Below are positions 1 through 64,000 of a DNA stretch of 64,000 nucleotides, one piece after another. Made by a program: the position numbers and the translations under genes. The number at the start of each line of letters is the position of its first letter. Within the stretch, counting starts at the first letter, position 1. This DNA comes from Tubulanus polymorphus (Eukaryota > Animalia > Nemertea), in NCBI RefSeq assembly GCF_964204645.1, contig NC_134028.1, forward strand, positions 13,585,653 through 13,649,652, given 5' to 3'. The notes under the pieces are model-generated. The model had not been told where the DNA came from and did not search any database. It saw only the letters and a list, made by a program, of their open reading frames with translations.

Positions 1-3000
1 TTTTCCGATAGGGGGAATATTCGATACGAAAACGACTTTTCTCGCGCTGAACGACGTTTTAGGGCCGAAAAGTGCTTTTCCTGACGATTTGAGCGCTTTT
101 ACGCATCGAAATTGTCGTTTTTCCGATAGGGGGAATATTCGATACGAAAACGTCTTTTCTCGCGCTGAACGACGTTTTCGGGCCGAAAAGTGCTTTTCCT
201 GACGATTTGAGCGCTTTTACGCATCGACATTGTCGTTTTTCCGATAGGGGGAATATTCGATACGAAAACGTCTTTTCTCGCGCTGAACGACGTTTTCGGG
301 CCGAAAAGTGCTTTTCCTGACGATTTGAGCGCTTTTACGCATCGACATTGTCGTTTTTCCGATAGGGGGAATATTCGATACGAAAACGTCTTTTCTCGCG
401 CTGAACGACGTTATCGGTCCGAAAAGTGCTTTTCCTGACGATTTGAGCGCTTTTACGCTTTTTCCGATAGGGGGAATATTTGATACGAAAACGTCTTTTC
501 TCGCGCTGTACGACGTTTTCGCGTCGAAAAGTGCTTTTCCTGACGATTTGAGCGCTTTTACGCATCGACATTGTCGTTTTTCCGATAGGGGGAATATTTG
601 ATACGAAAACGTCTTTTCTCGCGCTGAACGACGTTTTCGTGTCGAAAAGTGCTTTTCCTGACGATTTGAGCGCTTTTACGCGTCGACATTGTCGTTTTTC
701 CGATAGGGGGAATATTTGATACGAAAACGTCTTTTCTCGCGCTGAACGACGTTTTCGGGCCGAAAAGTGCTTTTCCTGACGATTTGAGCGTATTTACGCA
801 TCGACATTGTCGTTTTTCCGATAGGGGGAATATTCGATACGAAAACGTCTTTTCTCGCGCTGAACGACGTTTTCGGGCCGAAAAGTGCTTTTCCTGACGA
901 TTTGAGCGCTTTTACGCATCGAAATTGTCGTTTTTCCGATAGGGGGAATATTCGATACGAAAACGTCTTTTCTCGCGCTGAACGACGTTATCGGTCCGAA
1001 AAGTGCTTTTCCTGACGATTTGAGCGCTTTTACGCATCGACATTGTCGTTTTTCCGATAGGGGGAATATTCGATACGAAAACGTCTTTTCTCGCGCTGAA
1101 CGACGTTTTCGGGCCGAAAAGTGCTTTTCCTGACGATTTGAGCGCTTTTACGCATCGACATTGTCGTTTTTCCGATAGGGGGAATATTCGATACGAAAAC
1201 GTCTTTTCTCGCGCTGAACGACGTTATCGGTCTGAAAAGTGCTTTTCCTGACGATTTGAGCGCTTTTACGCATCGACATTGTCGTTTTTCCGATAGGGGG
1301 AATATTTGACACGAAAACGTCTTTTCTAGCGCTGAACGACGTTTTCGCGTCGAAAAGTGCTTTTCCTGACGATTAGAGCGCTTTTACGCATCGACATTGT
1401 CGTTTTTCCGATAGGGGGAATATTTGATACGAAAACGTCTTTTCTCGCGCTGAACGACGTTTTCGGTCCGAAAAGTGCTTTTCCTGACGATTTGAGCGCT
1501 TTTACGCATCGACATTGTCGTTTTTCCGATAGGGGGAATATTTGATACGAAAACGTCTTTTCTCGCGCTGAACGACGTTTTCGGTCCGAAAAGTGCTTTT
1601 CCTGACGATTTGAGAGCTTTTACGCATCGACATTGTCGTTTTTCCGATAGGGGGAATATTTGACACGAAAACGTCTTTTCTCGCGCTGAACGACGTTTTC
1701 GCGTCGAAAAGTGCTTTTCCTGACGATTTGAGCGCTTATACGCATCGACATTGTCGTTTTTCCGATAGGGGGAATATTTGATACGAAAACGTCTTTTCTC
1801 GCGCTGAACGACGTTTTCCGTCCGAAAAGTGCTTTTCCTGACGATTTGAGCGCTTTTACGCTTTTTCCGATAGGGGGAATATTCGATACGAAAACGTCTT
1901 TTCTCGCGCTGAACGACGTTTTCGGTCCGAAAAGTGCTTTTCCTGACGATTTGAGCGCTTTTACGCTTTTTCCGATAGGGGGAATATTTGATACGAAAAC
2001 GTCTTTTCTCGCGCTGATCGACGTTTTCGGGCCGAAAAGTGCTTTTCCTGACGATTTGAGCGCTTTTACGCATCGACATTGTCGTTTTTCCGATAGGGGG
2101 AATATTCGATACGAAAACGTCTTTTCTCGCGCTGATCGACGTTTTCGGGCCGAAAAGTGCTTTTCCTGACGATTTGAGCGCTTTTACGCATCGACATTGT
2201 CGTTTTTCCGATAGGGGGAATATTCGATACGAAAACGTCTTTTCTCGCGCTGAACGACGTTTTCGGGCCGAAAAGTGCTTTTCCTGACGATTTGAGCGCT
2301 TTTACGCATCGACATTGTCGTTTTTCCGATAGGGGGAATATTTGATACGAAAACGTCTTTTCTCGCGCTGAACGACGTTTTCCGTCCGAAAAGTGCTTTT
2401 CCTGACGATTTGAGCGCTTTTATGCTTTTTCCGATAGGGGGAATATTCGATACGAAAACGTCTTTTCTCGCGCTGAACGACGTTTTCGGTCCGAAAAGTG
2501 CTTTTCCTGACGATTTGAGCGCTTTTACGCTTTTTCCGATAGGGGGAATATTTGATACGAAAACGTCTTTTCTCGCGCTGAACGACGTTATCGGTCCGAA
2601 AAGTGCTTTTCCTGACGATTTGAGCGCTTTTACGCATCGACATTGTCGTTTTTCCGATAGGGGGAATATTTGATACGAAAACCTCTTTTCTCGCGCTGAT
2701 CGACGTTTTCGGGCCGAAAAGTGCTTTTCCTGACGATTTGAGCGTATTTACGCATCGACATTGTCGTTTTTCCGATAGGGGGAATATTCGATACGAAAAC
2801 GTCTTTTCTCGCGCTGAACGACGTTTTCGGGCCGAAAAGTGCTTTTCCTGACGATTTGAGCGCTTTTACGCATCGAAATTGTCGTTTTTCCGATAGGGGG
2901 AATATTCGATACGAAAACGTCTTTTCTCGCGCTGAACGACGTTATCGGTCCGAAAAGTGCTTTTCCTGACGATTTGAGCGCTTTTACGCATCGACATTGT

Positions 3001-6000
3001 CGTTTTTCCGATAGGGGGAATATTCGATACGAAAACGTCTTTTCTCGCGCTGAACGACGTTTTCGGGCCGAAAAGTGCTTTTCCTGACGATTTGAGCGCT
3101 TTTCCGCATCGACATTGTCGTTTTTCCGATAGGGGGAATATTCGATACGAAAACGTCTTTTCTCGCGCTGAACGACGTTATCGGTCTGAAAAGTGCTTTT
3201 CCTGACGATTTGAGCGCTTTTACGCATCGACATTGTCGTTTTTCCGATAGGGGGAATATTTGACACGAAAACGTCTTTTCTAGCGCTGAACGACGTTTTC
3301 GCGTCGAAAAGTGCTTTTCCTGACGATTAGAGCGCTTTTACGCATCGACATTGTCGTTTTTCCGATAGGGGGAATATTTGATACGAAAACGTCTTTTCTC
3401 GCGCTGAACGACGTTTTCCGTCCGAAAAGTGCTTTTCCTGACGATTTGAGCGCTTTTACGCTTTTTCCGATAGGGGGAATATTCGATACGAAAACGTCTT
3501 TTCTCGCGCTGAACGACGTTTTCGGTCCGGAAAGTGCTTTTCCTGACGATTTGAGCGCTTTTACGCTTTTTCCGATAGGGGGAATATTTGATACGAAAAC
3601 GTCTTTTCTCGCGCTGAACGACGTTTTCGGTCCGAAAAGTGCTTTTCCTGACGATTTGAGCGCTTTTACGCTTTTTCCGATAGGGGGAATATTTGATACG
3701 AAAACATCTTTTCTCGCGCTGAACGACGTTATCGGTCCGAAAAGTGCTTTTCCTGACGATTTGAGCGCTTTTACGCATCGAAATTGTCGTTTTTCCGATA
3801 GGGGGAATATTCGATACGAAAACGTCTTTTCTCGCGCTGAACGACGTTATCGGTCCGAAAAGTGCTTTTCCTGACGATTTGAGCGCTTTTACGCATCGAC
3901 ATTGTCGTTTTTCCGATAGGGGGAATATTCGATACGAAAACATCTTTTCTCGCGCTGAACGACGTTTTCGGGCCGAAAAGTGCTTTTCCTGACGATTTGA
4001 GCGCTTTTACGCATCGACATTGTCGTTTTTCCGATAGGGGGAATATTCGATACGAAAACGTCTTTTCTCGCGCTGAACGACGTTATCGGTCCGAAAAGTG
4101 CTTTTCCTGACGATTTGAGCGCTTTTACGCATCGACATTGTCGTTTTTCCGATAGGGGGAATATTTGACACGAAAACGTCTTTTCTAGCGCTGAACGACG
4201 TTTTCGCGTCGAAAAGTGCTTTTCCTGACGATTAGAGCGCTTTTACGCATCGACATTGTCGTTTTTCCGATAGGGGGAATATTTCATACGAAAACGTCTT
4301 TTCTCGCGCTGAACGACGTTTTCCGTCCGAAAAGTGCTTTTCCTGACGATTTGAGCGCTTTTACGCTTTTTCCGATAGGGGGAATATTCGATACGAAAAC
4401 GTCTTTTCTCGCGCTGAACGACGTTTTCGGTCCGGAAAGTGCTTTTCCTGACGATTTGAGCGCTTTTACGCTTTTTCCGATAGGGGGAATATTTGATACG
4501 AAAACGTCTTTTCTCGCGCTGAACGACGTTTTCGGTCCGAAAAGTGCTTTTCCTGACGATTTGAGCGCTTTTACGCATCGACATTGTCGTTTTTCCGATA
4601 GGGGGAATATTTGATACGAAAACGTCTTTTCTCGCGCTGATCGACGTTTTCGGGCCGAAAAGTGCTTTTCCTGACGATTTGAGCGTATTTACGCATCGAC
4701 ATTGTCGTTTTTCCGATAGGGGGAATATTCGATACGAAAACGTCTTTTCTCGCGCTGAACGACGTTTTAGGGCCGAAAAGTGCTTTTCCTGACGATTTGA
4801 GCGCTTTTACGCATCGAAATTGTCGTTTTTCCGATAGGGGGAATATTCGATACGAAAACGTCTTTTCTCGCGCTGAACGACGTTTTAGGGCCGAAAAGTG
4901 CTTTTCCTGACGATTTGAGCGCTTTTACGCATCGAAATTGTCGTTTTTCCGATAGGGGGAATATTCGATACGAAAACGTCTTTTCTCGCGCTGAACGACG
5001 TTTTCGGGCCGAAAAGTGCTTTTCCTGACGATTTGAGCGCTTTTACGCATCGACATTGTCGTTTTTCCGATAGGGGGAATATTTGATACGAAAAGGTCTT
5101 TTCTCGCGCTGAACGACGTTTTCGGGCCGAAAAGTGCTTTTCCTGACGATTTGAGCGCTTTTACGCATCGACATTGTCGTTTTTCCGATAGGGGGAATAT
5201 TCGATACGAAAACGTCTTTTCTCGCGCTGAACGACGTTTTCGGTCCGAAAAGTGCTTTTCCTGACGATTTGAGCGCTTTTACGCATCGACATTGTCGTTT
5301 TTCCGATAGGGGGAATATTCGATACGAAAACGTCTTTTCTCGCGCTGAACGACGTTTTCCGTCCGAAAAGTGCTTTTCCTGACGATTTGAGCGCTTTTAC
5401 GCTTTTTCCGATAGGGGGAATATTCGATACGAAAACGTCTTTTCTCGCGCTGAACGACGTTTTCGGTCCGGAAAGTGCTTTTCCTGACGATTTGAGCGCT
5501 TTTACGCTTTTTCCGATAGGGGGAATATTTGATACGAAAACGTCTTTTCTCGCGCTGAACGACGTTTTCGGTCCGAAAAGTGCTTTTCCTGACGATTTGA
5601 GCGCTTTTACGCATCGACATTGTCGTTTTTCCGATAGGGGGAATATTTGATACGAAAACGTCTTTTCTCGCGCTGATCGACGTTTTCGGGCCGAAAAGTG
5701 CTTTTCCTGACGATTTGAGCGTATTTACGCATCGACATTGTCGTTTTTCCGATAGGGGGAATATTCGATACGAAAACGTCTTTTCTCGCGCTGAACGACG
5801 TTTTAGGGCCGAAAAGTGCTTTTCCTGACGATTTGAGCGCTTTTACGCATCGAAATTGTCGTTTTTCCGATAGGGGGAATATTCGATACGAAAACGTCTT
5901 TTCTCGCGCTGAACGACGTTTTAGGGCCGAAAAGTGCTTTTCCTGACGATTTGAGCGCTTTTACGCATCGAAATTGTCGTTTTTTCCGATAGGGGGAATA

Positions 6001-9000
6001 TTCGATACGAAAACGTCTTTTCTCGCGCTGAACGACGTTTTCGGGCCGAAAAGTGCTTTTCCTGACGATTTGAGCGCTTTTACGCATCGACATTGTCGTT
6101 TTTCCGATAGGGGGAATATTTGATACGAAAAGGTCTTTTCTCGCGCTGAACGACGTTTTCGGGCCGAAAAGTGCTTTTCCTGACGATTTGAGCGCTTTTA
6201 CGCATCGACATTGTCGTTTTTCCGATAGGGGGAATATTCGATACGAAAACGTCTTTTCTCGCGCTGAACGACGTTTTCGGTCCGAAAAGTGCTTTTCCTG
6301 ACGATTTGAGCGCTTTTACGCATCGACATTGTCGTTTTTCCGATAGGGGGAATATTCGATACGAAAACGTCTTTTCTCGCGCTGAACGACGTTTTCGGTC
6401 CGAAAAGTGCTTTTCCTGACGATTTGAGCGCTTTTACGCATCGACATTGTCGTTTTTCCGATAGGGGGAATATTCGATACGAAAACGTCTTTTCTCGCGC
6501 TGAACGACGTTTTCGGTCCGAAAAGTGCTTTTCCTGACGATTTGAGCGCTTTTACGCATCGACATTGTCGTTTTTCCGATAGGGGGAATATTCGATACGA
6601 AAACGTCTTTTCTCGCGCTGAACGACGTTTTCGGGCCGAAAAGTGCTTTTCCTGACGATTTGAGCGCTTTTACGCATCGACATTGTCGTTTTTCCGATAG
6701 GGGGAATATTCGATACGAAAACGTCTTTTCTCGCGCTGAACGACGTTATCGGTCCGAAAAGTGCTTTTCCTGACGATTTGAGCGCTTTTACGCATCGACA
6801 TTGTCGTTTTTCCGATAGGGGGAATATTTGACACGAAAACGTCTTTTCTCGCGCTGAACGACGTTTTCGCGTCGAAAAGTGCTTTTCCTGACGATTTGAG
6901 CGCTTTTACGCATCGACATTGTCGTTTTTCCGATAGGGGGAATATTTGATACGAAAACGTCTTTTCTCGCGCTGAACGACGTTTTCCGTCCGAAAAGTGC
7001 TTTTCCTGACGATTTGAGCGCTTTTACGCTTTTTCCGATAGGGGGAATATTTGATACGAAAACGTCTTTTCTCGCGCTGAACGACGTTTTCGGTCCGAAA
7101 AATGCTTTTCCTGACGATTTGAGCGCTTTTACGCATCGACATTGTCGTTTTTCCGATAGGGGGAATATTTGATACGAAAACGTCTTTTCTCGCGCTGAAC
7201 GACGTTTTCGTTCCGAAAAGTGCTTTTCCTGACGATTTGACGCTTTTACGCATCGACATTGTCGTTTTTCCGATAGGGGGAATATTTGATACGAAAACCT
7301 CTTTTCTCGCGCTGATGGACGTTTTCGGGCCGAAAAGTGCTTTTCCTGACGATTTGAGCGCTTTTACGCATCGACATTGTCGTTTTTCCGATAGGGGGAA
7401 TATTTGACACGAAAACGTCTTTTCTCGCGCTGAACGACGTTTTCGCGTCGAAAAGTGCTTTTCCTGACGATTTGAGCGCTTTTACGCATCGACATTGTCG
7501 TTTTTCCGATAGGGGGAATATTTGATACGAAAACGTCTTTTCTCGCGCTGAACGACGTTTTCCGTCCGAAAAGTGCTTTTCCTGACGATTTGAGCGCTTT
7601 TACGCTTTTTCCGATAGGGGGAATATTCGATACGAAAACGTCTTTTCTCGCGCTGAACGACGTTTTCGGTCTGGAAAGTGCTTTTCCTGACGATTTGAGC
7701 GCTTTTACGCTTTTTCCGATAGGGGGAATATTTGATACGAAAACGTCTTTTCTCGCGCTGAACGACGTTTTCGGTCCGAAAAGTGCTTTTCCTGACGATT
7801 TGAGCGCTTTTACGCATCGACATTGTCGTTTTTCCGATAGGGGGAATATTTGATACGAAAACGTCTTTTCTCGCGCTGAACGACGTTTTCGGTCCGAAAA
7901 GTGCTTTTCCTGACGATTTGAGCGCTTTTACGCATCGACATTGTCGTTTTTCCGATAGGGGGAATATTCGATACGAAAACGTCTTTTCTCGCGCTGAACG
8001 ACGTTATCGGTCCGAAAAGTGCTTTTCCTGACGATTTGAGCGCTTTTACGCATCGACATTGTCGTTTTTCCGATAGGGGGAATATTTGACACGAAAACGT
8101 CTTTTCTCGCGCTGAACGACGTTTTCGCGTCGAAAAGTGCTTTTCCTGACGATTTGAGCGCTTTTACGCATCGACATTGTCGTTTTTCCGATAGGGGGAA
8201 TATTTGATACGAAAACGTCTTTTCTCGCGCTGAACGACGTTTTCCGTCCGAAAAGTGCTTTTCCTGACGATTTGAGCGCTTTTACGCTTTTTCCGATAGG
8301 GGGAATATTCGATACGAAAACGTCTTTTCTCGCGCTGAACGACGTTTTCGGTCTGGAAAGTGCTTTTCCTTACGATTTGAGCGCTTTTACGCTTTTTCCG
8401 ATAGGGGGAATATTTGATACGAAAACGTCTTTTCTCGCGCTGAACGACGTTTTCGGTCCGAAAAGTGCTTTTCCTGACGATTTGAGCGCTTTTACGCATC
8501 GACATTGTCGTTTTTCCGATAGGGGGAATATTTGATACGAAAACGTCTTTTCTCGCGCTGAACGACGTTTTCGGTCCGAAAAGTGCTTTTCCTGACGATT
8601 TGAGCGCTTTTACGCATCGACATTGTCGTTTTTCCGATAGGGGGAATATTCGATACGAAAACGCCTTTTCTCGCGCTGAACGACGTTTTCGGGCCGAAAA
8701 GTGCTTTTCCTGACGATTTGAGCGCTTTTACGCATCGAAATTGTCGTTTTTCCGATAGGGGGAATATTTGATACGAAAACGTCTTTTCTCGCGCTGAACG
8801 ACGTTTTCGGTCCGAAAAATGCTTTTCCTGACGATTTGAGCGCTTTTACGCATCGACATTGTCGTTTTTCCGATAGGGGGAATATTTGATACGAAAACGT
8901 CTTTTCTCGCGCTGAACGACGTTTTCGTTCCGAAAAGTGCTTTTCCTGACGATTTGACGCTTTTACGCATCGACATTGTCGTTTTTCCGATAGGGGGAAT

Positions 9001-12000
9001 ATTTGATACGAAAACCTCTTTTCTCGCGCTGATGGACGTTTTCGGGCCGAAAAGTGCTTTTCCTGACGATTTGAGCGCTTTTACGCATCGACATTGTCGT
9101 TTTTCCGATAGGGGGAATATTTGACACGAAAACGTCTTTTCTCGCGCTGAACGACGTTTTCGCGTCGAAAAGTGCTTTTCCTGACGATTTGAGCGCTTTT
9201 ACGCATCGACATTGTCGTTTTTCCGATAGGGGGAATATTTGATACGAAAACGTCTTTTCTCGCGCTGAACGACGTTTTCCGTCCGAAAAGTGCTTTTCCT
9301 GACGATTTGAGCGCTTTTACGCTTTTTCCGATAGGGGGAATATTCGATACGAAAACGTCTTTTCTCGCGCTGAACGACGTTTTCGGTCTGGAAAGTGCTT
9401 TTCCTGACGATTTGAGCGCTTTTACGCTTTTTCCGATAGGGGGAATATTTGATACGAAAACGTCTTTTCTCGCGCTGAACGACGTTTTCGGTCCGAAAAG
9501 TGCTTTTCCTGACGATTTGAGCGCTTTTACGCATCGACATTGTCGTTTTTCCGATAGGGGGAATATTCGATACGAAAACGTCTTTTCTCGCGCTGAACGA
9601 CGTTTTCGGTCCGAAAAGTGCTTTTCCTGACGATTTGAGCGCTTTTACGCATCGACATTGTCGTTTTTCCGATAGGGGGAATATTCGATACGAAAACGTC
9701 TTTTCTCGCGCTGAACGACGTTTTCGGGCCGAAAAGTGCTTTTCCTGACGATTTGAGCGCTTTTACGCATCGAAATTGTCGTTTTTCCGAAAGGGGGAAT
9801 ATTCGATACGAAAACGTCTTTTCTCGCGCTGAACGACGTTATCGGTCCGAAAAGTGCTTTTCCTGACGATTTGAGCGCTTTTACGCATCGACATTGTCGT
9901 TTTTTCCGATAGGGGGAATATTTGATACGAAAACGTCTTTTCTCGCGCTGAACGACGTTTTCGGTCCGAAAAATGCTTTTCCTGACGATTTGAGCGCTTT
10001 TACGCATCGACATTGTCGTTTTTCCGATAGGGGGAATATTTGATACGAAAACGTCTTTTCTCGCGCTGAACGACGTTTTCGTTCCGAAAAGTGCTTTTCC
10101 TGACGATTTGACGCTTTTACGCATCGACATTGTCGTTTTTCCGATAGGGGGAATATTTGATACGAAAACGTCTTTTCTCGCGCTGAACGACGTTTTCGGT
10201 CCGAAAAATGCTTTTCCTGACGATTTGAGCGCTTTTACGCATCGACATTGTCGTTTTTCCGATAGGGGGAATATTTGATACGAAAACCTCTTTTCTCGCG
10301 CTGATAGACGTTTTCGGGCCGAAAAGTGCTTTTCCTGACGATTTGAGCGTATTTACGCATCGACATTGTCGTTTTTCCGATAGGGGGAATATTTGATACG
10401 AAAACGTCTTTTCTCGCGCTGAACGACGTTTTCGGGCCGAAAAGTGCTTTTCCTGACGATTTGAGCGCTTTTACGCATCGACATTGTCGTTTTTCCGATA
10501 GGGGGAATATTTGATACGAAAACGTCTTTTCTCGCGCTGAACGACGTTTTCGGGCCGAAAAGTGCTTTTCCTGACGATTTGAGCGCTTTTACGCATCGAC
10601 ATTGTCGTTTTTCCGATAGGGGGAATATTCGATACGAAAACGTCTTTTCTCGCGCTGAACGACGTTTTCGGGCCGAAAAGTGCTTTTCCTGACGATTTGA
10701 GCGCTTTTACGCATCGACATTGTCGTTTTTCCGATAGGGGAATATTCGATACGAAAACGTCTTTTCTCGCGCTGAACGACGTTATCGGTCCGAAAAGTGC
10801 TTTTCCTGACGATTTGAGCGCTTTTACGCATCGACATTGTCGTTTTTCCGATAGGGGGAATATTCGATACGAAAACGTCTTTTCTCGCGCTGAACGACGT
10901 TTTCGGTCCGAAAAGTGCTTTTCCTGACGATTTGAGCGCTTTTACGCATCGACATTGTCGTTTTTCCGATAGGGGGAATATTCGATACGAAAACGTCTTT
11001 TCTCGCGCTGAACGACGTTTTCGGTCCGAAAAGTGCTTTTCCTGACGATTTGAGCGCTTTTACGCATCGACATTGTCGTTTTTCCGATAGGGGGAATATT
11101 CGATACGAAAACGTCTTTTCTCGCGCTGAACGACGTTTTCGGGCCGAAAAGTGCTTTTCCTGACGATTTGAGCGCTTTTACGCATCGACATTGTCGTTTT
11201 TCCGATAGGGGGAATATTCGATACGAAAACGTCTTTTCTCGATTTGAGCGCTTTTACGCATCGACATTGTCGTTTTTCCGATAGGGGGAATATTCGATAC
11301 GAAAACGTCTTTTCTCGCGCTGACGACGTTTTCGGTCCGAAAAGTGCTTTTCCTGACGATTTGAGCGCTTTTACGCATCGACATTGTCGTTTTTCCGATA
11401 GGGGGAATATTCGATACGAAAACGTCTTTTCTCGCGCTGAACGACGTTTTCGGTCCGAAAAGTGCTTTTCCTGACGATTTGAGCGCTTTTACGCATCGAC
11501 ATTGTCGTTTTTCCGATAGGGGGAATATTCGATACGAAAACGTCTTTTCTCGCGCTGAACGACGTTTTCGGGCCGAAAAGTGCTTTTCCTGACGATTTGA
11601 GCGCTTTTACGCATCGACATTGTCGTTTTTCCGATAGGGGGAATATTCGATACGAAAACGTCTTTTCTCGCGCTGAACGACGTTATCGGTCCGAAAAGTG
11701 CTTTTCCTGACGATTTGAGCGCTTTTACGCATCGACATTGTCGTTTTTCCGATAGGGGGAATATTTGACACGAAAACGTCTTTTCTCGCGCTGAACGACG
11801 TTTTCGCGTCGAAAAGTGCTTTTCCTGACGATTTGAGCGCTTTTACGCATCGACATTGTCGTTTTTCCGATAGGGGGAATATTTGATACGAAAACGTCTT
11901 TTCTCGCGCTGAACGACGTTTTCCGTCCGAAAAGTGCTTTTCCTGACGATTTGAGCGCTTTTACGCTTTTTCCGATAGGGGGAATATTCGATACGAAAAC

Positions 12001-15000
12001 GTCTTTTCTCGCGCTGAACGACGTTTTCGGTCTGGAAAGTGCTTTTCCTTACGATTTGAGCGCTTTTACGCTTTTTCCGATAGGGGGAATATTTGATACG
12101 AAAACGTCTTTTCTCGCGCTGAACGACGTTTTCGGTCCGAAAAGTGCTTTTCCTGACGATTTGAGCGCTTTTACGCATCGACATTGTCGTTTTTCCGATA
12201 GGGGGAATATTTGATACGAAAACGTCTTTTCTCGCGCTGAACGACGTTTTCGGTCCGAAAAGTGCTTTTCCTGACGATTTGAGCGCTTTTACGCATCGAC
12301 ATTGTCGTTTTTCCGATAGGGGGAATATTCGATACGAAAACGCCTTTTCTCGCGCTGAACGACGTTTTCGGGCCGAAAAGTGCTTTTCCTGACGATTTGA
12401 GCGCTTTTACGCATCGAAATTGTCGTTTTTCCGATAGGGGGAATATTTGATACGAAAACGTCTTTTCTCGCGCTGAACGACGTTTTCGGTCCGAAAAATG
12501 CTTTTCCTGACGATTTGAGCGCTTTTACGCATCGACATTGTCGTTTTTCCGATAGGGGGAATATTTGATACGAAAACGTCTTTTCTCGCGCTGAACGACG
12601 TTTTCGTTCCGAAAAGTGCTTTTCCTGACGATTTGACGCTTTTACGCATCGACATTGTCGTTTTTCCGATAGGGGGAATATTTGATACGAAAACCTCTTT
12701 TCTCGCGCTGATGGACGTTTTCGGGCCGAAAAGTGCTTTTCCTGACGATTTGAGCGCTTTTACGCATCGACATTGTCGTTTTTCCGATAGGGGGAATATT
12801 TGACACGAAAACGTCTTTTCTCGCGCTGAACGACGTTTTCGCGTCGAAAAGTGCTTTTCCTGACGATTTGAGCGCTTTTACGCATCGACATTGTCGTTTT
12901 TCCGATAGGGGGAATATTTGATACGAAAACGTCTTTTCTCGCGCTGAACGACGTTTTCCGTCCGAAAAGTGCTTTTCCTGACGATTTGAGCGCTTTTACG
13001 CTTTTTCCGATAGGGGGAATATTCGATACGAAAACGTCTTTTCTCGCGCTGAACGACGTTTTCGGTCTGGAAAGTGCTTTTCCTGACGATTTGAGCGCTT
13101 TTACGCTTTTTCCGATAGGGGGAATATTTGATACGAAAACGTCTTTTCTCGCGCTGAACGACGTTTTCGGTCCGAAAAGTGCTTTTCCTGACGATTTGAG
13201 CGCTTTTACGCATCGACATTGTCGTTTTTCCGATAGGGGGAATATTCGATACGAAAACGTCTTTTCTCGCGCTGAACGACGTTTTCGGTCCGAAAAGTGC
13301 TTTTCCTGACGATTTGAGCGCTTTTACGCATCGACATTGTCGTTTTTCCGATAGGGGGAATATTCGATACGAAAACGTCTTTTCTCGCGCTGAACGACGT
13401 TTTCGGGCCGAAAAGTGCTTTTCCTGACGATTTGAGCGCTTTTACGCATCGAAATTGTCGTTTTTCCGAAAGGGGGAATATTCGATACGAAAACGTCTTT
13501 TCTCGCGCTGAACGACGTTATCGGTCCGAAAAGTGCTTTTCCTGACGATTTGAGCGCTTTTACGCATCGACATTGTCGTTTTTCCGATAGGGGGAATATT
13601 TGATACGAAAACGTCTTTTCTCGCGCTGAACGACGTTTTCGGTCCGAAAAATGCTTTTCCTGACGATTTGAGCGCTTTTACGCATCGACATTGTCGTTTT
13701 TCCGATAGGGGGAATATTTGATACGAAAACGTCTTTTCTCGCGCTGAACGACGTTTTCGTTCCGAAAAGTGCTTTTCCTGACGATTTGACGCTTTTACGC
13801 ATCGACATTGTCGTTTTTCCGATAGGGGGAATATTTGATACGAAAACGTCTTTTCTCGCGCTGAACGACGTTTTCGGTCCGAAAAATGCTTTTCCTGACG
13901 ATTTGAGCGCTTTTACGCATCGACATTGTCGTTTTTCCGATAGGGGGAATATTTGATACGAAAACCTCTTTTCTCGCGCTGATAGACGTTTTCGGGCCGA
14001 AAAGTGCTTTTCCTGACGATTTGAGCGTATTTACGCATCGACATTGTCGTTTTTCCGATAGGGGGAATATTTGATACGAAAACGTCTTTTCTCGCGCTGA
14101 ACGACGTTTTCGGGCCGAAAAGTGCTTTTCCTGACGATTTGAGCGCTTTTACGCATCGACATTGTCGTTTTTCCGATAGGGGGAATATTTGATACGAAAA
14201 CGTCTTTTCTCGCGCTGAACGACGTTTTCGGGCCGAAAAGTGCTTTTCCTGACGATTTGAGCGCTTTTACGCATCGACATTGTCGTTTTTCCGATAGGGG
14301 GAATATTCGATACGAAAACGTCTTTTCTCGCGCTGAACGACGTTTTCGGGCCGAAAAGTGCTTTTCCTGACGATTTGAGCGCTTTTACGCATCGACATTG
14401 TCGTTTTTCCGATAGGGGAATATTCGATACGAAAACGTCTTTTCTCGCGCTGAACGACGTTATCGGTCCGAAAAGTGCTTTTCCTGACGATTTGAGCGCT
14501 TTTACGCATCGACATTGTCGTTTTTCCGATAGGGGGAATATTCGATACGAAAACGTCTTTTCTCGCGCTGAACGACGTTTTCGGTCCGAAAAGTGCTTTT
14601 CCTGACGATTTGAGCGCTTTTACGCATCGACATTGTCGTTTTTCCGATAGGGGGAATATTCGATACGAAAACGTCTTTTCTCGCGCTGAACGACGTTTTC
14701 GGTCCGAAAAGTGCTTTTCCTGACGATTTGAGCGCTTTTACGCATCGACATTGTCGTTTTTCCGATAGGGGGAATATTCGATACGAAAACGTCTTTTCTC
14801 GCGCTGAACGACGTTTTCGGGCCGAAAAGTGCTTTTCCTGACGATTTGAGCGCTTTTACGCATCGACATTGTCGTTTTTCCGATAGGGGGAATATTCGAT
14901 ACGAAAACGTCTTTTCTCGATTTGAGCGCTTTTACGCATCGACATTGTCGTTTTTCCGATAGGGGGAATATTCGATACGAAAACGTCTTTTCTCGCGCTG

Positions 15001-15615
15001 AACGACGTTTTCGGTCCGAAAAGTGCTTTTCCTGACGATTTGAGCGCTTTTACGCATCGACATTGTCGTTTTTCCGATAGGGGGAATATTCGATACGAAA
15101 ACGTCTTTTCTCGCGCTGAACGACGTTTTCGGTCCGAAAAGTGCTTTTCCTGACGATTTGAGCGCTTTTACGCATCGACATTGTCGTTTTTCCGATAGGG
15201 GGAATATTCGATACGAAAACGTCTTTTCTCGCGCTGAACGACGTTTTCGGGCCGAAAAGTGCTTTTCCTGACGATTTGAGCGCTTTTACGCATCGACATT
15301 GTCGTTTTTCCGATAGGGGGAATATTCGATACGAAAACGTCTTTTCTCGCGCTGAACGACGTTTTCGGGCCGAAAAGTGCTTTTCCTGACGATTTGAGCG
15401 CTTTTACGCATCGACATTGTCGTTTTTCCGATAGGGGGAATATTCGATACGAAAACGTCTTTTCTCGCGCTGAACGACGTTATCGGTCCGAAAAGTGCTT
15501 TTCCTGACGATTTGAGCGCTTTTACGCATCGACATTGTCGTTTTTCCGATAGGGGGAATATTTGACACGAAAACGTCTTTTCTCGCGCTGAACGACGTTT
15601 TCGGTCCGAAAAGCT
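1..15615. repeat. 118-bp tandem satellite DNA with interspersed 105-bp variant monomers
   Basis: CCGATAGGGGGAATATT recurs at 5, 123, 241 (period 118). The variant lacks ATCGACATTGTCG (13 bp). All ORFs in this region are translations of the repeat. Confidence 0.98.
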
Positions 15616-15997
15616 CTTTTATAGCAGCTTGTTGTTTTGTTTAGAAATGTATTTGTTAGTCGTGTTTGTAAAGTAATTAGTCATATGTTCTTTCTGTCTT
15701 TGTTTATGGCATGTTGTTGCTCAAATTGTCTACTCACTGTCTGTCACCTTTGTTTTTCATACCTAAGTTTTTGTTACTATGCAGGAATATATATATAGAT
15801 ATAAGAGTCAGTTGAAACAGAATGAGGGACACAACGCACTCTTTTATTTGGCAGTTTGTACTGAGCAGTTGTTGCGGTCGGTCGGAAGCCGACCAAGCAT
15901 TTGAATAAAAGATATTTTATCAAGATGGAATTGATGACTTTGGATTTATTTTGACGAGCTAGTTCCCGAGTGCACTGACAATCCTAGTTGTTACAAT

Positions 15998-16007
15998 TGG
16001 TGGAGAA
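15998..16007 (+). promoter_or_regulatory. Primer binding site of element A (tRNA-Ala-like 3' end)
   Basis: TGGTGGAGAA begins 3 nt after the LTR end ...TTACA and is complementary to a ...TTCTCCACCA tRNA end. Confidence 0.75.
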
Positions 16008-16247
16008 CCCGTTGGCAAGATCTGACAGGCACTGCAGGTTAACAATCTTGTGCCTAGTTTTGGATAAGTAATGGCTGTACTTTGCAAGAATTGTGGACTC
16101 AACTGTTGGAGCCGGACATGTTGTCACGCACAAAACGCATGCTGCAACCGTTGTTATATCATCGGACAATTTGCCCGATTTTGTTAGAATCCTGAGAAGC
16201 GAACCCGTCAAAAGTACGCGAAAAAAATTCGAGATCTGCCGAAGCTT

Positions 16248-16790
16248 ATGATGTTCAATCAGCGTAAACAAATTGAAAACCTCCGAATTATCAGAGAAGG
16301 TATATGCATGAATCTGGGCGAGAATCAGTGCCCAATGATAGTTAGTTCACCAATCGACGTTGGCATCTTAGACTGGGATGATGAGCATTTGTCTGTGGAT
16401 ATTTTACACCCGGAGCGACTAGACACATCAAAGCTACTTGAATTCGTGAGTTACCCAGTTTTTAGCGCGATTGAGCTGGATCTCAATTTCGAAAAAATCC
16501 CTAATCATGTCACTGATCAGTGCATCTTAGTAGATAATGTGTATTCTGCTGAGGAAACCGCAGCCGATATTTCTATTCTCGATGCGAAAATCCAAAATTT
16601 GTGTTCCATTTGCGATCGATTAAAAAACATAACTTTTCGGAATAAAAGGAATAGTGTCGTGATTGATTTGATGCTTATTAAACTTTTGTATACGCTCGCG
16701 ACCATCTCTAAAGTGATATTGAGATGGCAAATGTGCCAGCAGATTAGTCAATATTTTAATGTCAAATGCCTTGTTTCACATGTATTGTGA
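16248..16790 (+). CDS. Hypothetical 180-aa ORF inside LTR element A
   Basis: ORF track only; no recognisable gag or pol motif. Confidence 0.3.
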   Translation: MMFNQRKQIENLRIIREGICMNLGENQCPMIVSSPIDVGILDWDDEHLSVDILHPERLDTSKLLEFVSYPVFSAIELDLNFEKIPNHVTDQCILVDNVYSAEETAADISILDAKIQNLCSICDRLKNITFRNKRNSVVIDLMLIKLLYTLATISKVILRWQMCQQISQYFNVKCLVSHVL

Positions 16791-16980
16791 AATACCACGT
16801 ACCCCTCCGTCTGGTTTTTTTCATATTATATATACCTTAGATCTCTTAAACAATTTGAGCACTTATGTCTAGTATTGTGGTTTTTGTTGATTGTGTTATT
16901 GTTTTTATGTTCATTGTGTAATTTGTCATATATTATGTAGTACATGTTTTCTAGATAAGATGAGATTCCGAGTAATTAGG

Positions 16981-18505
16981 TTTTAAATGATTTCGTAACG
17001 TTGTTGCGCTTTATAGTCAACAAGTATTGTTACGTTCGAGATACGTTTTTTAAATGATTTTGTAACGTTGTTGCGCTTTATAGTCAACAAGTATTGTTAC
17101 GTTCGAGATACGTTTTTTAAATGATTTTGTAACGTTGTTGCGCTTTATAGTCAACAAGTATTGTTACGTTCGAGATACGTTTTTTAAAGGATTTTGTAAC
17201 GTTGTTGCGCTTTATAGTCAACAAGTATTGTTACGTTCGAGATACGTTTTTTTAATGATTTTGTAACGTTGTTGCGCTTTATAGTCAACAAGTATTGTTA
17301 CGTTCGAGATACGTTTTTTTAATGATTTTGTAACGTTGTTGGGCTTTATAGTCAACAAGTATTGTTACGTTCGAGATAAGTTTTTTTTAATGAGTTTGTA
17401 ACGTTGTTGCGCTTTATAGTCAACAAGTATTGTTACGTTTGAGATACGTTTTTTTAATGATTTTGTAACGTTGTTGGGCTATATAGTCAACAAGTATTGT
17501 TACGTACGAGATACGTTTTTTTAATGAGTTTGTAACGTTGTTGCGCTTTATAGTCAACAAGTATTGTTACGTTTGAGATACGTTTTTTTAATGATTTTGT
17601 AACGTTGTTGGGCTTTATAGTCAACAAGTATTGTTACGTACGAGATACGTTTTTTTTAATGAGTTTGTAACGTTGTTGCGCTTTATAGTCAACAAGTATT
17701 GTTACGTTTGAGATACGTTTTTTTTAATGATTTTGTAACGTTGTTGGGCTTTATAGTCAACAAGTATTGTTACGTTAGAGATACGTTTTTTAAATGATTT
17801 TGTAACGTTGTTGCGCTTTATAGTCAACAAGTATTGTTACGTTCGAGATACGTTTTTTAAAGGATTTTGTAACGTTGTTGCGCTTTATAGTCAACAAGTA
17901 TTGTTACGTTCGAGATACGTTTTTTTAATGATTTTGTAACGTTGTTGCGCTTTATAGTCAACAAGTATTGTTACGTTCGAGATACGTTTTTTTAATGATT
18001 TTGTAACGTTGTTGGGCTTTATAGTCAACAAGTATTGTTACGTTCGAGATAAGTTTTTTTTAATGAGTTTGTAACGTTGTTGCGCTTTATAGTCAACAAG
18101 TATTGTTACGTTTGAGATACGTTTTTTTAATGATTTTGTAACGTTGTTGGGCTATATAGTCAACAAGTATTGTTACGTACGAGATACGTTTTTTTAATGA
18201 GTTTGTAACGTTGTTGCGCTTTATAGTCAACAAGTATTGTTACGTTTGAGATACGTTTTTTTAATGATTTTGTAACGTTGTTGGGCTTTATAGTCAACAA
18301 GTATTGTTACGTACGAGATACGTTTTTTTTAATGAGTTTGTAACGTTGTTGCGCTTTATAGTCAACAAGTATTGTTACGTTTGAGATACGTTTTTTTTAA
18401 TGATTTTGTAACGTTGTTGGGCTTTATAGTCAACAAGTATTGTTACGTTAGAGATATGGTTTTTTTTTTAAATTTTGTAACGTTGTTGCGCTTGGTCAAC
18501 AAGTA
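16981..18505. repeat. 67-69-bp tandem array (~22 copies) inside LTR element A
   Basis: Unit AATGATTTTGTAACGTTGTTGCGCTTTATAGTCAACAAGTATTGTTACGTTCGAGATACG followed by a variable T run. Confidence 0.96.
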
Positions 18506-18631
18506 TGGTTGGATAGTATTGTATTTTTTCCTAGTTTTTCTTTTACATGATTTAACCCTGTAGTAGTTTCTCGACTTTAGCGTATATGCAAAAGTCGCAG
18601 AGAAAGTATAGTGGAGTATAGCAGCTTGTTG

Positions 18632-21600
18632 TATTGGGGTGATAAATTAGTAGTTTGCATAGAGGGAGGGAAGCCAGAGTTCAGGGCAGTGGCTGAAGTT
18701 AGTAAACAACCTACGTAGATGCTTACGTCGCACACAAGACACTGAATAGAAGATAGGTGAAAGTGACGTGAGTATCTGCGTAGGGTTGCTGGTTATAGCG
18801 GCAGCCTTGAGCTCTGGTATGGCTAGGAAGTAAACAAGTATAATAAACTCGTGACGTATAACATATTCAGAAGTATACGTCACGAGTAACATGAAATAAG
18901 ATAAAAAGGGAGGGTCAGCACAGTAAGGGGGAGAGAGATGCTAGAGTGGCGGAGAAGCCTAAAAATACGAGCTGTAGGAAGGAATAAGAATTGTGCGGGA
19001 AAATAAAGAAAGAACGTAGACCCACGAGAAGAGTTGTTATTATTCCGGAGTCAGAGGGATATCACTTATCGGATTTAATCGGAACCAACAACGACAACAC
19101 GAGGGGAGAACGCAACGTGGCCCCCACAACAATTGGTTGAGAAACTCAACCCCACAACATTGGTGGAGAACAGTGGTGTATCCTGCACCTCTCGCTGCCA
19201 AGCGATCGTGTATATTTGGTGAGTGAACAGGGGTGAAGTAAAAGTGAAAGATGAACGTTACATTCCGTAACCGTTATAATTACATGAAATACGGGCCGCT
19301 ACCGCGGGTTAAGTTGAAATATTGCGGATAACTCGATCTGTGTATAAAAATCATTCCCGTCTGGATTTAATAGCTGTTTGTTTGTCTTATTCGAGAAATA
19401 TGTAATCTTCATATCGTCAGATTTAGTTGAAATGAATTATAGAGCTTCCAGTGCAGAAAGTAGTTGTTTCTTTCCATATTTAAATTAATTGAATTATCCG
19501 ATTTGGTGTGGCGTTTTCGTAAGATCGTGTTTTGGACACTACGTTTTACATGGCAGCAAATTGAATTTACGACTCCGAATTTAGATTCGTGTGAATTAAC
19601 GGACATAATGGCGTTCGGAAACGAAGTGATTCTGCGATCATAGTGCGATAAATGAAAAACAGTAGAGTATTAGAGGCATTATACAAACGCATTTAATCAT
19701 CGGACAGTTCATAGATCTGCTACGGGAAATCGACCTTGGAGACGTTCAACGGACTACAATTGCGGCTTATAGTAATTGTAAATAATATGATATGTATTTC
19801 TGCATGTTTTGATTGCTTTTGTAGAATGATACTCAGCGTTTTTAAGTTGCTTGTGTGCTGGGTTATTGTATCTACGTAGATATAAATATGCACTACGTAA
19901 ATCTTTTATAGTTTGCTAAATTTGCTGGATGGTATTTCGCGAAAGAATGATTTATTAGTCTAGGTGAGCCACTCGGTTATCAGTGTAACGATAGTTGAAA
20001 GCGCTCACTGCCTGTATATACCTAACAAATAACTGTGGTGTTTACGTGGTTTTAAGAAATATAATGAGTATCGCGAGTTAGTATAGAATATGTTTATTGT
20101 GCAAAGGTTAGATTGGGCGCTCAGTGGTGAATCTTACCGGAGGGGGTTTGAATAGAGTTGTTTATATGAGATGAATTAAGGTGGACCAGGGACCTGGATG
20201 AAGAGTAAGGGATGCTCTGGGGGTGGTCCGGAATAATACGGGGGATTAGAGCCCGAAAGATGAATTCTGAAGATCCTTTGAAACAGTATAATGTTTAGTG
20301 GCTGGCCTCGGGGAGAGATTGGATATATATGTTGGGCATTATTAGGGTCGAATATCAAGAAATACCAAATGGGTGATTCGTCGGCCGGTTCCCTATTTAT
20401 CCATAGATTTTATTTACTCCGGTAAGGCGTGACATGGGGGATGATACGGAAATGAGAAATGTCACGATACAGCTATTTGTTAGGTATGCTGAAATGGCCA
20501 TTCAGGGGATTGGTTTTTTAGAAGTAAAGGGTTGCTCATTGCGTAATACAATAAGTATGATAAGTATTATTCGGTAGATTGGGTATCTTAACTGAATGGT
20601 CGTAGATTGCAGGGATGTGTGAGCGCTATGTTTTTTTTTCCGAACTTTCAGTCCGTCTTGACCGGTTTATATACAGGATGATGCGTCGGCCGTTTTACAT
20701 GTGGGGTTATATCCCCTGATTTGCGGGAAGGAATTAGAACAATTCGAATATCAGATGTGGGTGGTTTGGAAGACCATAGGCCCAGGAGTTAAAGTTAATT
20801 TTTGAGAATCGGCTGTTTGAATGGCACTGAATGAGTAGTGTCCAGAGGAATTTTCCCTAACTTTTGGGTGATGCATCTTAATGAGTTTTGTGGTCACTTT
20901 ATGACATCCTTCCATAAATATATGGCGGCCTGCCTGTCTATTTCAACGGTTCCAAGCCGCAAATAGCAGTTCATGTTATCCCTGCCTAGACTACGGATTA
21001 ATGTGCTTTCTGAGGAAATGGGTGGGGACTAGCAGCTGACATCTCAATAATGCGAATGTACGCATGCGGTATATTCATTTTTGGTATGTTTTGGCTTACC
21101 TTTATGTTACGTACACATAGAAAAATTATTATGAAATTGTTTGTGAATTCATTGTTGAGCATGTATGTTGCCAACGTGTGCTGGGCACATAATAATCAAC
21201 TAAATGATGTATCTGGCATCTGTATTAATTTACGTCGTTGATTGGGGTCGGGACAGGTTTGACAAATCATCTGATATCGGTTAAGGTAACGGCTGATAGT
21301 TTGGACAGTGGGAAATTGACGTGTTTGCAATGGTAATTTTAATGACAAATTAGGCTGCACACACTGATTATTTTTTTTGGTAAAGATAACGAGAACGAGA
21401 AGAGTCAGAAAGTTGAAGTGGTTGGTCATATATTGTTAAATTATTAGACTACATGAATGTGGATATAGAGAAATGGGTGATTGTCTATGAAAGCTATTTG
21501 GGAAGTTGTGTTTGATATGTTTTTTTTTGCATGACTACAATTGTATAGGCTTGTTCTCATTAAATGTAAGATCAATATACAGATGTACATGCCTCATAAT

Positions 21601-22628
21601 TGTTATATATTACTGATGAAAAGAGTCTCATATTTGATATTTGTAGATGATTACTTTCCCTTAGATAAAGTTCGTGTGTTAAGTTTATAAGTATTTAGAA
21701 ATATTTTTTGCTTACCGTAAAATTCTATGGGGTCCATGTAGGTCTCGTTGATGAATCAGATGAACTGATGATGAGTGGGGTGTGTTGCTTAGTTTAGGTA
21801 GAAGTTATGCGGGATGGGGTAATAGGGGAAAGGGTCAGAAATTGTGATTTATGGCTACTTTACAGGTGTTGTAAATTGATGTACGGAATGGTGGTTGTGT
21901 ATCATTAGTCTTGATGTTCTGAAGGTTTTGTGTAATTTTCATTACCCTGCGGCTGGCTTTAAGTTGTAAGAGATGTTGCTTATAAATGATGTTCTGAAGC
22001 CTGTGCACTTTTGAAAAGATTTTTTTTTTTTGGGAAACTACAATAGGGTCTTGTGAATTTTTGGCGATTGGGGACCAATCGTCTGGGGAGGAGGATAGTA
22101 TTGGGGTGATAAATTAGTAGTTTGCATAGAGGGAGGGAAGCCAGAGTTCAGGGCAGTGGCTGAAGTTAGTAAACAACCTATACGTAGATGCTTACGTCGC
22201 ACACAAGACACTGAATAGAAGATAGGTGAAAGTGACGTGAGTATCTGCGTAGGGTTGCTGGTTATAGCGGCAGCCTTGAGCTCTGGTATGGCTAGGAAGT
22301 AAACAAGTATAATAAACTCGTGACGTATAACATATTCAGAAGTATACGTCACGAGTAACATGAAATAAGATAAAAAGGGAGGGTCAGCACAGTAAGGGGG
22401 AGAGAGATGCTAGAGTGGCGGAGAAGCCTAAAAATACGAGCTGTAGGAAGGAATAAGAATTGTGCGGGAAAATAAAGAAAGAACGTAGACCCACGAGAAG
22501 AGTTGTTATTATTCCGGAGTCAGAGGGATATCACTTATCGGATTTAATCGGAACCAACAACGACAACACGAGGGGAGAACGCAACGTGGCCCCCACAACA
22601 ATTGGTTGAGAAACTCAACCCCACAACA
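18632..22628 (+). mobile_element. Non-autonomous LTR retrotransposon B nested in the 3' LTR of A
   Basis: Near-identical LTRs 18632-19159 and 22099-22628. TSD GTTG (18628-18631, 22629-22632). PBS TGGTGGAGAA 19161-19170. PPT GGGGAGGAGGA ~22085-22095. No long internal ORF. Confidence 0.92.
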
Positions 22629-22995
22629 GTTGTTTTGTTTAGAAATGTATTTGTTAGTCGTGTTTGTAAAGTAATTAGTCATATGTTCTTTCTGTCTTTG
22701 TTTATGGCATGTTGTTGCTCAAATTGTCTACTCACTGTCTGTCACCTTTGTTTTTCATACCTAAGTTTTTGTTACTATGCAGGAATATATATATATAGAT
22801 ATAAGAGTCAGTTGAAACAGAAAGAGGGACACAACGCACACTTTTATTTGGCAGTTTGTACTGAGCAGTTGTTGCGGTCGGTCGGAAGCCGACCAAGCAT
22901 TTGAATAAAAGATATTTTATCAAGATGGAATTGATGACTTTGGATTTATTTTGACGAGCTAGTTCCCGAGTGCACTGAAAATCCTAGTTGTTACA

Positions 22996-24015
22996 CTTTT
23001 CCTGACGATTTGAGCGCTTTTGCGCATCGACATTGTCGTTTTTCCGATAGGGGGAATATTGGATACGAAAACGTCTTTTCTCGCGCTGAACGACGTTTTC
23101 GCGTCGAAAAGTGCTTTTCCTGACGATTTGAGCGCTTTTACGCATCGACATTGTCGTTTTTCCGATAGGGGGAATATTCGATACGAAAACGTCTTTTCTC
23201 GCGCTGAACGACGTTTTCGGTCCGAAAAGTGCTTTTCCTGACGATTTGAGCGCTTTTACGCATCGACATTGTCGTTTTTCCGATAGGGGGAATATTTGAT
23301 ACGAAAACGTCTTTTCTCGCGCTGAACGACGTTTTCGGGCCGAAAAGTGCTTTTCCTGACGATTTGAGCGCTTTTACGCATCGACATTGTCGTTTTTCCG
23401 ATAGGGGGAATATTTGATACGAAAACGTCTTTTCTCGCGCTGAACGACGTTTTCGCTTCGAAAAGTGCTTTTCCTGACGATTTGAGCGCTTTTACGCATC
23501 GACATTGTCGTTTTTCCGATAGGGGGAATATTTGATACGAAAACCTCTTTTCTCGCGCTGATCGACGTTTTTGGCCCGAAAAGTGCTTTTCCTGACGATT
23601 TGAGCGCTTTTACGCATCGACATTGTCGTTTTTCCGATAGTGGGAATATTTGATATGAAAACGTCGTTTCTCGCGCTGAACAACGTTTTCGGGTCGAAAA
23701 GTGCTTTTCCTGACGATTCGAGCGCTTTTACGCATCGACATTGTCGTTTTTCCGATAGGGGGAATATTTGATACGAAAACGTCTTTTCTCGCGCTGAACG
23801 ACGATTTCGGGCCGAAAAGTGCTTTTCCTGACGATTTGAGCGCTTTTACGCATCGACATTGTCGTTTTTCCGATAGGGGGAATATTTGATACGAAAACGT
23901 CTTTTCTCGCGCTGAACGACGTTTTCGGTCCGAAAAGTGCTTTTCCTGACGATTTGAGCGCTTTTACGCATCGACATTGTCGTTTTTCCGATAGGGGGAA
24001 TATTTGATACGAAAA
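22996..24015. repeat. Continuation and edge of the 118-bp satellite (~8.5 monomers)
   Basis: The same monomer resumes in phase after the LTR element (CTTTTCCTGACG). More private substitutions near 23560-23720. Confidence 0.97.
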
Positions 24016-24096
24016 AAGTAATTGGGAAAGTAGGCTTTCAGATCAGAGGTCGAAGGTCGACCACTCATCACCACAAGTAATTTTTTTTCCTAATAA

Positions 24097-24421
24097 ATGG
24101 GAGATAGAAAAGCATTCTTAGCAACAATAAATAACAGAATTAAACCAACAAAAAACAATTTGAAATAAAAAAGTTAGTTGATGTTACAAAAGAAATTGAA
24201 CATAAGATATTGAAATTAGAAAAGATAAAAACTAAATATGGAGAGAAAGTATCAGCTAATCTAAGCTACTGCAATGTTAGTACATCACGAGAATTTAAAG
24301 TGTTTTTACCCGATAAATGGGTTTCATTGAGTACAGAGGAATTGAAAGATTTAGTAGGATTTAAAATAATATATCATGGGAAAATGAAGACGGTCATCAT
24401 GATTTAGAAATTGTTGATTAA
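24097..24421 (+). pseudogene. Frameshifted small Polinton gene, paralog of 41003-41356
   Basis: TKYGEKV...FKVFLPDKW..LSTEELKDL...IIYHGK aligns with NKYGDKL...FRTYLPDRF..LSSEDLEEL...FIYKGK. Confidence 0.7.
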
Positions 24422-24507
24422 ATAAAAAATAAAAATAATGAATATCTAGAATTCAAAATGACCTTAATCGTTTTATTAACAACTACAATCATACAGTCAA
24501 ACATCTG

Positions 24508-24756
24508 TTACATGTTATTATAAGGGAGTGCTTCATTTGAATATTGATCGACAAAATTTTTACATTTTCTAGATGCTATTAATATTTCTAATTGATGTTT
24601 ACAATAAAGATAATATTCATAATTATTATTTGTTGTAACATTATTTAAAGCACCATCATCTGGAGTTAATTTTGTTTCTGTTATTCCTAAATCATCTAAA
24701 GTTTTTTCAATTGGAACATCACCATTTTTAGATTTTATTTTCTTTTCACCTACCAT
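24508..24756 (-). CDS. Hypothetical Polinton protein (82 aa)
   Basis: ORF starting at the element-typical TAAATG motif. Confidence 0.5.
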   Translation of the reverse strand: MVGEKKIKSKNGDVPIEKTLDDLGITETKLTPDDGALNNVTTNNNYEYYLYCKHQLEILIASRKCKNFVDQYSNEALPYNNM

Positions 24757-24788
24757 TTATATAACAAAAAAATTAGTTGTGATGTTGC

Positions 24789-25032
24789 AACTAGAATTCA
24801 ACTAGAATGTAACTAGAATTCAACTAGATTAACAAGCTAGTTGAAATATTGTTGTTTTTGTTTATTTCTAGTTAAATCTAGTTGATTTTTGTTTCAACTA
24901 CTAACAACTAGAATTCAACTAGAATGTAACTAGAATTAAACTAGATTAACAAGCTAGTTAAAATATTGTTAAATCTATTTGATTTTTGTTACAAATACCA
25001 ATAACTAGAATTCAACTAGATTAACAAACTAA
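24789..25032. repeat. AACTAGAATTC-type 11-bp repeats within ~100-117-bp blocks
   Basis: AACTAGAATTCAACTAG...ATTAACAA blocks start at 24789, 24906 and 25003. Confidence 0.85.
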
Positions 25033-25038
25033 TTGAAT

Positions 25039-25647
25039 TTAAATAAATTCATATTTAAATGGGTGTTGTAATCTAAATAGTAATTTTGATCTTTTAATAT
25101 TTTTCAACTTATCCATATATTCATTATGTAAATCATGTGGAATAATATCATTTTCCTCAAGTGCATTTTTCATCGATTTTCTATCTTTATTGTAGAATAA
25201 AACTAGAAATCTAATGTTTTCTCTAAAGTCTTTAACAATTGAATTATATTTTTGATTTAAAACCCAAGTTGTTATCCCAAAATGTCTCCCAGAGAAAGCT
25301 AAATAGCATAACTCACTTTCTCTAACTTTTGAATCATGTAGATTAGCACAATCATCTATAATGAATAATGTATTTGATCCTTTATAAATATCAATTGCTA
25401 TTTTAATACAATTATCTAAATTTTCTTTTACTGTTTTAGGATCTAATATAATAAATTTATTATTCCTAGTAATATTTCTATCATAAGTTTGATTAAATTC
25501 ATATGTTGGACAAAATAATACTATATTATCAAAATAGTTTTCATAAACAGTTTCTAATAAAATTAATATAAAATAAGTTTTTCCACAATTTGTTACACCA
25601 GAAATTAACATATTATGAGGCTCAAATATGAATAATTCCTTATTCAT
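25039..25647 (-). CDS. A32/FtsK-like DNA packaging ATPase
   Basis: Walker A SGVTNCGKT, Walker B LFIIDD, and the GRHFGIT...NQ motif. Confidence 0.92.
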   Translation of the reverse strand: MNKELFIFEPHNMLISGVTNCGKTYFILILLETVYENYFDNIVLFCPTYEFNQTYDRNITRNNKFIILDPKTVKENLDNCIKIAIDIYKGSNTLFIIDDCANLHDSKVRESELCYLAFSGRHFGITTWVLNQKYNSIVKDFRENIRFLVLFYNKDRKSMKNALEENDIIPHDLHNEYMDKLKNIKRSKLLFRLQHPFKYEFI

Positions 25648-26776
25648 TTATATATTTGTAATTTTACTTGATAATATCCATTCATTGAATTTATCTGGCC
25701 ATCCAACCCATTTTACTAAAGAACATTTTTTTCTTTTAATAGTTTTTGTTTTTAATACTTTTTCAACTTTATATTCTTGTTCTAGATTTTCAGTAGTTAA
25801 ACTTAATTCTTCTTCGTAAAAGTAGCCATCAACTTCTTCACCATCTAAATCTTCTAATTTATAGACATATGGTTTTGTTGTTATTACCTTTTTTATTTTA
25901 TATATTTCTCTAGTAAAATTTCGATCGTATCCTTTATCAAATATCTTTTTATACTTAGAAATTCTAACATTTTGACCAACTTTAAATTTAGGTTCACCAA
26001 AATCATCTACAAGAAATGCTCCATATAAATTATTCCAAAAAATTTCAGCATTTTCAGGTTTTCTAGCATCAATAGGTTTCATTCCAATAGAAGAATGATA
26101 AGAATTATTATATCCTTCTATCAATTTTTGTAAAACATCAATCCATTTAAAAATATTATTTGCTGTAAAATATTTCCACATTCTTGTTCTTAATGTTCTA
26201 TTAAATCGTTCAACAACTGCTGCTTTTTTATCCGATTTTGTTGAAAAATATTTAATATTATGATTGTCTAAGAGTTCATGAACAAGTGAATTATCAAACT
26301 CTTTTCCATCATCAAATTGTATTTTCTCTGGTTTTAGTTTATCATCCGAAAGAAATTTTCTTAAAACATTTGATGTTTGTACAGCATCTTTTCTATAAAG
26401 TGGGAAGCTCCATACATAACGACTAAAAATATCAATTATATTCAATAACCACCAATAATCATCATTATCTTTCTTAACATTTTTCATATCAATTAAATCT
26501 CCTTGCCACTGTTGATCTACATAACTTACCATAGTTTTACGAGTTTTATATTTTCTAACAATTTTTTTATGTGTTGTATATGTTGGTTGTTCTAACATAA
26601 ATTCATTTATATCTTTATATTTAACTAAATTTTGTGGGATTATCTTATCTAATTTATCTTGTTTTACTTGAGGCCATATATTTTTAGTAGAAGAATAAGC
26701 AACTGAACTCACAGGGTTGTAATATAAATTTCTTAAATATTGTTCTTTAGTATTAGGAGTTTTTTTTACCACCCAT
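25648..26776 (-). CDS. RVE (DDE) integrase with C-terminal chromodomain
   Basis: WQGDLIDM, IQFDDGKEF, VVERFNRTL; C-terminal EYKVEKVLK...LVKWVGWPDKFNEWI. The motif-associated ATG at 26776 is out of frame with the ORF by a shift in an A-run. Confidence 0.95.
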
Positions 26777-26806
26777 TTATATATCCTTAATTTTAACTTT
26801 ATATTT

Positions 26807-28054
26807 CTAATATTGAATACTATCTAATTGTGAATTTACAATATTTAATTGCGCGTCAGATATAATATAAATGTGCATTTTGAAATTTTTGTCCCCTCTT
26901 TTCTTCGCCATGAATAATTGTATTCCATCTTTAGTGTTTTGTAGTTTTTTTCCAGAACCATGTAATGAATTATCCTCTGTTGTTCTAAAATCTAACCATA
27001 ATGCATATTTATTGCCGGTATAATAATCAATTTGATTAATATTACAATTTTCAAATGATTTTACTTTTTCATTCATAAAATGTTTTCTAATTTCTGGCCA
27101 CTGATCTATCATTCTCATTCCTTGGCAAAATATTTTATTTGCTATTCCTTCGATAGTTATTTCTACTTTTGTTATTTCAGGATTATAATAATTATCAACA
27201 TTTATTGTGCCATTAGTATATGTTGCAATGGTAAAAAATATTAATATGCCTTTAATAGATCTTCTTGGGAAGTTAATATTCTCATTAATTATTTCATCAT
27301 TTGCATTAATAGTTATGGTTTTAAATTTATCAATATAATCATATAATAATGAAAATCCTTGATTGTATTGAGTTTGAATTATACTTGAAATATTTTCATC
27401 AGTTACTGTATCATATTCTAAACATATATTCGATAATTTATAACTCATATCTTTAACAACGCTAGATAATACAATTTCATTTACAGGAGCAAATGTTATT
27501 TCGAATATAACATCTTCTTGAATTGCGTATTTATATAAAGGTGCATTATTATTTATCAATTCAAAATCTAATGGAATTTTATATTTGCTTCCATATATAC
27601 TTTTTATCAATTTATCTACAGCATTAGTTAATATTGCGCTATTAGCTTCTGATCTTAATTTATTTTGGTTTTCTGATTGGATGCCTTGAAATATCATATT
27701 ATTTCTATTTTCTTTAGTTAACCATAAATCTTTATAACGCATAAATAAATTATAATCATCTAATGAGAAAACTGTTTCCGGACCAATCTTTATTGTTAAC
27801 TTTTTAATCAAATATCTTCCAACATTATCAACAACATAATTATTATTATAACCGATTAATTTTATATCAGCTTATAAATAAATACTATTTGGAACATAAA
27901 AAGTATTTTTTGTTAATCGAGGGATTCTAACATATAAAGTTTCATTGGGATTAATATTTGAAGGGTTATTAGTAATTATATGATGTGATCTTTCTGCTTT
28001 AATAGCATTAGATATTCTAGAAATCTTAGAAGGACTTATATAACTCCCACTCAT
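26807..28054 (-). pseudogene. Major capsid protein (probable double jelly-roll, ~415 codons) with one in-frame stop
   Basis: ORFs 27872-28054 and 26807-27811 are in frame; TAA replaces the TCA seen in the copy at 46558. The size, position next to the integrase and beta-rich pattern fit a Polinton MCP (family call from recall, not from a search). Confidence 0.75.
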
Positions 28055-28075
28055 TTATTTAACAAAAAAAATTAA

Positions 28076-29539
28076 TTATTTATTTTTTATTATTTTTTCT
28101 TGATATCTTTTTGATATCATATTTACTGACCCAAAAATAATAGCACTTACAACTGTAATTAAAAATAAAATAATATGTTCAGCAGCAAAGTTAATAATGT
28201 TTCCTGCAGATTTCAATATAAAACCAACAATTGATGCAATAATTCCTGGTAAAGCTGCAGCAGATTTTTTAAATAGTTCCCATAAATATTTTGCTAATTT
28301 CTTTAAACCATCTTTAACTTTATCTTGTATAGAATTATTACCTGGGGGTTTATCTGGTTTATTGGGAGTGGGAGTAGGAGTAGATTTTAAAGCATTTGAT
28401 ATTGCTAAACCAATTGTTGTAAATAACATAGTTACAGCTGTTAGAATTGAAAGAATTGTTATTCCTTCTAACTTAAATAATAATCTTATTCTGTCTTTTA
28501 ATGATATTTCAGAATCTGGTTTAATCAACAAATCTTTAAAAATAACTTTTAATCTATTAATATTATAATCATATGATTTTAATAATGATTTAATTTCTTC
28601 TTTTTGTAATTCTATGTTATATTCTAAATCATTTTTTTCTTTTTCTAAACGTAATTCTTTTTGCCTATATTCTATTTCATCAATTGCTTGACGATCTAAA
28701 TCAGACTTTAATTGTTCTATTTCTTTATTTTTATCAGTTAATTCTTTTTCTAAAGTTCTAATTTTAAAATCTCTTATACTTTTATCATGCGCAATTTTAT
28801 CAGATGCAAGTCTTATACTAATAATTTCTCTAATTGCTTTATCAGAAAATATATTTAAATCTTCTAATTGTTGATCTGTTGCATCAAGTAATCCATTCGG
28901 TAAAAGTTTTTCAGTTTGAACTTCTCTTGAATTAGGTTTACTAGTTTTGGAATTAATAACTTCTTTAGGAATTTTTTTTTGTCTTAAATTTTCATTAATT
29001 ATCTTAAAAAATTTAGCATTTCTTTGTTTAAATTCTTTTATATTATCATCTCTTTCTTCTTGTGTAACATCAGTTATAACATCATTAATGATTTTCTTAA
29101 TTCTATCTGGTTTAAATAAATTAAAAGTTGATTGTGTTATTATTTTATCGTTACTTTTGAGATTTGAAATCTTAAAATAATAGTCGCCTTTCAATTTCCA
29201 ATGATAATCACCATTAAAATATTTCAAATCTTTTACTAAATAATTCATACCTTTATTTGTTTTATTGAAACCAGATCTTTTTAAAATTGGTTTAAATTCA
29301 TGAATAATTTCTTTATATTCGTATTCTTTTTCTGTTATTTCTTGTACTTCATTTTCAATACTTATCTTTGAACGTGTTTTATCAATATATTCAGGTGTAT
29401 TTAAATTAGAATTATATGCTGTTTCATTACCATCATTAAAACTTGTTTCATTAAAATCAGGTTGTGGTTCATCATCAATATATCCTTCATTATTAATTCC
29501 CATGCCTTCCAATGGAAAACCTTCTCCACCTTCTGCCAT
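28076..29539 (-). CDS. Coiled-coil protein with C-terminal hydrophobic/TM segments (487 aa)
   Basis: Heptad-rich middle; hydrophobic GITILSILTAVTMLFTTIGLAI and IILFLITVVSAIIFG; conserved in three copies. Confidence 0.8.
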   Translation of the reverse strand: MAEGGEGFPLEGMGINNEGYIDDEPQPDFNETSFNDGNETAYNSNLNTPEYIDKTRSKISIENEVQEITEKEYEYKEIIHEFKPILKRSGFNKTNKGMNYLVKDLKYFNGDYHWKLKGDYYFKISNLKSNDKIITQSTFNLFKPDRIKKIINDVITDVTQEERDDNIKEFKQRNAKFFKIINENLRQKKIPKEVINSKTSKPNSREVQTEKLLPNGLLDATDQQLEDLNIFSDKAIREIISIRLASDKIAHDKSIRDFKIRTLEKELTDKNKEIEQLKSDLDRQAIDEIEYRQKELRLEKEKNDLEYNIELQKEEIKSLLKSYDYNINRLKVIFKDLLIKPDSEISLKDRIRLLFKLEGITILSILTAVTMLFTTIGLAISNALKSTPTPTPNKPDKPPGNNSIQDKVKDGLKKLAKYLWELFKKSAAALPGIIASIVGFILKSAGNIINFAAEHIILFLITVVSAIIFGSVNMISKRYQEKIIKNK

Positions 29540-29555
29540 TTACATAATACAAAAA

Positions 29556-30972
29556 TTAAAATTTAAAATATAATATTCCTCCTATAACAATTCCTATACA
29601 AGTTATAGCTAATTTAGTATTTTCATGGGATTTATTATCATCATTTAGTTTAATTATTTCATGTTGAATATTATCAGTTTTAATATCACCGTGTGGGTGC
29701 CGTACGGCACCATTTTCTGATGTATTGTATTCTTTTATTTTAGAATCATTATTTAATTTAATATTATTAGTTTTAGTTTCTGTTGATTGAATACGTTTTT
29801 TATTTTTTTCACCTTCCATTAATTTTGGAGCAGTGATAATCTTTTTATTTATATCATTCAATCCAAATGAATTATTTATTGTTGCAGTTTTTAATTAGAT
29901 TATTATAACCAATTATGTTTCCCATCTTTAATACTAAATCATTAGAAATAATTAATAGATTAGGGCCTATACAATAATTCAGCCTCAGATGAAATTTATC
30001 TAAATAATTTTGATATCTTATAATGTTTTCTGGAATCGATCTATTTTTATCATTATGAATTGAATCTTCAAATAAAACTTTAAATTGTTTCTGTGTATCA
30101 AATGATGTATTCAAATTTCCAATTATCGGTGATCTTGTTTCAACTTGTGATCCTAGAATACAAATCAAATAAGTTCTAATAGATTGATTTATTCTTTCTA
30201 TACCTGATTTAGTAAAACCTTCACTATTTTCTAAAATGAAATAAACCCAACCATTATTGTTTTCTTGTTTTAAATGATCATAAAATTTCGGTAATTTTTT
30301 GAAATTTAATGTTTCTAAATCCTTAGTTTCTATTTTACCATAACCTAATTTATTATTATAGATATTATAAAAGCTATTAGATGGTATGGGAAGTGCACAA
30401 TATTCTGCAATCTTTTTAGGGCAAGGAAGTGATCTTATTGTTCCAATTTTTGTTCTAAAATCAGAATTATTTATATCTATATTAAATTCATTGCAAATTT
30501 TATAAAACTTAGATAAATTAATATTATTATCTAATTCTTTAAAATATCTAGATCCTGGTAAAGCGCACTCTAATTCATTTAATATTATTCTGATTTGAAA
30601 GTATGTATGAAATCTAAACAAACTTTGAATTAATTTATATTTAGAATTATTCAAATGATCATTCCAACTAATTCCACATCCTGTTGTTGCACAATAAACA
30701 GCAAAATTTAATTGGTTCTGCCAATACTTCATATTAGATTTTAATAACCATTGTTTTTCATCTTTCAATTTTTTAAAATTAATTAAATATACATAAAATA
30801 TATTTTCCATCTTTGCATTAAAATTATTAGTTTCAGTAACATAAATTTCTAAATTAGTTAATGAATCTAAAACTTCATTTCTATATGTAATATCTTTATT
30901 AAAATCTATTGCTGGAATATTATATTTAATTGATTTATTATATTGGAAAGCTTTTGGAAAACTATCAACCAT
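29556..30972 (-). pseudogene. Conserved Polinton protein with C-terminal TM anchor, one frameshift
   Basis: The 366-aa and 101-aa ORFs are bridged in the other two copies; extra A in AAAAACTG near 29890; motif YWQNQLNFAVYCATTGCGIS. Confidence 0.75.
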
Positions 30973-30988
30973 TTATATAATTAAAAAA

Positions 30989-31423
30989 TTAATAATTTAT
31001 TAATTCTTTTAATAATTTATCTTGTTCCTCAACTGTTATATGACCATTTAAACTTATTATATAATCTAGTGTGTTCTTTAATTTATTAATTTCTTTTATA
31101 TTATTTTTAATTTTTTCTTTATTACTTTTTATATTTAATTTTGAACTTATACCGGTTAAAACACTTGAACTTAATCCTAACACACCAATTGATATAGCTA
31201 AAGGTGTTAATGGACTGAATATTGCAAGAAATGTTATTACAGAACTAATTGTAACCGAACCACTGATAATAAGATAATATATAATTTTACTTTTTAGATA
31301 TTTTTTCTTTTTACTTTTTAAGTCACTTTCAAATTCTAATATTTGTTTTTCTAAATATATTTTTAATTTAGTTTTATTTATATCATGAGGAATAATATCA
31401 ATACTATCGACTTTATCTTCCAT
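30989..31423 (-). CDS. Small two-TM protein flanked by coiled coils (144 aa)
   Basis: Hydrophobic hairpin; homologs at 43166, 61555-61974 and ~62890-63107. Confidence 0.8.
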   Translation of the reverse strand: MEDKVDSIDIIPHDINKTKLKIYLEKQILEFESDLKSKKKKYLKSKIIYYLIISGSVTISSVITFLAIFSPLTPLAISIGVLGLSSSVLTGISSKLNIKSNKEKIKNNIKEINKLKNTLDYIISLNGHITVEEQDKLLKELINY

Positions 31424-31442
31424 TTATTTAGAAAAAAAATTA

Positions 31443-31865
31443 CTAATTAGTAAACTTATATGCTACAAATATAACAATAACAGTTCCACCTAAAATCCAT
31501 ATTATTTCATATTTCTTCTGTTCATTACTTGGGGTATAATAATCTGATAATTTAGGTTTGTATAGATGTAATTTTTCTTTATTTGTTACTGCGTTATATA
31601 AACTCATTGCATCATCAACTGATTGAAAATCTCTGTGTGAAATCTTCTGATCATATAATTCTTTGTTAATATAATCCATATAGTTTTGCCTCTTTTCTCT
31701 ATATTCTTCTGCTGCTTTATTGTATTTCTCTAATGCTAAGTTATGTCTTCTTTGTTCTCCTAATGAACTATTTTTATCAATATGTTTAAATAAATAACCA
31801 CCACCAGTAAATGCTAAAGCGTTAACAATTGCTGATCCTATAATAGTTATAATTGCAGAAACCAT
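31443..31865 (-). CDS. Small Polinton membrane protein (140 aa)
   Basis: Hydrophobic N- and C-termini; homolog at 42727. Confidence 0.8.
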   Translation of the reverse strand: MVSAIITIIGSAIVNALAFTGGGYLFKHIDKNSSLGEQRRHNLALEKYNKAAEEYREKRQNYMDYINKELYDQKISHRDFQSVDDAMSLYNAVTNKEKLHLYKPKLSDYYTPSNEQKKYEIIWILGGTVIVIFVAYKFTN

Positions 31866-31890
31866 TTATTTAGCAAATAAAATTATGCAT

Positions 31891-32112
31891 TTATATGGGA
31901 GGAATATATTTTTGTTTTTCCAAATAATCAATAGTTAAATTAGATAAAGTAACTGCTAATGTTAATTTTAAAATATCATTTATATCAAATCTATCAACAT
32001 TAACACTTCCCATTTTAAATACTTTTTTTAATACCATTGAATAACCAACAGTTCCAACTGATAGTAATGCTCCATTATATAATCCAGTTATTATCCACTT
32101 ATTATCACTCAT
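31891..32112 (-). CDS. Small hydrophobic protein (73 aa)
   Basis: Nearly identical ORF at 42481-42702. Confidence 0.75.
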   Translation of the reverse strand: MSDNKWIITGLYNGALLSVGTVGYSMVLKKVFKMGSVNVDRFDINDILKLTLAVTLSNLTIDYLEKQKYIPPI

Positions 32113-32454
32113 TTATTTATCAAAAAAATTACTATCATCAAAATATTTAGTTAACTTATTTATGATTATTTCAACATTTATTTCATTACTAGTTTTATGA
32201 TTATCATATATTTTGGATAATATGTTTTTGATATCATCAATAATTCCATCTTCATTTAATTCATAATATTCTAATGGTGATTTAATTAAATCAATTACTT
32301 TTTCTATATTATAATTTTCTTTATCAATCATTGATGCATTGTTAAATGATTTACTTTTTATATCAGTAATTACATCATTTAATTTAATTATCATTTCTTT
32401 ACCATGTTTAAAATCAAACCCAAAACATATACTCGGTCCAACAGTTATATTCAT
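32113..32454 (-). CDS. Hypothetical protein (113 aa)
   Basis: Homolog at 42124-42480 with conserved ends and a divergent middle. Confidence 0.7.
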   Translation of the reverse strand: MNITVGPSICFGFDFKHGKEMIIKLNDVITDIKSKSFNNASMIDKENYNIEKVIDLIKSPLEYYELNEDGIIDDIKNILSKIYDNHKTSNEINVEIIINKLTKYFDDSNFFDK

Positions 32455-32471
32455 TTATATAGTGAAAAAAA

Positions 32472-33233
32472 TTACTCTCTACATCTTATAACTAATTCAT
32501 AAATTACAGGGAAATTATTTAAATCAATTAAGTATCCATTATGATTTCTAATTTCTAATCTAAAATTATTAAAACGAGGAATGCATGGTTTGAAATCACA
32601 TTCTGTTAATTTATAATTTATTTGCGTTTCAAATTCTTTAACATTCTTCAATGGTAAAATGTTTAGTAAACCAGAATTACAAGTTATATCTTTAGTTGCT
32701 TCGAATGTTTTTGTAGGATCGATTAAATTGCAATAAATATAAAAATGTGTGTAAGGTATTAAGTTTGGTGTAGTAGCGTCAATATTTGTAAAAGATCTAT
32801 CTGGAAGAATTCCTAACAGTTTAGCTATAGGTTTTTTTACCATAAATTTATGTTTTTCACTATTAGACAACCTTATCTTTATTCTATCAGAACTCTCACT
32901 TTTTAAAAATCTAATACTAAACCCAGAACTACTACCTAATTTGTGCCAGGCTTTTCTATTAATTTCTTGTGGCAATGTATCTAAATTATATAACCCTGTT
33001 TTTAAATATATATAGACCCATTCATTTTTATTTTTATTAAAAATTAAAAAAGCTCTATGTTCAATAGTTTTATCCGATATATTGTAAAATGAGTAACATA
33101 AACTTATATTAACTAATTTTAAATCTACACAATTCTTAAATTCTCTATCTAATTGAACTATTAAATTATGAGATTTATAATTTGTAAGCCTTCTAGAATC
33201 AACAAATATTCTGTATTGTTTTAATTCTACCAT
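32472..33233 (-). CDS. Probable minor capsid protein (penton)
   Basis: IFVDSR near the N-terminus, YSFYNIS, and C-terminal IRNHNGYLIDLNNFPVIYELVI resemble Polinton/virophage-type pentons. Confidence 0.6.
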   Translation of the reverse strand: MVELKQYRIFVDSRRLTNYKSHNLIVQLDREFKNCVDLKLVNISLCYSFYNISDKTIEHRAFLIFNKNKNEWVYIYLKTGLYNLDTLPQEINRKAWHKLGSSSGFSIRFLKSESSDRIKIRLSNSEKHKFMVKKPIAKLLGILPDRSFTNIDATTPNLIPYTHFYIYCNLIDPTKTFEATKDITCNSGLLNILPLKNVKEFETQINYKLTECDFKPCIPRFNNFRLEIRNHNGYLIDLNNFPVIYELVIRCRE

Positions 33234-35366
33234 TATTTATAACATAAAAAAATTACCATCATCACTAAAAATTAATTTTAATAAAATTTTTCCTAAATAA
33301 ATGGATGAGAAGATAGCATGCGAAATTTGTGGTGAACTTTTAAGAAAAAGTAATATGGCTCGACATATGAAAAAACATGATGAAAATTATAAACCCCCTA
33401 AAATAAACTGCCCAAAATGTAATAAATTATTCTCAAGAAATTATGTTAAAAAACATTCAGAGAAGTGTAGAATTAATGGCGCAACGGCTTATGTTGATAG
33501 TAACGAAAGTAATAGTAATTCTGTTGAAGTTGAACCTGAAATTATTTGGAAAAGACCTTTCTTATTCTATGACAAGGATGGTGTATTAGGTGATAGATAT
33601 TTCAATGTAAATGATAACCCTGAATATAAGTTATTATATATGGATGCAAATAATTTGTATGGTTGGGCAATGATGGAACCACAACCTTATGCAGTATTTG
33701 AAATAACTGAAGTTTCGCAACATGAAAATAATGATAAATTTGATTGGAAGAAAAGAATCCTAGATATTGCAGATGATTCAGATACTGGTTACTTCTTTGT
33801 TGTAGATTTAGAATATCCTGAACATATTAAATTTAAATCTAGAAATCTAGCATACTGTCCAGAACATAAAACTGTAACTCATGAAGAATTATCAAATTAT
33901 CAAAAAAGAATTAAACCTGAAAATCATATTCATACAGAAAAGTTAATGGTAACTCAAGAAGATAAATATAATTATGTAGTACATTATAGAATGTTAAAGT
34001 TTTATCTAAAACAAGGAATGATCCTAAAAAAAGTACATAGTTATATTTCATTTAGTCAATCTAAGTGGTTAGAAAATTATATAGATCTTAACACCAAACA
34101 CAGAACTGAAGCTAAAAACTGATTTTGAGAAAGATTTCTTCAAACTAATGAACAATGCATTCTATGGTAAGACTTGTGAAAATATTAGAAATAGAAATGA
34201 TATTGAGTTAGTTAGTAATGGTAAAAGGATAAGGCATTTACAATCATATCCTAAGTTTTTAGGTAACAGAATATTTGATGAAAATTTAGCTGCAGTTAAA
34301 ATGAGAAGAACTTCTATGAAATTTAATAAACCAATTTATGTTGGAGCATCAGTTTTAGAAATATCAAAATTACTAATGTATGAATTCTATTATAATGTAT
34401 TACAACCACTTTTTGGAGAAAAACATATAGAAATCTTATATTTTGATTCTGTAACAGCCGACACCCCAATATTTTTAAAATATAATAATCACATGTTAAT
34501 TAGAAGAATTTCAGAAATAATTCCAAAACAAAATGAACTTTATATTTCGTATGGTGAAAAAGAATTAATACAAATAAATGGATTAATGGATGTTTGGACA
34601 AAAAATGGATGGGTGAAATTAAAGAATATAATTAGACATAAAACGAATAAGAAAATCTATAGAGTTAGAACTAAATTAGGATTTGTTGATGTTACTGAAG
34701 ATCATAGTTTAATTAAATGGTGATGAAATAAAACCAACTGATATAAAAATTGGAGATGAATTATTACATACAAGATTTTACCCAAGAATGAATCATATGT
34801 CATTTGATAAAATAATTGATAATATTTATAATATACAACCCGAAACATTGGAAGAAAAAGAATATTTTATCAAAGGATTTTTTATGGGTGATGGTTCAGC
34901 AGGTGTTTATAAATATGTTAGTGGAACTAAATATTGTTGGTATTTATGCAATCAAGATTTGAAATTATTAGAACGAATTAAAAAATACTGTGAACAAGTT
35001 TATCCAAATAAAACATTTAAAATCCTAGATTTTATGAAATCATCAGCAATTTATAGAATACATGTAACTAATACTAAAGATTTTGCAATTAAATATAATG
35101 ATGAATTCTATATTCATGCAATAGTGAAAAGTAATACTTCAACTAAAGAAAAGATAGTTCCAGATTATGTAATAAGTGCAAAATATGATTTAAGAAAATG
35201 GTTCTTCATTGGATTTTATGCTGCAGATGGTTCAAAAAACTATACAAAACAGGAAACTATATGAGACGAGAAGATACACAATATCCGTGTAAGAAGATAA
35301 CAAGAGAAATCCCACAATAAGTTCAGCCAAAACGAGAAACTTGAATAGAAGAGTTATATATATTTG

Positions 35367-35406
35367 CGCAACGTTTCGGCTAAAGACTATTAGCCATCAT
35401 CAGGCG
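35367..35406 (-). ncRNA. Hammerhead ribozyme, inverted copy
   Basis: Reverse complement of 40082-40121. Confidence 0.8.
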
Positions 35407-35725
35407 TACTGAGTACAGGAGAATATTACAAGATATTTATACAAGACCAAAACAATAGAAGCAGAGTGAGTGATTAAAATATTGAAAGGGGAATAGATTA
35501 AAGTAATGACATAACAACTAGAAAACAATGCTAAAGTAAGCAAGGCAAACTAGGGGCAATGTAGATTAAAGTAATTAATAAACAAAGACACAAGCTAAAG
35601 TGATTAAAACGGGAGGACAAGCTAAGGGGTAATCAAATAAAACAAAGAGAAGGAACATGAAAGGCGATAATCAGAGAGTGAGTGGAAACAAGCAAACTAT
35701 GATAAAGGCAAAACAATGAAGGGAA

Positions 35726-37315
35726 TTAGTATAACGGGGGTACAAGAGAAGCGAGAAATTTGGAGATCAAAATGTTGTGGGGGGAAAAACCGTTATTCAA
35801 ATTAACACAATTTTCCAAGTTTTCAATAATCAGGGCCGATTCCATAATGTGTCGTTTAATCTTTTCTGAACAGGGGAAAATTATGGAGGCATTTTCAAAA
35901 TCAAAATTGTGGCTGGTTTCGTATACGTGATTAGCAACACCGCTTTCAGGCTTAAAATTCTTTACATCATTCTTATGTTCACGAATGCGCTTGTGTAAAT
36001 CGCGTCCGGTTTCGCCGATATATATTTTGTTACAAACTTTACAGGGAATTTTATATACACCAATGTTCAGGGGTTCAATTTTGGGGGAGTTATGAGTAAG
36101 ATTACGACTAAGTTTGTTGTTATAAGTAAAAATGAGTTGTTTGTTTAAGAGATGGAGGGGAGTTTTAGATTTTTCCAGAAAAGGAACAAAAGGTACAATA
36201 ATAGGCTGTTTACGCGCGCGGGTCCCTTGAGAGCGACTGAAATGTGAACGACGGGCTCTCAAGAGAGCTTTATTCAAAATGTCGTCGGGGTAAGCTAATT
36301 TATTAAGAGAGGTCTTGATCTGGGTTAGTTCATCATCCAAGAAAAGGGGGTCACAAATCCTTAATGCGCGAAGGAATAAGCTTTGGGCAACACTAAGTTT
36401 AATGTTATGAGCGGTGAAGGAGAAATAATGTAGGTATGTTCCAGAGTGGGTAGGTTTCCTATAAACCGAGAATTTTAGACAAGACAAACAATTGTGTATA
36501 CAAACATCAAGGAAAGGGATTTTCCCATCAACTTCCAATTCAAATGTGAAGTTCAAGGAGGGATAAAAAGAGTTAATAAATGTGAGAAATTGATCAATAT
36601 CAAAGTCAAAAGGTATAAGGGCAAGAATATCATCAACGTATCGTAACCAAAGTCTAGGGAGAGTATCTGTGTAAAGAGGTAGTAATTCGGTTTCAACGTG
36701 TTCCAGGAAAAGATTTGCTAGAATGGGACTAAGCGGGTTCCCCATAGCCATGCCAAAAACCTGTTCGAAATATGAATTGTTGAAACTAAAAAAGGAGTTC
36801 TGGGTGCAAAGTTCAATTAATTCGATAATACAATCAGTAGGAATGTCAAAATTGAAATCCAACGAAGGAAGTTTCCGTTTAAGAAAATCAAGGGTAGGCC
36901 TAAGAGGAACATTGGTAAAAAGAGAACTAGCATCAAACGAAATGAATCTATCGTTACCAGGAATAATGTTTTTTAACCGTTCTAATAAATCTTGGTTGTG
37001 TCGTAAATGCGAGGCGGAGAAAGAACCAAGAGCCGGTGATAATTGTTTAGCCAGAAATTTGGATAAACGATAAGAGGGCGAATTACAATTAGATACAATG
37101 GGGCGCAGCGGAACATCTTTCTTATGGATTTTGGGGAGCCCATAGATATAAGGTAGGGAGGGTAGACGTGATTGAAATTTCGAAAGAATATCTTTAGAGT
37201 CCGGAAACCGTTGGATAATACCAGACAGATTCTTATTGAATGAAGCTTGCATACGTGAGAGAGGGTTGGATTTCAATGGTTTATAAACATTAGAGTCATC
37301 GAGAAGGGAGAACAT
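35726..37315 (-). CDS. Penelope RT + GIY-YIG endonuclease, 5'-truncated inverted copy
   Basis: YGLPKIHK, GMAMGNPLSP, LRYVDD, GVYKIPC...YIGETGR. Confidence 0.9.
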   Translation of the reverse strand: MFSLLDDSNVYKPLKSNPLSRMQASFNKNLSGIIQRFPDSKDILSKFQSRLPSLPYIYGLPKIHKKDVPLRPIVSNCNSPSYRLSKFLAKQLSPALGSFSASHLRHNQDLLERLKNIIPGNDRFISFDASSLFTNVPLRPTLDFLKRKLPSLDFNFDIPTDCIIELIELCTQNSFFSFNNSYFEQVFGMAMGNPLSPILANLFLEHVETELLPLYTDTLPRLWLRYVDDILALIPFDFDIDQFLTFINSFYPSLNFTFELEVDGKIPFLDVCIHNCLSCLKFSVYRKPTHSGTYLHYFSFTAHNIKLSVAQSLFLRALRICDPLFLDDELTQIKTSLNKLAYPDDILNKALLRARRSHFSRSQGTRARKQPIIVPFVPFLEKSKTPLHLLNKQLIFTYNNKLSRNLTHNSPKIEPLNIGVYKIPCKVCNKIYIGETGRDLHKRIREHKNDVKNFKPESGVANHVYETSHNFDFENASIIFPCSEKIKRHIMESALIIENLENCVNLNNGFSPHNILISKFLASLVPPLY

Positions 37316-37839
37316 TTTTTGATTATAATCACAGATATCTAAGAGAACAATTTTGCCACCTTTATCAGCTTTTGAAATACGAACAGAGTCTAGTTCAATT
37401 CTTCTTTATAACCTTTCCACATCTCATCTCTTGCTTTCGGACTTATGAAAAGCGGTACATCCAAGCGAAAACAGCAAAAACCAAAGTGAAATTTCTGCAA
37501 GACTGCCTCAGCGAAAAGGTGATTCCTCGCTCCATGAACTGGATCAAGAAATTCGATTCGCATTCACCATTTCCGAAGCAAGTAAATTCTCATCTAAGAT
37601 CAGCGATCGGCAAAGCTAAAGATGATTGCGATTATCAATTCTTCAGATCTCGGCAAGCGCACAATTACCTCAGATCTCAACTTCCGGACCCGCATCTCTT
37701 CAACTTACTCAGCTCTATCGTTATGGACTCCGGTAACCGTCATTTTTCATTTTTCTGACAATTCTTGTAAACTTATTCGAAACTTCAACAGCTCATTATT
37801 CTTAGTCCTTGGACTAAGTTTAGCAACACGGACATTATT

Positions 37840-39762
37840 GTGAATCTCTCCTCCGTTTCGCTCACGTTGTATCAACTTCAACTCCTTGGCTTCGGTTTGA
37901 ACTTTTCTTTACCTCACCGCAAGACGAACATCCTGGATTTTATGTCGGAATTAGAACAGCGTAAGACATCTTCCTCGAATTTTGACTACAATTTTATGTT
38001 TATGAACTTACAAACTATTTGTGATAACCTCCGTTATAATTACTCAGAATTTTTACCTCGTCGTTTCAGGATTGCCCTCTCTGAACTCAGAAAACTAGAC
38101 TCTGTTCGTGTTTCAAAAGCTGATAAAGGTGGCAAAATTGTTCTCTTAGATATCTGTGATTATAATCAAAAAATGTTCTCCCTTCTCGGTGACTCTAATG
38201 TTTATAAACCATTGAAATCCAACCCTCTCTCACGTATGCAAGCTTCATTCAATAACAATCTGTCTGGTATTATCCAACGGTTTCCGGACTCTAAAGATAT
38301 TCTTTCGAAATTTCAATCACGTCTACCCTCCCTACCTTATATCTATGGGCTCCCCAAAATCCATAAGAAAGATGTTCCGCTGCGCCCCATTGTATCTAAT
38401 TGTAATTCGCCCTCTTATCGTTTATCCAAATTTCTGGCTAAACAATTATCACCGGCTCTTGGTTCTTTCTCCGCCTCGCATTTACGACACAACCAAGATT
38501 TATTAGAACGGTTAAAAAACATTATTCCTGGTAACGATAGATTCATTTCGTTTGATGCTAGTTCTCTTTTTACCAATGTTCCTCTTAGGCCTACCCTTGA
38601 TTTTCTTAAACGGAAACTTCCTTCGTTGGATTTCAATTTTGACATTCCTACTGATTGTATTATCGAATTAATTGAACTTTGCACCCAGAACTCCTTTTTT
38701 AGTTTCAACAATTCATATTTCGAACAGGTTTTTGGCATGGCTATGGGGAACCCGCTTAGTCCCATTCTAGCAAATCTTTTCCTGGAACACGTTGAAACCG
38801 AATTACTACCTCTTTACACAGATACTCTCCCTAAACTTTGGTTACGATACGTTGATGATATTCTTGCCCTTATACCTTTTTACTTTGATATTGATCAATT
38901 TCTCACATTTATTAACTCTTTTTATCCCTCCTTGAACTTCACATTTGAATTGGAAGTTGATGGGAAAATCCCTTTCCTTGATGTTTGTATACACAATTGT
39001 TTGTCTTGTCTAAAATTCTCGGTTTATAGGAAACCTACCCACTCTGGAACATACCTACATTATTTCTCCTTCACCGCTCATAACATTAAACTTAGTGTTG
39101 CCCAAAGCTTATTCCTTCGCGCATTAAGGATTTGTGACCCCCTTTTCTTGGATGATGAACTAACCCAGATCAAGACCTCTCTTAATAAATTAGCTTACCC
39201 CGACGACATTTTGAATAAAGCTCTCTTGAGAGCCCGTCGTTCACATTTCAGTCGCTCTCAAGGGACCCGCGCGCGTAAACAGCCTATTATTGTACCTTTT
39301 GTTCCTTTTCTGGAAAAATCTAAAACTCCCCTCCATCTCTTAAACAAACAACTCATTTTTACTTATAACAACAAACTTAGTCGTAATCTTACTCATAACT
39401 CCCCCAAAATTGAACCCCTGAACATTGGTGTATATAAAATTCCCTGTAAAGTTTGTAACAAAATATATATCGGCGAAACCGGACGCGATTTACACAAGCG
39501 CATTCGTGAACATAAGAATGATGTAAAGAATTTTAAGCCTGAAAGCGGTGTTGCTAATCACGTATACGAAACCAGCCACAATTTTGATTTTGAAAATGCC
39601 TCCATAATTTTCCCCTGTTCAGAAAAGATTAAACGACACATTATGGAATCGGCCCTGATTATTGAAAACTTGGAAAATTGTGTTAATTTGAATAACGGTT
39701 TTTCCCCCCACAACATTTTGATCTCCAAATTTCTCGCTTCTCTTGTACCCCCGTTATACTAA
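37840..39762 (+). CDS. Penelope RT + GIY-YIG endonuclease; the N-terminal part at ~37396-37840 is disrupted
   Basis: KADKG, RT motifs with YVDD, C-terminal GIY-YIG with CxxC. Confidence 0.95.
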   Translation: MNLSSVSLTLYQLQLLGFGLNFSLPHRKTNILDFMSELEQRKTSSSNFDYNFMFMNLQTICDNLRYNYSEFLPRRFRIALSELRKLDSVRVSKADKGGKIVLLDICDYNQKMFSLLGDSNVYKPLKSNPLSRMQASFNNNLSGIIQRFPDSKDILSKFQSRLPSLPYIYGLPKIHKKDVPLRPIVSNCNSPSYRLSKFLAKQLSPALGSFSASHLRHNQDLLERLKNIIPGNDRFISFDASSLFTNVPLRPTLDFLKRKLPSLDFNFDIPTDCIIELIELCTQNSFFSFNNSYFEQVFGMAMGNPLSPILANLFLEHVETELLPLYTDTLPKLWLRYVDDILALIPFYFDIDQFLTFINSFYPSLNFTFELEVDGKIPFLDVCIHNCLSCLKFSVYRKPTHSGTYLHYFSFTAHNIKLSVAQSLFLRALRICDPLFLDDELTQIKTSLNKLAYPDDILNKALLRARRSHFSRSQGTRARKQPIIVPFVPFLEKSKTPLHLLNKQLIFTYNNKLSRNLTHNSPKIEPLNIGVYKIPCKVCNKIYIGETGRDLHKRIREHKNDVKNFKPESGVANHVYETSHNFDFENASIIFPCSEKIKRHIMESALIIENLENCVNLNNGFSPHNILISKFLASLVPPLY

Positions 39763-40081
39763 TTCCCTTCATTGTTTTGCCTTTATCATAGTTTGCTTGT
39801 TTCCACTCACTCTCTGATTATCGCCTTTCATGTTCCTTCTCTTTGTTTTATTTGATTACCCCTTAGCTTGTCCTCCCGTTTTAATCACTTTAGCTTGTGT
39901 CTTTGTTTATTAATTACTTTAATCTACATTGCCCCTAGTTTGCCTTGCTTACTTTAGCATTGTTTTCTAGTTGTTATGTCATTACTTTAATCTATTCCCC
40001 TTTCAATATTTTAATCACTCACTCTGCTTCTATTGTTTTGGTCTTGAATAAATATCTTGTAATATTCTCCTGTACTCAGTA

Positions 40082-40121
40082 CGCCTGATGATGGCTAATA
40101 GTCTTTAGCCGAAACGTTGCG
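40082..40121 (+). ncRNA. Minimal type I hammerhead ribozyme in the Penelope 3' region
   Basis: CGC-CTGATGA-T-GGCTAA-TAGTCT-TTAGCC-GAAACGTT-GCG: conserved core, stem II and short stem I. Confidence 0.8.
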
Positions 40122-41002
40122 CAAATATATATAACTCTTCTATTCAAGTTTCTCGTTTTGGCTGAACTTATTGTGGGATTTCTCTTGTTAGGAAACTATA
40201 TCTTTGGCACAAAAAGGAAAAGCTGCTATATCAGGATTAAATATATTATGCAATTCATTAGGATTTAATATGTTAGTTAATATTAGAAAAGATAAACCAA
40301 ATTTATTTCAATTAACGCATGTAGAAAATGAACTAACTGAAGAAGCTAGAGATTTATTTGAAATATCCAATCCTACAGAATATGTTTATGATTTAACAAC
40401 TGAAGATGGTACATTTAATTGTGGATTTCCATTAATCATAAAAAATACAGATTCTTACATATTAAAGATAAAAACTAATAACATAACTGATGATTTAAAA
40501 ACATTGAAACATCATTTTGATTTCAGTAACTATCCTAAAGATCATGAATTGTTTAGCAATGATAATAAAAAAGTTCCCGGTAAATTCAAAGATGAATTAG
40601 GTGGTGAAGAAATGATTGAATTCATAGGTATTAGATCTAAAATGTATTCATATAAAACTAGAACATGAAGCTAAAAAGTTAAAAGGAATAACCAAAAGTG
40701 TAGTAGAAAAGAATATTCATTTCAAAGATTACATCAATTGTATATTCAATGAAGAAGTTAGAAAACATAAGATGAAATGTTAAATCTGAAGATCATGAAA
40801 TGTTCATTGAAGAAATTGAAAAGATTAGTCTAAACCGATTTGATGATAAAAGATATATTTTAGATGATGGAATTCATACAGTTGCTTATGGCTGCAATTT
40901 AGATGAATACTTAAAATTTAAAAGAGAAGAAACAAAAGAGAACGAGATAATGCAAAGAATTCGAACGTGTTAATCAAATCTTAATAAAAATATGTATTAT
41001 AA

Positions 41003-41356
41003 ATGGAGAGTAAACAAACACACAGTGAGAACAACAAATTATTTCTAGATAGAATAAAAGATACTTCAAATGTTAATTCAGTAGATTATAAATTTAAGAA
41101 GTTAAAAGAATTAATAATCCATAAGAAATATCTAATTACAAATATTGATACAGTTACTAACAAATATGGAGATAAATTAGTAATACACTTAGAATATGAA
41201 GGATTAAAAGGAAATACATATAAATTCAGAACATATTTACCAGATAGATTTCATAGATTATCAAGTGAAGATTTAGAAGAATTATGTTCTGGAGATTTCT
41301 ATTTCATATACAAAGGTAAGAATGAAAAAGGGCACCACGAAAAAGATTTCGAATAA
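41003..41356 (+). CDS. Small Polinton protein (117 aa), function unknown
   Basis: Intact ORF after pPolB; relatives at 24097, 52769 and a start fragment at ~46887-46918. Confidence 0.75.
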   Translation: MESKQTHSENNKLFLDRIKDTSNVNSVDYKFKKLKELIIHKKYLITNIDTVTNKYGDKLVIHLEYEGLKGNTYKFRTYLPDRFHRLSSEDLEELCSGDFYFIYKGKNEKGHHEKDFE

Positions 41357-41370
41357 AATATGTAAAATAA

Positions 41371-42107
41371 ATGGTAGAATTAAAAGAATACAGAATATTT
41401 GTTGATTCTAGAAAACTTACAAATTATAAATCACATAATTTACGAGTACAATTAGATAGAGAATTTAAGAATTGTGTAGAAGTTTATGTAACTCATTTTA
41501 CAATATATCGAATAAAACTATTGAAGATAATATTTTTTTAATTCATATTAGAAATGTAAATAAATGGTTTCATCTAATTTTAAAACCAGGATTATATAAT
41601 TCAGAAACATTAGCTCAAGAAATTAATAGAAGAGCACGGTTGAAAATTAGAAGTGAAGATAAATTTATAATTAGATTTATAAAAAGTGATAGCACAAATA
41701 AAATTAAAATAAAGTTACATGATGAAAGTCAACATGCATTTATGGTAAAAAACCTATAGCTAAACTGTTAGGAATTGTACCAGATGCTGTTACAGGAAAC
41801 GTAGATGGTAATTCAAATTTAATGACTTTTACGCACTTTTATATTTATTGCAATTTAGTTGATCCTACAAACATTTGAAGCATCTAAAGATACAATTTGT
41901 AATTCTAGTATATTAAATATTTTACCATTAAAAAATGTTAAACAATTTGGAACGCAAATAAATTATAATTTAACTGAATGTGATTTTAAACCTTGTATTC
42001 CTCAATTTAACAATTTTAAGTTAGAAGTAAGAAATCACAATGGATACTTAATTGATTTGAATAACTTTCCTGTAATTTATGAATTAGTTATAAGATGTAG
42101 AGAGTAA
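41371..42107 (+). pseudogene. Second, divergent penton-like gene, frameshifted
   Basis: Same N- and C-terminal sequence as 32472-33233, split over several frames. Confidence 0.75.
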
Positions 42108-42123
42108 TTTTTTCACTATATAA

Positions 42124-42480
42124 ATGAATATAACTGCTGGACCGAGTATATGTTTTGGATTTGATTTTAAACGTGAGAAAGAAATGAAATTTAACATTAC
42201 TGATGTAATTATACATATTAAAGATATTGCATTTTCTAATGAAACAACATTTGAGTATGAAAAAACAATAGTTAAAGAAACTTTAAATGTAGAAAAGATT
42301 ACTAATTTAATTAGAAAATCTTTAAGATTTTATGAATTAGATGAAGATTTTATCATTGATGATATTAAAAGAATAATAACTGAAATATATGAAAATGAAA
42401 CTAATAATACTATAAATGTTGAAATAATTATAACGAAGATAAGTGAATATTTTGAAGATAGTAATTTTTTTGATAAATAA
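42124..42480 (+). CDS. Homolog of 32113-32454
   Basis: MNITAGPSICFGFDFK...SNFFDK. Confidence 0.7.
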   Translation: MNITAGPSICFGFDFKREKEMKFNITDVIIHIKDIAFSNETTFEYEKTIVKETLNVEKITNLIRKSLRFYELDEDFIIDDIKRIITEIYENETNNTINVEIIITKISEYFEDSNFFDK

Positions 42481-42702
42481 ATGAGTGATAATAAGTGGAT
42501 AATAACTGGATTATATAATGAAGCATTACTATCAGTTGGAACTGTTGGTTATTCAATGGTATTAAAAAAAGTATTCAAAATGGGAAGTGTTAATGTTGAT
42601 AGATTTGATATAAATGATATTTTAAAATTAACATTAGCAGTTACTTTATCTAATTTAACTATTGTTTATTTAGAAAAACAAAAATATATTCCTCCCATAT
42701 AA
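42481..42702 (+). CDS. Homolog of 31891-32112
   Basis: Differs by two amino acids. Confidence 0.75.
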   Translation: MSDNKWIITGLYNEALLSVGTVGYSMVLKKVFKMGSVNVDRFDINDILKLTLAVTLSNLTIVYLEKQKYIPPI

Positions 42703-42726
42703 ATACATAATTATTTTACTAAATAA

Positions 42727-43145
42727 ATGGCCTCTGCAGTTGTAACTATTATAGGATCGGCAATTGTTAACGCTTTAGCATTTACTGGTGGCGGTTATTT
42801 ATTTAAGCATATTGATCAAAATGGATCATTTGCAGAACAGAAAAGACATAACTTAGCATTAGAGAAATACAATAAAGCAGCAGAAGAATATAGAGAAAAG
42901 AGACAAAACTATATGGATTATATTAACAAAGAATTATAGGATCAGAAGATTTCACATAGAGATTTTCAATCAGTTGATGATGCAATGAGTTTAACGCGGT
43001 AACCAATAAAGAAACATTACATCTATACAAACCTAAATTATCAGATTATTATACCCCAAGTAATGAACAGAAGAAATATGAAATAATATGGAATTTAGGT
43101 GGAACTGTTATTGTTATATTTGTAGCGTATAGATTTACTAATTAG
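42727..43145 (+). pseudogene. Homolog of 31443-31865 with premature stop
   Basis: TAT to TAG at ~42937, plus a downstream indel. Confidence 0.8.
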
Positions 43146-43165
43146 TAATTTTTTTTGCTAAATAA

Positions 43166-43591
43166 ATGGATGATAATATTGATATTATTCCTCATGATAT
43201 AAATAAAACTAAATTAAAAATATATTTAGAAAAACAAATATTAGAATTTGAAAGTGATTTTAAGATAAAAAAGAAAAAATATTTAAAAAGTAAAATTATA
43301 TATTATCTTATTATTAGTGGTTCGGTTACAATTAGTTCTGTAATAACTTTTTTAGCAATATTCAGTCCATTAACACCTTTAGCTATATCAATTGGTGTGT
43401 TAGGATTAAGTTCAAGTTTTATAACTGGTATAAGTTCAAAATTAAATATAAAAAGTAATAAAGAAAAAATTAAAACTAATATAAAAGAAATTAATAAATT
43501 AAAAAATACACTTGATCATATAATAAGTTTAAATGGCCATATAACAGTTGAAGAACGAGATAAATTATTAAAAGGATTAGTTAATTATTAA
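43166..43591 (+). CDS. Homolog of the two-TM protein 30989-31423
   Basis: Near-identical translation. Confidence 0.8.
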   Translation: MDDNIDIIPHDINKTKLKIYLEKQILEFESDFKIKKKKYLKSKIIYYLIISGSVTISSVITFLAIFSPLTPLAISIGVLGLSSSFITGISSKLNIKSNKEKIKTNIKEINKLKNTLDHIISLNGHITVEERDKLLKGLVNY

Positions 43592-43607
43592 TTTTCTAAT
43601 TATATAA

Positions 43608-44924
43608 ATGGGGTTTCCAAAAGCTTTCCAATATAATAAATCAATTAAATATAATATTCCAGCAATAGATTTTAATAAAGATATTTCATATAGATATGAA
43701 GTTTTAAATTCATTAATTGATTTATATATTTATGTTACTGAAAGTAATAATTTTCATGTAAAGATGGAAAATATATTTCATGTGTAAACAATTAATTTTA
43801 AAAATTTAAATGAGGCAAAACAATGGTTATTAAAAACTAATATGAAGTATTGGCAGAACCAATTTAATTTTGCTGTTGCGCTACAACAGGATGTGGAATT
43901 AGTTGGAATGATCATTTAAATAAACCAAGTTTACTATTGATGTTATCACGTTTTAGATTTCATACTTATTTTCAAATAAAATTAATATTAGATGAATTAG
44001 AATGTCCTTTACCAGGTTCCAAATATTTTAAAGAATTGAATATTAATATTAATTTTTCTAAGTTTTATAAAATATGTAATAATTTTAATATTAATTCAAA
44101 TAATGATTTTAGAGCAAAAATTGGTACAATGGGTGGATTAGGAATATTATATACTAAAGAATTTGGAAAAATAATGACAAATTCAGATATTAGAACACTA
44201 AATTGGAATGAATTAACAAAATATTATAATAATATACAACAACAAAACAATAATGGTTGGGTTAATTTCATTTTAGAAAATAGTGAAGGTTTTACAAAAT
44301 CAGGTATACAAAGAATAAATCAATCAATTAGAACTAATTTGATATGTATTTTAGGTGCGCAAGTTGAAACAAGATCCCCAATAGTTGGAAATGATAACAC
44401 TTCATTTGATGCGCAGAAACAATTCAAAGTATTATTTGAAGATTCAATTCATAATGATAAAAATAGATCGATTCCGGAAAACATTGTAAGATATCAAAAT
44501 TATTTAGATAAATCACATATTAGATTAAATTATTGTATAGGCCCCAATCTATTTAGTATTTCTAATGATTTAGTATTAAAGATGGGAAACATAATTGGTT
44601 ACAATAATCTAATTAAAACTGCCACAATTAATAATTCATTTGGATTAAATGATATAAATAAAAATATCATAACTGCTCCAAAATTAATGGAAGGTGAAAA
44701 AAATAAAAAAACACATTCAATCAACAGAAACTAAAACTAATAATATTAAATTAAATAATGATTCTAAAATAAAAGATTACAATACATCAGAAGATATAAA
44801 AACTGATAATATTCAACATGAAATAATTAAACTAAATGATGATAATAAATCCCATGAAAATACTAAATTAGCTATAACTTGTATAGGAATTGTAATCGGA
44901 GGAATATTATATTTTAAATTTTAA
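43608..44924 (+). pseudogene. Homolog of 29556-30972, disrupted
   Basis: Fragments 43937-44734 and 44694-44924 match copy 1. Confidence 0.8.
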
Positions 44925-44939
44925 TTTTTTATTATGTAA

Positions 44940-46537
44940 ATGGCAGAAGGTGGAGAAGATTATGAAATGGAAAACATGGAAAATAATAATGAAGGATATA
45001 TTGATGATGAACCGCAACCCAATTTAAATGAAACTAATATTGATGATGATAATTCATCAGCATATAATTCTAATTTAGCAGATAGTGGTTCTAAAGCCCC
45101 ATCAACAGAGGAATATATTAGAAAAACTAGATCGAGAATAAAACCTGAAAATAAAAATCAAGGTTTATCAAGACAAGATTTAGAAAATAATGAATTTATG
45201 TATAAATTCAAACCTGTATTTAAAGATTCTGGATATAATATAAATGACAGAGGCGCCAGACTTTTAGTAAAAGTATTAAAGTTTTTAGATGGTGAATATT
45301 TTTATCGTTTGAAAGATGATTATTATATTAATATCTCTTATAAAAATCAAGATAAAATATTAGCGGAATCAACTTTGGAAAAATTAGAACCAGATAGAAT
45401 TAAAAAAATAAGCATTAATAATGAAATAGAAAATGTAACACAAGAAGAAATAAATCACTATAAAAATAAAAAAGTATCTAAACAAAGAATTAATGAATTA
45501 TTTGAAACAATCGATAAAAATTCAGAACCAGAAATGGAAGAGGATGGAGATCGATTAGATAAATTAAGATCGTCAACACCCGAAACATCGAGAAGAGATA
45601 TTCAACCAATTGATAATGATTCAAGTCAATTACAATTAGGAAAACGTTTAGATAACTTACTGGATACAATGAATTCATTTGAAGAAGAGATGAATAGTGT
45701 TTTAGATACACCCGGTACTGAAACTGGAATAAATCGAATACAACATCTATTAGAAAAAGGATTACTTGATTTAACTGATGATGAATTCGAAGCATTTCCT
45801 GAACAAGCACGTAGAGAAATTAAAGGTATGCAAGAATCAGCTGGTGAAATTGCTAATATTAAGATGAGATTTTCTAAAATAACCATGTTAAAAAAAAAAA
45901 ATTAACTAATGCAAATGAAGAATTAAAACAATTAGAATTAAATAGAGATCATCAATTAATCGAGGAAGCTGATTATGAAAGAAGAAAGTTAGCTTTAGAA
46001 AAAGAAATTGATGATTTAAAATATAACAAAGAATTACAGGAAAAAGAAAGAGATACATTATTAAAATCATATGATCTTAATCATATTTACAAATTATAAG
46101 TTATTTTTAAAGATTTGTTGATAAAACCAGATTCTAAAATATCACTAAAAGATAGAATAAAATTATTATTTAAGTTTGAAGGAATAACAATTCTTTCAAT
46201 TCTAACAGCTGTAACTATGTTATTTACAACAATTGGTTTAGCTATATCACATGCTTTAAAATCTACTCCTACCCCCAATAAACCAGATAAACCCCCAGAT
46301 AATAATTCTATACAAGATAAAGTTAAAGATGGTTTAAAGAAATTAGCAAAATATTTATGGGAACTATCTAAAAAATCTGCTGCAGCATTGCCAGGAGTTA
46401 TTGCATCAATTGTTGGTTTTATATTGAAATCTGCAGGAAACATTATTAACTTTGCTGCTGAACATATTATTTTATTTTTAATTACAGTTGTAAGTGCAAT
46501 TATTTTTGGGTTAGTAAACATGATAAAAAATAAATAA
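44940..46537 (+). pseudogene. Homolog of the coiled-coil/TM protein, frameshifted
   Basis: MAEGGE start and matching C-terminal TM region; shift in the A-run near 45895. Confidence 0.8.
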
Positions 46538-46557
46538 TTAATTTTTTTGTTAAATAA

Positions 46558-46887
46558 ATGAGTGGGAGTTATATCAATCCTTCTAAGAATCATAGAATAT
46601 CTAATGCTATTAAAGCAGAAAGATCACATCATATAATTACTCATAACCCTTCAAATATTAATCCCGATGAAACTTTATTTGTTAGAATTCCTCGATTAAC
46701 ACAAAATACTATTTATGTTCCAAATAGTATTTATTTATCAGCCGATATAAAAGTAACTGGTAATAATAATAATTATGTTGTTGATAATGTTGGAAGATAT
46801 TTGATTAAAAAATTAACAATAAAGATTGGTCCAGAAACAGTTTTCTCATTAGATGATTATAATTTATTTATGCATTACAAAGATTTA
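46558..46887 (+). pseudogene. Truncated second major capsid gene
   Basis: First ~110 aa match 28054 downward, then an abrupt junction to terminal sequence. Confidence 0.8.
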
Positions 46888-46990
46888 TGAATTCACTGTG
46901 TATTTGTTTACTCTACATATTTTTTCATTAAAATTGATTTCATTGATATAATATTCATTTATATAATGTCCATATATATGAATATCATTA

Positions 46991-47625
46991 GAGTAATAGC
47001 GTAAGTGTTGTTTCATATCAGAAGTCGAAAGGTTGAGTGAGTGAAAAATAAAAATAAATTCGAGCGTGTGAGAATCTTTTAAAAACTTTGATGAGCTCGA
47101 CCTTTCGACCTCTGGTATTATTAGGAAGACTCCGTTGAGTGCAAAAATATATTTATAGAAAATTGTGACGTGTGCAGATACGTTATCGCCCATACATGGA
47201 TGGGAGGAATGTTGTGACGTATGAATACGTCACAAGCCATGAATTCCAAGCCATGTGTGGAAGAGGACCTGCACACGTTACAAAAGAGAAAGTGATATAA
47301 ATAGGGAGGTTTAAGTAAGCACGGGAGCTCCGGGGAATGATCTGTATACATCTAGTAAGAGGAAATAAACGAAAGATAACTTAGAAATTGTTAAGTTATA
47401 TCTGGGAGCCGTGTAAGAAATCAAGACCAAGGACTGAGATCTGATCTAAGAGAATGTCCTCGCCCCATCATTGAGAGGAATTATTACCACGACGCTAGTT
47501 GGAGAACCGATTCCGGATTCACAGCACTGGGAGATATACGGACCATAACACAGGTGGAGAATCCACACCCGCAACATTGGTGGAACATAACCACAACAGT
47601 ATGAAACAACACTTACCATATTACT
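46991..47625. repeat. Terminal hairpin/TIR of the Polinton, interrupted by a solo LTR
   Basis: Arm GAGTAATAGCGTAAGTGTTGTTTCATATCAGAAGTCGAAAGGTTGAG pairs with CTCGACCTTTCGACCTCTGGTAT...GAAACAACACTTACCATATTACTC once 47119-47602 is removed. Confidence 0.8.
47119..47598 (+). mobile_element. Solo LTR (480 bp, TATT...CAACA)
   Basis: 4-bp TSD GTAT at 47115-47118 and 47599-47602; ends resemble element B. Confidence 0.8.
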
Positions 47626-50050
47626 CGCTTCCCACGGAGCAGATTAGTGTTTTTGTCGCGTACACAGACATGCATCAACTGACCCACATTTGAATTGTCG
47701 AATGGTCTTGCGAAGACGTGGTGTAACATTTAAAAACGTTTTTTAGCTTATGCATGAATTGCTTTATTATTAAAAGTTATCCTACTATAAAACTATTGAA
47801 AGCCAAATTCACTTGATTTCAACAGCAACGGGCCGGCCTGGTTTAATATTTACTACCCTGAAATTTGAAAAACTTCCTTTTGATTTTGTTACCGCCCCGA
47901 ATCGTACGTAGTTTATGCTAAGGTTTTAGTTGTTTAATGTCATTGTCTCACAGGATCAACATTTTTCAAGTAAAAAATGCCTATAATTAATCTTGCGTAA
48001 CCGTCCTTATTCCGCTGGTGAATATTGTTTCCCTGTTCAACTTGGTCAATCGTTAGACTAGCTATAGGCCTTCTGGGTACAGCTAGCAGTTGTGTTGAAT
48101 CTTGTTGAATCATGGATGTGAAGCTTGTACCCCATGGACTGCATGGCCATTTTACTAGGCCTATGTCATGGGTACTTGGCGATTGTGCAGAGAGTAGACC
48201 GTATCCAGTGGCCATGGTAAGTATACATACTGATTTGTTACCTTGATAGTATGGATGTCGATTAACAAAACATGTATCGCATCAACACAGTTAATTCCAT
48301 TCACTTTTCATTCACTTATCAAGTTCAAAGTCTATACCGAAACCCATCATGGAAAATTTCTTCCTGGTCTAAAATTCGGGCGATTCGATTCCAATAATGG
48401 CCAACGTAATTGGCGGCGTTAAAAGCCTAGCGGCCGCAATTGTTATACTCCTTTTTTCAAACTTGGAGCAGAACCCTATTCAAAATTGGGTTTATTCGGT
48501 TCACAATATGGCCATGAACGAAGTTAACAGTGTATAGAGGCCGTTTTTGTCGACCAATTTTCTTAAAACTTCGTACACGAGTAGGGTGGGGCGGAACTCT
48601 ATTAAAGTTAAGTTGATGCGATTCAATTATGGCTACCAGGGGAAAACAGCCTAGAGGACGCAACTGTTTTCTAAACTTTGTACACTTGCTATCTAATCAT
48701 TCTTGTAGAAATAATTGTGGACTCAATATTTCTAACGCATTTACCACAAATCCTGTAACTTCACATGTGGCGGTGAATTTCAGGCCGGGGGCATACGAGG
48801 CTTTGCCTCATTCTAATTTTGCTTATTTATTGAGGATGTTGTAGTGAAGTATGTAAATTTGTACAGTTATATACGCGTAGATTGGTGATCATTTGTAAAA
48901 CGTTTTTGGAAATATTTATTCTCTGTTATAATTACGTATAAGAATCAATATAGAATTCGATAATCGCCAAAACAATCATAATTCTTTACGTGAAAATGCC
49001 AAACCACAACATAAAGGACACGATATATGACTGACTGTTCTTGTCAAATAAGCACGCTTGACAGATCAAGTGCGTAGCAAAATTGGTGCAATTCCCCTCA
49101 GTCCTCCAAATCAGTAGGTTAAAATCCCCACTTTGCAGTACATTTCTTGGCAAGATATGTCTACAATTCTATTCATTTGCAATACAACTGCAATATGTTT
49201 ACACTCAGCAATGCACGCTTCGGTTCCGATAAATTGTAAGATGAAATTAATTAGAATTACTATAATTAGTAAATTTTGTATTCGTAATATTTCAAAATTT
49301 GAACTGGAATATTTTTGAACTGTGAACTCTTGTGGTAGGTTCCACCGTGCCATGCGATGAATGATTAGAAAAAAATGAATCATTCTACTTGAAACATTCT
49401 AGATTCAAGCTGATATATTTGAACTGCACGATGAACACTTAATAACATGCGATATATTTGAGGCGAGTTTAGTACTATATCATATCATATAGTCATCTTT
49501 ATTTTCCTTTACAATTTCAGTTATATTTAACGTAAAATCATTAATACCGGTAATACACTGATATGCATGAAGCATATTTCAATATAGGTGAATAAATGAA
49601 TACATAAGTGGATTTATTTCACATTATATATGACAGAAATAGAGAGGAGGAAACAGTAAAAAGCCGAGGATTGTTAGAAAATAGCCCCTCAACCCTTACC
49701 GAACCCAAGTTTTCAGAGCCATACAACAATCACTCAACACAATCACACGACATGTTTACGTTTAGAAACGTAGTGTGGCCAAAAGTCTATTCATGGCAGC
49801 GGAACGGGAAAACTTGATGACGGTTCGATATTACGATTGGCTGCAGTATTCCGACATTTCCATGTTTTAAATTTATGCCTCAATCATCAAATAGCTAGGT
49901 TTGGTTCAAGGTGTAACGGGATAAAATAGTTTAGGTTCTTGTTTTTTCAAGCTTTAAGACTTGGTTCGCGCAGACCTTACGTGCACATCTGAAATATACA
50001 TACTGCCTCCCCTAATGGATAAAGTGTTTCATATACACGCTAAATTCAGA

Positions 50051-50173
50051 TTAAAAATTCTCGTAATGATGTTTGAAGAACGTCGATGTAGACTTGCTGA
50101 CAACGTGGCAGTTTTTCTCAATTGTTTTGGTTAGACCCGGAGGACCACAGCTAAATACTCCGACTTTTTTCAC
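50051..50173 (-). CDS. DUOX: Dual oxidase, last coding exon
   Basis: [16 protein letters not shown]...HHYENF*; AG acceptor. The HYENF ending is DUOX-like. Confidence 0.9.
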
Positions 50174-50266
50174 CTGCAACAAATAAGGGAAACTTGGATC
50201 CGTCTTGATCTAACAGTATTTGTTTCATATCACTGTGCTTATCAGGATCGATCGTTTTATCCCTAC

Positions 50267-50395
50267 CTGAGGATGAACTCTCGCAACATTTTCCAAGTAT
50301 GTATTTATATCTGGCCGTCCAAAATGTGTGTTTGCTTTTAATCCAGTGAAAAGACTCGTTCCTGCAATTTTTTGGAAGTGTTCCTCGCATATATA
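50267..50395 (-). CDS. DUOX: Dual oxidase exon (NADPH-binding domain)
   Basis: YICEEHFQKIAGTSLFTGLKANTHFGRPD...HPQ; AG/GT boundaries. Confidence 0.9.
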
Positions 50396-50913
50396 CTGAA
50401 AGTCAATATAATGATAGCTATGAAATAAGTCACGCTGTACCGATAGGTTCTGATTATATAAGGCAGAAACTATCCATACAAATTGTCCTCACAATTACCG
50501 GCGCTGTTTGTAAAGTCCAGGAGCGGATCTAGGACTATAGCTAGTGTATGTGAAACACTTAAACCAGCAAGACAGAAACCCTCCTGCTGCTTCGCTCTTT
50601 TCTGTCTATAATTTTCCTACCAATTTTGGTGATTGCCCCACCCGAGAAACCGGAATTTGTTGTGGCTGTATGTGCATATAAATGATCCTGCTAGGCAGAG
50701 ATACCAAAAACACCGCTATCAATGCTTTTCAGCTCATGTCGTTTTTAGGTTCAGCAGTGCCTATTATCTCAGGGTTCGAATTGCATCGAAATACAATTGG
50801 TTTCCAGATATTTTCCACAATTTTCAAAAATTAGAAACCGGCGTTTTGGTTCTGAATGCAATCCACGCCATTTCATATTAACATTCATAACGTAGTCCCA
50901 TTCCTGTTTATGA

Positions 50914-51127
50914 GAGGTGCAGTCGCCGAGTGGCTTAAGCCGCGGGCTGTCACTGGTCTCATCAATCCAGGGTTTATGGTTTCAAACCCTGGTGGTGACA
51001 GAATGTTCTCCTCTGGTGGTCTCTGCCCCATTTCGAAAAAGAGATATCGAACCCGCTGATAATGCCCTGTGTGGCGCTTAGTGGGTCGAGGGTATTAAAA
51101 GAAATAATACAAGAATAATAACATACA
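50914..51127 (+). mobile_element. tRNA-derived SINE in a DUOX intron
   Basis: A-box-like GTCGCCGAGTGG, B-box-like GGTTTCAAACC, A-rich simple-repeat tail. Confidence 0.65.
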
Positions 51128-51335
51128 AAAATTCCTGTTGATATCGAAAGTAATTTCTCCGTTCTATGTACCAGTCATATGAATATCGAATCCGTGAAAA
51201 ATATATAATTTTTAGTTTCTATGTATTTCTTTTGCGGTGGTGCTGCTAGGCAGAAAACCCACAATCGCTGCTCTGCAGCTTTATTTCAAATTGGAACTCG
51301 CCTACTTTACTAGGACAATTTTGTATTAGACTTAC

Positions 51336-51491
51336 AAGCATCGTCGTTCTCAAATCGAATTCCTGAAAGAATTTCGTGATGAAAATATCTGTTTTAATAA
51401 TATCGATTTTGTCTTGCGTTTCAACTTGTCTCAATATGTCGATAAACCATTCAAAATGTCGCTGGTTTCCGGTGACCCACATAAAATACAA
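51336..51491 (-). CDS. DUOX: Dual oxidase exon
   Basis: LYFMWVTGNQRHFEWFIDIL...FDLRTTML; AG/GT boundaries. Confidence 0.9.
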
Positions 51492-51702
51492 CTGAAATGA
51501 AGTGTAAATCATAATTACACATTATATTCGTCATCGATTGGAGTGTAGGCCAGAGATTGTATCATTATAAGCAGCTGATATATATACTATAGCTGATAGT
51601 TAGCAGGCTAAACTAGTAAAAATTAAAGATTACTTAATGAAAACTGTTAACCAGGGTATTGTTGGTCAGTTAAACAGCACTATATTGGTTAGTAATTAAA
51701 AC

Positions 51703-51873
51703 CTTTTTCGTTTTGATTCTGTTCTTTGAAACACTCTTCGTAGCAATCAAGTGAATAAAATATTTCAATATAGAGGCATACGGTGTCACTCCAATACCAC
51801 CACCAATTAGTACTGAAACTTCGAATCTAAACCAATCCTGTTGTCCAGCGCCATAAGGCCCATCTAAATGTAT
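51703..51873 (-). CDS. DUOX: Dual oxidase exon
   Basis: [14 protein letters not shown]...[15 protein letters not shown]; AG/GT boundaries. Confidence 0.92.
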
Positions 51874-51945
51874 CTAAAAAAGTCGCTTTAATGAAAAAAC
51901 AAATTCAACTCATTTTAACATTTGCACGTCAAAAATTCTAAAGAC

Positions 51946-52175
51946 CTTAGGGATATTTTCATGATTAATATTTTCTGCAGTGAATAAACTTCGTATTTTC
52001 CATGTCCATGGCCCTAGTGCTCGGATGTATACGGACAGGGTCTTCTCGTGTGGACTAGATGTAAGTGTAAACGGGTGAAATTCTTGCTGTCCCTGATTTC
52101 CACAGGCTAGACGAATCCACTGTCCAGACAAGTAATCAAAATCGTGTGGTCGCTTGAACTCCAAATATGTCACGT
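51946..52175 (-). CDS. DUOX: Dual oxidase exon (FAD-binding domain)
   Basis: SGQWIRLAC...EFHPFTLTSSPHE...IRALGPWT; phase-1 acceptor matches the upstream exon. Confidence 0.92.
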
Positions 52176-52527
52176 CTTTAAAGTTTGAAAAAAGAATCGT
52201 TATAAGTGGGTGTTATCATATTGTGGAATCACGGAATCGGGGAATTTTCCAAAACCGAAATTTATTTTTCAAAATTAACATTAACCTGGTTCTTCCACGG
52301 GGCTGAACCTTGTCGGACAAGGCACCGGCACTGGGATGAAAAATATCCGCTGATACCGCTCTGGTTGCTGAAATCGTCCAGCATATCGCAATAGGGAGTG
52401 TTGCCTTCAGATGTTAGAACAGGAAACTATGGTGTGATCGTGGTATCATTCTTTCATAAGTTTGAGTGTACCAAGCAAAATTATTGTCATCATTGCTGTA
52501 TGGAAGTGAAACCTGGCCAGTCTACAA

Positions 52528-53115
52528 AGTTATTAGATATATGTCGTTTCATACAAGAGGTCGAAAGGTTGAGCTTATAAAAATGAAAAATAAATTCTCG
52601 CATGCTCGAATTTATTTTCTATTTTTTACTCACTCAACCTTCTAACCTCTGATATGAAACGACATACATATAATTACTCTAATATTTATATATGTGATAT
52701 TTACATATATGAATATTTAATATATATTCTATAATGAAATCAATTTTAATAAAAAATTTATATTATAAATGGAGAGTAAACAAGTACATACAACAAATCA
52801 TTCTTAGATAGAATTGAAGTTACTACAAATGCTAAATCAGTAGATTGAAAATTTAAGAAGTTAACAGAATTAAAAATTCATAAGAAATATTTAATTACTA
52901 ATATTGATACAACTACTAATGATAATGGTAATAAATTAATGATTCATCTTGAATATGAAGGATTGAAAGGAAATAAATATAAATTCAGAACATATTTACC
53001 AGATAGATTTCATAGATTATCTTGCGAAGATGTTAAAGAATTATGTTCTGGTGATTTCTATTTCATATATAAAGGTAAGAATGAGAAAGGGCACCATGAT
53101 ATAGATTTCGAATAG
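52528..53115 (+). mobile_element. Polinton end fragment: terminal hairpin plus pseudogenised homolog of 41003-41356
   Basis: Reverse-complement match to 46887-47625; MESKQ... start at 52769 with stop/frameshift. Confidence 0.8.
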
Positions 53116-54213
53116 TATAAGAACAATTTTAATTAAAAAAATATATAATAGTCAGCCATCCAACAGACTGTATGACATCTAGAAATCAATCTTTGGGCAT
53201 TTTTGGGTAGAGCTTGGCACCCGGGCTTAAATGAAAGGTGAGACTCCCCCCACCCTGAAACACATGTCTGCCACTCTGTGATTTTTCACTTTCGGTCTAT
53301 AGGGGGCGCTAAATACGGGGTATTCGTTAAGAAGGAAAATCGGCAAATATATTGCAAATTAACCTTAAAAAGTTGTTGACCTTTTGCACGTCAGCAGAGT
53401 ATGGTTTCATATATATACGCTTATGCATGAATCGTTCACGATATGTTTTGTCAAACCCAGTAATCCAACGTTTAAAATCATATATTGTTGGCTGTTGCCT
53501 AGCAACCTAATTTGGGCGCTGTTCACAGGGCTGAAAATTAAGTTTCTGTTAATGCAAAGACACGAAAATAATATTTATCAGTTTAAGTTAACAAAATAAT
53601 ACCATAATTCATTTATTGAGACTGCCCGTGTTCCATATGACGAATCATAATGACCATCATTGTTGAAACGCCGTTGCTATGACACCATAGATTTGGTTGT
53701 CTCCATCCTTTCAATTAATGGATAAATGGATAACCGACTTTCCTGTTGCTGTGGGACATCAACATCAAACAAACTCCGTTACCATGGAAGCACATGCTGT
53801 AAAAGGTTGTACTCCAACATTGTTGACTTTCTCCATGGTAACCAAGGCGGCAAATGCATGAAAATGCCTATGAAATGATTTTGGTTACAGTCCGATCTTG
53901 AGTTGTCACAGAAAAGTGATACTGGTATCGATTCCTATGTTTTCGGGGTCGCTCTACCCGTCTTTGGGCAGATAAAAAAGCTACGACTTAAATAAAATGA
54001 AAATCTAGTAGTCCGACCACTAATAAATAGTTCTGGAATCATCATATCCCATATAAATCCAATCGTATTTTGATGAAATGAGCATGACTTCATTTGCAGC
54101 TATAATGAGATTCAAATTTAGGTTTGCTCAATATATCCTTGGAAACGACAATAATGGGTGTTTCTTTAAAATCATGTCTCAAATCTTTGCCATGGATGAA
54201 GCAATGCAGCTGA

Positions 54214-56653
54214 ATGGAGTCAGTTAAGAGGAAAAGGGTGCTTGATGGTGGTGAGTGTTGTTTGTTTTGTGAAAAGAAGGGTACGGAAAAGTTGTTAGGC
54301 CTATTTGGAAAAGATGGTGGTACACTGCGATCGAAAGACGTAGCACAGGAAAGGCGAAAATTGAGGGACGAGGTCAATTATTCTATCCTGGAGAATATTG
54401 AACAGGTTGGAAACGATTCGAGAGTGTTTTGGCACAAATCATGTTACAGTTTATTTACATCAGAGTGCAAACTTCAACGACTGCGACAGAAAACTGCTGC
54501 AAATGATGATGCATTTCCTTCTTACAGCCTTCGAAAGGATACGAGCGAAAATGATTGGAATCTTTGTCTATTCTGTCAAGAAGATACAGGTTTTTCAATC
54601 CATCAAGTCACAGACAAAACGACAGCCGACAGAATATACAATATAATTAAACAACAAGCAGACTTACAGAAACGAGTTGGAAACGAAGACATCAGATCAA
54701 AAAACGGAAAGTACCACCTTAAATGCTACAGGTTCATCGACAAGAAAGTCGAGAAACAGAATGTATTTGATGAAATCGATGAAGCATTTGAAGAAGTACT
54801 AAGCCATTTGATATCTGAAATGAAAAATGGTGTTGTTGTCGAATTGAAAAATTATCACACCAAGTATTTGAATATCTGTGAATCCAAAGGAATACCCCCA
54901 AAGAGTTCATTCAAAACTAGAAGAAGCACAATGTATGATGCCTTAATATCAAAGCTACTAGTAGGTAACCTCTTCAACGACTTGCAAGTTGAATGGTAGG
55001 CCCATATTGATATCTCTTTTTTAAAGGCAGAGTAACGAAGCCTTAGCCATGTCTGGTTCAACTCCAGATTTGGTCAATATAGTTTCGTCGTGGTGGGTTT
55101 TCATTAATGAAGTGAGTGGTTCGGCAATTTGAAATCGTCGGAATTGTCGACAAGTAAAATTTTACTCGTCGACAATGTCTACAATCCTGATTGTCGACCG
55201 ATTTTACTCGTCGACAATGTCTACAATCCTGATTGTCGACCGATTCTACTCGTCGACAATTTCTACAATACTGATTGTCAACCAATTCTACTCATCGACA
55301 ATGTGTACAATCCTGATTGTGGACTGGCTGAATGATATGTCCGTACCAGCAAATTTACTGACTTCAATCAAGCAAATTTTGGTAGTTCAGGCAGATAATA
55401 AGCACATCCAGCTATTACAAGGTAAGGAGTAGAGCAATGAAAATAAAAATCACGACGTACGTAGACCAGCCGTAGTCCCCTGTTTGGACGTTGGACACTG
55501 GTCTGTCACAGGTCCCTTCTGCCTCGTACTCGCTCAACCAAGTTTCAGTAGCGTAAACCAGATATTATAACATGTTTCCACTGGTTTGGTTTATTACACT
55601 TATTTTCCGCTGGCTAGTACAAGCTGGTTCCCAATTCAAACCTTGGTTGGGTATAATTTGAGGTAGTTTTATATTGATATCTTGCCTGAGAATATCTATC
55701 TATATTATTTCTATTCCTTGGTTTGCACAACAACGTGATTGAGCAGATCTGAGCGTGCACTATTTTCAACTTCATTTTGTTGTAGAAAAACTACATAGTT
55801 TTGTCAAATGTTTAGCGCAGGGTCAATATCGTGGACTTTTAGAGGAATTTGACATTTTATCCGAGCAACTAGAGAAGGAACCTGGGTGCTGCATCTCGAA
55901 AGTTTTGCGATGATGCTCCCATGGAAGGCCAGATACGACCATACAAACTACACACGCTGGGGTCCTGTATATCTGGCTCAGATGAAAGACCTGGAAGAAA
56001 CAGCACCAACTGTTTATCGGTAGGTAATACATAAATATTGCAGCAATTATGCCCAACAAAATATTTCTTTTAAGTGGCTAGATGTGGCCGCATACACATC
56101 TACTATTGAGAATGCCTCTGTAATAATACGTAGAGATATAAATACGGGATCTATACTCTAACTATTTGTAAAATGCACTTCAATTTTTCATCTTTTCTTC
56201 AGAGAATTTGTCATGGGAAATTTTGTTACAAAGAGGAGTGCCACCAGCTTCAATCAAGTCTCGTTTGATCAAGTGACAGAATGGATGAACAGGACCTGTA
56301 AATTGGCGAATGGAATTATCGGTATTTCTACAGGTTGGTTGAAAACTTTATTCATTTTATGAAATGAGATATCGTGGGGTCACCTCACTTAGAGACCAGA
56401 CGAGAGTGTCTATTCACCTATTGCCCTAACCACCAAGCTCCCTTTCTAAATGCGTACTTCTTATCATATTCAGGTTTACCGTCAGAAGCTTGACGATACA
56501 TTCCGAATCAATGTTGTATTTGATAGATACTATGGAGAAACATCAATGAAGAGAGTTACTAGAGAGAAGATGTCTCAAAAGATAAACACACCTGGAGTAC
56601 GACAATTAATCACAGAGGAAACACCTTTTACAAAAGTAGAATATCATTCATAA
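54214..56653 (+). pseudogene. Degenerate transposon-like gene
   Basis: Two CxxC...HxxC modules in ORF 54214-54999, then fragments GNFVTKRS...DQVTEWMNR and INVVFDRY. Superfamily not assignable by eye. Confidence 0.5.
55159..55320. repeat. 42-bp minisatellite, ~4 copies
   Basis: ATTTTACTCGTCGACAATGTCTACAATCCTGATTGTCGACCG at 55159, 55201 and onward. Confidence 0.85.
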
Positions 56654-57046
56654 ATTTCATTTTCGAAATTTCAATTATGAGTAATTGCATTTCTTTCGAG
56701 ATAGTACTGGTAATCTTCAATGTAAATTTTTAGGACTGGATAGCTTTCATCAAAAAACTTAAAATTACTTATTAGGTTACTGTAAATAAAGAATTGAATT
56801 GAATTGTTAGACAACAAGCACCGGCGAAATAACAGTTTGTGACGTCATTTAGTAAGTAAATAAAGGAGGGCTCCGAGAATTTCCAAATCACGGGGACTAT
56901 ACTGGGGTTAGACCATTCAACCAAAAAGAGGATTGCTCCGATAATATCCAAATCATCTCATTTTATTTTTTTATCGAATACCCGGTAATTAATTTTTCCT
57001 TTCGATCACATGCATCCAGAAAACCCGTAATCGCTGCTTTGCAGCT

Positions 57047-60000
57047 ATATTTTCTACTTTTGATATTTCAGGATTATGATGATTATCAATATTTATTGCG
57101 CCATTAGAATATGTTGCAATAGTAAAAAATATTAATACGCCTTTTAAAGATCTCCTTGGGAAGTTAATATTCTCATTAATTATTTCATCATTTGCGTTCA
57201 TAGTTACAATTTTAAATTTTTCAATATAATCATTTAATAATGAAAATCCTTGATTATATTGAGTTTGAATTATGCTAGCAATATTTTCATCAGTTACTGT
57301 ATCATATTCTAAACATACATTTGATGATTTATAACCCATATCTTTAACAACGCTGGATAATACTATTTCATTAACAGGAACAAATGTTATTTCGAATATA
57401 AAATCTTCTTGAATTGCATATTTATATAGAGGCTCATTATTATTTATCAATTCAAAATCTAATGGAATTTTATATTTGCTTCCATAAATCTTTTCAATCA
57501 AATTATCTGCGGTACGAGTTACTATTGCGTCATTAGCTCCCGATCTTAATTTATAATGGTTTTGTGATTGGATGCCTAGAAATATCATATTATTTCTATT
57601 TTCTTTTGTTAACCATAAATCTTTATAATGCGTAAATAAATTATAACCATCTAATGAGAAAAACTGTTTCTGGGCCAATCTTTATAGTTAATTTTTTAAT
57701 CAAATATCTTCCAACATTATCAACAACATAATTATTATCATGGCCAGTTACTTTTATATCGGCTAATAGATGAATACTATTTGGAACATAAAAAGTATTT
57801 TGTGTTAATCGAGGGATTCTAACATATAAAGTTTCATCGGGATTAATATAGATGGATTATGAGTAATTATATGATGAAATCTCTCTGCTTTAATAGCATT
57901 AGATATTCTAGAACTCTTAGAAGGATTTATGTAACTCCCACTCATTTACTTAACCAAAAATTAATTATTTATTTTTTATCATATTAACTAATCCAAAAAT
58001 AATTGCACTTACAACTGTAATTAAAAATAAAATTATATGTTCAGCAGCAAAGTTAATAATATTTCCAGCAGATTTTAAAACAAAACCAACAATTGATGCA
58101 ATTCCTGGTAATGCTGCAGCAGATTTTTTAGATAATTCCATAGATATTTTGCTAATTTTTTTAAACCATCTTTCACTTTATCTTGTATAGAATTATTATT
58201 ATTTGGAGGTTTATCCGGTTTATTCTGTGTAGGCGTAGATTTTAATGAATTTGATATTGCTAAACCAATTGTTGTAAATAACATAGTTACAGCTGTTAGA
58301 ATTGAAAGTATTGTGATACCTTCTAGTTTATATAATAATCTTATTCTATCTTTTAATGCTATTTTAGAATCCGGTTTTATCAACAAATCTTTAAAAATAA
58401 CTTTTAATTTTTTAATGTGATTGAGATCATATGATTTGAATAATACATCTCTTTCTTTTTCCTGTATTTCTTTGTTATATTTTAAATCATCAATTTCTTT
58501 TTCTAAAGATGACTTTCTGCTTTCATAATCCGCTTCATCAATTACTTGAAGATCTCTACTTAATTTTAATTGTTTTAATTCTTCATTTGCATTAGTTAAT
58601 TCTTTTTCTAACATGATTATTATAGAGCATCTCATCTTAATATTAGCAATTTCACCAGCTGATTCTTGCATACCTTTAATTTCTCTACGTCCTTGTTCAG
58701 GAAATATTTTTAATTGTTCTTCATTTAAATCAATTAATCCTTTTTTTAATAAATATTGCATTCGATTTGTTCCAGTTTCAGTACCAGGTGTATCTAAAGT
58801 ACTATTCATCTCTTCTTCAAATGAATGAACTGTATCTAAACATGCTATCAAAATGTTTTACTAGTTGTAATTGACTTGAATCATTATCAATTGGTTGAAT
58901 ATCTCTTCTCGGTATTTCTGGTGTTGAAGTTTTGAAGTTTTGAAGTTTTTAGATTTGGATTTTTAAATGGTGAATATTTGTTAATATAAATATCCTTAAT
59001 TGGTTCTTTTTCATTTATTCTATCGATTGCATTCCATATAATTCTGAGAAATTCTGTACCACCTTTTGATTTTTCAATTGAAGATCTTGCTAACATTCCA
59101 GGATCATACATACTTTCTTGACCCATTTTAGATAATTGAATTGATACTGTTTTCCTATTTAATTCAACATTATAATACCATACATCATTTTTAAATTCTA
59201 AATTATTCATGAATAATGGGTCATCTTTTAAAATTTGGTTTACAATTTTTTCTGAACTAATTTTATCAATTATATGTTTGGATAATAGTTCCTTTACAAC
59301 TGTATCTGTTACTCTACTTTTAATTAACTCTTATACATCTTTTGAAATAGGAAATTCGCCTTGTTGTAATTGTTTCATATAATTTTTTCTTTTTGTTCTA
59401 GTTGTAATTACGCTCCTTTCAGGATCTGTTTAATATTTTTCAACATCATCATCATCAGCCTCATAAACATCATCTTCATCTTCACCTAAATTAGTATTAT
59501 ATGCTGCTCCACCATCATTATCAATATTAGTTTCATTAAAATCAGGTTGTGGTTCATCACTTATACCAGGGGCGTCACCAAAAGTATCCATTGCAATATC
59601 TTCTCCACCTTCTACATCCATTTATATCATATAAAAAATAAAATTTGAAATATAATATTCCTCCTATTACAATTCCTATACAAGTTATAGCTAATTTAGC
59701 ATTTTCATGTGATTTATTATCATTATTAGTTTTAATTAAATCATGTTGGATAATATCAGTTTTTATATTTTCTGATGAATTGTAATCTTTTATTTGAGAA
59801 TCATTATTTAATTTGATATTCTTAGTTTTAGTTTCTGTCGATTGAATATGTTTTTTAATTTTTTCACCTTCCATTATTTTTGGAGCAGTGATAATTTTCT
59901 TATTTATATCATTAAATCGAAATGAATTATTTATTATTGCGGTTTTAATCAAATTATTATAACCAATTATATTTCCCATCTTTAATATTAAATCGTCAGA

Positions 60001-62107
60001 AATAATTAATAAATTGTGACCTATACAATAATTTAATCTTACATGAGATTTATCTAAATAATTTTGATACCTGACTATATTTTCTGGAATCGATCTATTT
60101 TTATCATTATGAATTGAATCTTCAAATAATACTTTGAATTGTTTCTGTGTATCTAATGATGTATCTAAATTTCCAATTATTGGGGATCTTGTTTCAACCT
60201 GTGATCCTAGAATACATATCAAATAAGTTCTAATTGATTGATTTATTCTTTGTATACCTGATTTTGTGAATCCTTCACTATTTTCTAAAATAAAATAAAC
60301 CCAACCATTATTGTTTTCTTGGTTTAATTTATTGTGGAATTTCGGTAATTTATTGAAATTTAATGTTTTTAATTCTATATTTTCTATTTTACCATAACTT
60401 AATTTATTATTATAGATATTGTAATAACTATTAATTGGTAAGGGAAGTGCACAATATTCTGCTATCTTTTTAGGGCAAATCAGAATTATCTATATCTATA
60501 TTAAATTCATTACAAATTTCATAAAACTCTAATAAAAACTCTAATAAATTAATATTATTATCAAATTCTTTAAAATACCTAGATCCTGGTAAAGGGTTCT
60601 CTAATTCATTTAATATTAATCTTATTTGAAAGTATGTATGAAATCTAAATAAACTTTGAATTAATTTATATTTAGAATTATTCAAATGATCATTCCAACT
60701 AATTCCACATCCTGTTATTGCACAATAAACTGCAAAATTTAATTGGTTCTGCCTGTCGTGCCTTGGCTGACAGGCGACTGGCAACAATCTAGACTAACTA
60801 CAGCGAACGTTTCAAACACATTATTTATTATGTATTCATGGTTTGCTACAAAGAATAAACAAACAAACATTACAGCAACAATAATTATGCTCATTTTACA
60901 TCATGTACCACAAATTAAAGCATTTGAAATAATTGATACATGTATAATCATATTTAAAGACCGGCTACTCACAGTTGCATGTTCACTGTGCGACATGTAG
61001 AGCTGACATTGAATACACAGATTTCTGATCAAACATTATATAAGCCAAAAGTTACTGAGCCGTTAAGGCATGATATAAGGCATTCGCCTACACGGAAATT
61101 CACAACTCATAAATCTATAATCCATATCAAAACTTGCAGAGTGTAAAATACACAAAGAAAGTATGAAATTTCAAATCATAACAAATACAAAATTCATAGC
61201 TCTAATGAATAATTTCTTATATGACAAAATCATTTACTAATCAAATTATAAATTAAAGCTAATTTCTAACACTGCCAATATTTCATATTAGATTTTAATA
61301 ACCAATGCTGTTCATCTTTCATTTTTTTTAAATTAATTAAATATACATGAAATATATTTTCCATCTTCGCATTAAAATTATTAGTTTTAGTTACATAAAT
61401 ATCTAAATTAATTAATTAATCTAAAACATCATTTCTATATGAAATATCTTTATTAAAATCTATTGCAGGAATATTATATTCAATTGATTAATTATATTGA
61501 AAAGCTTTTGGAAAACTAATTGCCAGTCATATAATAAAACAATTAATAATTTATTTATTCATTTAATAATTTATCCTGCTGAATTGTTATATAACCATTT
61601 ATACTTATTATATAATCTAGTGTATTTTTCAATTTATTAATTTCTTTTATATTAGATCTAATTTTTTCTTTATTACTTTTTATATTTAATTTTGAACTTA
61701 TTCCGGTTAAAACAATTGAACTTAATCCTAACACACCAATTGATATAACTAAAGGAGTTAATGGACTGAATATTGCTAAAAATGTTATTACAGAACTTAT
61801 TGTAACTGAACCACTAATAATAAAATAATACATAATTTTGCTTTTTAAATATTTTTTCTTTTTAACTATTAAATCATTTTCAAATTCTAATATTTGTTTT
61901 TCTAAATATAATTTTAATTTAGTTTTATTTATATCATGAGGAATAATATCAATATTATCAACTTTATCATCCATTTATTTAGAAAAGAAATTACTAATTA
62001 GTAAATTGCTACAAATATTATAAACTGTTCCACCTAAAATCTAAATTATTTCATATTTCTTTTGTTCATTACTTGGGGTATAATAATCTGATAATTAAGG
62101 TTTATAT
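57047..62107 (-). mobile_element. Third, more decayed copy of the Polinton structural gene block
   Basis: Same order: 140-aa fragment, two-TM gene 61555-61974, conserved protein, coiled-coil/TM gene from 59621, MCP from 57945. Confidence 0.9.
60754..61271. mobile_element. Solo LTR (518 bp, TG...CA)
   Basis: 5-bp TSD CTGCC (60749-60753, 61272-61276) interrupting the YWQNQ codons. Confidence 0.8.
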
Positions 62108-62279
62108 ACGATTATTATAAAAAACCTAAATTACCAGAAGATATGGAAAATATAAAAGAAACATTCACAAAAATATTAAGATATTATGTGGATAATAAAA
62201 TAATAGATTCAATTAATTATCAGGTATAAAACATCCCTTTTCAAAGAATACCCATCACAAATTGCAACAATAAATGGCA

Positions 62280-62725
62280 AACCAGTGGGGAGCTACAGGA
62301 CTCAGAATTCGGGCCAAAATTGACATTTTTGGGCATAAAAAGGTCATAGGACGGTCATCTTGAGTCCGATTGACCCAATTTTTGTTATGCTGATGGGCCC
62401 TGAGGGGATTCTCATACATCCGAAAGATCAAGGTAATTGATCAAAGCGTCTTCAAAATTTCCCTCAAAAAGTTCAAAAATGTGTAAAAAGTGCTGATTTT
62501 GGCGAACAACAATGGCTGCCAGTCGGCCATCTTGAATCTGACAGGGCCAGTTTTTGGGCTGAAGATGTGTCTAGGGTAGATACATGTGTAACCCAAATAT
62601 CAAGACATTACATTGAAGCGTCATCAAAACTTCTCAAAATAACTGGATTCCGTCGGACGGACGGACGATGGACGAAAAGTGAACGCAATAGCCCGCTGGG
62701 ACTGAAGTCCCAAGTGGGCTAAAAA
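62280..62725 (+). mobile_element. Probable Helentron-associated (HINE/DINE-1-like) non-autonomous repeat
   Basis: (GGAC)n microsatellite followed by a 3' stem-loop AGCCC..TGGGACT-GA-AGTCCCA...GGGCT. Left boundary uncertain. Confidence 0.45.
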
Positions 62726-62799
62726 CGAATAAATCACGTGAATATCCATAGGAGAAACAGAAAACCCTAATTAATTCGTGAAATTAAAACCAAATCTTT

Positions 62800-63107
62800 A
62801 TATGAAATATTTTAATCAGAATTTATAGCTGGAGTATTATATTCAATTGATTTATTATATTGAAAAGCTTTTTGAATATTATCTGTCATTTGAATAATAA
62901 AAAATTGATAATTATTTAATTCTTTTAAAAATTCATCGTGTTCTTCAGTTGTAATATTCCCATTTAAGATAATTATGTAATCTAATTTCATTTTGAATTC
63001 ATTAATTTCTTTAATATTAGACTTATTCTCTTATTTATTACTTTAATTTTGAACTTATTCCAGTTAAAACACTTGAACTTAAACCTAAAACACCAATTGA
63101 TATAGCT
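62800..63107 (-). pseudogene. Fourth fragment of the Polinton block (two-TM gene end plus start of the next gene)
   Basis: Matches 30880-31200. Confidence 0.75.
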
Positions 63108-63579
63108 TATGGTTTAACTCAATGCTTTTATTCTGGTCCCACTCAATTCAAGTTGAGCGGAGTCTACTGTTATTATAATATTTTCTGTCCCTTGAATATT
63201 TGTATTTTGTAGAAACGTATGTGTATTTGTCCCATGTTTGTTAAGTCTTAATTATCGAGTTTTGCATGGAAAATTTAACGGAATAGATGAAAAATCTTGA
63301 CTTGGTTTATCGTTCGTAACAAGTATGATAAAATCATATCAGATAAAATTGCGTGCAGCTAGTGGGATTCGAAGCTAACTCAGTACACCACTTGGTCCGG
63401 CGGCATATCCGACTCCAGTTATTCCCGCGAGAAATCCGGTTACTATCTATAGTGAAAGTGGAAGTGAATGAATTCCGTGTTTTGGAAAATTCCGCGATTC
63501 CGTGACTCCGCGATATGGCGACACCAGTTATAAGATTGTGTTAGTTGTATAAGAATCACTAAGATAATGTTTATCTCAC

Positions 63580-63861
63580 CAGAAGGTAGTAGTTCATGGT
63601 TGATGATATCAAGAGTAACGTGTTTGCGTCCGATACTGACAAAACTGTCTGCCAGAAAAAGTAACCCGGGCATACCAAGGTAAATCAGGAATCCGGGGTC
63701 CTGGCTAAGACGTCCCACACCGTGAAGTGTAGTCAATATAAACATAGCGAACCATAACTTATGAGTTGTCCAGAATGCGTCAAATATGTATTTTCGTGCT
63801 GTATTTGTCGAGAAAATATATAACACATTCACCATGATACACAATAAAACTCCGGTAAACC
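63580..63861 (-). CDS. DUOX: Dual oxidase exon (ferric reductase TM region); the gene continues upstream
   Basis: GFTGVLL...FWTTHKL...LTTLHG heme histidines; acceptor TTTTCAG, donor GTGAG. Confidence 0.88.
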
Positions 63862-64000
63862 CTGAAAATACAGACATTAAAAAAAGAAAATTACAATGAA
63901 TATGTGAAGGAAAATGTAGCTGCTAACCATAGATGACTTTTTTACTAGCATCACTGTTGGTATGTAAACTGTCGCAGGAAATTATTGAAATGAAGAATTT

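Follow-up and report, generated by a model that had tools for sequence, protein, structure and literature searches.

A poxvirus-like late-promoter motif at nearly every gene of one animal Polinton clade, and the helper virus it may point to

Introduction

How are animal Polintons expressed, and do any of them need a helper? A locus in the genome of Tubulanus polymorphus raises this question because nearly every Polinton gene in it starts in the same way. The window, by which we mean the whole 64,000-nucleotide stretch of DNA analysed, holds three Maverick/Polinton copies that are 80–90% identical to one another and all decayed. The element has a GC content of ~24% and the gene set of pPolB, rve integrase, A32 ATPase and double-jelly-roll capsid. 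It sits in an animal genome, as the Duox-like exons within the window tell us.

51670..63922, minus strand (63443–63922, 51910–52212, 51670–51873): exons of a host gene resembling dual oxidase (Duox); best matches bivalve Duox, 61–62%, then fish
24017..41356: Polinton copy A, the most complete, decayed; left end approximate, without a terminal inverted repeat
41371..46890, plus strand: Polinton copy B, from the penton gene to the start of the capsid gene; eight TAAATG starts, 83–85% identical to copy A
52738..53150, plus strand: fragment in which the SSB-like gene recurs, with TAAATG at 52769
57051..62108, minus strand: Polinton copy C, lying within a host oxidase intron and heavily decayed; TAAATG at 57945, 59621 and 61974
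62769..63117, minus strand: fourth, small Polinton fragment; start context now CAAATG

The preliminary description of this DNA had supposed that endogenous copies might reactivate on infection, which finds no support here. The window copies are fossils and cannot reactivate by themselves, because none of the integrase, capsid and polymerase frames is intact and no terminal inverted repeats or target duplication were found around these truncated copies.

The genes of copy A

24078..24099, plus strand: promoter-like motif of ORFa, a T-rich example; an equivalent motif lies at about -19 to +3 of every mapped start
24097..24407, plus strand: ORFa, a paralogue of the gene for the SSB-like protein, its frame broken after 23 codons
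24508..24756, minus strand: ORFb, no assigned function; 82 aa, against 206 aa in a relative
25039..25647, minus strand: A32-like packaging ATPase (Pox_A32, E=2.6e-12); the TAA of its TAAATG start doubles as the integrase stop
25648..26776, minus strand: rve integrase with chromodomain (rve E=2.6e-10, Chromo E=0.001), its frame broken after 7 codons
26807..28054, minus strand: double-jelly-roll capsid gene; predicted model pLDDT 88.6, PBCV-1 capsid match E=2.6e-12
28076..29539, minus strand: conserved Polinton gene, 487 aa, with a coiled coil and hydrophobic C-terminus; present in the sister clade too
29556..30972, minus strand: conserved Polinton gene, split over two frames; a relative's version has 442 aa
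30989..31423, minus strand: membrane protein, 144 aa; weak SLATT match (E=0.0017, below cut-off)
31443..31865, minus strand: conserved Polinton gene, 140 aa
31891..32112, minus strand: conserved gene, 73 aa; its entire promoter-like motif falls within the final coding stretch of the preceding gene
32113..32454, minus strand: gene without assigned function, 113 aa
32472..33233, minus strand: probable penton (minor capsid) gene, starting as TAAATAATG; it and pPolB stand head-to-head, with a 67-bp gap between them
33301..40973, plus strand: pPolB (protein-primed family B polymerase), shortened and spread over several frames; 53–68% identity to P0135
34448..40446, plus strand: intein with LAGLIDADG endonuclease, interrupted, at the YxD/TDS site of pPolB (TIGR01445 E=2.8e-7; LAGLIDADG_3 match)
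35298..40190: Penelope-like retroelement pair (RT and GIY-YIG) with perfect inverted arms of 2098 bp, inserted within the intein
41003..41356, plus strand: OB-fold protein, 117 aa, with an A-rich form of the motif; weak structural matches (Z 4–5), phage SSB E=1.2e-4

Some of these labels lean on relatives. P0135 carries DNA_pol_B_2 (E=5e-17), and the probable penton label is suggested by a homologue, P0177, that resembles Preplasmiviricota/Nucleocytoviricota clusters including DUF5901. The 117-aa product, judged from its predicted fold, is likely a single-stranded DNA-binding protein; it had been considered as a transcription factor, a candidate dropped once it folded as an OB fold. No Pfam/NCBIfam match to a maturation cysteine protease appeared among the scanned ORFs, the copies and loci being incomplete, and none to an RNA polymerase or transcription factor among the annotated genes and scanned ORFs, where the sole, weak RNA polymerase-labelled match is a piece of the intein endonuclease.

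The intein's next relatives lie at the same site in RNA-primed family B polymerases (7 of 8 matches); these polymerases bear no poxvirus label and may not all be viral, P0136 having a Pol-delta-type zinc finger. Six long pPolBs from the sister clade have an empty YxDTDS (four) or no match (two).

The start motif in the window

All 25 TAAATG starts that had been listed are indeed an ATG with TAA directly before it, and the one variant, at 33233, reads TAAATAATG. They are repeats of the same genes in three copies rather than 26 independent genes. Copy A has 14 distinct genes, 13 with TAAATG and the other (33233) with TAAAT three bases before the ATG. Two more homologous starts (~61520 and ~62890), absent from the first list, lie in the most decayed fragments and are now without the motif. 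A tract was said to precede many starts; the literal AATTTTTT occurs within 30 nt upstream of 12 of the 25, and what holds more widely is a bipartite signal of fixed spacing: an A/T core whose last base is a T at -12, a short spacer, then WATAAATG. The T at -12 is found at 22 of 25 window starts, and six A/T followed by T at -18 to -12 at 21 of 25, against 4 of 46 TAAATG sites that are not starts.

Background counts put the weight on the full signal. TAA precedes 38 of 496 ATGs on the two strands of copy A, and bare TAAATG is mildly enriched over 200 dinucleotide shuffles (36 versus 24.1±5.5, maximum 41), whereas [AT]6-T-N8-TAAATG is clearly so (11 versus 1.9±1.4, maximum 7). The gaps between genes are mostly under 30 bp, as described (17 of 21). 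No introns were seen either, but sister Polintons also do without them, which robs the observation of discriminating value. The window shows a split between A-rich cores at replication genes and T-rich cores at structural genes. Relatives mix the types (ATPase mean 2.7 T and capsid 4.5 T, yet penton A-rich and integrase T-rich), and we treat the split as a lead only.

A signal confined to one clade

The motif is lineage-specific, limited to one capsid clade. In close relatives (14 loci) TAAATG stands at 48 of 56 core-gene starts, 96% of those 48 with T at -12, and three more distant members with capsids ~35% identical have it at 5/5, 2/2 and 3/4. The sister clade carries those genes too and has it at 2 of 227 starts in 39 loci. 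Base composition does not follow this line: 11 AT-rich sister loci have TAAATG at 1 of 41 starts, with A at -3 in 33 of 41, and members with 36–44% GC (L010, L011, L064, L081) keep it at 13 of 15. Within the same 21-row clade there are members lacking the motif (L042 0/8, L032 0/3, L080 0/4), at a node that is unresolved. The loci share ancestry, so p-values overstate their independence.

Among 68 TAAATG starts in 17 loci the upstream stop is reused in only two, and 19 are head-to-head, with gaps down to 15–30 bp; 18 of those 19 keep the T at -12. AT content, Kozak bias, stop-start coupling and splicing fail as explanations because head-to-head genes carry the motif and sister clades do without it. 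The first three had been named at the outset as what might undo the idea; they do not account for the motif, and its enrichment holds against both AT-rich controls and the other Polinton clade.

Other signals separate the clades less well, or not at all. TTTTT-V-T, one among 22 motifs tried, is under-used on coding strands of the core clade (10 of 54 T5 runs, expected fraction 0.34, p=0.008; controls 24/54 reversed and 19/54 in AT-rich sisters), a depletion absent from the three outer TAAATG loci (5/12, expected 0.24). The pattern corresponds to the vaccinia early terminator, UUUUUNU (PMC6211774), and its under-use counts in favour of a helper-read promoter; in vaccinia, though, that terminator acts on early genes, a poor fit with a late promoter. 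The two clades have AATAAA within genes at equal frequency (0.93 of expected), which gives no sign of escape from nuclear processing, and depletion of AATAAA, splice donors or internal TAAAT did not separate them. A search of viral_contigs found no Polinton relatives.

Likeness to poxvirus late promoters

Vaccinia late promoters place TAAAT(G) over the start codon and have, ten bases upstream, a conserved T surrounded by further Ts (PMC11980589) and a spacer of 5–7 bp (PMC5294985), and the viral polymerase reads TAAA directly at -1 to +3 (PMC12917281). The resemblance proposed in the preliminary description stands: TAAAT overlaps the start, the upstream T and short spacer match the published consensus, and the spacing (T at ATG-12), compared with published descriptions, agrees within one base depending on numbering. 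Poxvirus late and intermediate promoters likewise have a core rich in T or A, roughly one turn of the helix upstream, and a short, tolerant spacer. Poxviruses use the motif at a subset of genes (the salmon gill poxvirus paper has 30 mentions of TAAATG), the Polinton clade at nearly all.

A promoter for someone else's polymerase?

We favour, at roughly 60%, the reading that each gene has its own promoter, read by the Nucleocytoviricota-type RNA polymerase that a co-infecting helper, a large DNA virus, would supply, much as mavirus uses that of CroV. The free element would then be a virophage-like satellite. Transcription would start inside TAAAT, polymerase slippage would add a 5' poly(A) leader in place of the missing 5' UTR, and the helper's post-replicative phase would switch on all genes, pPolB and integrase included. 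Germline copies would arise through integration by the rve integrase.

Who the helper might be is less clear. Most likely it is pox-like in its late promoter, to which we would give somewhat less than even odds overall, and otherwise another Nucleocytoviricota virus. A poxvirus as such, which the early idea leaned toward, is unproven because iridovirus-like genomes also use TAAATG at some starts, and the intein's relatives carry no poxvirus label; a helper-read promoter is the part of that idea that survives as the best explanation. Unselected stretches of three giant-virus records have TAAATG at 5/15, 4/22 and 3/26 starts; two of the three are iridovirus-like by capsid, although their upstream cores look A-rich by eye. 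A pattern scan for helper genomes found none with most genes started by TAAATG, the best of 38 stretches, themselves selected by that pattern, reaching 6 of 13. The dNK of L008, considered as a clue to a donor, has one 37% relative, without the motif, and names none.

Host RNA polymerase II might itself use the signal as a compact per-gene promoter, maybe with a factor of the element or the host, and no helper at all. The element integrates in the nucleus, TATAAA is present at 8 of 22 starts, some clade-specific genes are without annotation, and coral polintoviruses, of undefined clade, are expressed in ordinary samples without a known helper (PMC11131425). We nonetheless think it unlikely. 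A TATA box at -7 to -2 would start RNA ~25–30 nt downstream, beyond the ATG (spacing from PMC5294985), and the first 60 residues of the capsid hold no second Met; a start within TAAAT leaves a leader of 2–3 nt. Sister elements with the same genes manage without the motif, and the single clade-linked small protein that was folded came out SSB-like.

A role in translation would make the U-rich leader and UAAAUG a device that lets ribosomes enter, or restart after a stop, on polycistronic messages, or simply an odd host start context. Gaps are mostly 14–30 nt, a TAA at about -19 often comes from the upstream stop, and the window holds no host start codon whose context could be compared. We find it improbable all the same, since direct stop-start coupling occurs at only 3 of 22 window starts (and the 2 of 68 in relatives), the full motif is kept at head-to-head genes, and a fixed distance combined with a tolerant spacer resembles a promoter. 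At 33233 the TAAAT spacing is kept though the ATG lies 3 nt further on. Animal start codons usually have a purine at -3; here it is T, and sister starts show A.

We know of no yeast-type cytoplasmic linear element in animals, and we hold it quite improbable that a pox-like polymerase came from such a non-viral partner replicon, or that the motif survives from a time when the element depended on a helper. The element carries capsid and packaging genes, and near-complete conservation over capsids 35–75% identical argues for present selection. Yeast virus-like elements (pGKL) do offer a precedent, being pPolB replicons with a TAAAN initiator, slippage leaders and their own pox-related polymerase (PMC6211774); they differ in an ATNTGA upstream element and in having neither capsid nor integrase.

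Chance, AT richness, poly(A) signals or trans-splice acceptors are scarcely credible: despite the AT-rich element, AATAAA at 11 of 22 starts and a bare hexamer count within the shuffle range, chance is already refuted by the sister-clade (1 of 41 in AT-rich sisters), head-to-head and shuffle counts, AATAAA is missing from half of starts, head-to-head genes have no message upstream that a poly(A) signal could end, and AG lies within 12 nt of 1 of 22 starts. On start-context and head-to-head counts we also rejected a TATA box, a poly(A) signal, trans-splicing and stop-start coupling.

Nearest relatives and what the motif may mean

The element shares with animal Maverick/Polintons (Polintoviricetes, adintoviruses) its four hallmark genes, compact intronless layout and germline copies; it differs in having no detected maturation protease, a pPolB intein, and the motif missing from the sister clade. 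A text search of the Polinton literature (PMC8502044, PMC11131425 and two 2026 preprints) did not find the word "promoter". Mavirus and the EMALEs, virophages of Cafeteria with CroV as helper, share pPolB, rve and a common upstream motif, which matches the helper's late promoter (PMC8547959). Theirs, however, are a protist host, a virophage capsid, a TCTA motif, a known helper and demonstrated reactivation; here the host is an animal, the gene set Maverick-type and the helper only postulated. In the capsid model the PBCV-1 match ranks far above mavirus (rank 45), and we do not file the element in Virophaviricetes (Lavidaviridae). Another parallel is offered by the polinton-like viruses found in entomopoxvirus occlusion bodies (Barth et al. 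2024, PMC11296320), animal Polinton-like elements proposed as poxvirus hyperparasites on the evidence of co-occlusion; they differ in a cysteine protease, no rve and divergent capsids, and a text search of that paper found no mention of promoter, motif or TAAAT.

Virions of animal Polintons are so far unobserved (10.64898/2026.06.19.733378). A broader picture, which we offer tentatively and would bet somewhat against, is that a whole animal Maverick clade left host transcription to parasitise an undiscovered poxvirus-like virus of aquatic invertebrates. Its promoters would have been rewritten to the helper's late grammar, the helper's terminator avoided and the polymerase intein gained in a shared factory, with germline copies recording the virus and perhaps, where intact, serving as an inducible defence. 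A promoter grammar present in one clade and lacking in its sister, although both have the same gene content, may give a sequence marker for helper dependence, and the motif points to a pox-like or other large DNA virus, yet undiscovered, in invertebrates.

A start grammar in one Polinton clade

The preliminary description held that the Polinton genes of this window begin with a T-tract and TAAATG, in the manner of poxvirus late promoters, and are read by the RNA polymerase of a co-infecting pox-like virus or other NCLDV. All 25 of its TAAATG starts, which represent 14 distinct genes, are real, with 33233 a variant reading TAAATAATG; the motif has gone from two more starts homologous to these, which lie in decayed fragments. 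TAA stands directly before only 38 of the 496 ATGs in copy A, the first of three decayed copies. The motif has two parts, an A/T core around -19 to -10 and WATAAATG, joined by a spacer that tolerates G/C. T occupies -12 in 22/25 starts, and 21/25 pass a test for the core, against 4/46 non-start TAAATG sites. While the bare hexamer falls within shuffle range (36 vs 24.1±5.5), the bipartite form lies beyond it (11 vs 1.9±1.4).

Capsid searches gave 83 related loci, from which a quick IQ-TREE tree was built with the window and the 59 loci whose capsid frame reaches 300 aa or more (24 were left out). The window falls in a 15-row clade (99) nested in a 21-row clade (100; inner branching without resolution), with a sister clade of 39 rows (100). 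A start was defined as the first ATG past the in-frame stop upstream; the ORFs counted are homologues of window genes or members of four recurrent families. TAAATG marks 48/56 starts in the 14 core loci closest to the window, T being at -12 in 96% of those 48. Further out it marks 5/5, 2/2 and 3/4 starts in loci L064, L081 and L066, and is absent from L042 (0/8), L032 (0/3) and L080 (0/4). The sister clade has it at 2/227 starts, a count that could be too low because the first ATG in GC-rich sisters may precede the true start; the fair control is the 11 AT-rich sister loci, with 1/41 (and A at -3 in 33/41). A Fisher test gives p=5e-18, too strong a figure for loci that are related and hence not independent. 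Enrichment over other Polinton clades and AT-matched sequence, which the preliminary description proposed to check, was found, and the grammar is a real, lineage-wide, promoter-like one of an animal Polinton clade.

Several observations accompany this comparison. A deoxynucleoside kinase gene in a close relative (L008:10340-10981) sits under the same motif. At L064:2476-2492 two head-to-head genes are 15 bp apart, and each opposite-strand initiator occupies the other gene's expected core position. In one sister subclade (L061, L047, L051) the sequence leading up to the start is (TA)n-rich or reads TATAATG, which may be another grammar. Where capsid homologues carry the names of bacterial or archaeal genomes (protein cluster P0019, loci L001-L003), host or bin contamination is probable.

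What might read the motif

Our main reading, at a probability of roughly 0.6, is that the RNA polymerase of a helper, a co-infecting large DNA virus, would read the motif as a promoter. By analogy this would parallel mavirus, whose elements carry the late motif of their helper CroV (excerpt of PMC8547959). Counting against it, ordinary samples show expression of coral polintoviruses (excerpt of PMC11131425).

Among the rivals, a host Pol II promoter survives best, though we think it unlikely: TATAAA is present in 8/22 window starts, but transcription from a TATA box at that position would begin past the ATG. A translational signal is more doubtful still. Direct stop-start coupling, which the preliminary description had allowed might explain the motif entirely, occurs at 3/22 window starts and 2/68 starts in 17 related loci, a set partly chosen for TAAATG that classifies starts and does not measure enrichment. 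Head-to-head genes account for 19 of the 68, the closest only 15-30 bp apart, and 18/19 keep T at -12. Trans-splicing (AG within 12 nt in 1/22 starts) and a poly(A) signal (AATAAA in only 11/22) were rejected; the clades could not be told apart by AATAAA within genes. We give little credence to a polymerase from a non-viral partner or to the motif being a relic, and next to none to chance, given the shuffles and the AT-rich sisters.

That the helper polymerase is pox-like is a more tentative part of the helper reading. According to excerpts on vaccinia late promoters, TAAAT(G) overlaps the start codon, a conserved T stands ten bases further upstream with more Ts around it (PMC11980589), and the spacer is 5-7 bp long (PMC5294985). 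TAAA at -1..+3 is what the viral polymerase reads, and the AT-rich core, roughly one helical turn upstream, is the binding site of a factor (PMC12917281). Set against this published text, the Polinton T at ATG-12 falls on the tenth base if counting begins at the first A and on the ninth if it begins at the T; -13 is T in 79%. In vaccinia and in yeast virus-like elements, slippage at such an initiator gives transcripts a 5' poly(A) leader (excerpt of PMC6211774), and by analogy a leader of this kind would make up for the missing 5' UTR. Core-clade coding strands also under-use TTTTT-V-T (10/54, expected 0.34, p=0.008), with no depletion in a reversed control or AT-rich sisters; the antisense figures are 140 vs 153. 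This evidence is weak because the under-use is not seen in the three outer loci, the motif was one of 22 tried, and its type is an early-gene signal in vaccinia (same excerpt).

A pattern scan of viral contigs returned 38 stretches, with the top TAAATG shares, biased by the pattern, in giant-virus records (6/13, 3/5, 3/10); unselected stretches of such records have 5/15, 4/22 and 3/26. Two are iridovirus-like by capsid, and the capsid gene of one starts with TAAATG, so the initiator alone cannot single out poxviruses. The proposed late-promoter geometry is near vaccinia's, but a poxvirus helper is not singled out; the T-run at -12 tilts toward a pox-like late promoter.

The element and its surroundings

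Features of the window
1-15620 and 22996-24015: satellite that opens the window, with a unit of 118 bp and variants of 105 bp; copy A starts right after the second block
about 24017-41356: Polinton copy A
34448-40446: intein with LAGLIDADG endonuclease, in the protein-primed polymerase (pPolB)
35298-40190: two Penelope-like elements, inverted, with 2098-bp arms, inside the intein
41371-46890: Polinton copy B
57051-62108: Polinton copy C, with fragments at 52738-53150 and 62769-63117

The element is a Maverick/Polinton, whose three AT-rich copies (~24% GC) run from 24 kb on and share 80-90% identity. Copy A encodes an A32-like packaging ATPase, an rve integrase with a chromodomain, a double-jelly-roll capsid (model pLDDT 88.6; PBCV-1 capsid match E=2.6e-12), a protein-primed polymerase, a small SSB-like OB-fold protein and a probable penton. 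Neither protease nor terminal repeats were found in the window copies. Integrase, capsid and polymerase frames are all broken, and the copies are fossils. Exons of a dual-oxidase (Duox) gene flank copy C; the gene's top matches are bivalve (61-62%) and fish Duox, which marks the host as an animal.

The intein's endonuclease has a match in a further pPolB (60%) and, at 30-44%, in seven RNA-primed polymerases, and the intein's insertion site is that of RNA-primed family B polymerases (inteins 32-39% identical via P0135, a pPolB relative). One matching cluster is labelled 'viral metagenome' and none poxvirus. This kinship suggests past contact of the Polinton with large DNA viruses; an intein in an animal genome is rare. 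The Penelope-like pair inserted recently, since its arms are perfectly complementary.

Other repeats include a 67-bp tandem unit (22.5 copies, 16981-18493) and segments 18631-19159 and 15631-15998, duplicated at 22098-22998. Short internal repeats of CAACTAGAATT units lie in the sole long gap of copy A (24788-25020); related repeats lie 3' of the ATPase in L008. Related AT-rich segments at 46899-47118 and 52528-52788, one an imperfect palindrome, border the ends of copy B and an SSB-gene fragment, and are possibly a terminus remnant or small transposon. The Duox intron holds a cysteine-rich 261-aa ORF (54214-54999, no Pfam match) near a 42-bp tandem repeat (55159-55324).

What is known and what is new

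Helper-read promoters are already known for protist virophages; TAAATG occurs once in one virophage paper (PMC4722103). Poxvirus-associated PLVs are known from insects, in a paper with no hits for promoter, motif or TAAAT (PMC11296320). A term search found the word 'promoter' absent from PMC8502044, PMC11131425, 10.64898/2026.10.13.758929 and 10.64898/2026.06.19.733378, and the literature matches listed (subscription papers and supplements being outside their scope) include no report of the motif in animal Mavericks. What appears to be new here is a promoter-like start grammar common to a whole animal Polinton clade.

Follow-up and report, generated by a model that had tools for sequence, protein, structure and literature searches.

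A dead intein copy in motif C of a Polinton DNA polymerase in the Tubulanus polymorphus genome belongs to a Polinton-specific clade of likely giant-virus origin

Results

A relic Polinton locus in a likely animal contig

The window, by which we mean the whole 64,000-nucleotide stretch analysed (Tubulanus polymorphus, NC_134028.1, positions 13,585,653 to 13,649,652), holds a Polinton/Maverick (adintovirus-like) gene set: a protein-primed DNA polymerase (pPolB), an rve integrase, a packaging ATPase and a capsid protein, the capsid match being weak. These genes lie in a jumble of three Polinton fragments. The left fragment carries, on the reverse strand, an A32-type ATPase (25039-25647; Pox_A32, E 2.6e-12), an integrase with a chromo domain (25648-26823; rve, E 2.6e-10) and the major capsid protein (26807-27871; Capsid_N, E 0.008). 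On the forward strand, 3' of the polymerase, a gene cassette (41365-46890) is an inverted relative of 27723-33238 with 83-85% DNA identity to the left fragment, and ends in the start of a capsid gene (weak Capsid_N match). Comparing the window with itself for terminal inverted repeats and a 6-bp target-site duplication revealed no terminal repeats, only rearranged fragments; the window Polinton copy is a relic. The same contig also carries satellite DNA, a Penelope insertion with its target-site repeat and exons of a host dual oxidase, DUOX: one at 51910-52212 on the reverse strand (best PDB match Dual oxidase 1, E 1.4e-23, vs 3.8e-8 for NOX5) and more near 51246-51521 and 63443-63922 (FAD_binding_8, Ferric_reduct). 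The host of the locus is thus likely an animal genome.

The polymerase is truncated in 5' at about 33580, where the beginning of a zinc-finger ORF (33301-33579, forward strand; weak zf-C2H2 matches) runs into it in frame; 150 reads depart from the window after 33579, and 532 diverge into other sequence before 33580. What is left of the N-extein (33580-34447, forward strand) retains motifs A and B, is 83% and 92% identical to the intein-free polymerase P0040, and contains a frameshift and a stop near 34110-34122. The C-extein (40447-40960, forward strand) begins with Thr-Asp-Ser, the remainder of motif C, and is 86-88% identical to the intein-free P0040 and P0042 over 73 aa, with frameshifts near 40660 and 40780. 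The Pfam model PF03175 matches the related polymerases P0001, P0032, P0160 and P0347, and has no match on P0040.

The insert has the anatomy of a bifunctional intein

The two exteins are separated exactly at motif C (YFD/S...KN/TDS). The N-terminal part of the insert (34448-35262, forward strand) starts with YFD/SVTADTP, Ser1 being at 34448, and includes block B (TEDH, 34694-34705) and two LAGLIDADG motifs, GFFMGDG (34875-34895) and GFYAADG (35211-35231), both on the forward strand. The C-terminal part (40202-40446, forward strand) aligns to P0001 and P0032 and comprises block F (YVYDL, in YVYDLTT) and block G, ending in Lys-Asn (IIKN/TDS) at 40446. Between them sits an inverted pair of Penelope-type retroelements (35263-40201; RVT_1 and GIY-YIG in ORF 37771-39762), whose arms (35298-37395 and 38093-40190) are 99.7% identical and whose ends bear a 12-bp target-site repeat (35251-35262 and 40190-40201).

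The intein N-terminal model TIGR01445 matches 34448-34711 (33.4 bits vs a cut-off of 24.5, E 6.9e-8), and Pfam LAGLIDADG_3 matches 34713-35261 narrowly above its cut-off (22.8 vs 22.5), a segment 60% identical to P0001. The C-terminal piece alone matches no NCBIfam or Pfam model; together with the downstream extein it is 68% identical to P0001. A first-pass annotation of the bare sequence had read the insert as an intein in the catalytic motif of a Polinton pPolB and had named missing HINT/LAGLIDADG profile matches as a sign against this reading; every motif that it listed is in place, and both models match. Ser1, TEDH, the terminal Asn and Thr+1 are found in the window copy and five relatives (P0041 has TKDH instead), the penultimate residue is Lys as in Mimivirus, and the acidic residue of each LAGLIDADG motif is kept in all seven full-length Polinton inteins compared. 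An AlphaFold model of the P0001 intein (pLDDT 93) has as its top Foldseek matches the archaeal and yeast bifunctional inteins TliVMA, PI-PkoII, PI-PfuI and PI-SceI (E 5e-18 to 5e-11), which share its fold but differ in their hosts and are only 11-18% identical; the split Pol intein NEQ068 (Neq) is a weak sequence match (E 0.38) at the same site. Judged by residues, profile and fold, the insert is confirmed as a genuine class 1 bifunctional intein (HINT plus LAGLIDADG), and is predicted to splice itself out of intact polymerases. The window copy is dead, through frameshifts (one in the intein near 34712-34718, besides those of both exteins), the Penelope insertion and the 5' truncation; it is out of frame, unlike its intact relatives.

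Filled and empty sites coexist

Eight Polinton polymerase lineages besides that of the window carry the intein: it is intact and in frame in P0001 (63-65% intein identity), the P0032 cluster, P0033, P0034, P0041 and P0347, and partial in P0044 and P0197. PF14528 scores above cut-off in 6/6 of the intact proteins, and PF14890 on P0032 only, falling below on four others. The intein is rare: among 80 fetched loci, in 56 of which motif C could be parsed, a single one is filled (L006, with one scorable ORF). Scans of viral contigs, and of a metagenome with P0001, found no locus, and 50,697 GenBank phage records gave no match; a marine metagenome run (X5) yielded scattered pieces only and was left out of the analysis.

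The first-pass annotation had also proposed a search for intein-free alleles in other copies, and these exist: the site is empty in P0040, P0042 and P0043, and in raw DNA reads from one run carrying this species label, from which copy states were assessed. Median read depth is 613 over the N-extein, falls to 229 over the intein and rises stepwise at the C-extein, giving a filled fraction of roughly 37%, a rough ratio since a likeness cut-off of 85% does not bear equally on intein and extein. At the junctions, 199 reads exit the window exactly after 34447 into C-extein-like sequence, and 140 and 197 depart at or just past the C-terminal end. Because filled and empty copies coexist, the intein likely spreads by cutting and converting sister copies.

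In the P0032 cluster (15 of 136 members listed, including 3 fragments), the alleles compared, 7 filled and 5 empty, share 98.4% identity overall, and filled vs empty identity drops to 64% and 60% in the 10 residues on each side of the site. This local divergence could come from flanking sequence that entered along with the intein, and not from escape from cutting. A mismatch peak at the empty site was sought in five close relatives and none was clear, apart from one bin 30-45 nt downstream. In an extein tree for which 108 empty polymerases were thinned to 38, a sample biased towards P0001 relatives, 8 of 46 rows are filled and 7 changes are needed; this clustering is no stronger than in shuffles, 198 of 500 of which are as low.

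Phylogeny of the intein and gene starts of the locus

The closest relatives of the window intein are Polinton inteins (65%, 49% and 48% identity, vs 42-43% for viral ones). Full-length inteins (283) were thinned to 165 rows, 55 of which were hand-picked for IQ-TREE; the best 150 of 393 and the best 120 of 809 matches were assigned by profile, not by taxon. Eight of the nine Polinton inteins, the window's included, form one clade (support 100/99), nested in a 44-row group with Mimivirus (100/97 in the maximum-likelihood tree) and falling among the motif-C inteins of RNA-primed polymerases: Mimivirus, asfarvirus-like and a few T4-like enzymes. The clade sits on a long branch, and Mimivirus is not its sister group. 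An asfarvirus-like donor (P0207/P0291 as sister, support 97) appeared in one FastTree only, is absent from IQ-TREE and was dropped; two independent captures, with P0041 apart from the rest, were likewise set aside, as a single origin of all nine is not rejected (AU p = 0.67).

Placing the Polinton inteins outside all 41 RNA-primed motif-C inteins of the 55-row set is not rejected either (AU p = 0.17), so that the direction of transfer is favoured, not fixed. RNA-primed hosts have far more intein diversity, with three insertion sites; non-Polinton motif-C hosts include 4/216 T4-like polymerases and 6 closest to a Pol-delta-like anchor. T4-like inteins score 336 bits against the Polinton-clade profile, vs 337-359 for Mimivirus-like ones, and adjoin the inteins of Mimivirus-like hosts in trees. 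Window and Mimivirus inteins are 43% identical (the trees being built without archaeal intein sequences), as compared to the 24% given for the Mimivirus intein and its best archaeal match in the available text of Ogata et al. (2005, PMC549080), which upholds the Mimivirus-type site and giant-virus kinship first read from the sequence. We consider a giant-virus origin of the Polinton clade likely from these comparisons, although the trees single out no donor lineage. Intein divergence follows that of the host polymerases (r = 0.96 over 10 non-independent pairs), which suggests that the capture is old, and one old gain followed only by losses predicts the same link. The P0347 intein is 43-49% identical to the clade, yet its polymerase is only 18-22% identical.

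Of 32 ORF starts, 17 read TAAATG, compared with 8% of all ATGs (binomial p 4e-11) and with none of 15 host and Penelope ORFs; in 3 of these 17 the TAA is an upstream gene's stop codon, and a promoter function is putative. T5NT was rejected, its counts simply following strand composition.

Discussion

The anatomy of the intein, its clade, the coexistence of filled and empty sites and its patchy spread over host polymerases are direct observations. Our preferred reading, to which we give a probability of about 0.7, is that the window holds a broken copy of an intein at motif C of a Polinton pPolB, one of a Polinton-specific clade that likely stems from an old capture of a giant-virus-type intein and likely persists by homing between Polinton copies. 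The clade, the coexisting alleles and P0347 would all fit an intein that has long resided in Polintons and has homed repeatedly between their copies. Splicing of the insert from intact copies would depend on Ser1, the TxxH block, the terminal Asn and Thr+1, and would rebuild the D-T-D motif presumed indispensable for polymerase function. The LAGLIDADG domain would cut sister or co-resident Polintons at their empty site, which would then be converted as the break is repaired on the template of a filled copy. Within a single nucleus, a multicopy element would keep empty targets continually available, unlike a single-copy animal gene, and empty copies with altered residues around the site would evade cutting.

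Persistence without homing deserves to be weighed against this. A single ancient gain in a Polinton ancestor, after which the intein was inherited vertically and lost many times while homing hardly or not at all, would account for the correlated intein and polymerase identities, the unrejected single origin and the rarity of the intein; we nevertheless regard it as improbable, given that P0347 carries a member of the clade in a polymerase with an identity of only about 20%, that filled and empty alleles occur in 98%-identical families with divergence peaking at the site, that endonuclease motifs are intact in all full-length members, and that precise loss would be required in 38/46 extein rows. 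That a co-infecting giant virus recently passed the intein directly to the window element, which would mark that virus as its helper, is very improbable and largely refuted already by the Polinton clade: the site and termini shared with Mimivirus, the asfarvirus-like sister of one FastTree and the TAAATG starts of the window's Polinton lineage speak for it, but the nearest relatives are Polinton inteins, the long-branched clade tracks its hosts and IQ-TREE does not recover that sister.

The source could also lie outside the NCLDV (a T4-like phage, a mirusvirus or a cellular Pol delta), or transfer could have run from Polintons into large viruses. T4-like and Pol-delta-like hosts, the near-equal profile scores and the AU value of 0.17 leave room for this; the position of the T4-like inteins beside those of Mimivirus-like hosts, the far greater diversity among RNA-primed hosts and the blank GenBank phage records make it very unlikely in our view. 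That the locus is viral contamination or a misassembly outside the animal genome is hardly credible: its three jumbled fragments do lack recognisable terminal repeats, but DUOX exons, satellite DNA and a Penelope element with its target-site repeat inside the intein share the contig, and the family is covered at high depth in another run labelled as the same species.

The first-pass annotation went further, proposing that the intein moved from an NCLDV polymerase into this one during co-infection and so backs a helper-virus link. This is not supported, in view of the Polinton-specific clade, the old capture, the undecided AU test and the T4-like phage polymerases that carry the same family; an old Polinton clade means that the intein gives no support for a present helper-virus link. 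A widespread Polinton clade unrelated to NCLDV inteins, its own counter-scenario, is half borne out: a Polinton clade exists, but it is rare, patchy and NCLDV-related. The poxvirus-type TAAATG gene starts may hint, separately, at a helper-virus link.

Known systems place the insert in context. In the available text of Ogata et al. (2005, PMC549080), the Mimivirus PolB intein (R322, residues 1053-1403), whose published boundaries equal those that we extracted for P0421, shares the motif-C site, Ser1, TEDH and two LAGLIDADG motifs with the Polinton inteins; it also shares the Lys-Asn end, Thr+1 and a length of about 350 aa. Its host however is an RNA-primed viral PolB, as opposed to the protein-primed polymerase of an integrated multicopy Polinton, and the Polinton clade has its own block-G pattern (GFPLI), unlike the Mimivirus intein. 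The survey of Green et al. (2018, PMC5784728), in the parts available, finds viral inteins most often in DNA polymerase (67 inteins; Phycodnaviridae, Iridoviridae, Mimiviridae and unclassified) and catalogues nuclear inteins (fungi, a few protists) along with those of chloroplasts and of NCLDVs, the words "animal" and "transposon" having no occurrence there. HNH and VSR nuclease domains do occur inside Polinton pPolBs (Jeong et al., 2023, PMC10748475; Krupovic et al., 2024, PMC11071308), and the available portion of Krupovic et al. suggests that such insertions "result from intein invasions", while "intein", "LAGLIDADG" and "homing" have no occurrence in that of Jeong et al. As there described, these are likewise nuclease insertions in Polinton polymerases; unlike them, the window insert interrupts the catalytic motif and carries a full set of splicing blocks.

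A bolder scenario, which we hold only tentatively and think less probable than not, is that inteins entered animal nuclear genomes inside multicopy Polintons and run there as an intragenomic gene drive in which filled copies cut and convert their empty sisters, that empty copies escape by rewriting the surroundings of the catalytic motif, that the intein hops between polymerase groups only about 20% alike, and that its initial capture took place in the virus factory of a helper, pox- or asfarvirus-like, whose late promoters the Polinton lineage would still use.

The literature searched contained no paper describing a Polinton intein and no report of inteins in animal nuclear genomes; to that extent, the present findings extend inteins to a new host class, the protein-primed polymerases, and, via an integrated virus-like element, to animal chromosomes. 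They record gene transfer between Polintons and large DNA viruses at the sole motif common to their very different polymerases, and offer a testable system in nature where homing, and escape of its targets, could be followed among dozens of copies in one genome, with a possible reason why an intein would survive in an animal only inside multicopy elements.

The intein and its decayed copy

The insert in motif C of the Polinton protein-primed polymerase (34448-40446) has the anatomy that the first-pass annotation assigned to it: Ser1 at 34448 directly after YFD, TEDH at 34694-34705, one LAGLIDADG motif at 34875-34895 and a second at 35211-35231, and finally the C-terminal IIKN ending at 40446, directly before TDS. 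In profile searches, the N-terminal piece matches the intein model TIGR01445, and the middle piece LAGLIDADG_3, each with a score above the curated threshold, while the C-terminal piece, searched alone against family models, had no match. Motif positions and profile matches thus confirm the intein. This copy of the intein-bearing polymerase is dead: frameshifts are present in the intein and both exteins, the 5' part is missing and the remainder is joined to a zinc-finger ORF near 33580, and a Penelope-type inverted pair (35263-40201, with a 12-bp target-site repeat) lies inside the intein. This insertion is very young, its inverted RT/GIY-YIG copies being 99.7% identical with one 663-aa ORF open. 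The breaks are absent from most reads of other copies (186 of 231 raw DNA reads differ from the window in length at the intein break).

The stretch 25039-27871 holds Polinton core genes: an ATPase, an integrase and a capsid gene whose profile match is weak. Self-comparison of the window finds three related Polinton fragments, 80-90% alike, and no terminal repeats of these fragments; one gene cassette occurs in three diverged copies (27160-33238, 41365-46889 and 57051-62108), the first two inverted around the polymerase. DUOX exons, satellite arrays and Penelope on the same stretch point to an animal host. The arrays are a 118-bp satellite with higher-order structure and a 67-bp array (1-15620, 22996-24015 and 16981-18493). 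A 261-aa ORF in a DUOX intron (54214-54999), with cysteine and histidine clusters and no Pfam match above cut-off, is probably a DNA-transposon remnant.

A rare family of likely viral origin

The same insert occurs in intact Polinton polymerases (P0001, the P0032 cluster, P0033, P0034, P0041, P0347) and in partial sequences (P0044, P0197); the P0044 metagenome locus, L006, holds an entire intein with two stops. In each of the seven full-length Polinton inteins the splicing residues are conserved, as are the two acidic residues of the endonuclease, and the predicted P0001 intein structure (pLDDT 93) matches intein homing endonucleases of archaea and yeast; by established intein chemistry, these inteins would splice and cut. 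The insert is rare among Polinton polymerases: it is present in one of 80 fetched metagenome loci, motif C being empty in 55 of the 56 where it is parseable, and the polymerases closest to the window (P0040, P0042, P0043; 79-92% identical) are all empty.

The 283 full-length inteins that were extracted include 214 from this same site of RNA-primed polymerases; a further 51 occupy two other positions in polymerases of that type. By best-scoring anchor, the 216 non-Polinton hosts fall to Mimivirus (95), to anchors whose top PDB match is 8ywg, which we take to be the African swine fever virus polymerase (11), to a Pol-delta-like anchor (6) and to one matching T4-like polymerase entries, presumably RB69/T4 gp43 (4); 100 were left without identity. 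The sole named host is Mimivirus, whose extracted intein boundaries are those published in the main text of Ogata et al., 2005 (PMC549080). In an IQ-TREE analysis of 55 hand-picked intein rows, where the bootstrap had not fully settled, eight Polinton inteins form a clade (100/99) nested in a group of 44 rows (100/97) to which Mimivirus belongs; no sister group of this clade is resolved there and the P0041 intein is placed apart, although a single origin of all nine was not rejected (p = 0.67). This maximum-likelihood tree, together with the wider diversity on the viral side, makes a giant-virus origin likely. It does not prove one: a topology that places the Polinton inteins outside every motif-C intein of RNA-primed polymerases was not rejected either (p = 0.17). 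Among five Polintons, intein identity closely tracks polymerase identity (the pairs are not independent), and residence in Polintons is therefore old. The first-pass annotation had proposed a transfer from a giant virus into this polymerase during co-infection; the intein is real and the origin likely, but the window intein belongs to an old Polinton family rather than recording a single event, and no donor is resolved.

Related inteins occur elsewhere. One of the same family sits in P0002, a polymerase that resembles Pol delta (593 bits to the human enzyme) and may be cellular or viral. T4-like polymerases (P0354, P0224, P0262, P0282) carry a giant-virus-type motif-C intein placed beside those of Mimivirus-like hosts, and phage-giant virus exchange is possible. 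Many viral PolBs (P0058, P0097, P0103, P0105, P0194, P0059 and others) hold two related inteins, in motifs B and C or both in motif C, two residues apart.

Probable mobility within Polintons

Four observations point to an intein that is mobile within Polintons. On an extein tree of 46 rows, drawn from a biased sample, filled alleles are unclustered and require seven changes. The P0347 intein belongs to the clade (43-49% identical), yet its host polymerase is just 18-22% identical. In 12% of one raw DNA run under the same species label, the intein has a median depth of 229 against 613 for the N-extein (about 37%), while 199 reads run from 34447 directly into C-extein-matching sequence, so that intein-free alleles are present in other copies; at the C-terminal junction, 140 reads depart there and 197 some ten bases beyond, which suggests two kinds of empty site. 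In the P0032 cluster (136 members; comparison among the 15 listed), seven filled and five empty alleles are 98.4% identical overall, falling to 60-64% within ten residues of the insertion point, where the empty alleles also differ from one another; such local divergence is compatible with target escape or with a flank brought in alongside the intein. Counting against this, a mismatch peak at the empty site is absent from five closely related empty polymerases. The population evidence is consistent with homing.

The intein is of a known kind; its host class and setting are new. Krupovic et al., 2024 (PMC11071308) suggested, in the text available, intein invasions as the source of the nuclease domains inserted in pPolBs; the accessible part of the paper cited there (PMC10748475) describes only HNH and VSR domains, whereas the insert here is a splicing-type intein. 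We found no description of such an intein in a Polinton polymerase in the searched text of these two papers, PMC12220804, PMC5784728, PMC11131425, PMC11296320, PMC4542343, PMC549080, PMC8502044 (zero matches in a term search) and bioRxiv 10.64898/2026.10.13.758929; InBase, Repbase and subscription journals lay outside this set, and an earlier annotation is possible.

A possible present helper

The intein had also been read as support for a helper-virus link, a reading that is not supported: with its old residence in Polintons, it says little on whether a helper exists today. A separate hint of one comes from TAAATG, which begins 17 of the 32 ORFs of the Polinton fragments (24400-33400, 40900-46900 and 56900-62200) versus 8% of all ATGs there, and at none of 15 host and Penelope ORF starts; only three of the 17 are stop-start overlaps. 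Four close relatives (metagenome loci L001, L002, L003 and L005) have it at 11 of 13 ORF starts, and more distant loci are near background. TAAAT is described as a poxvirus transcription start element (main text of PMC4542343), and Polinton-like hyperparasites of entomopoxviruses have been reported (main text of PMC11296320). The start-site pattern suggests that this Polinton lineage may be wired for viral-type transcription.
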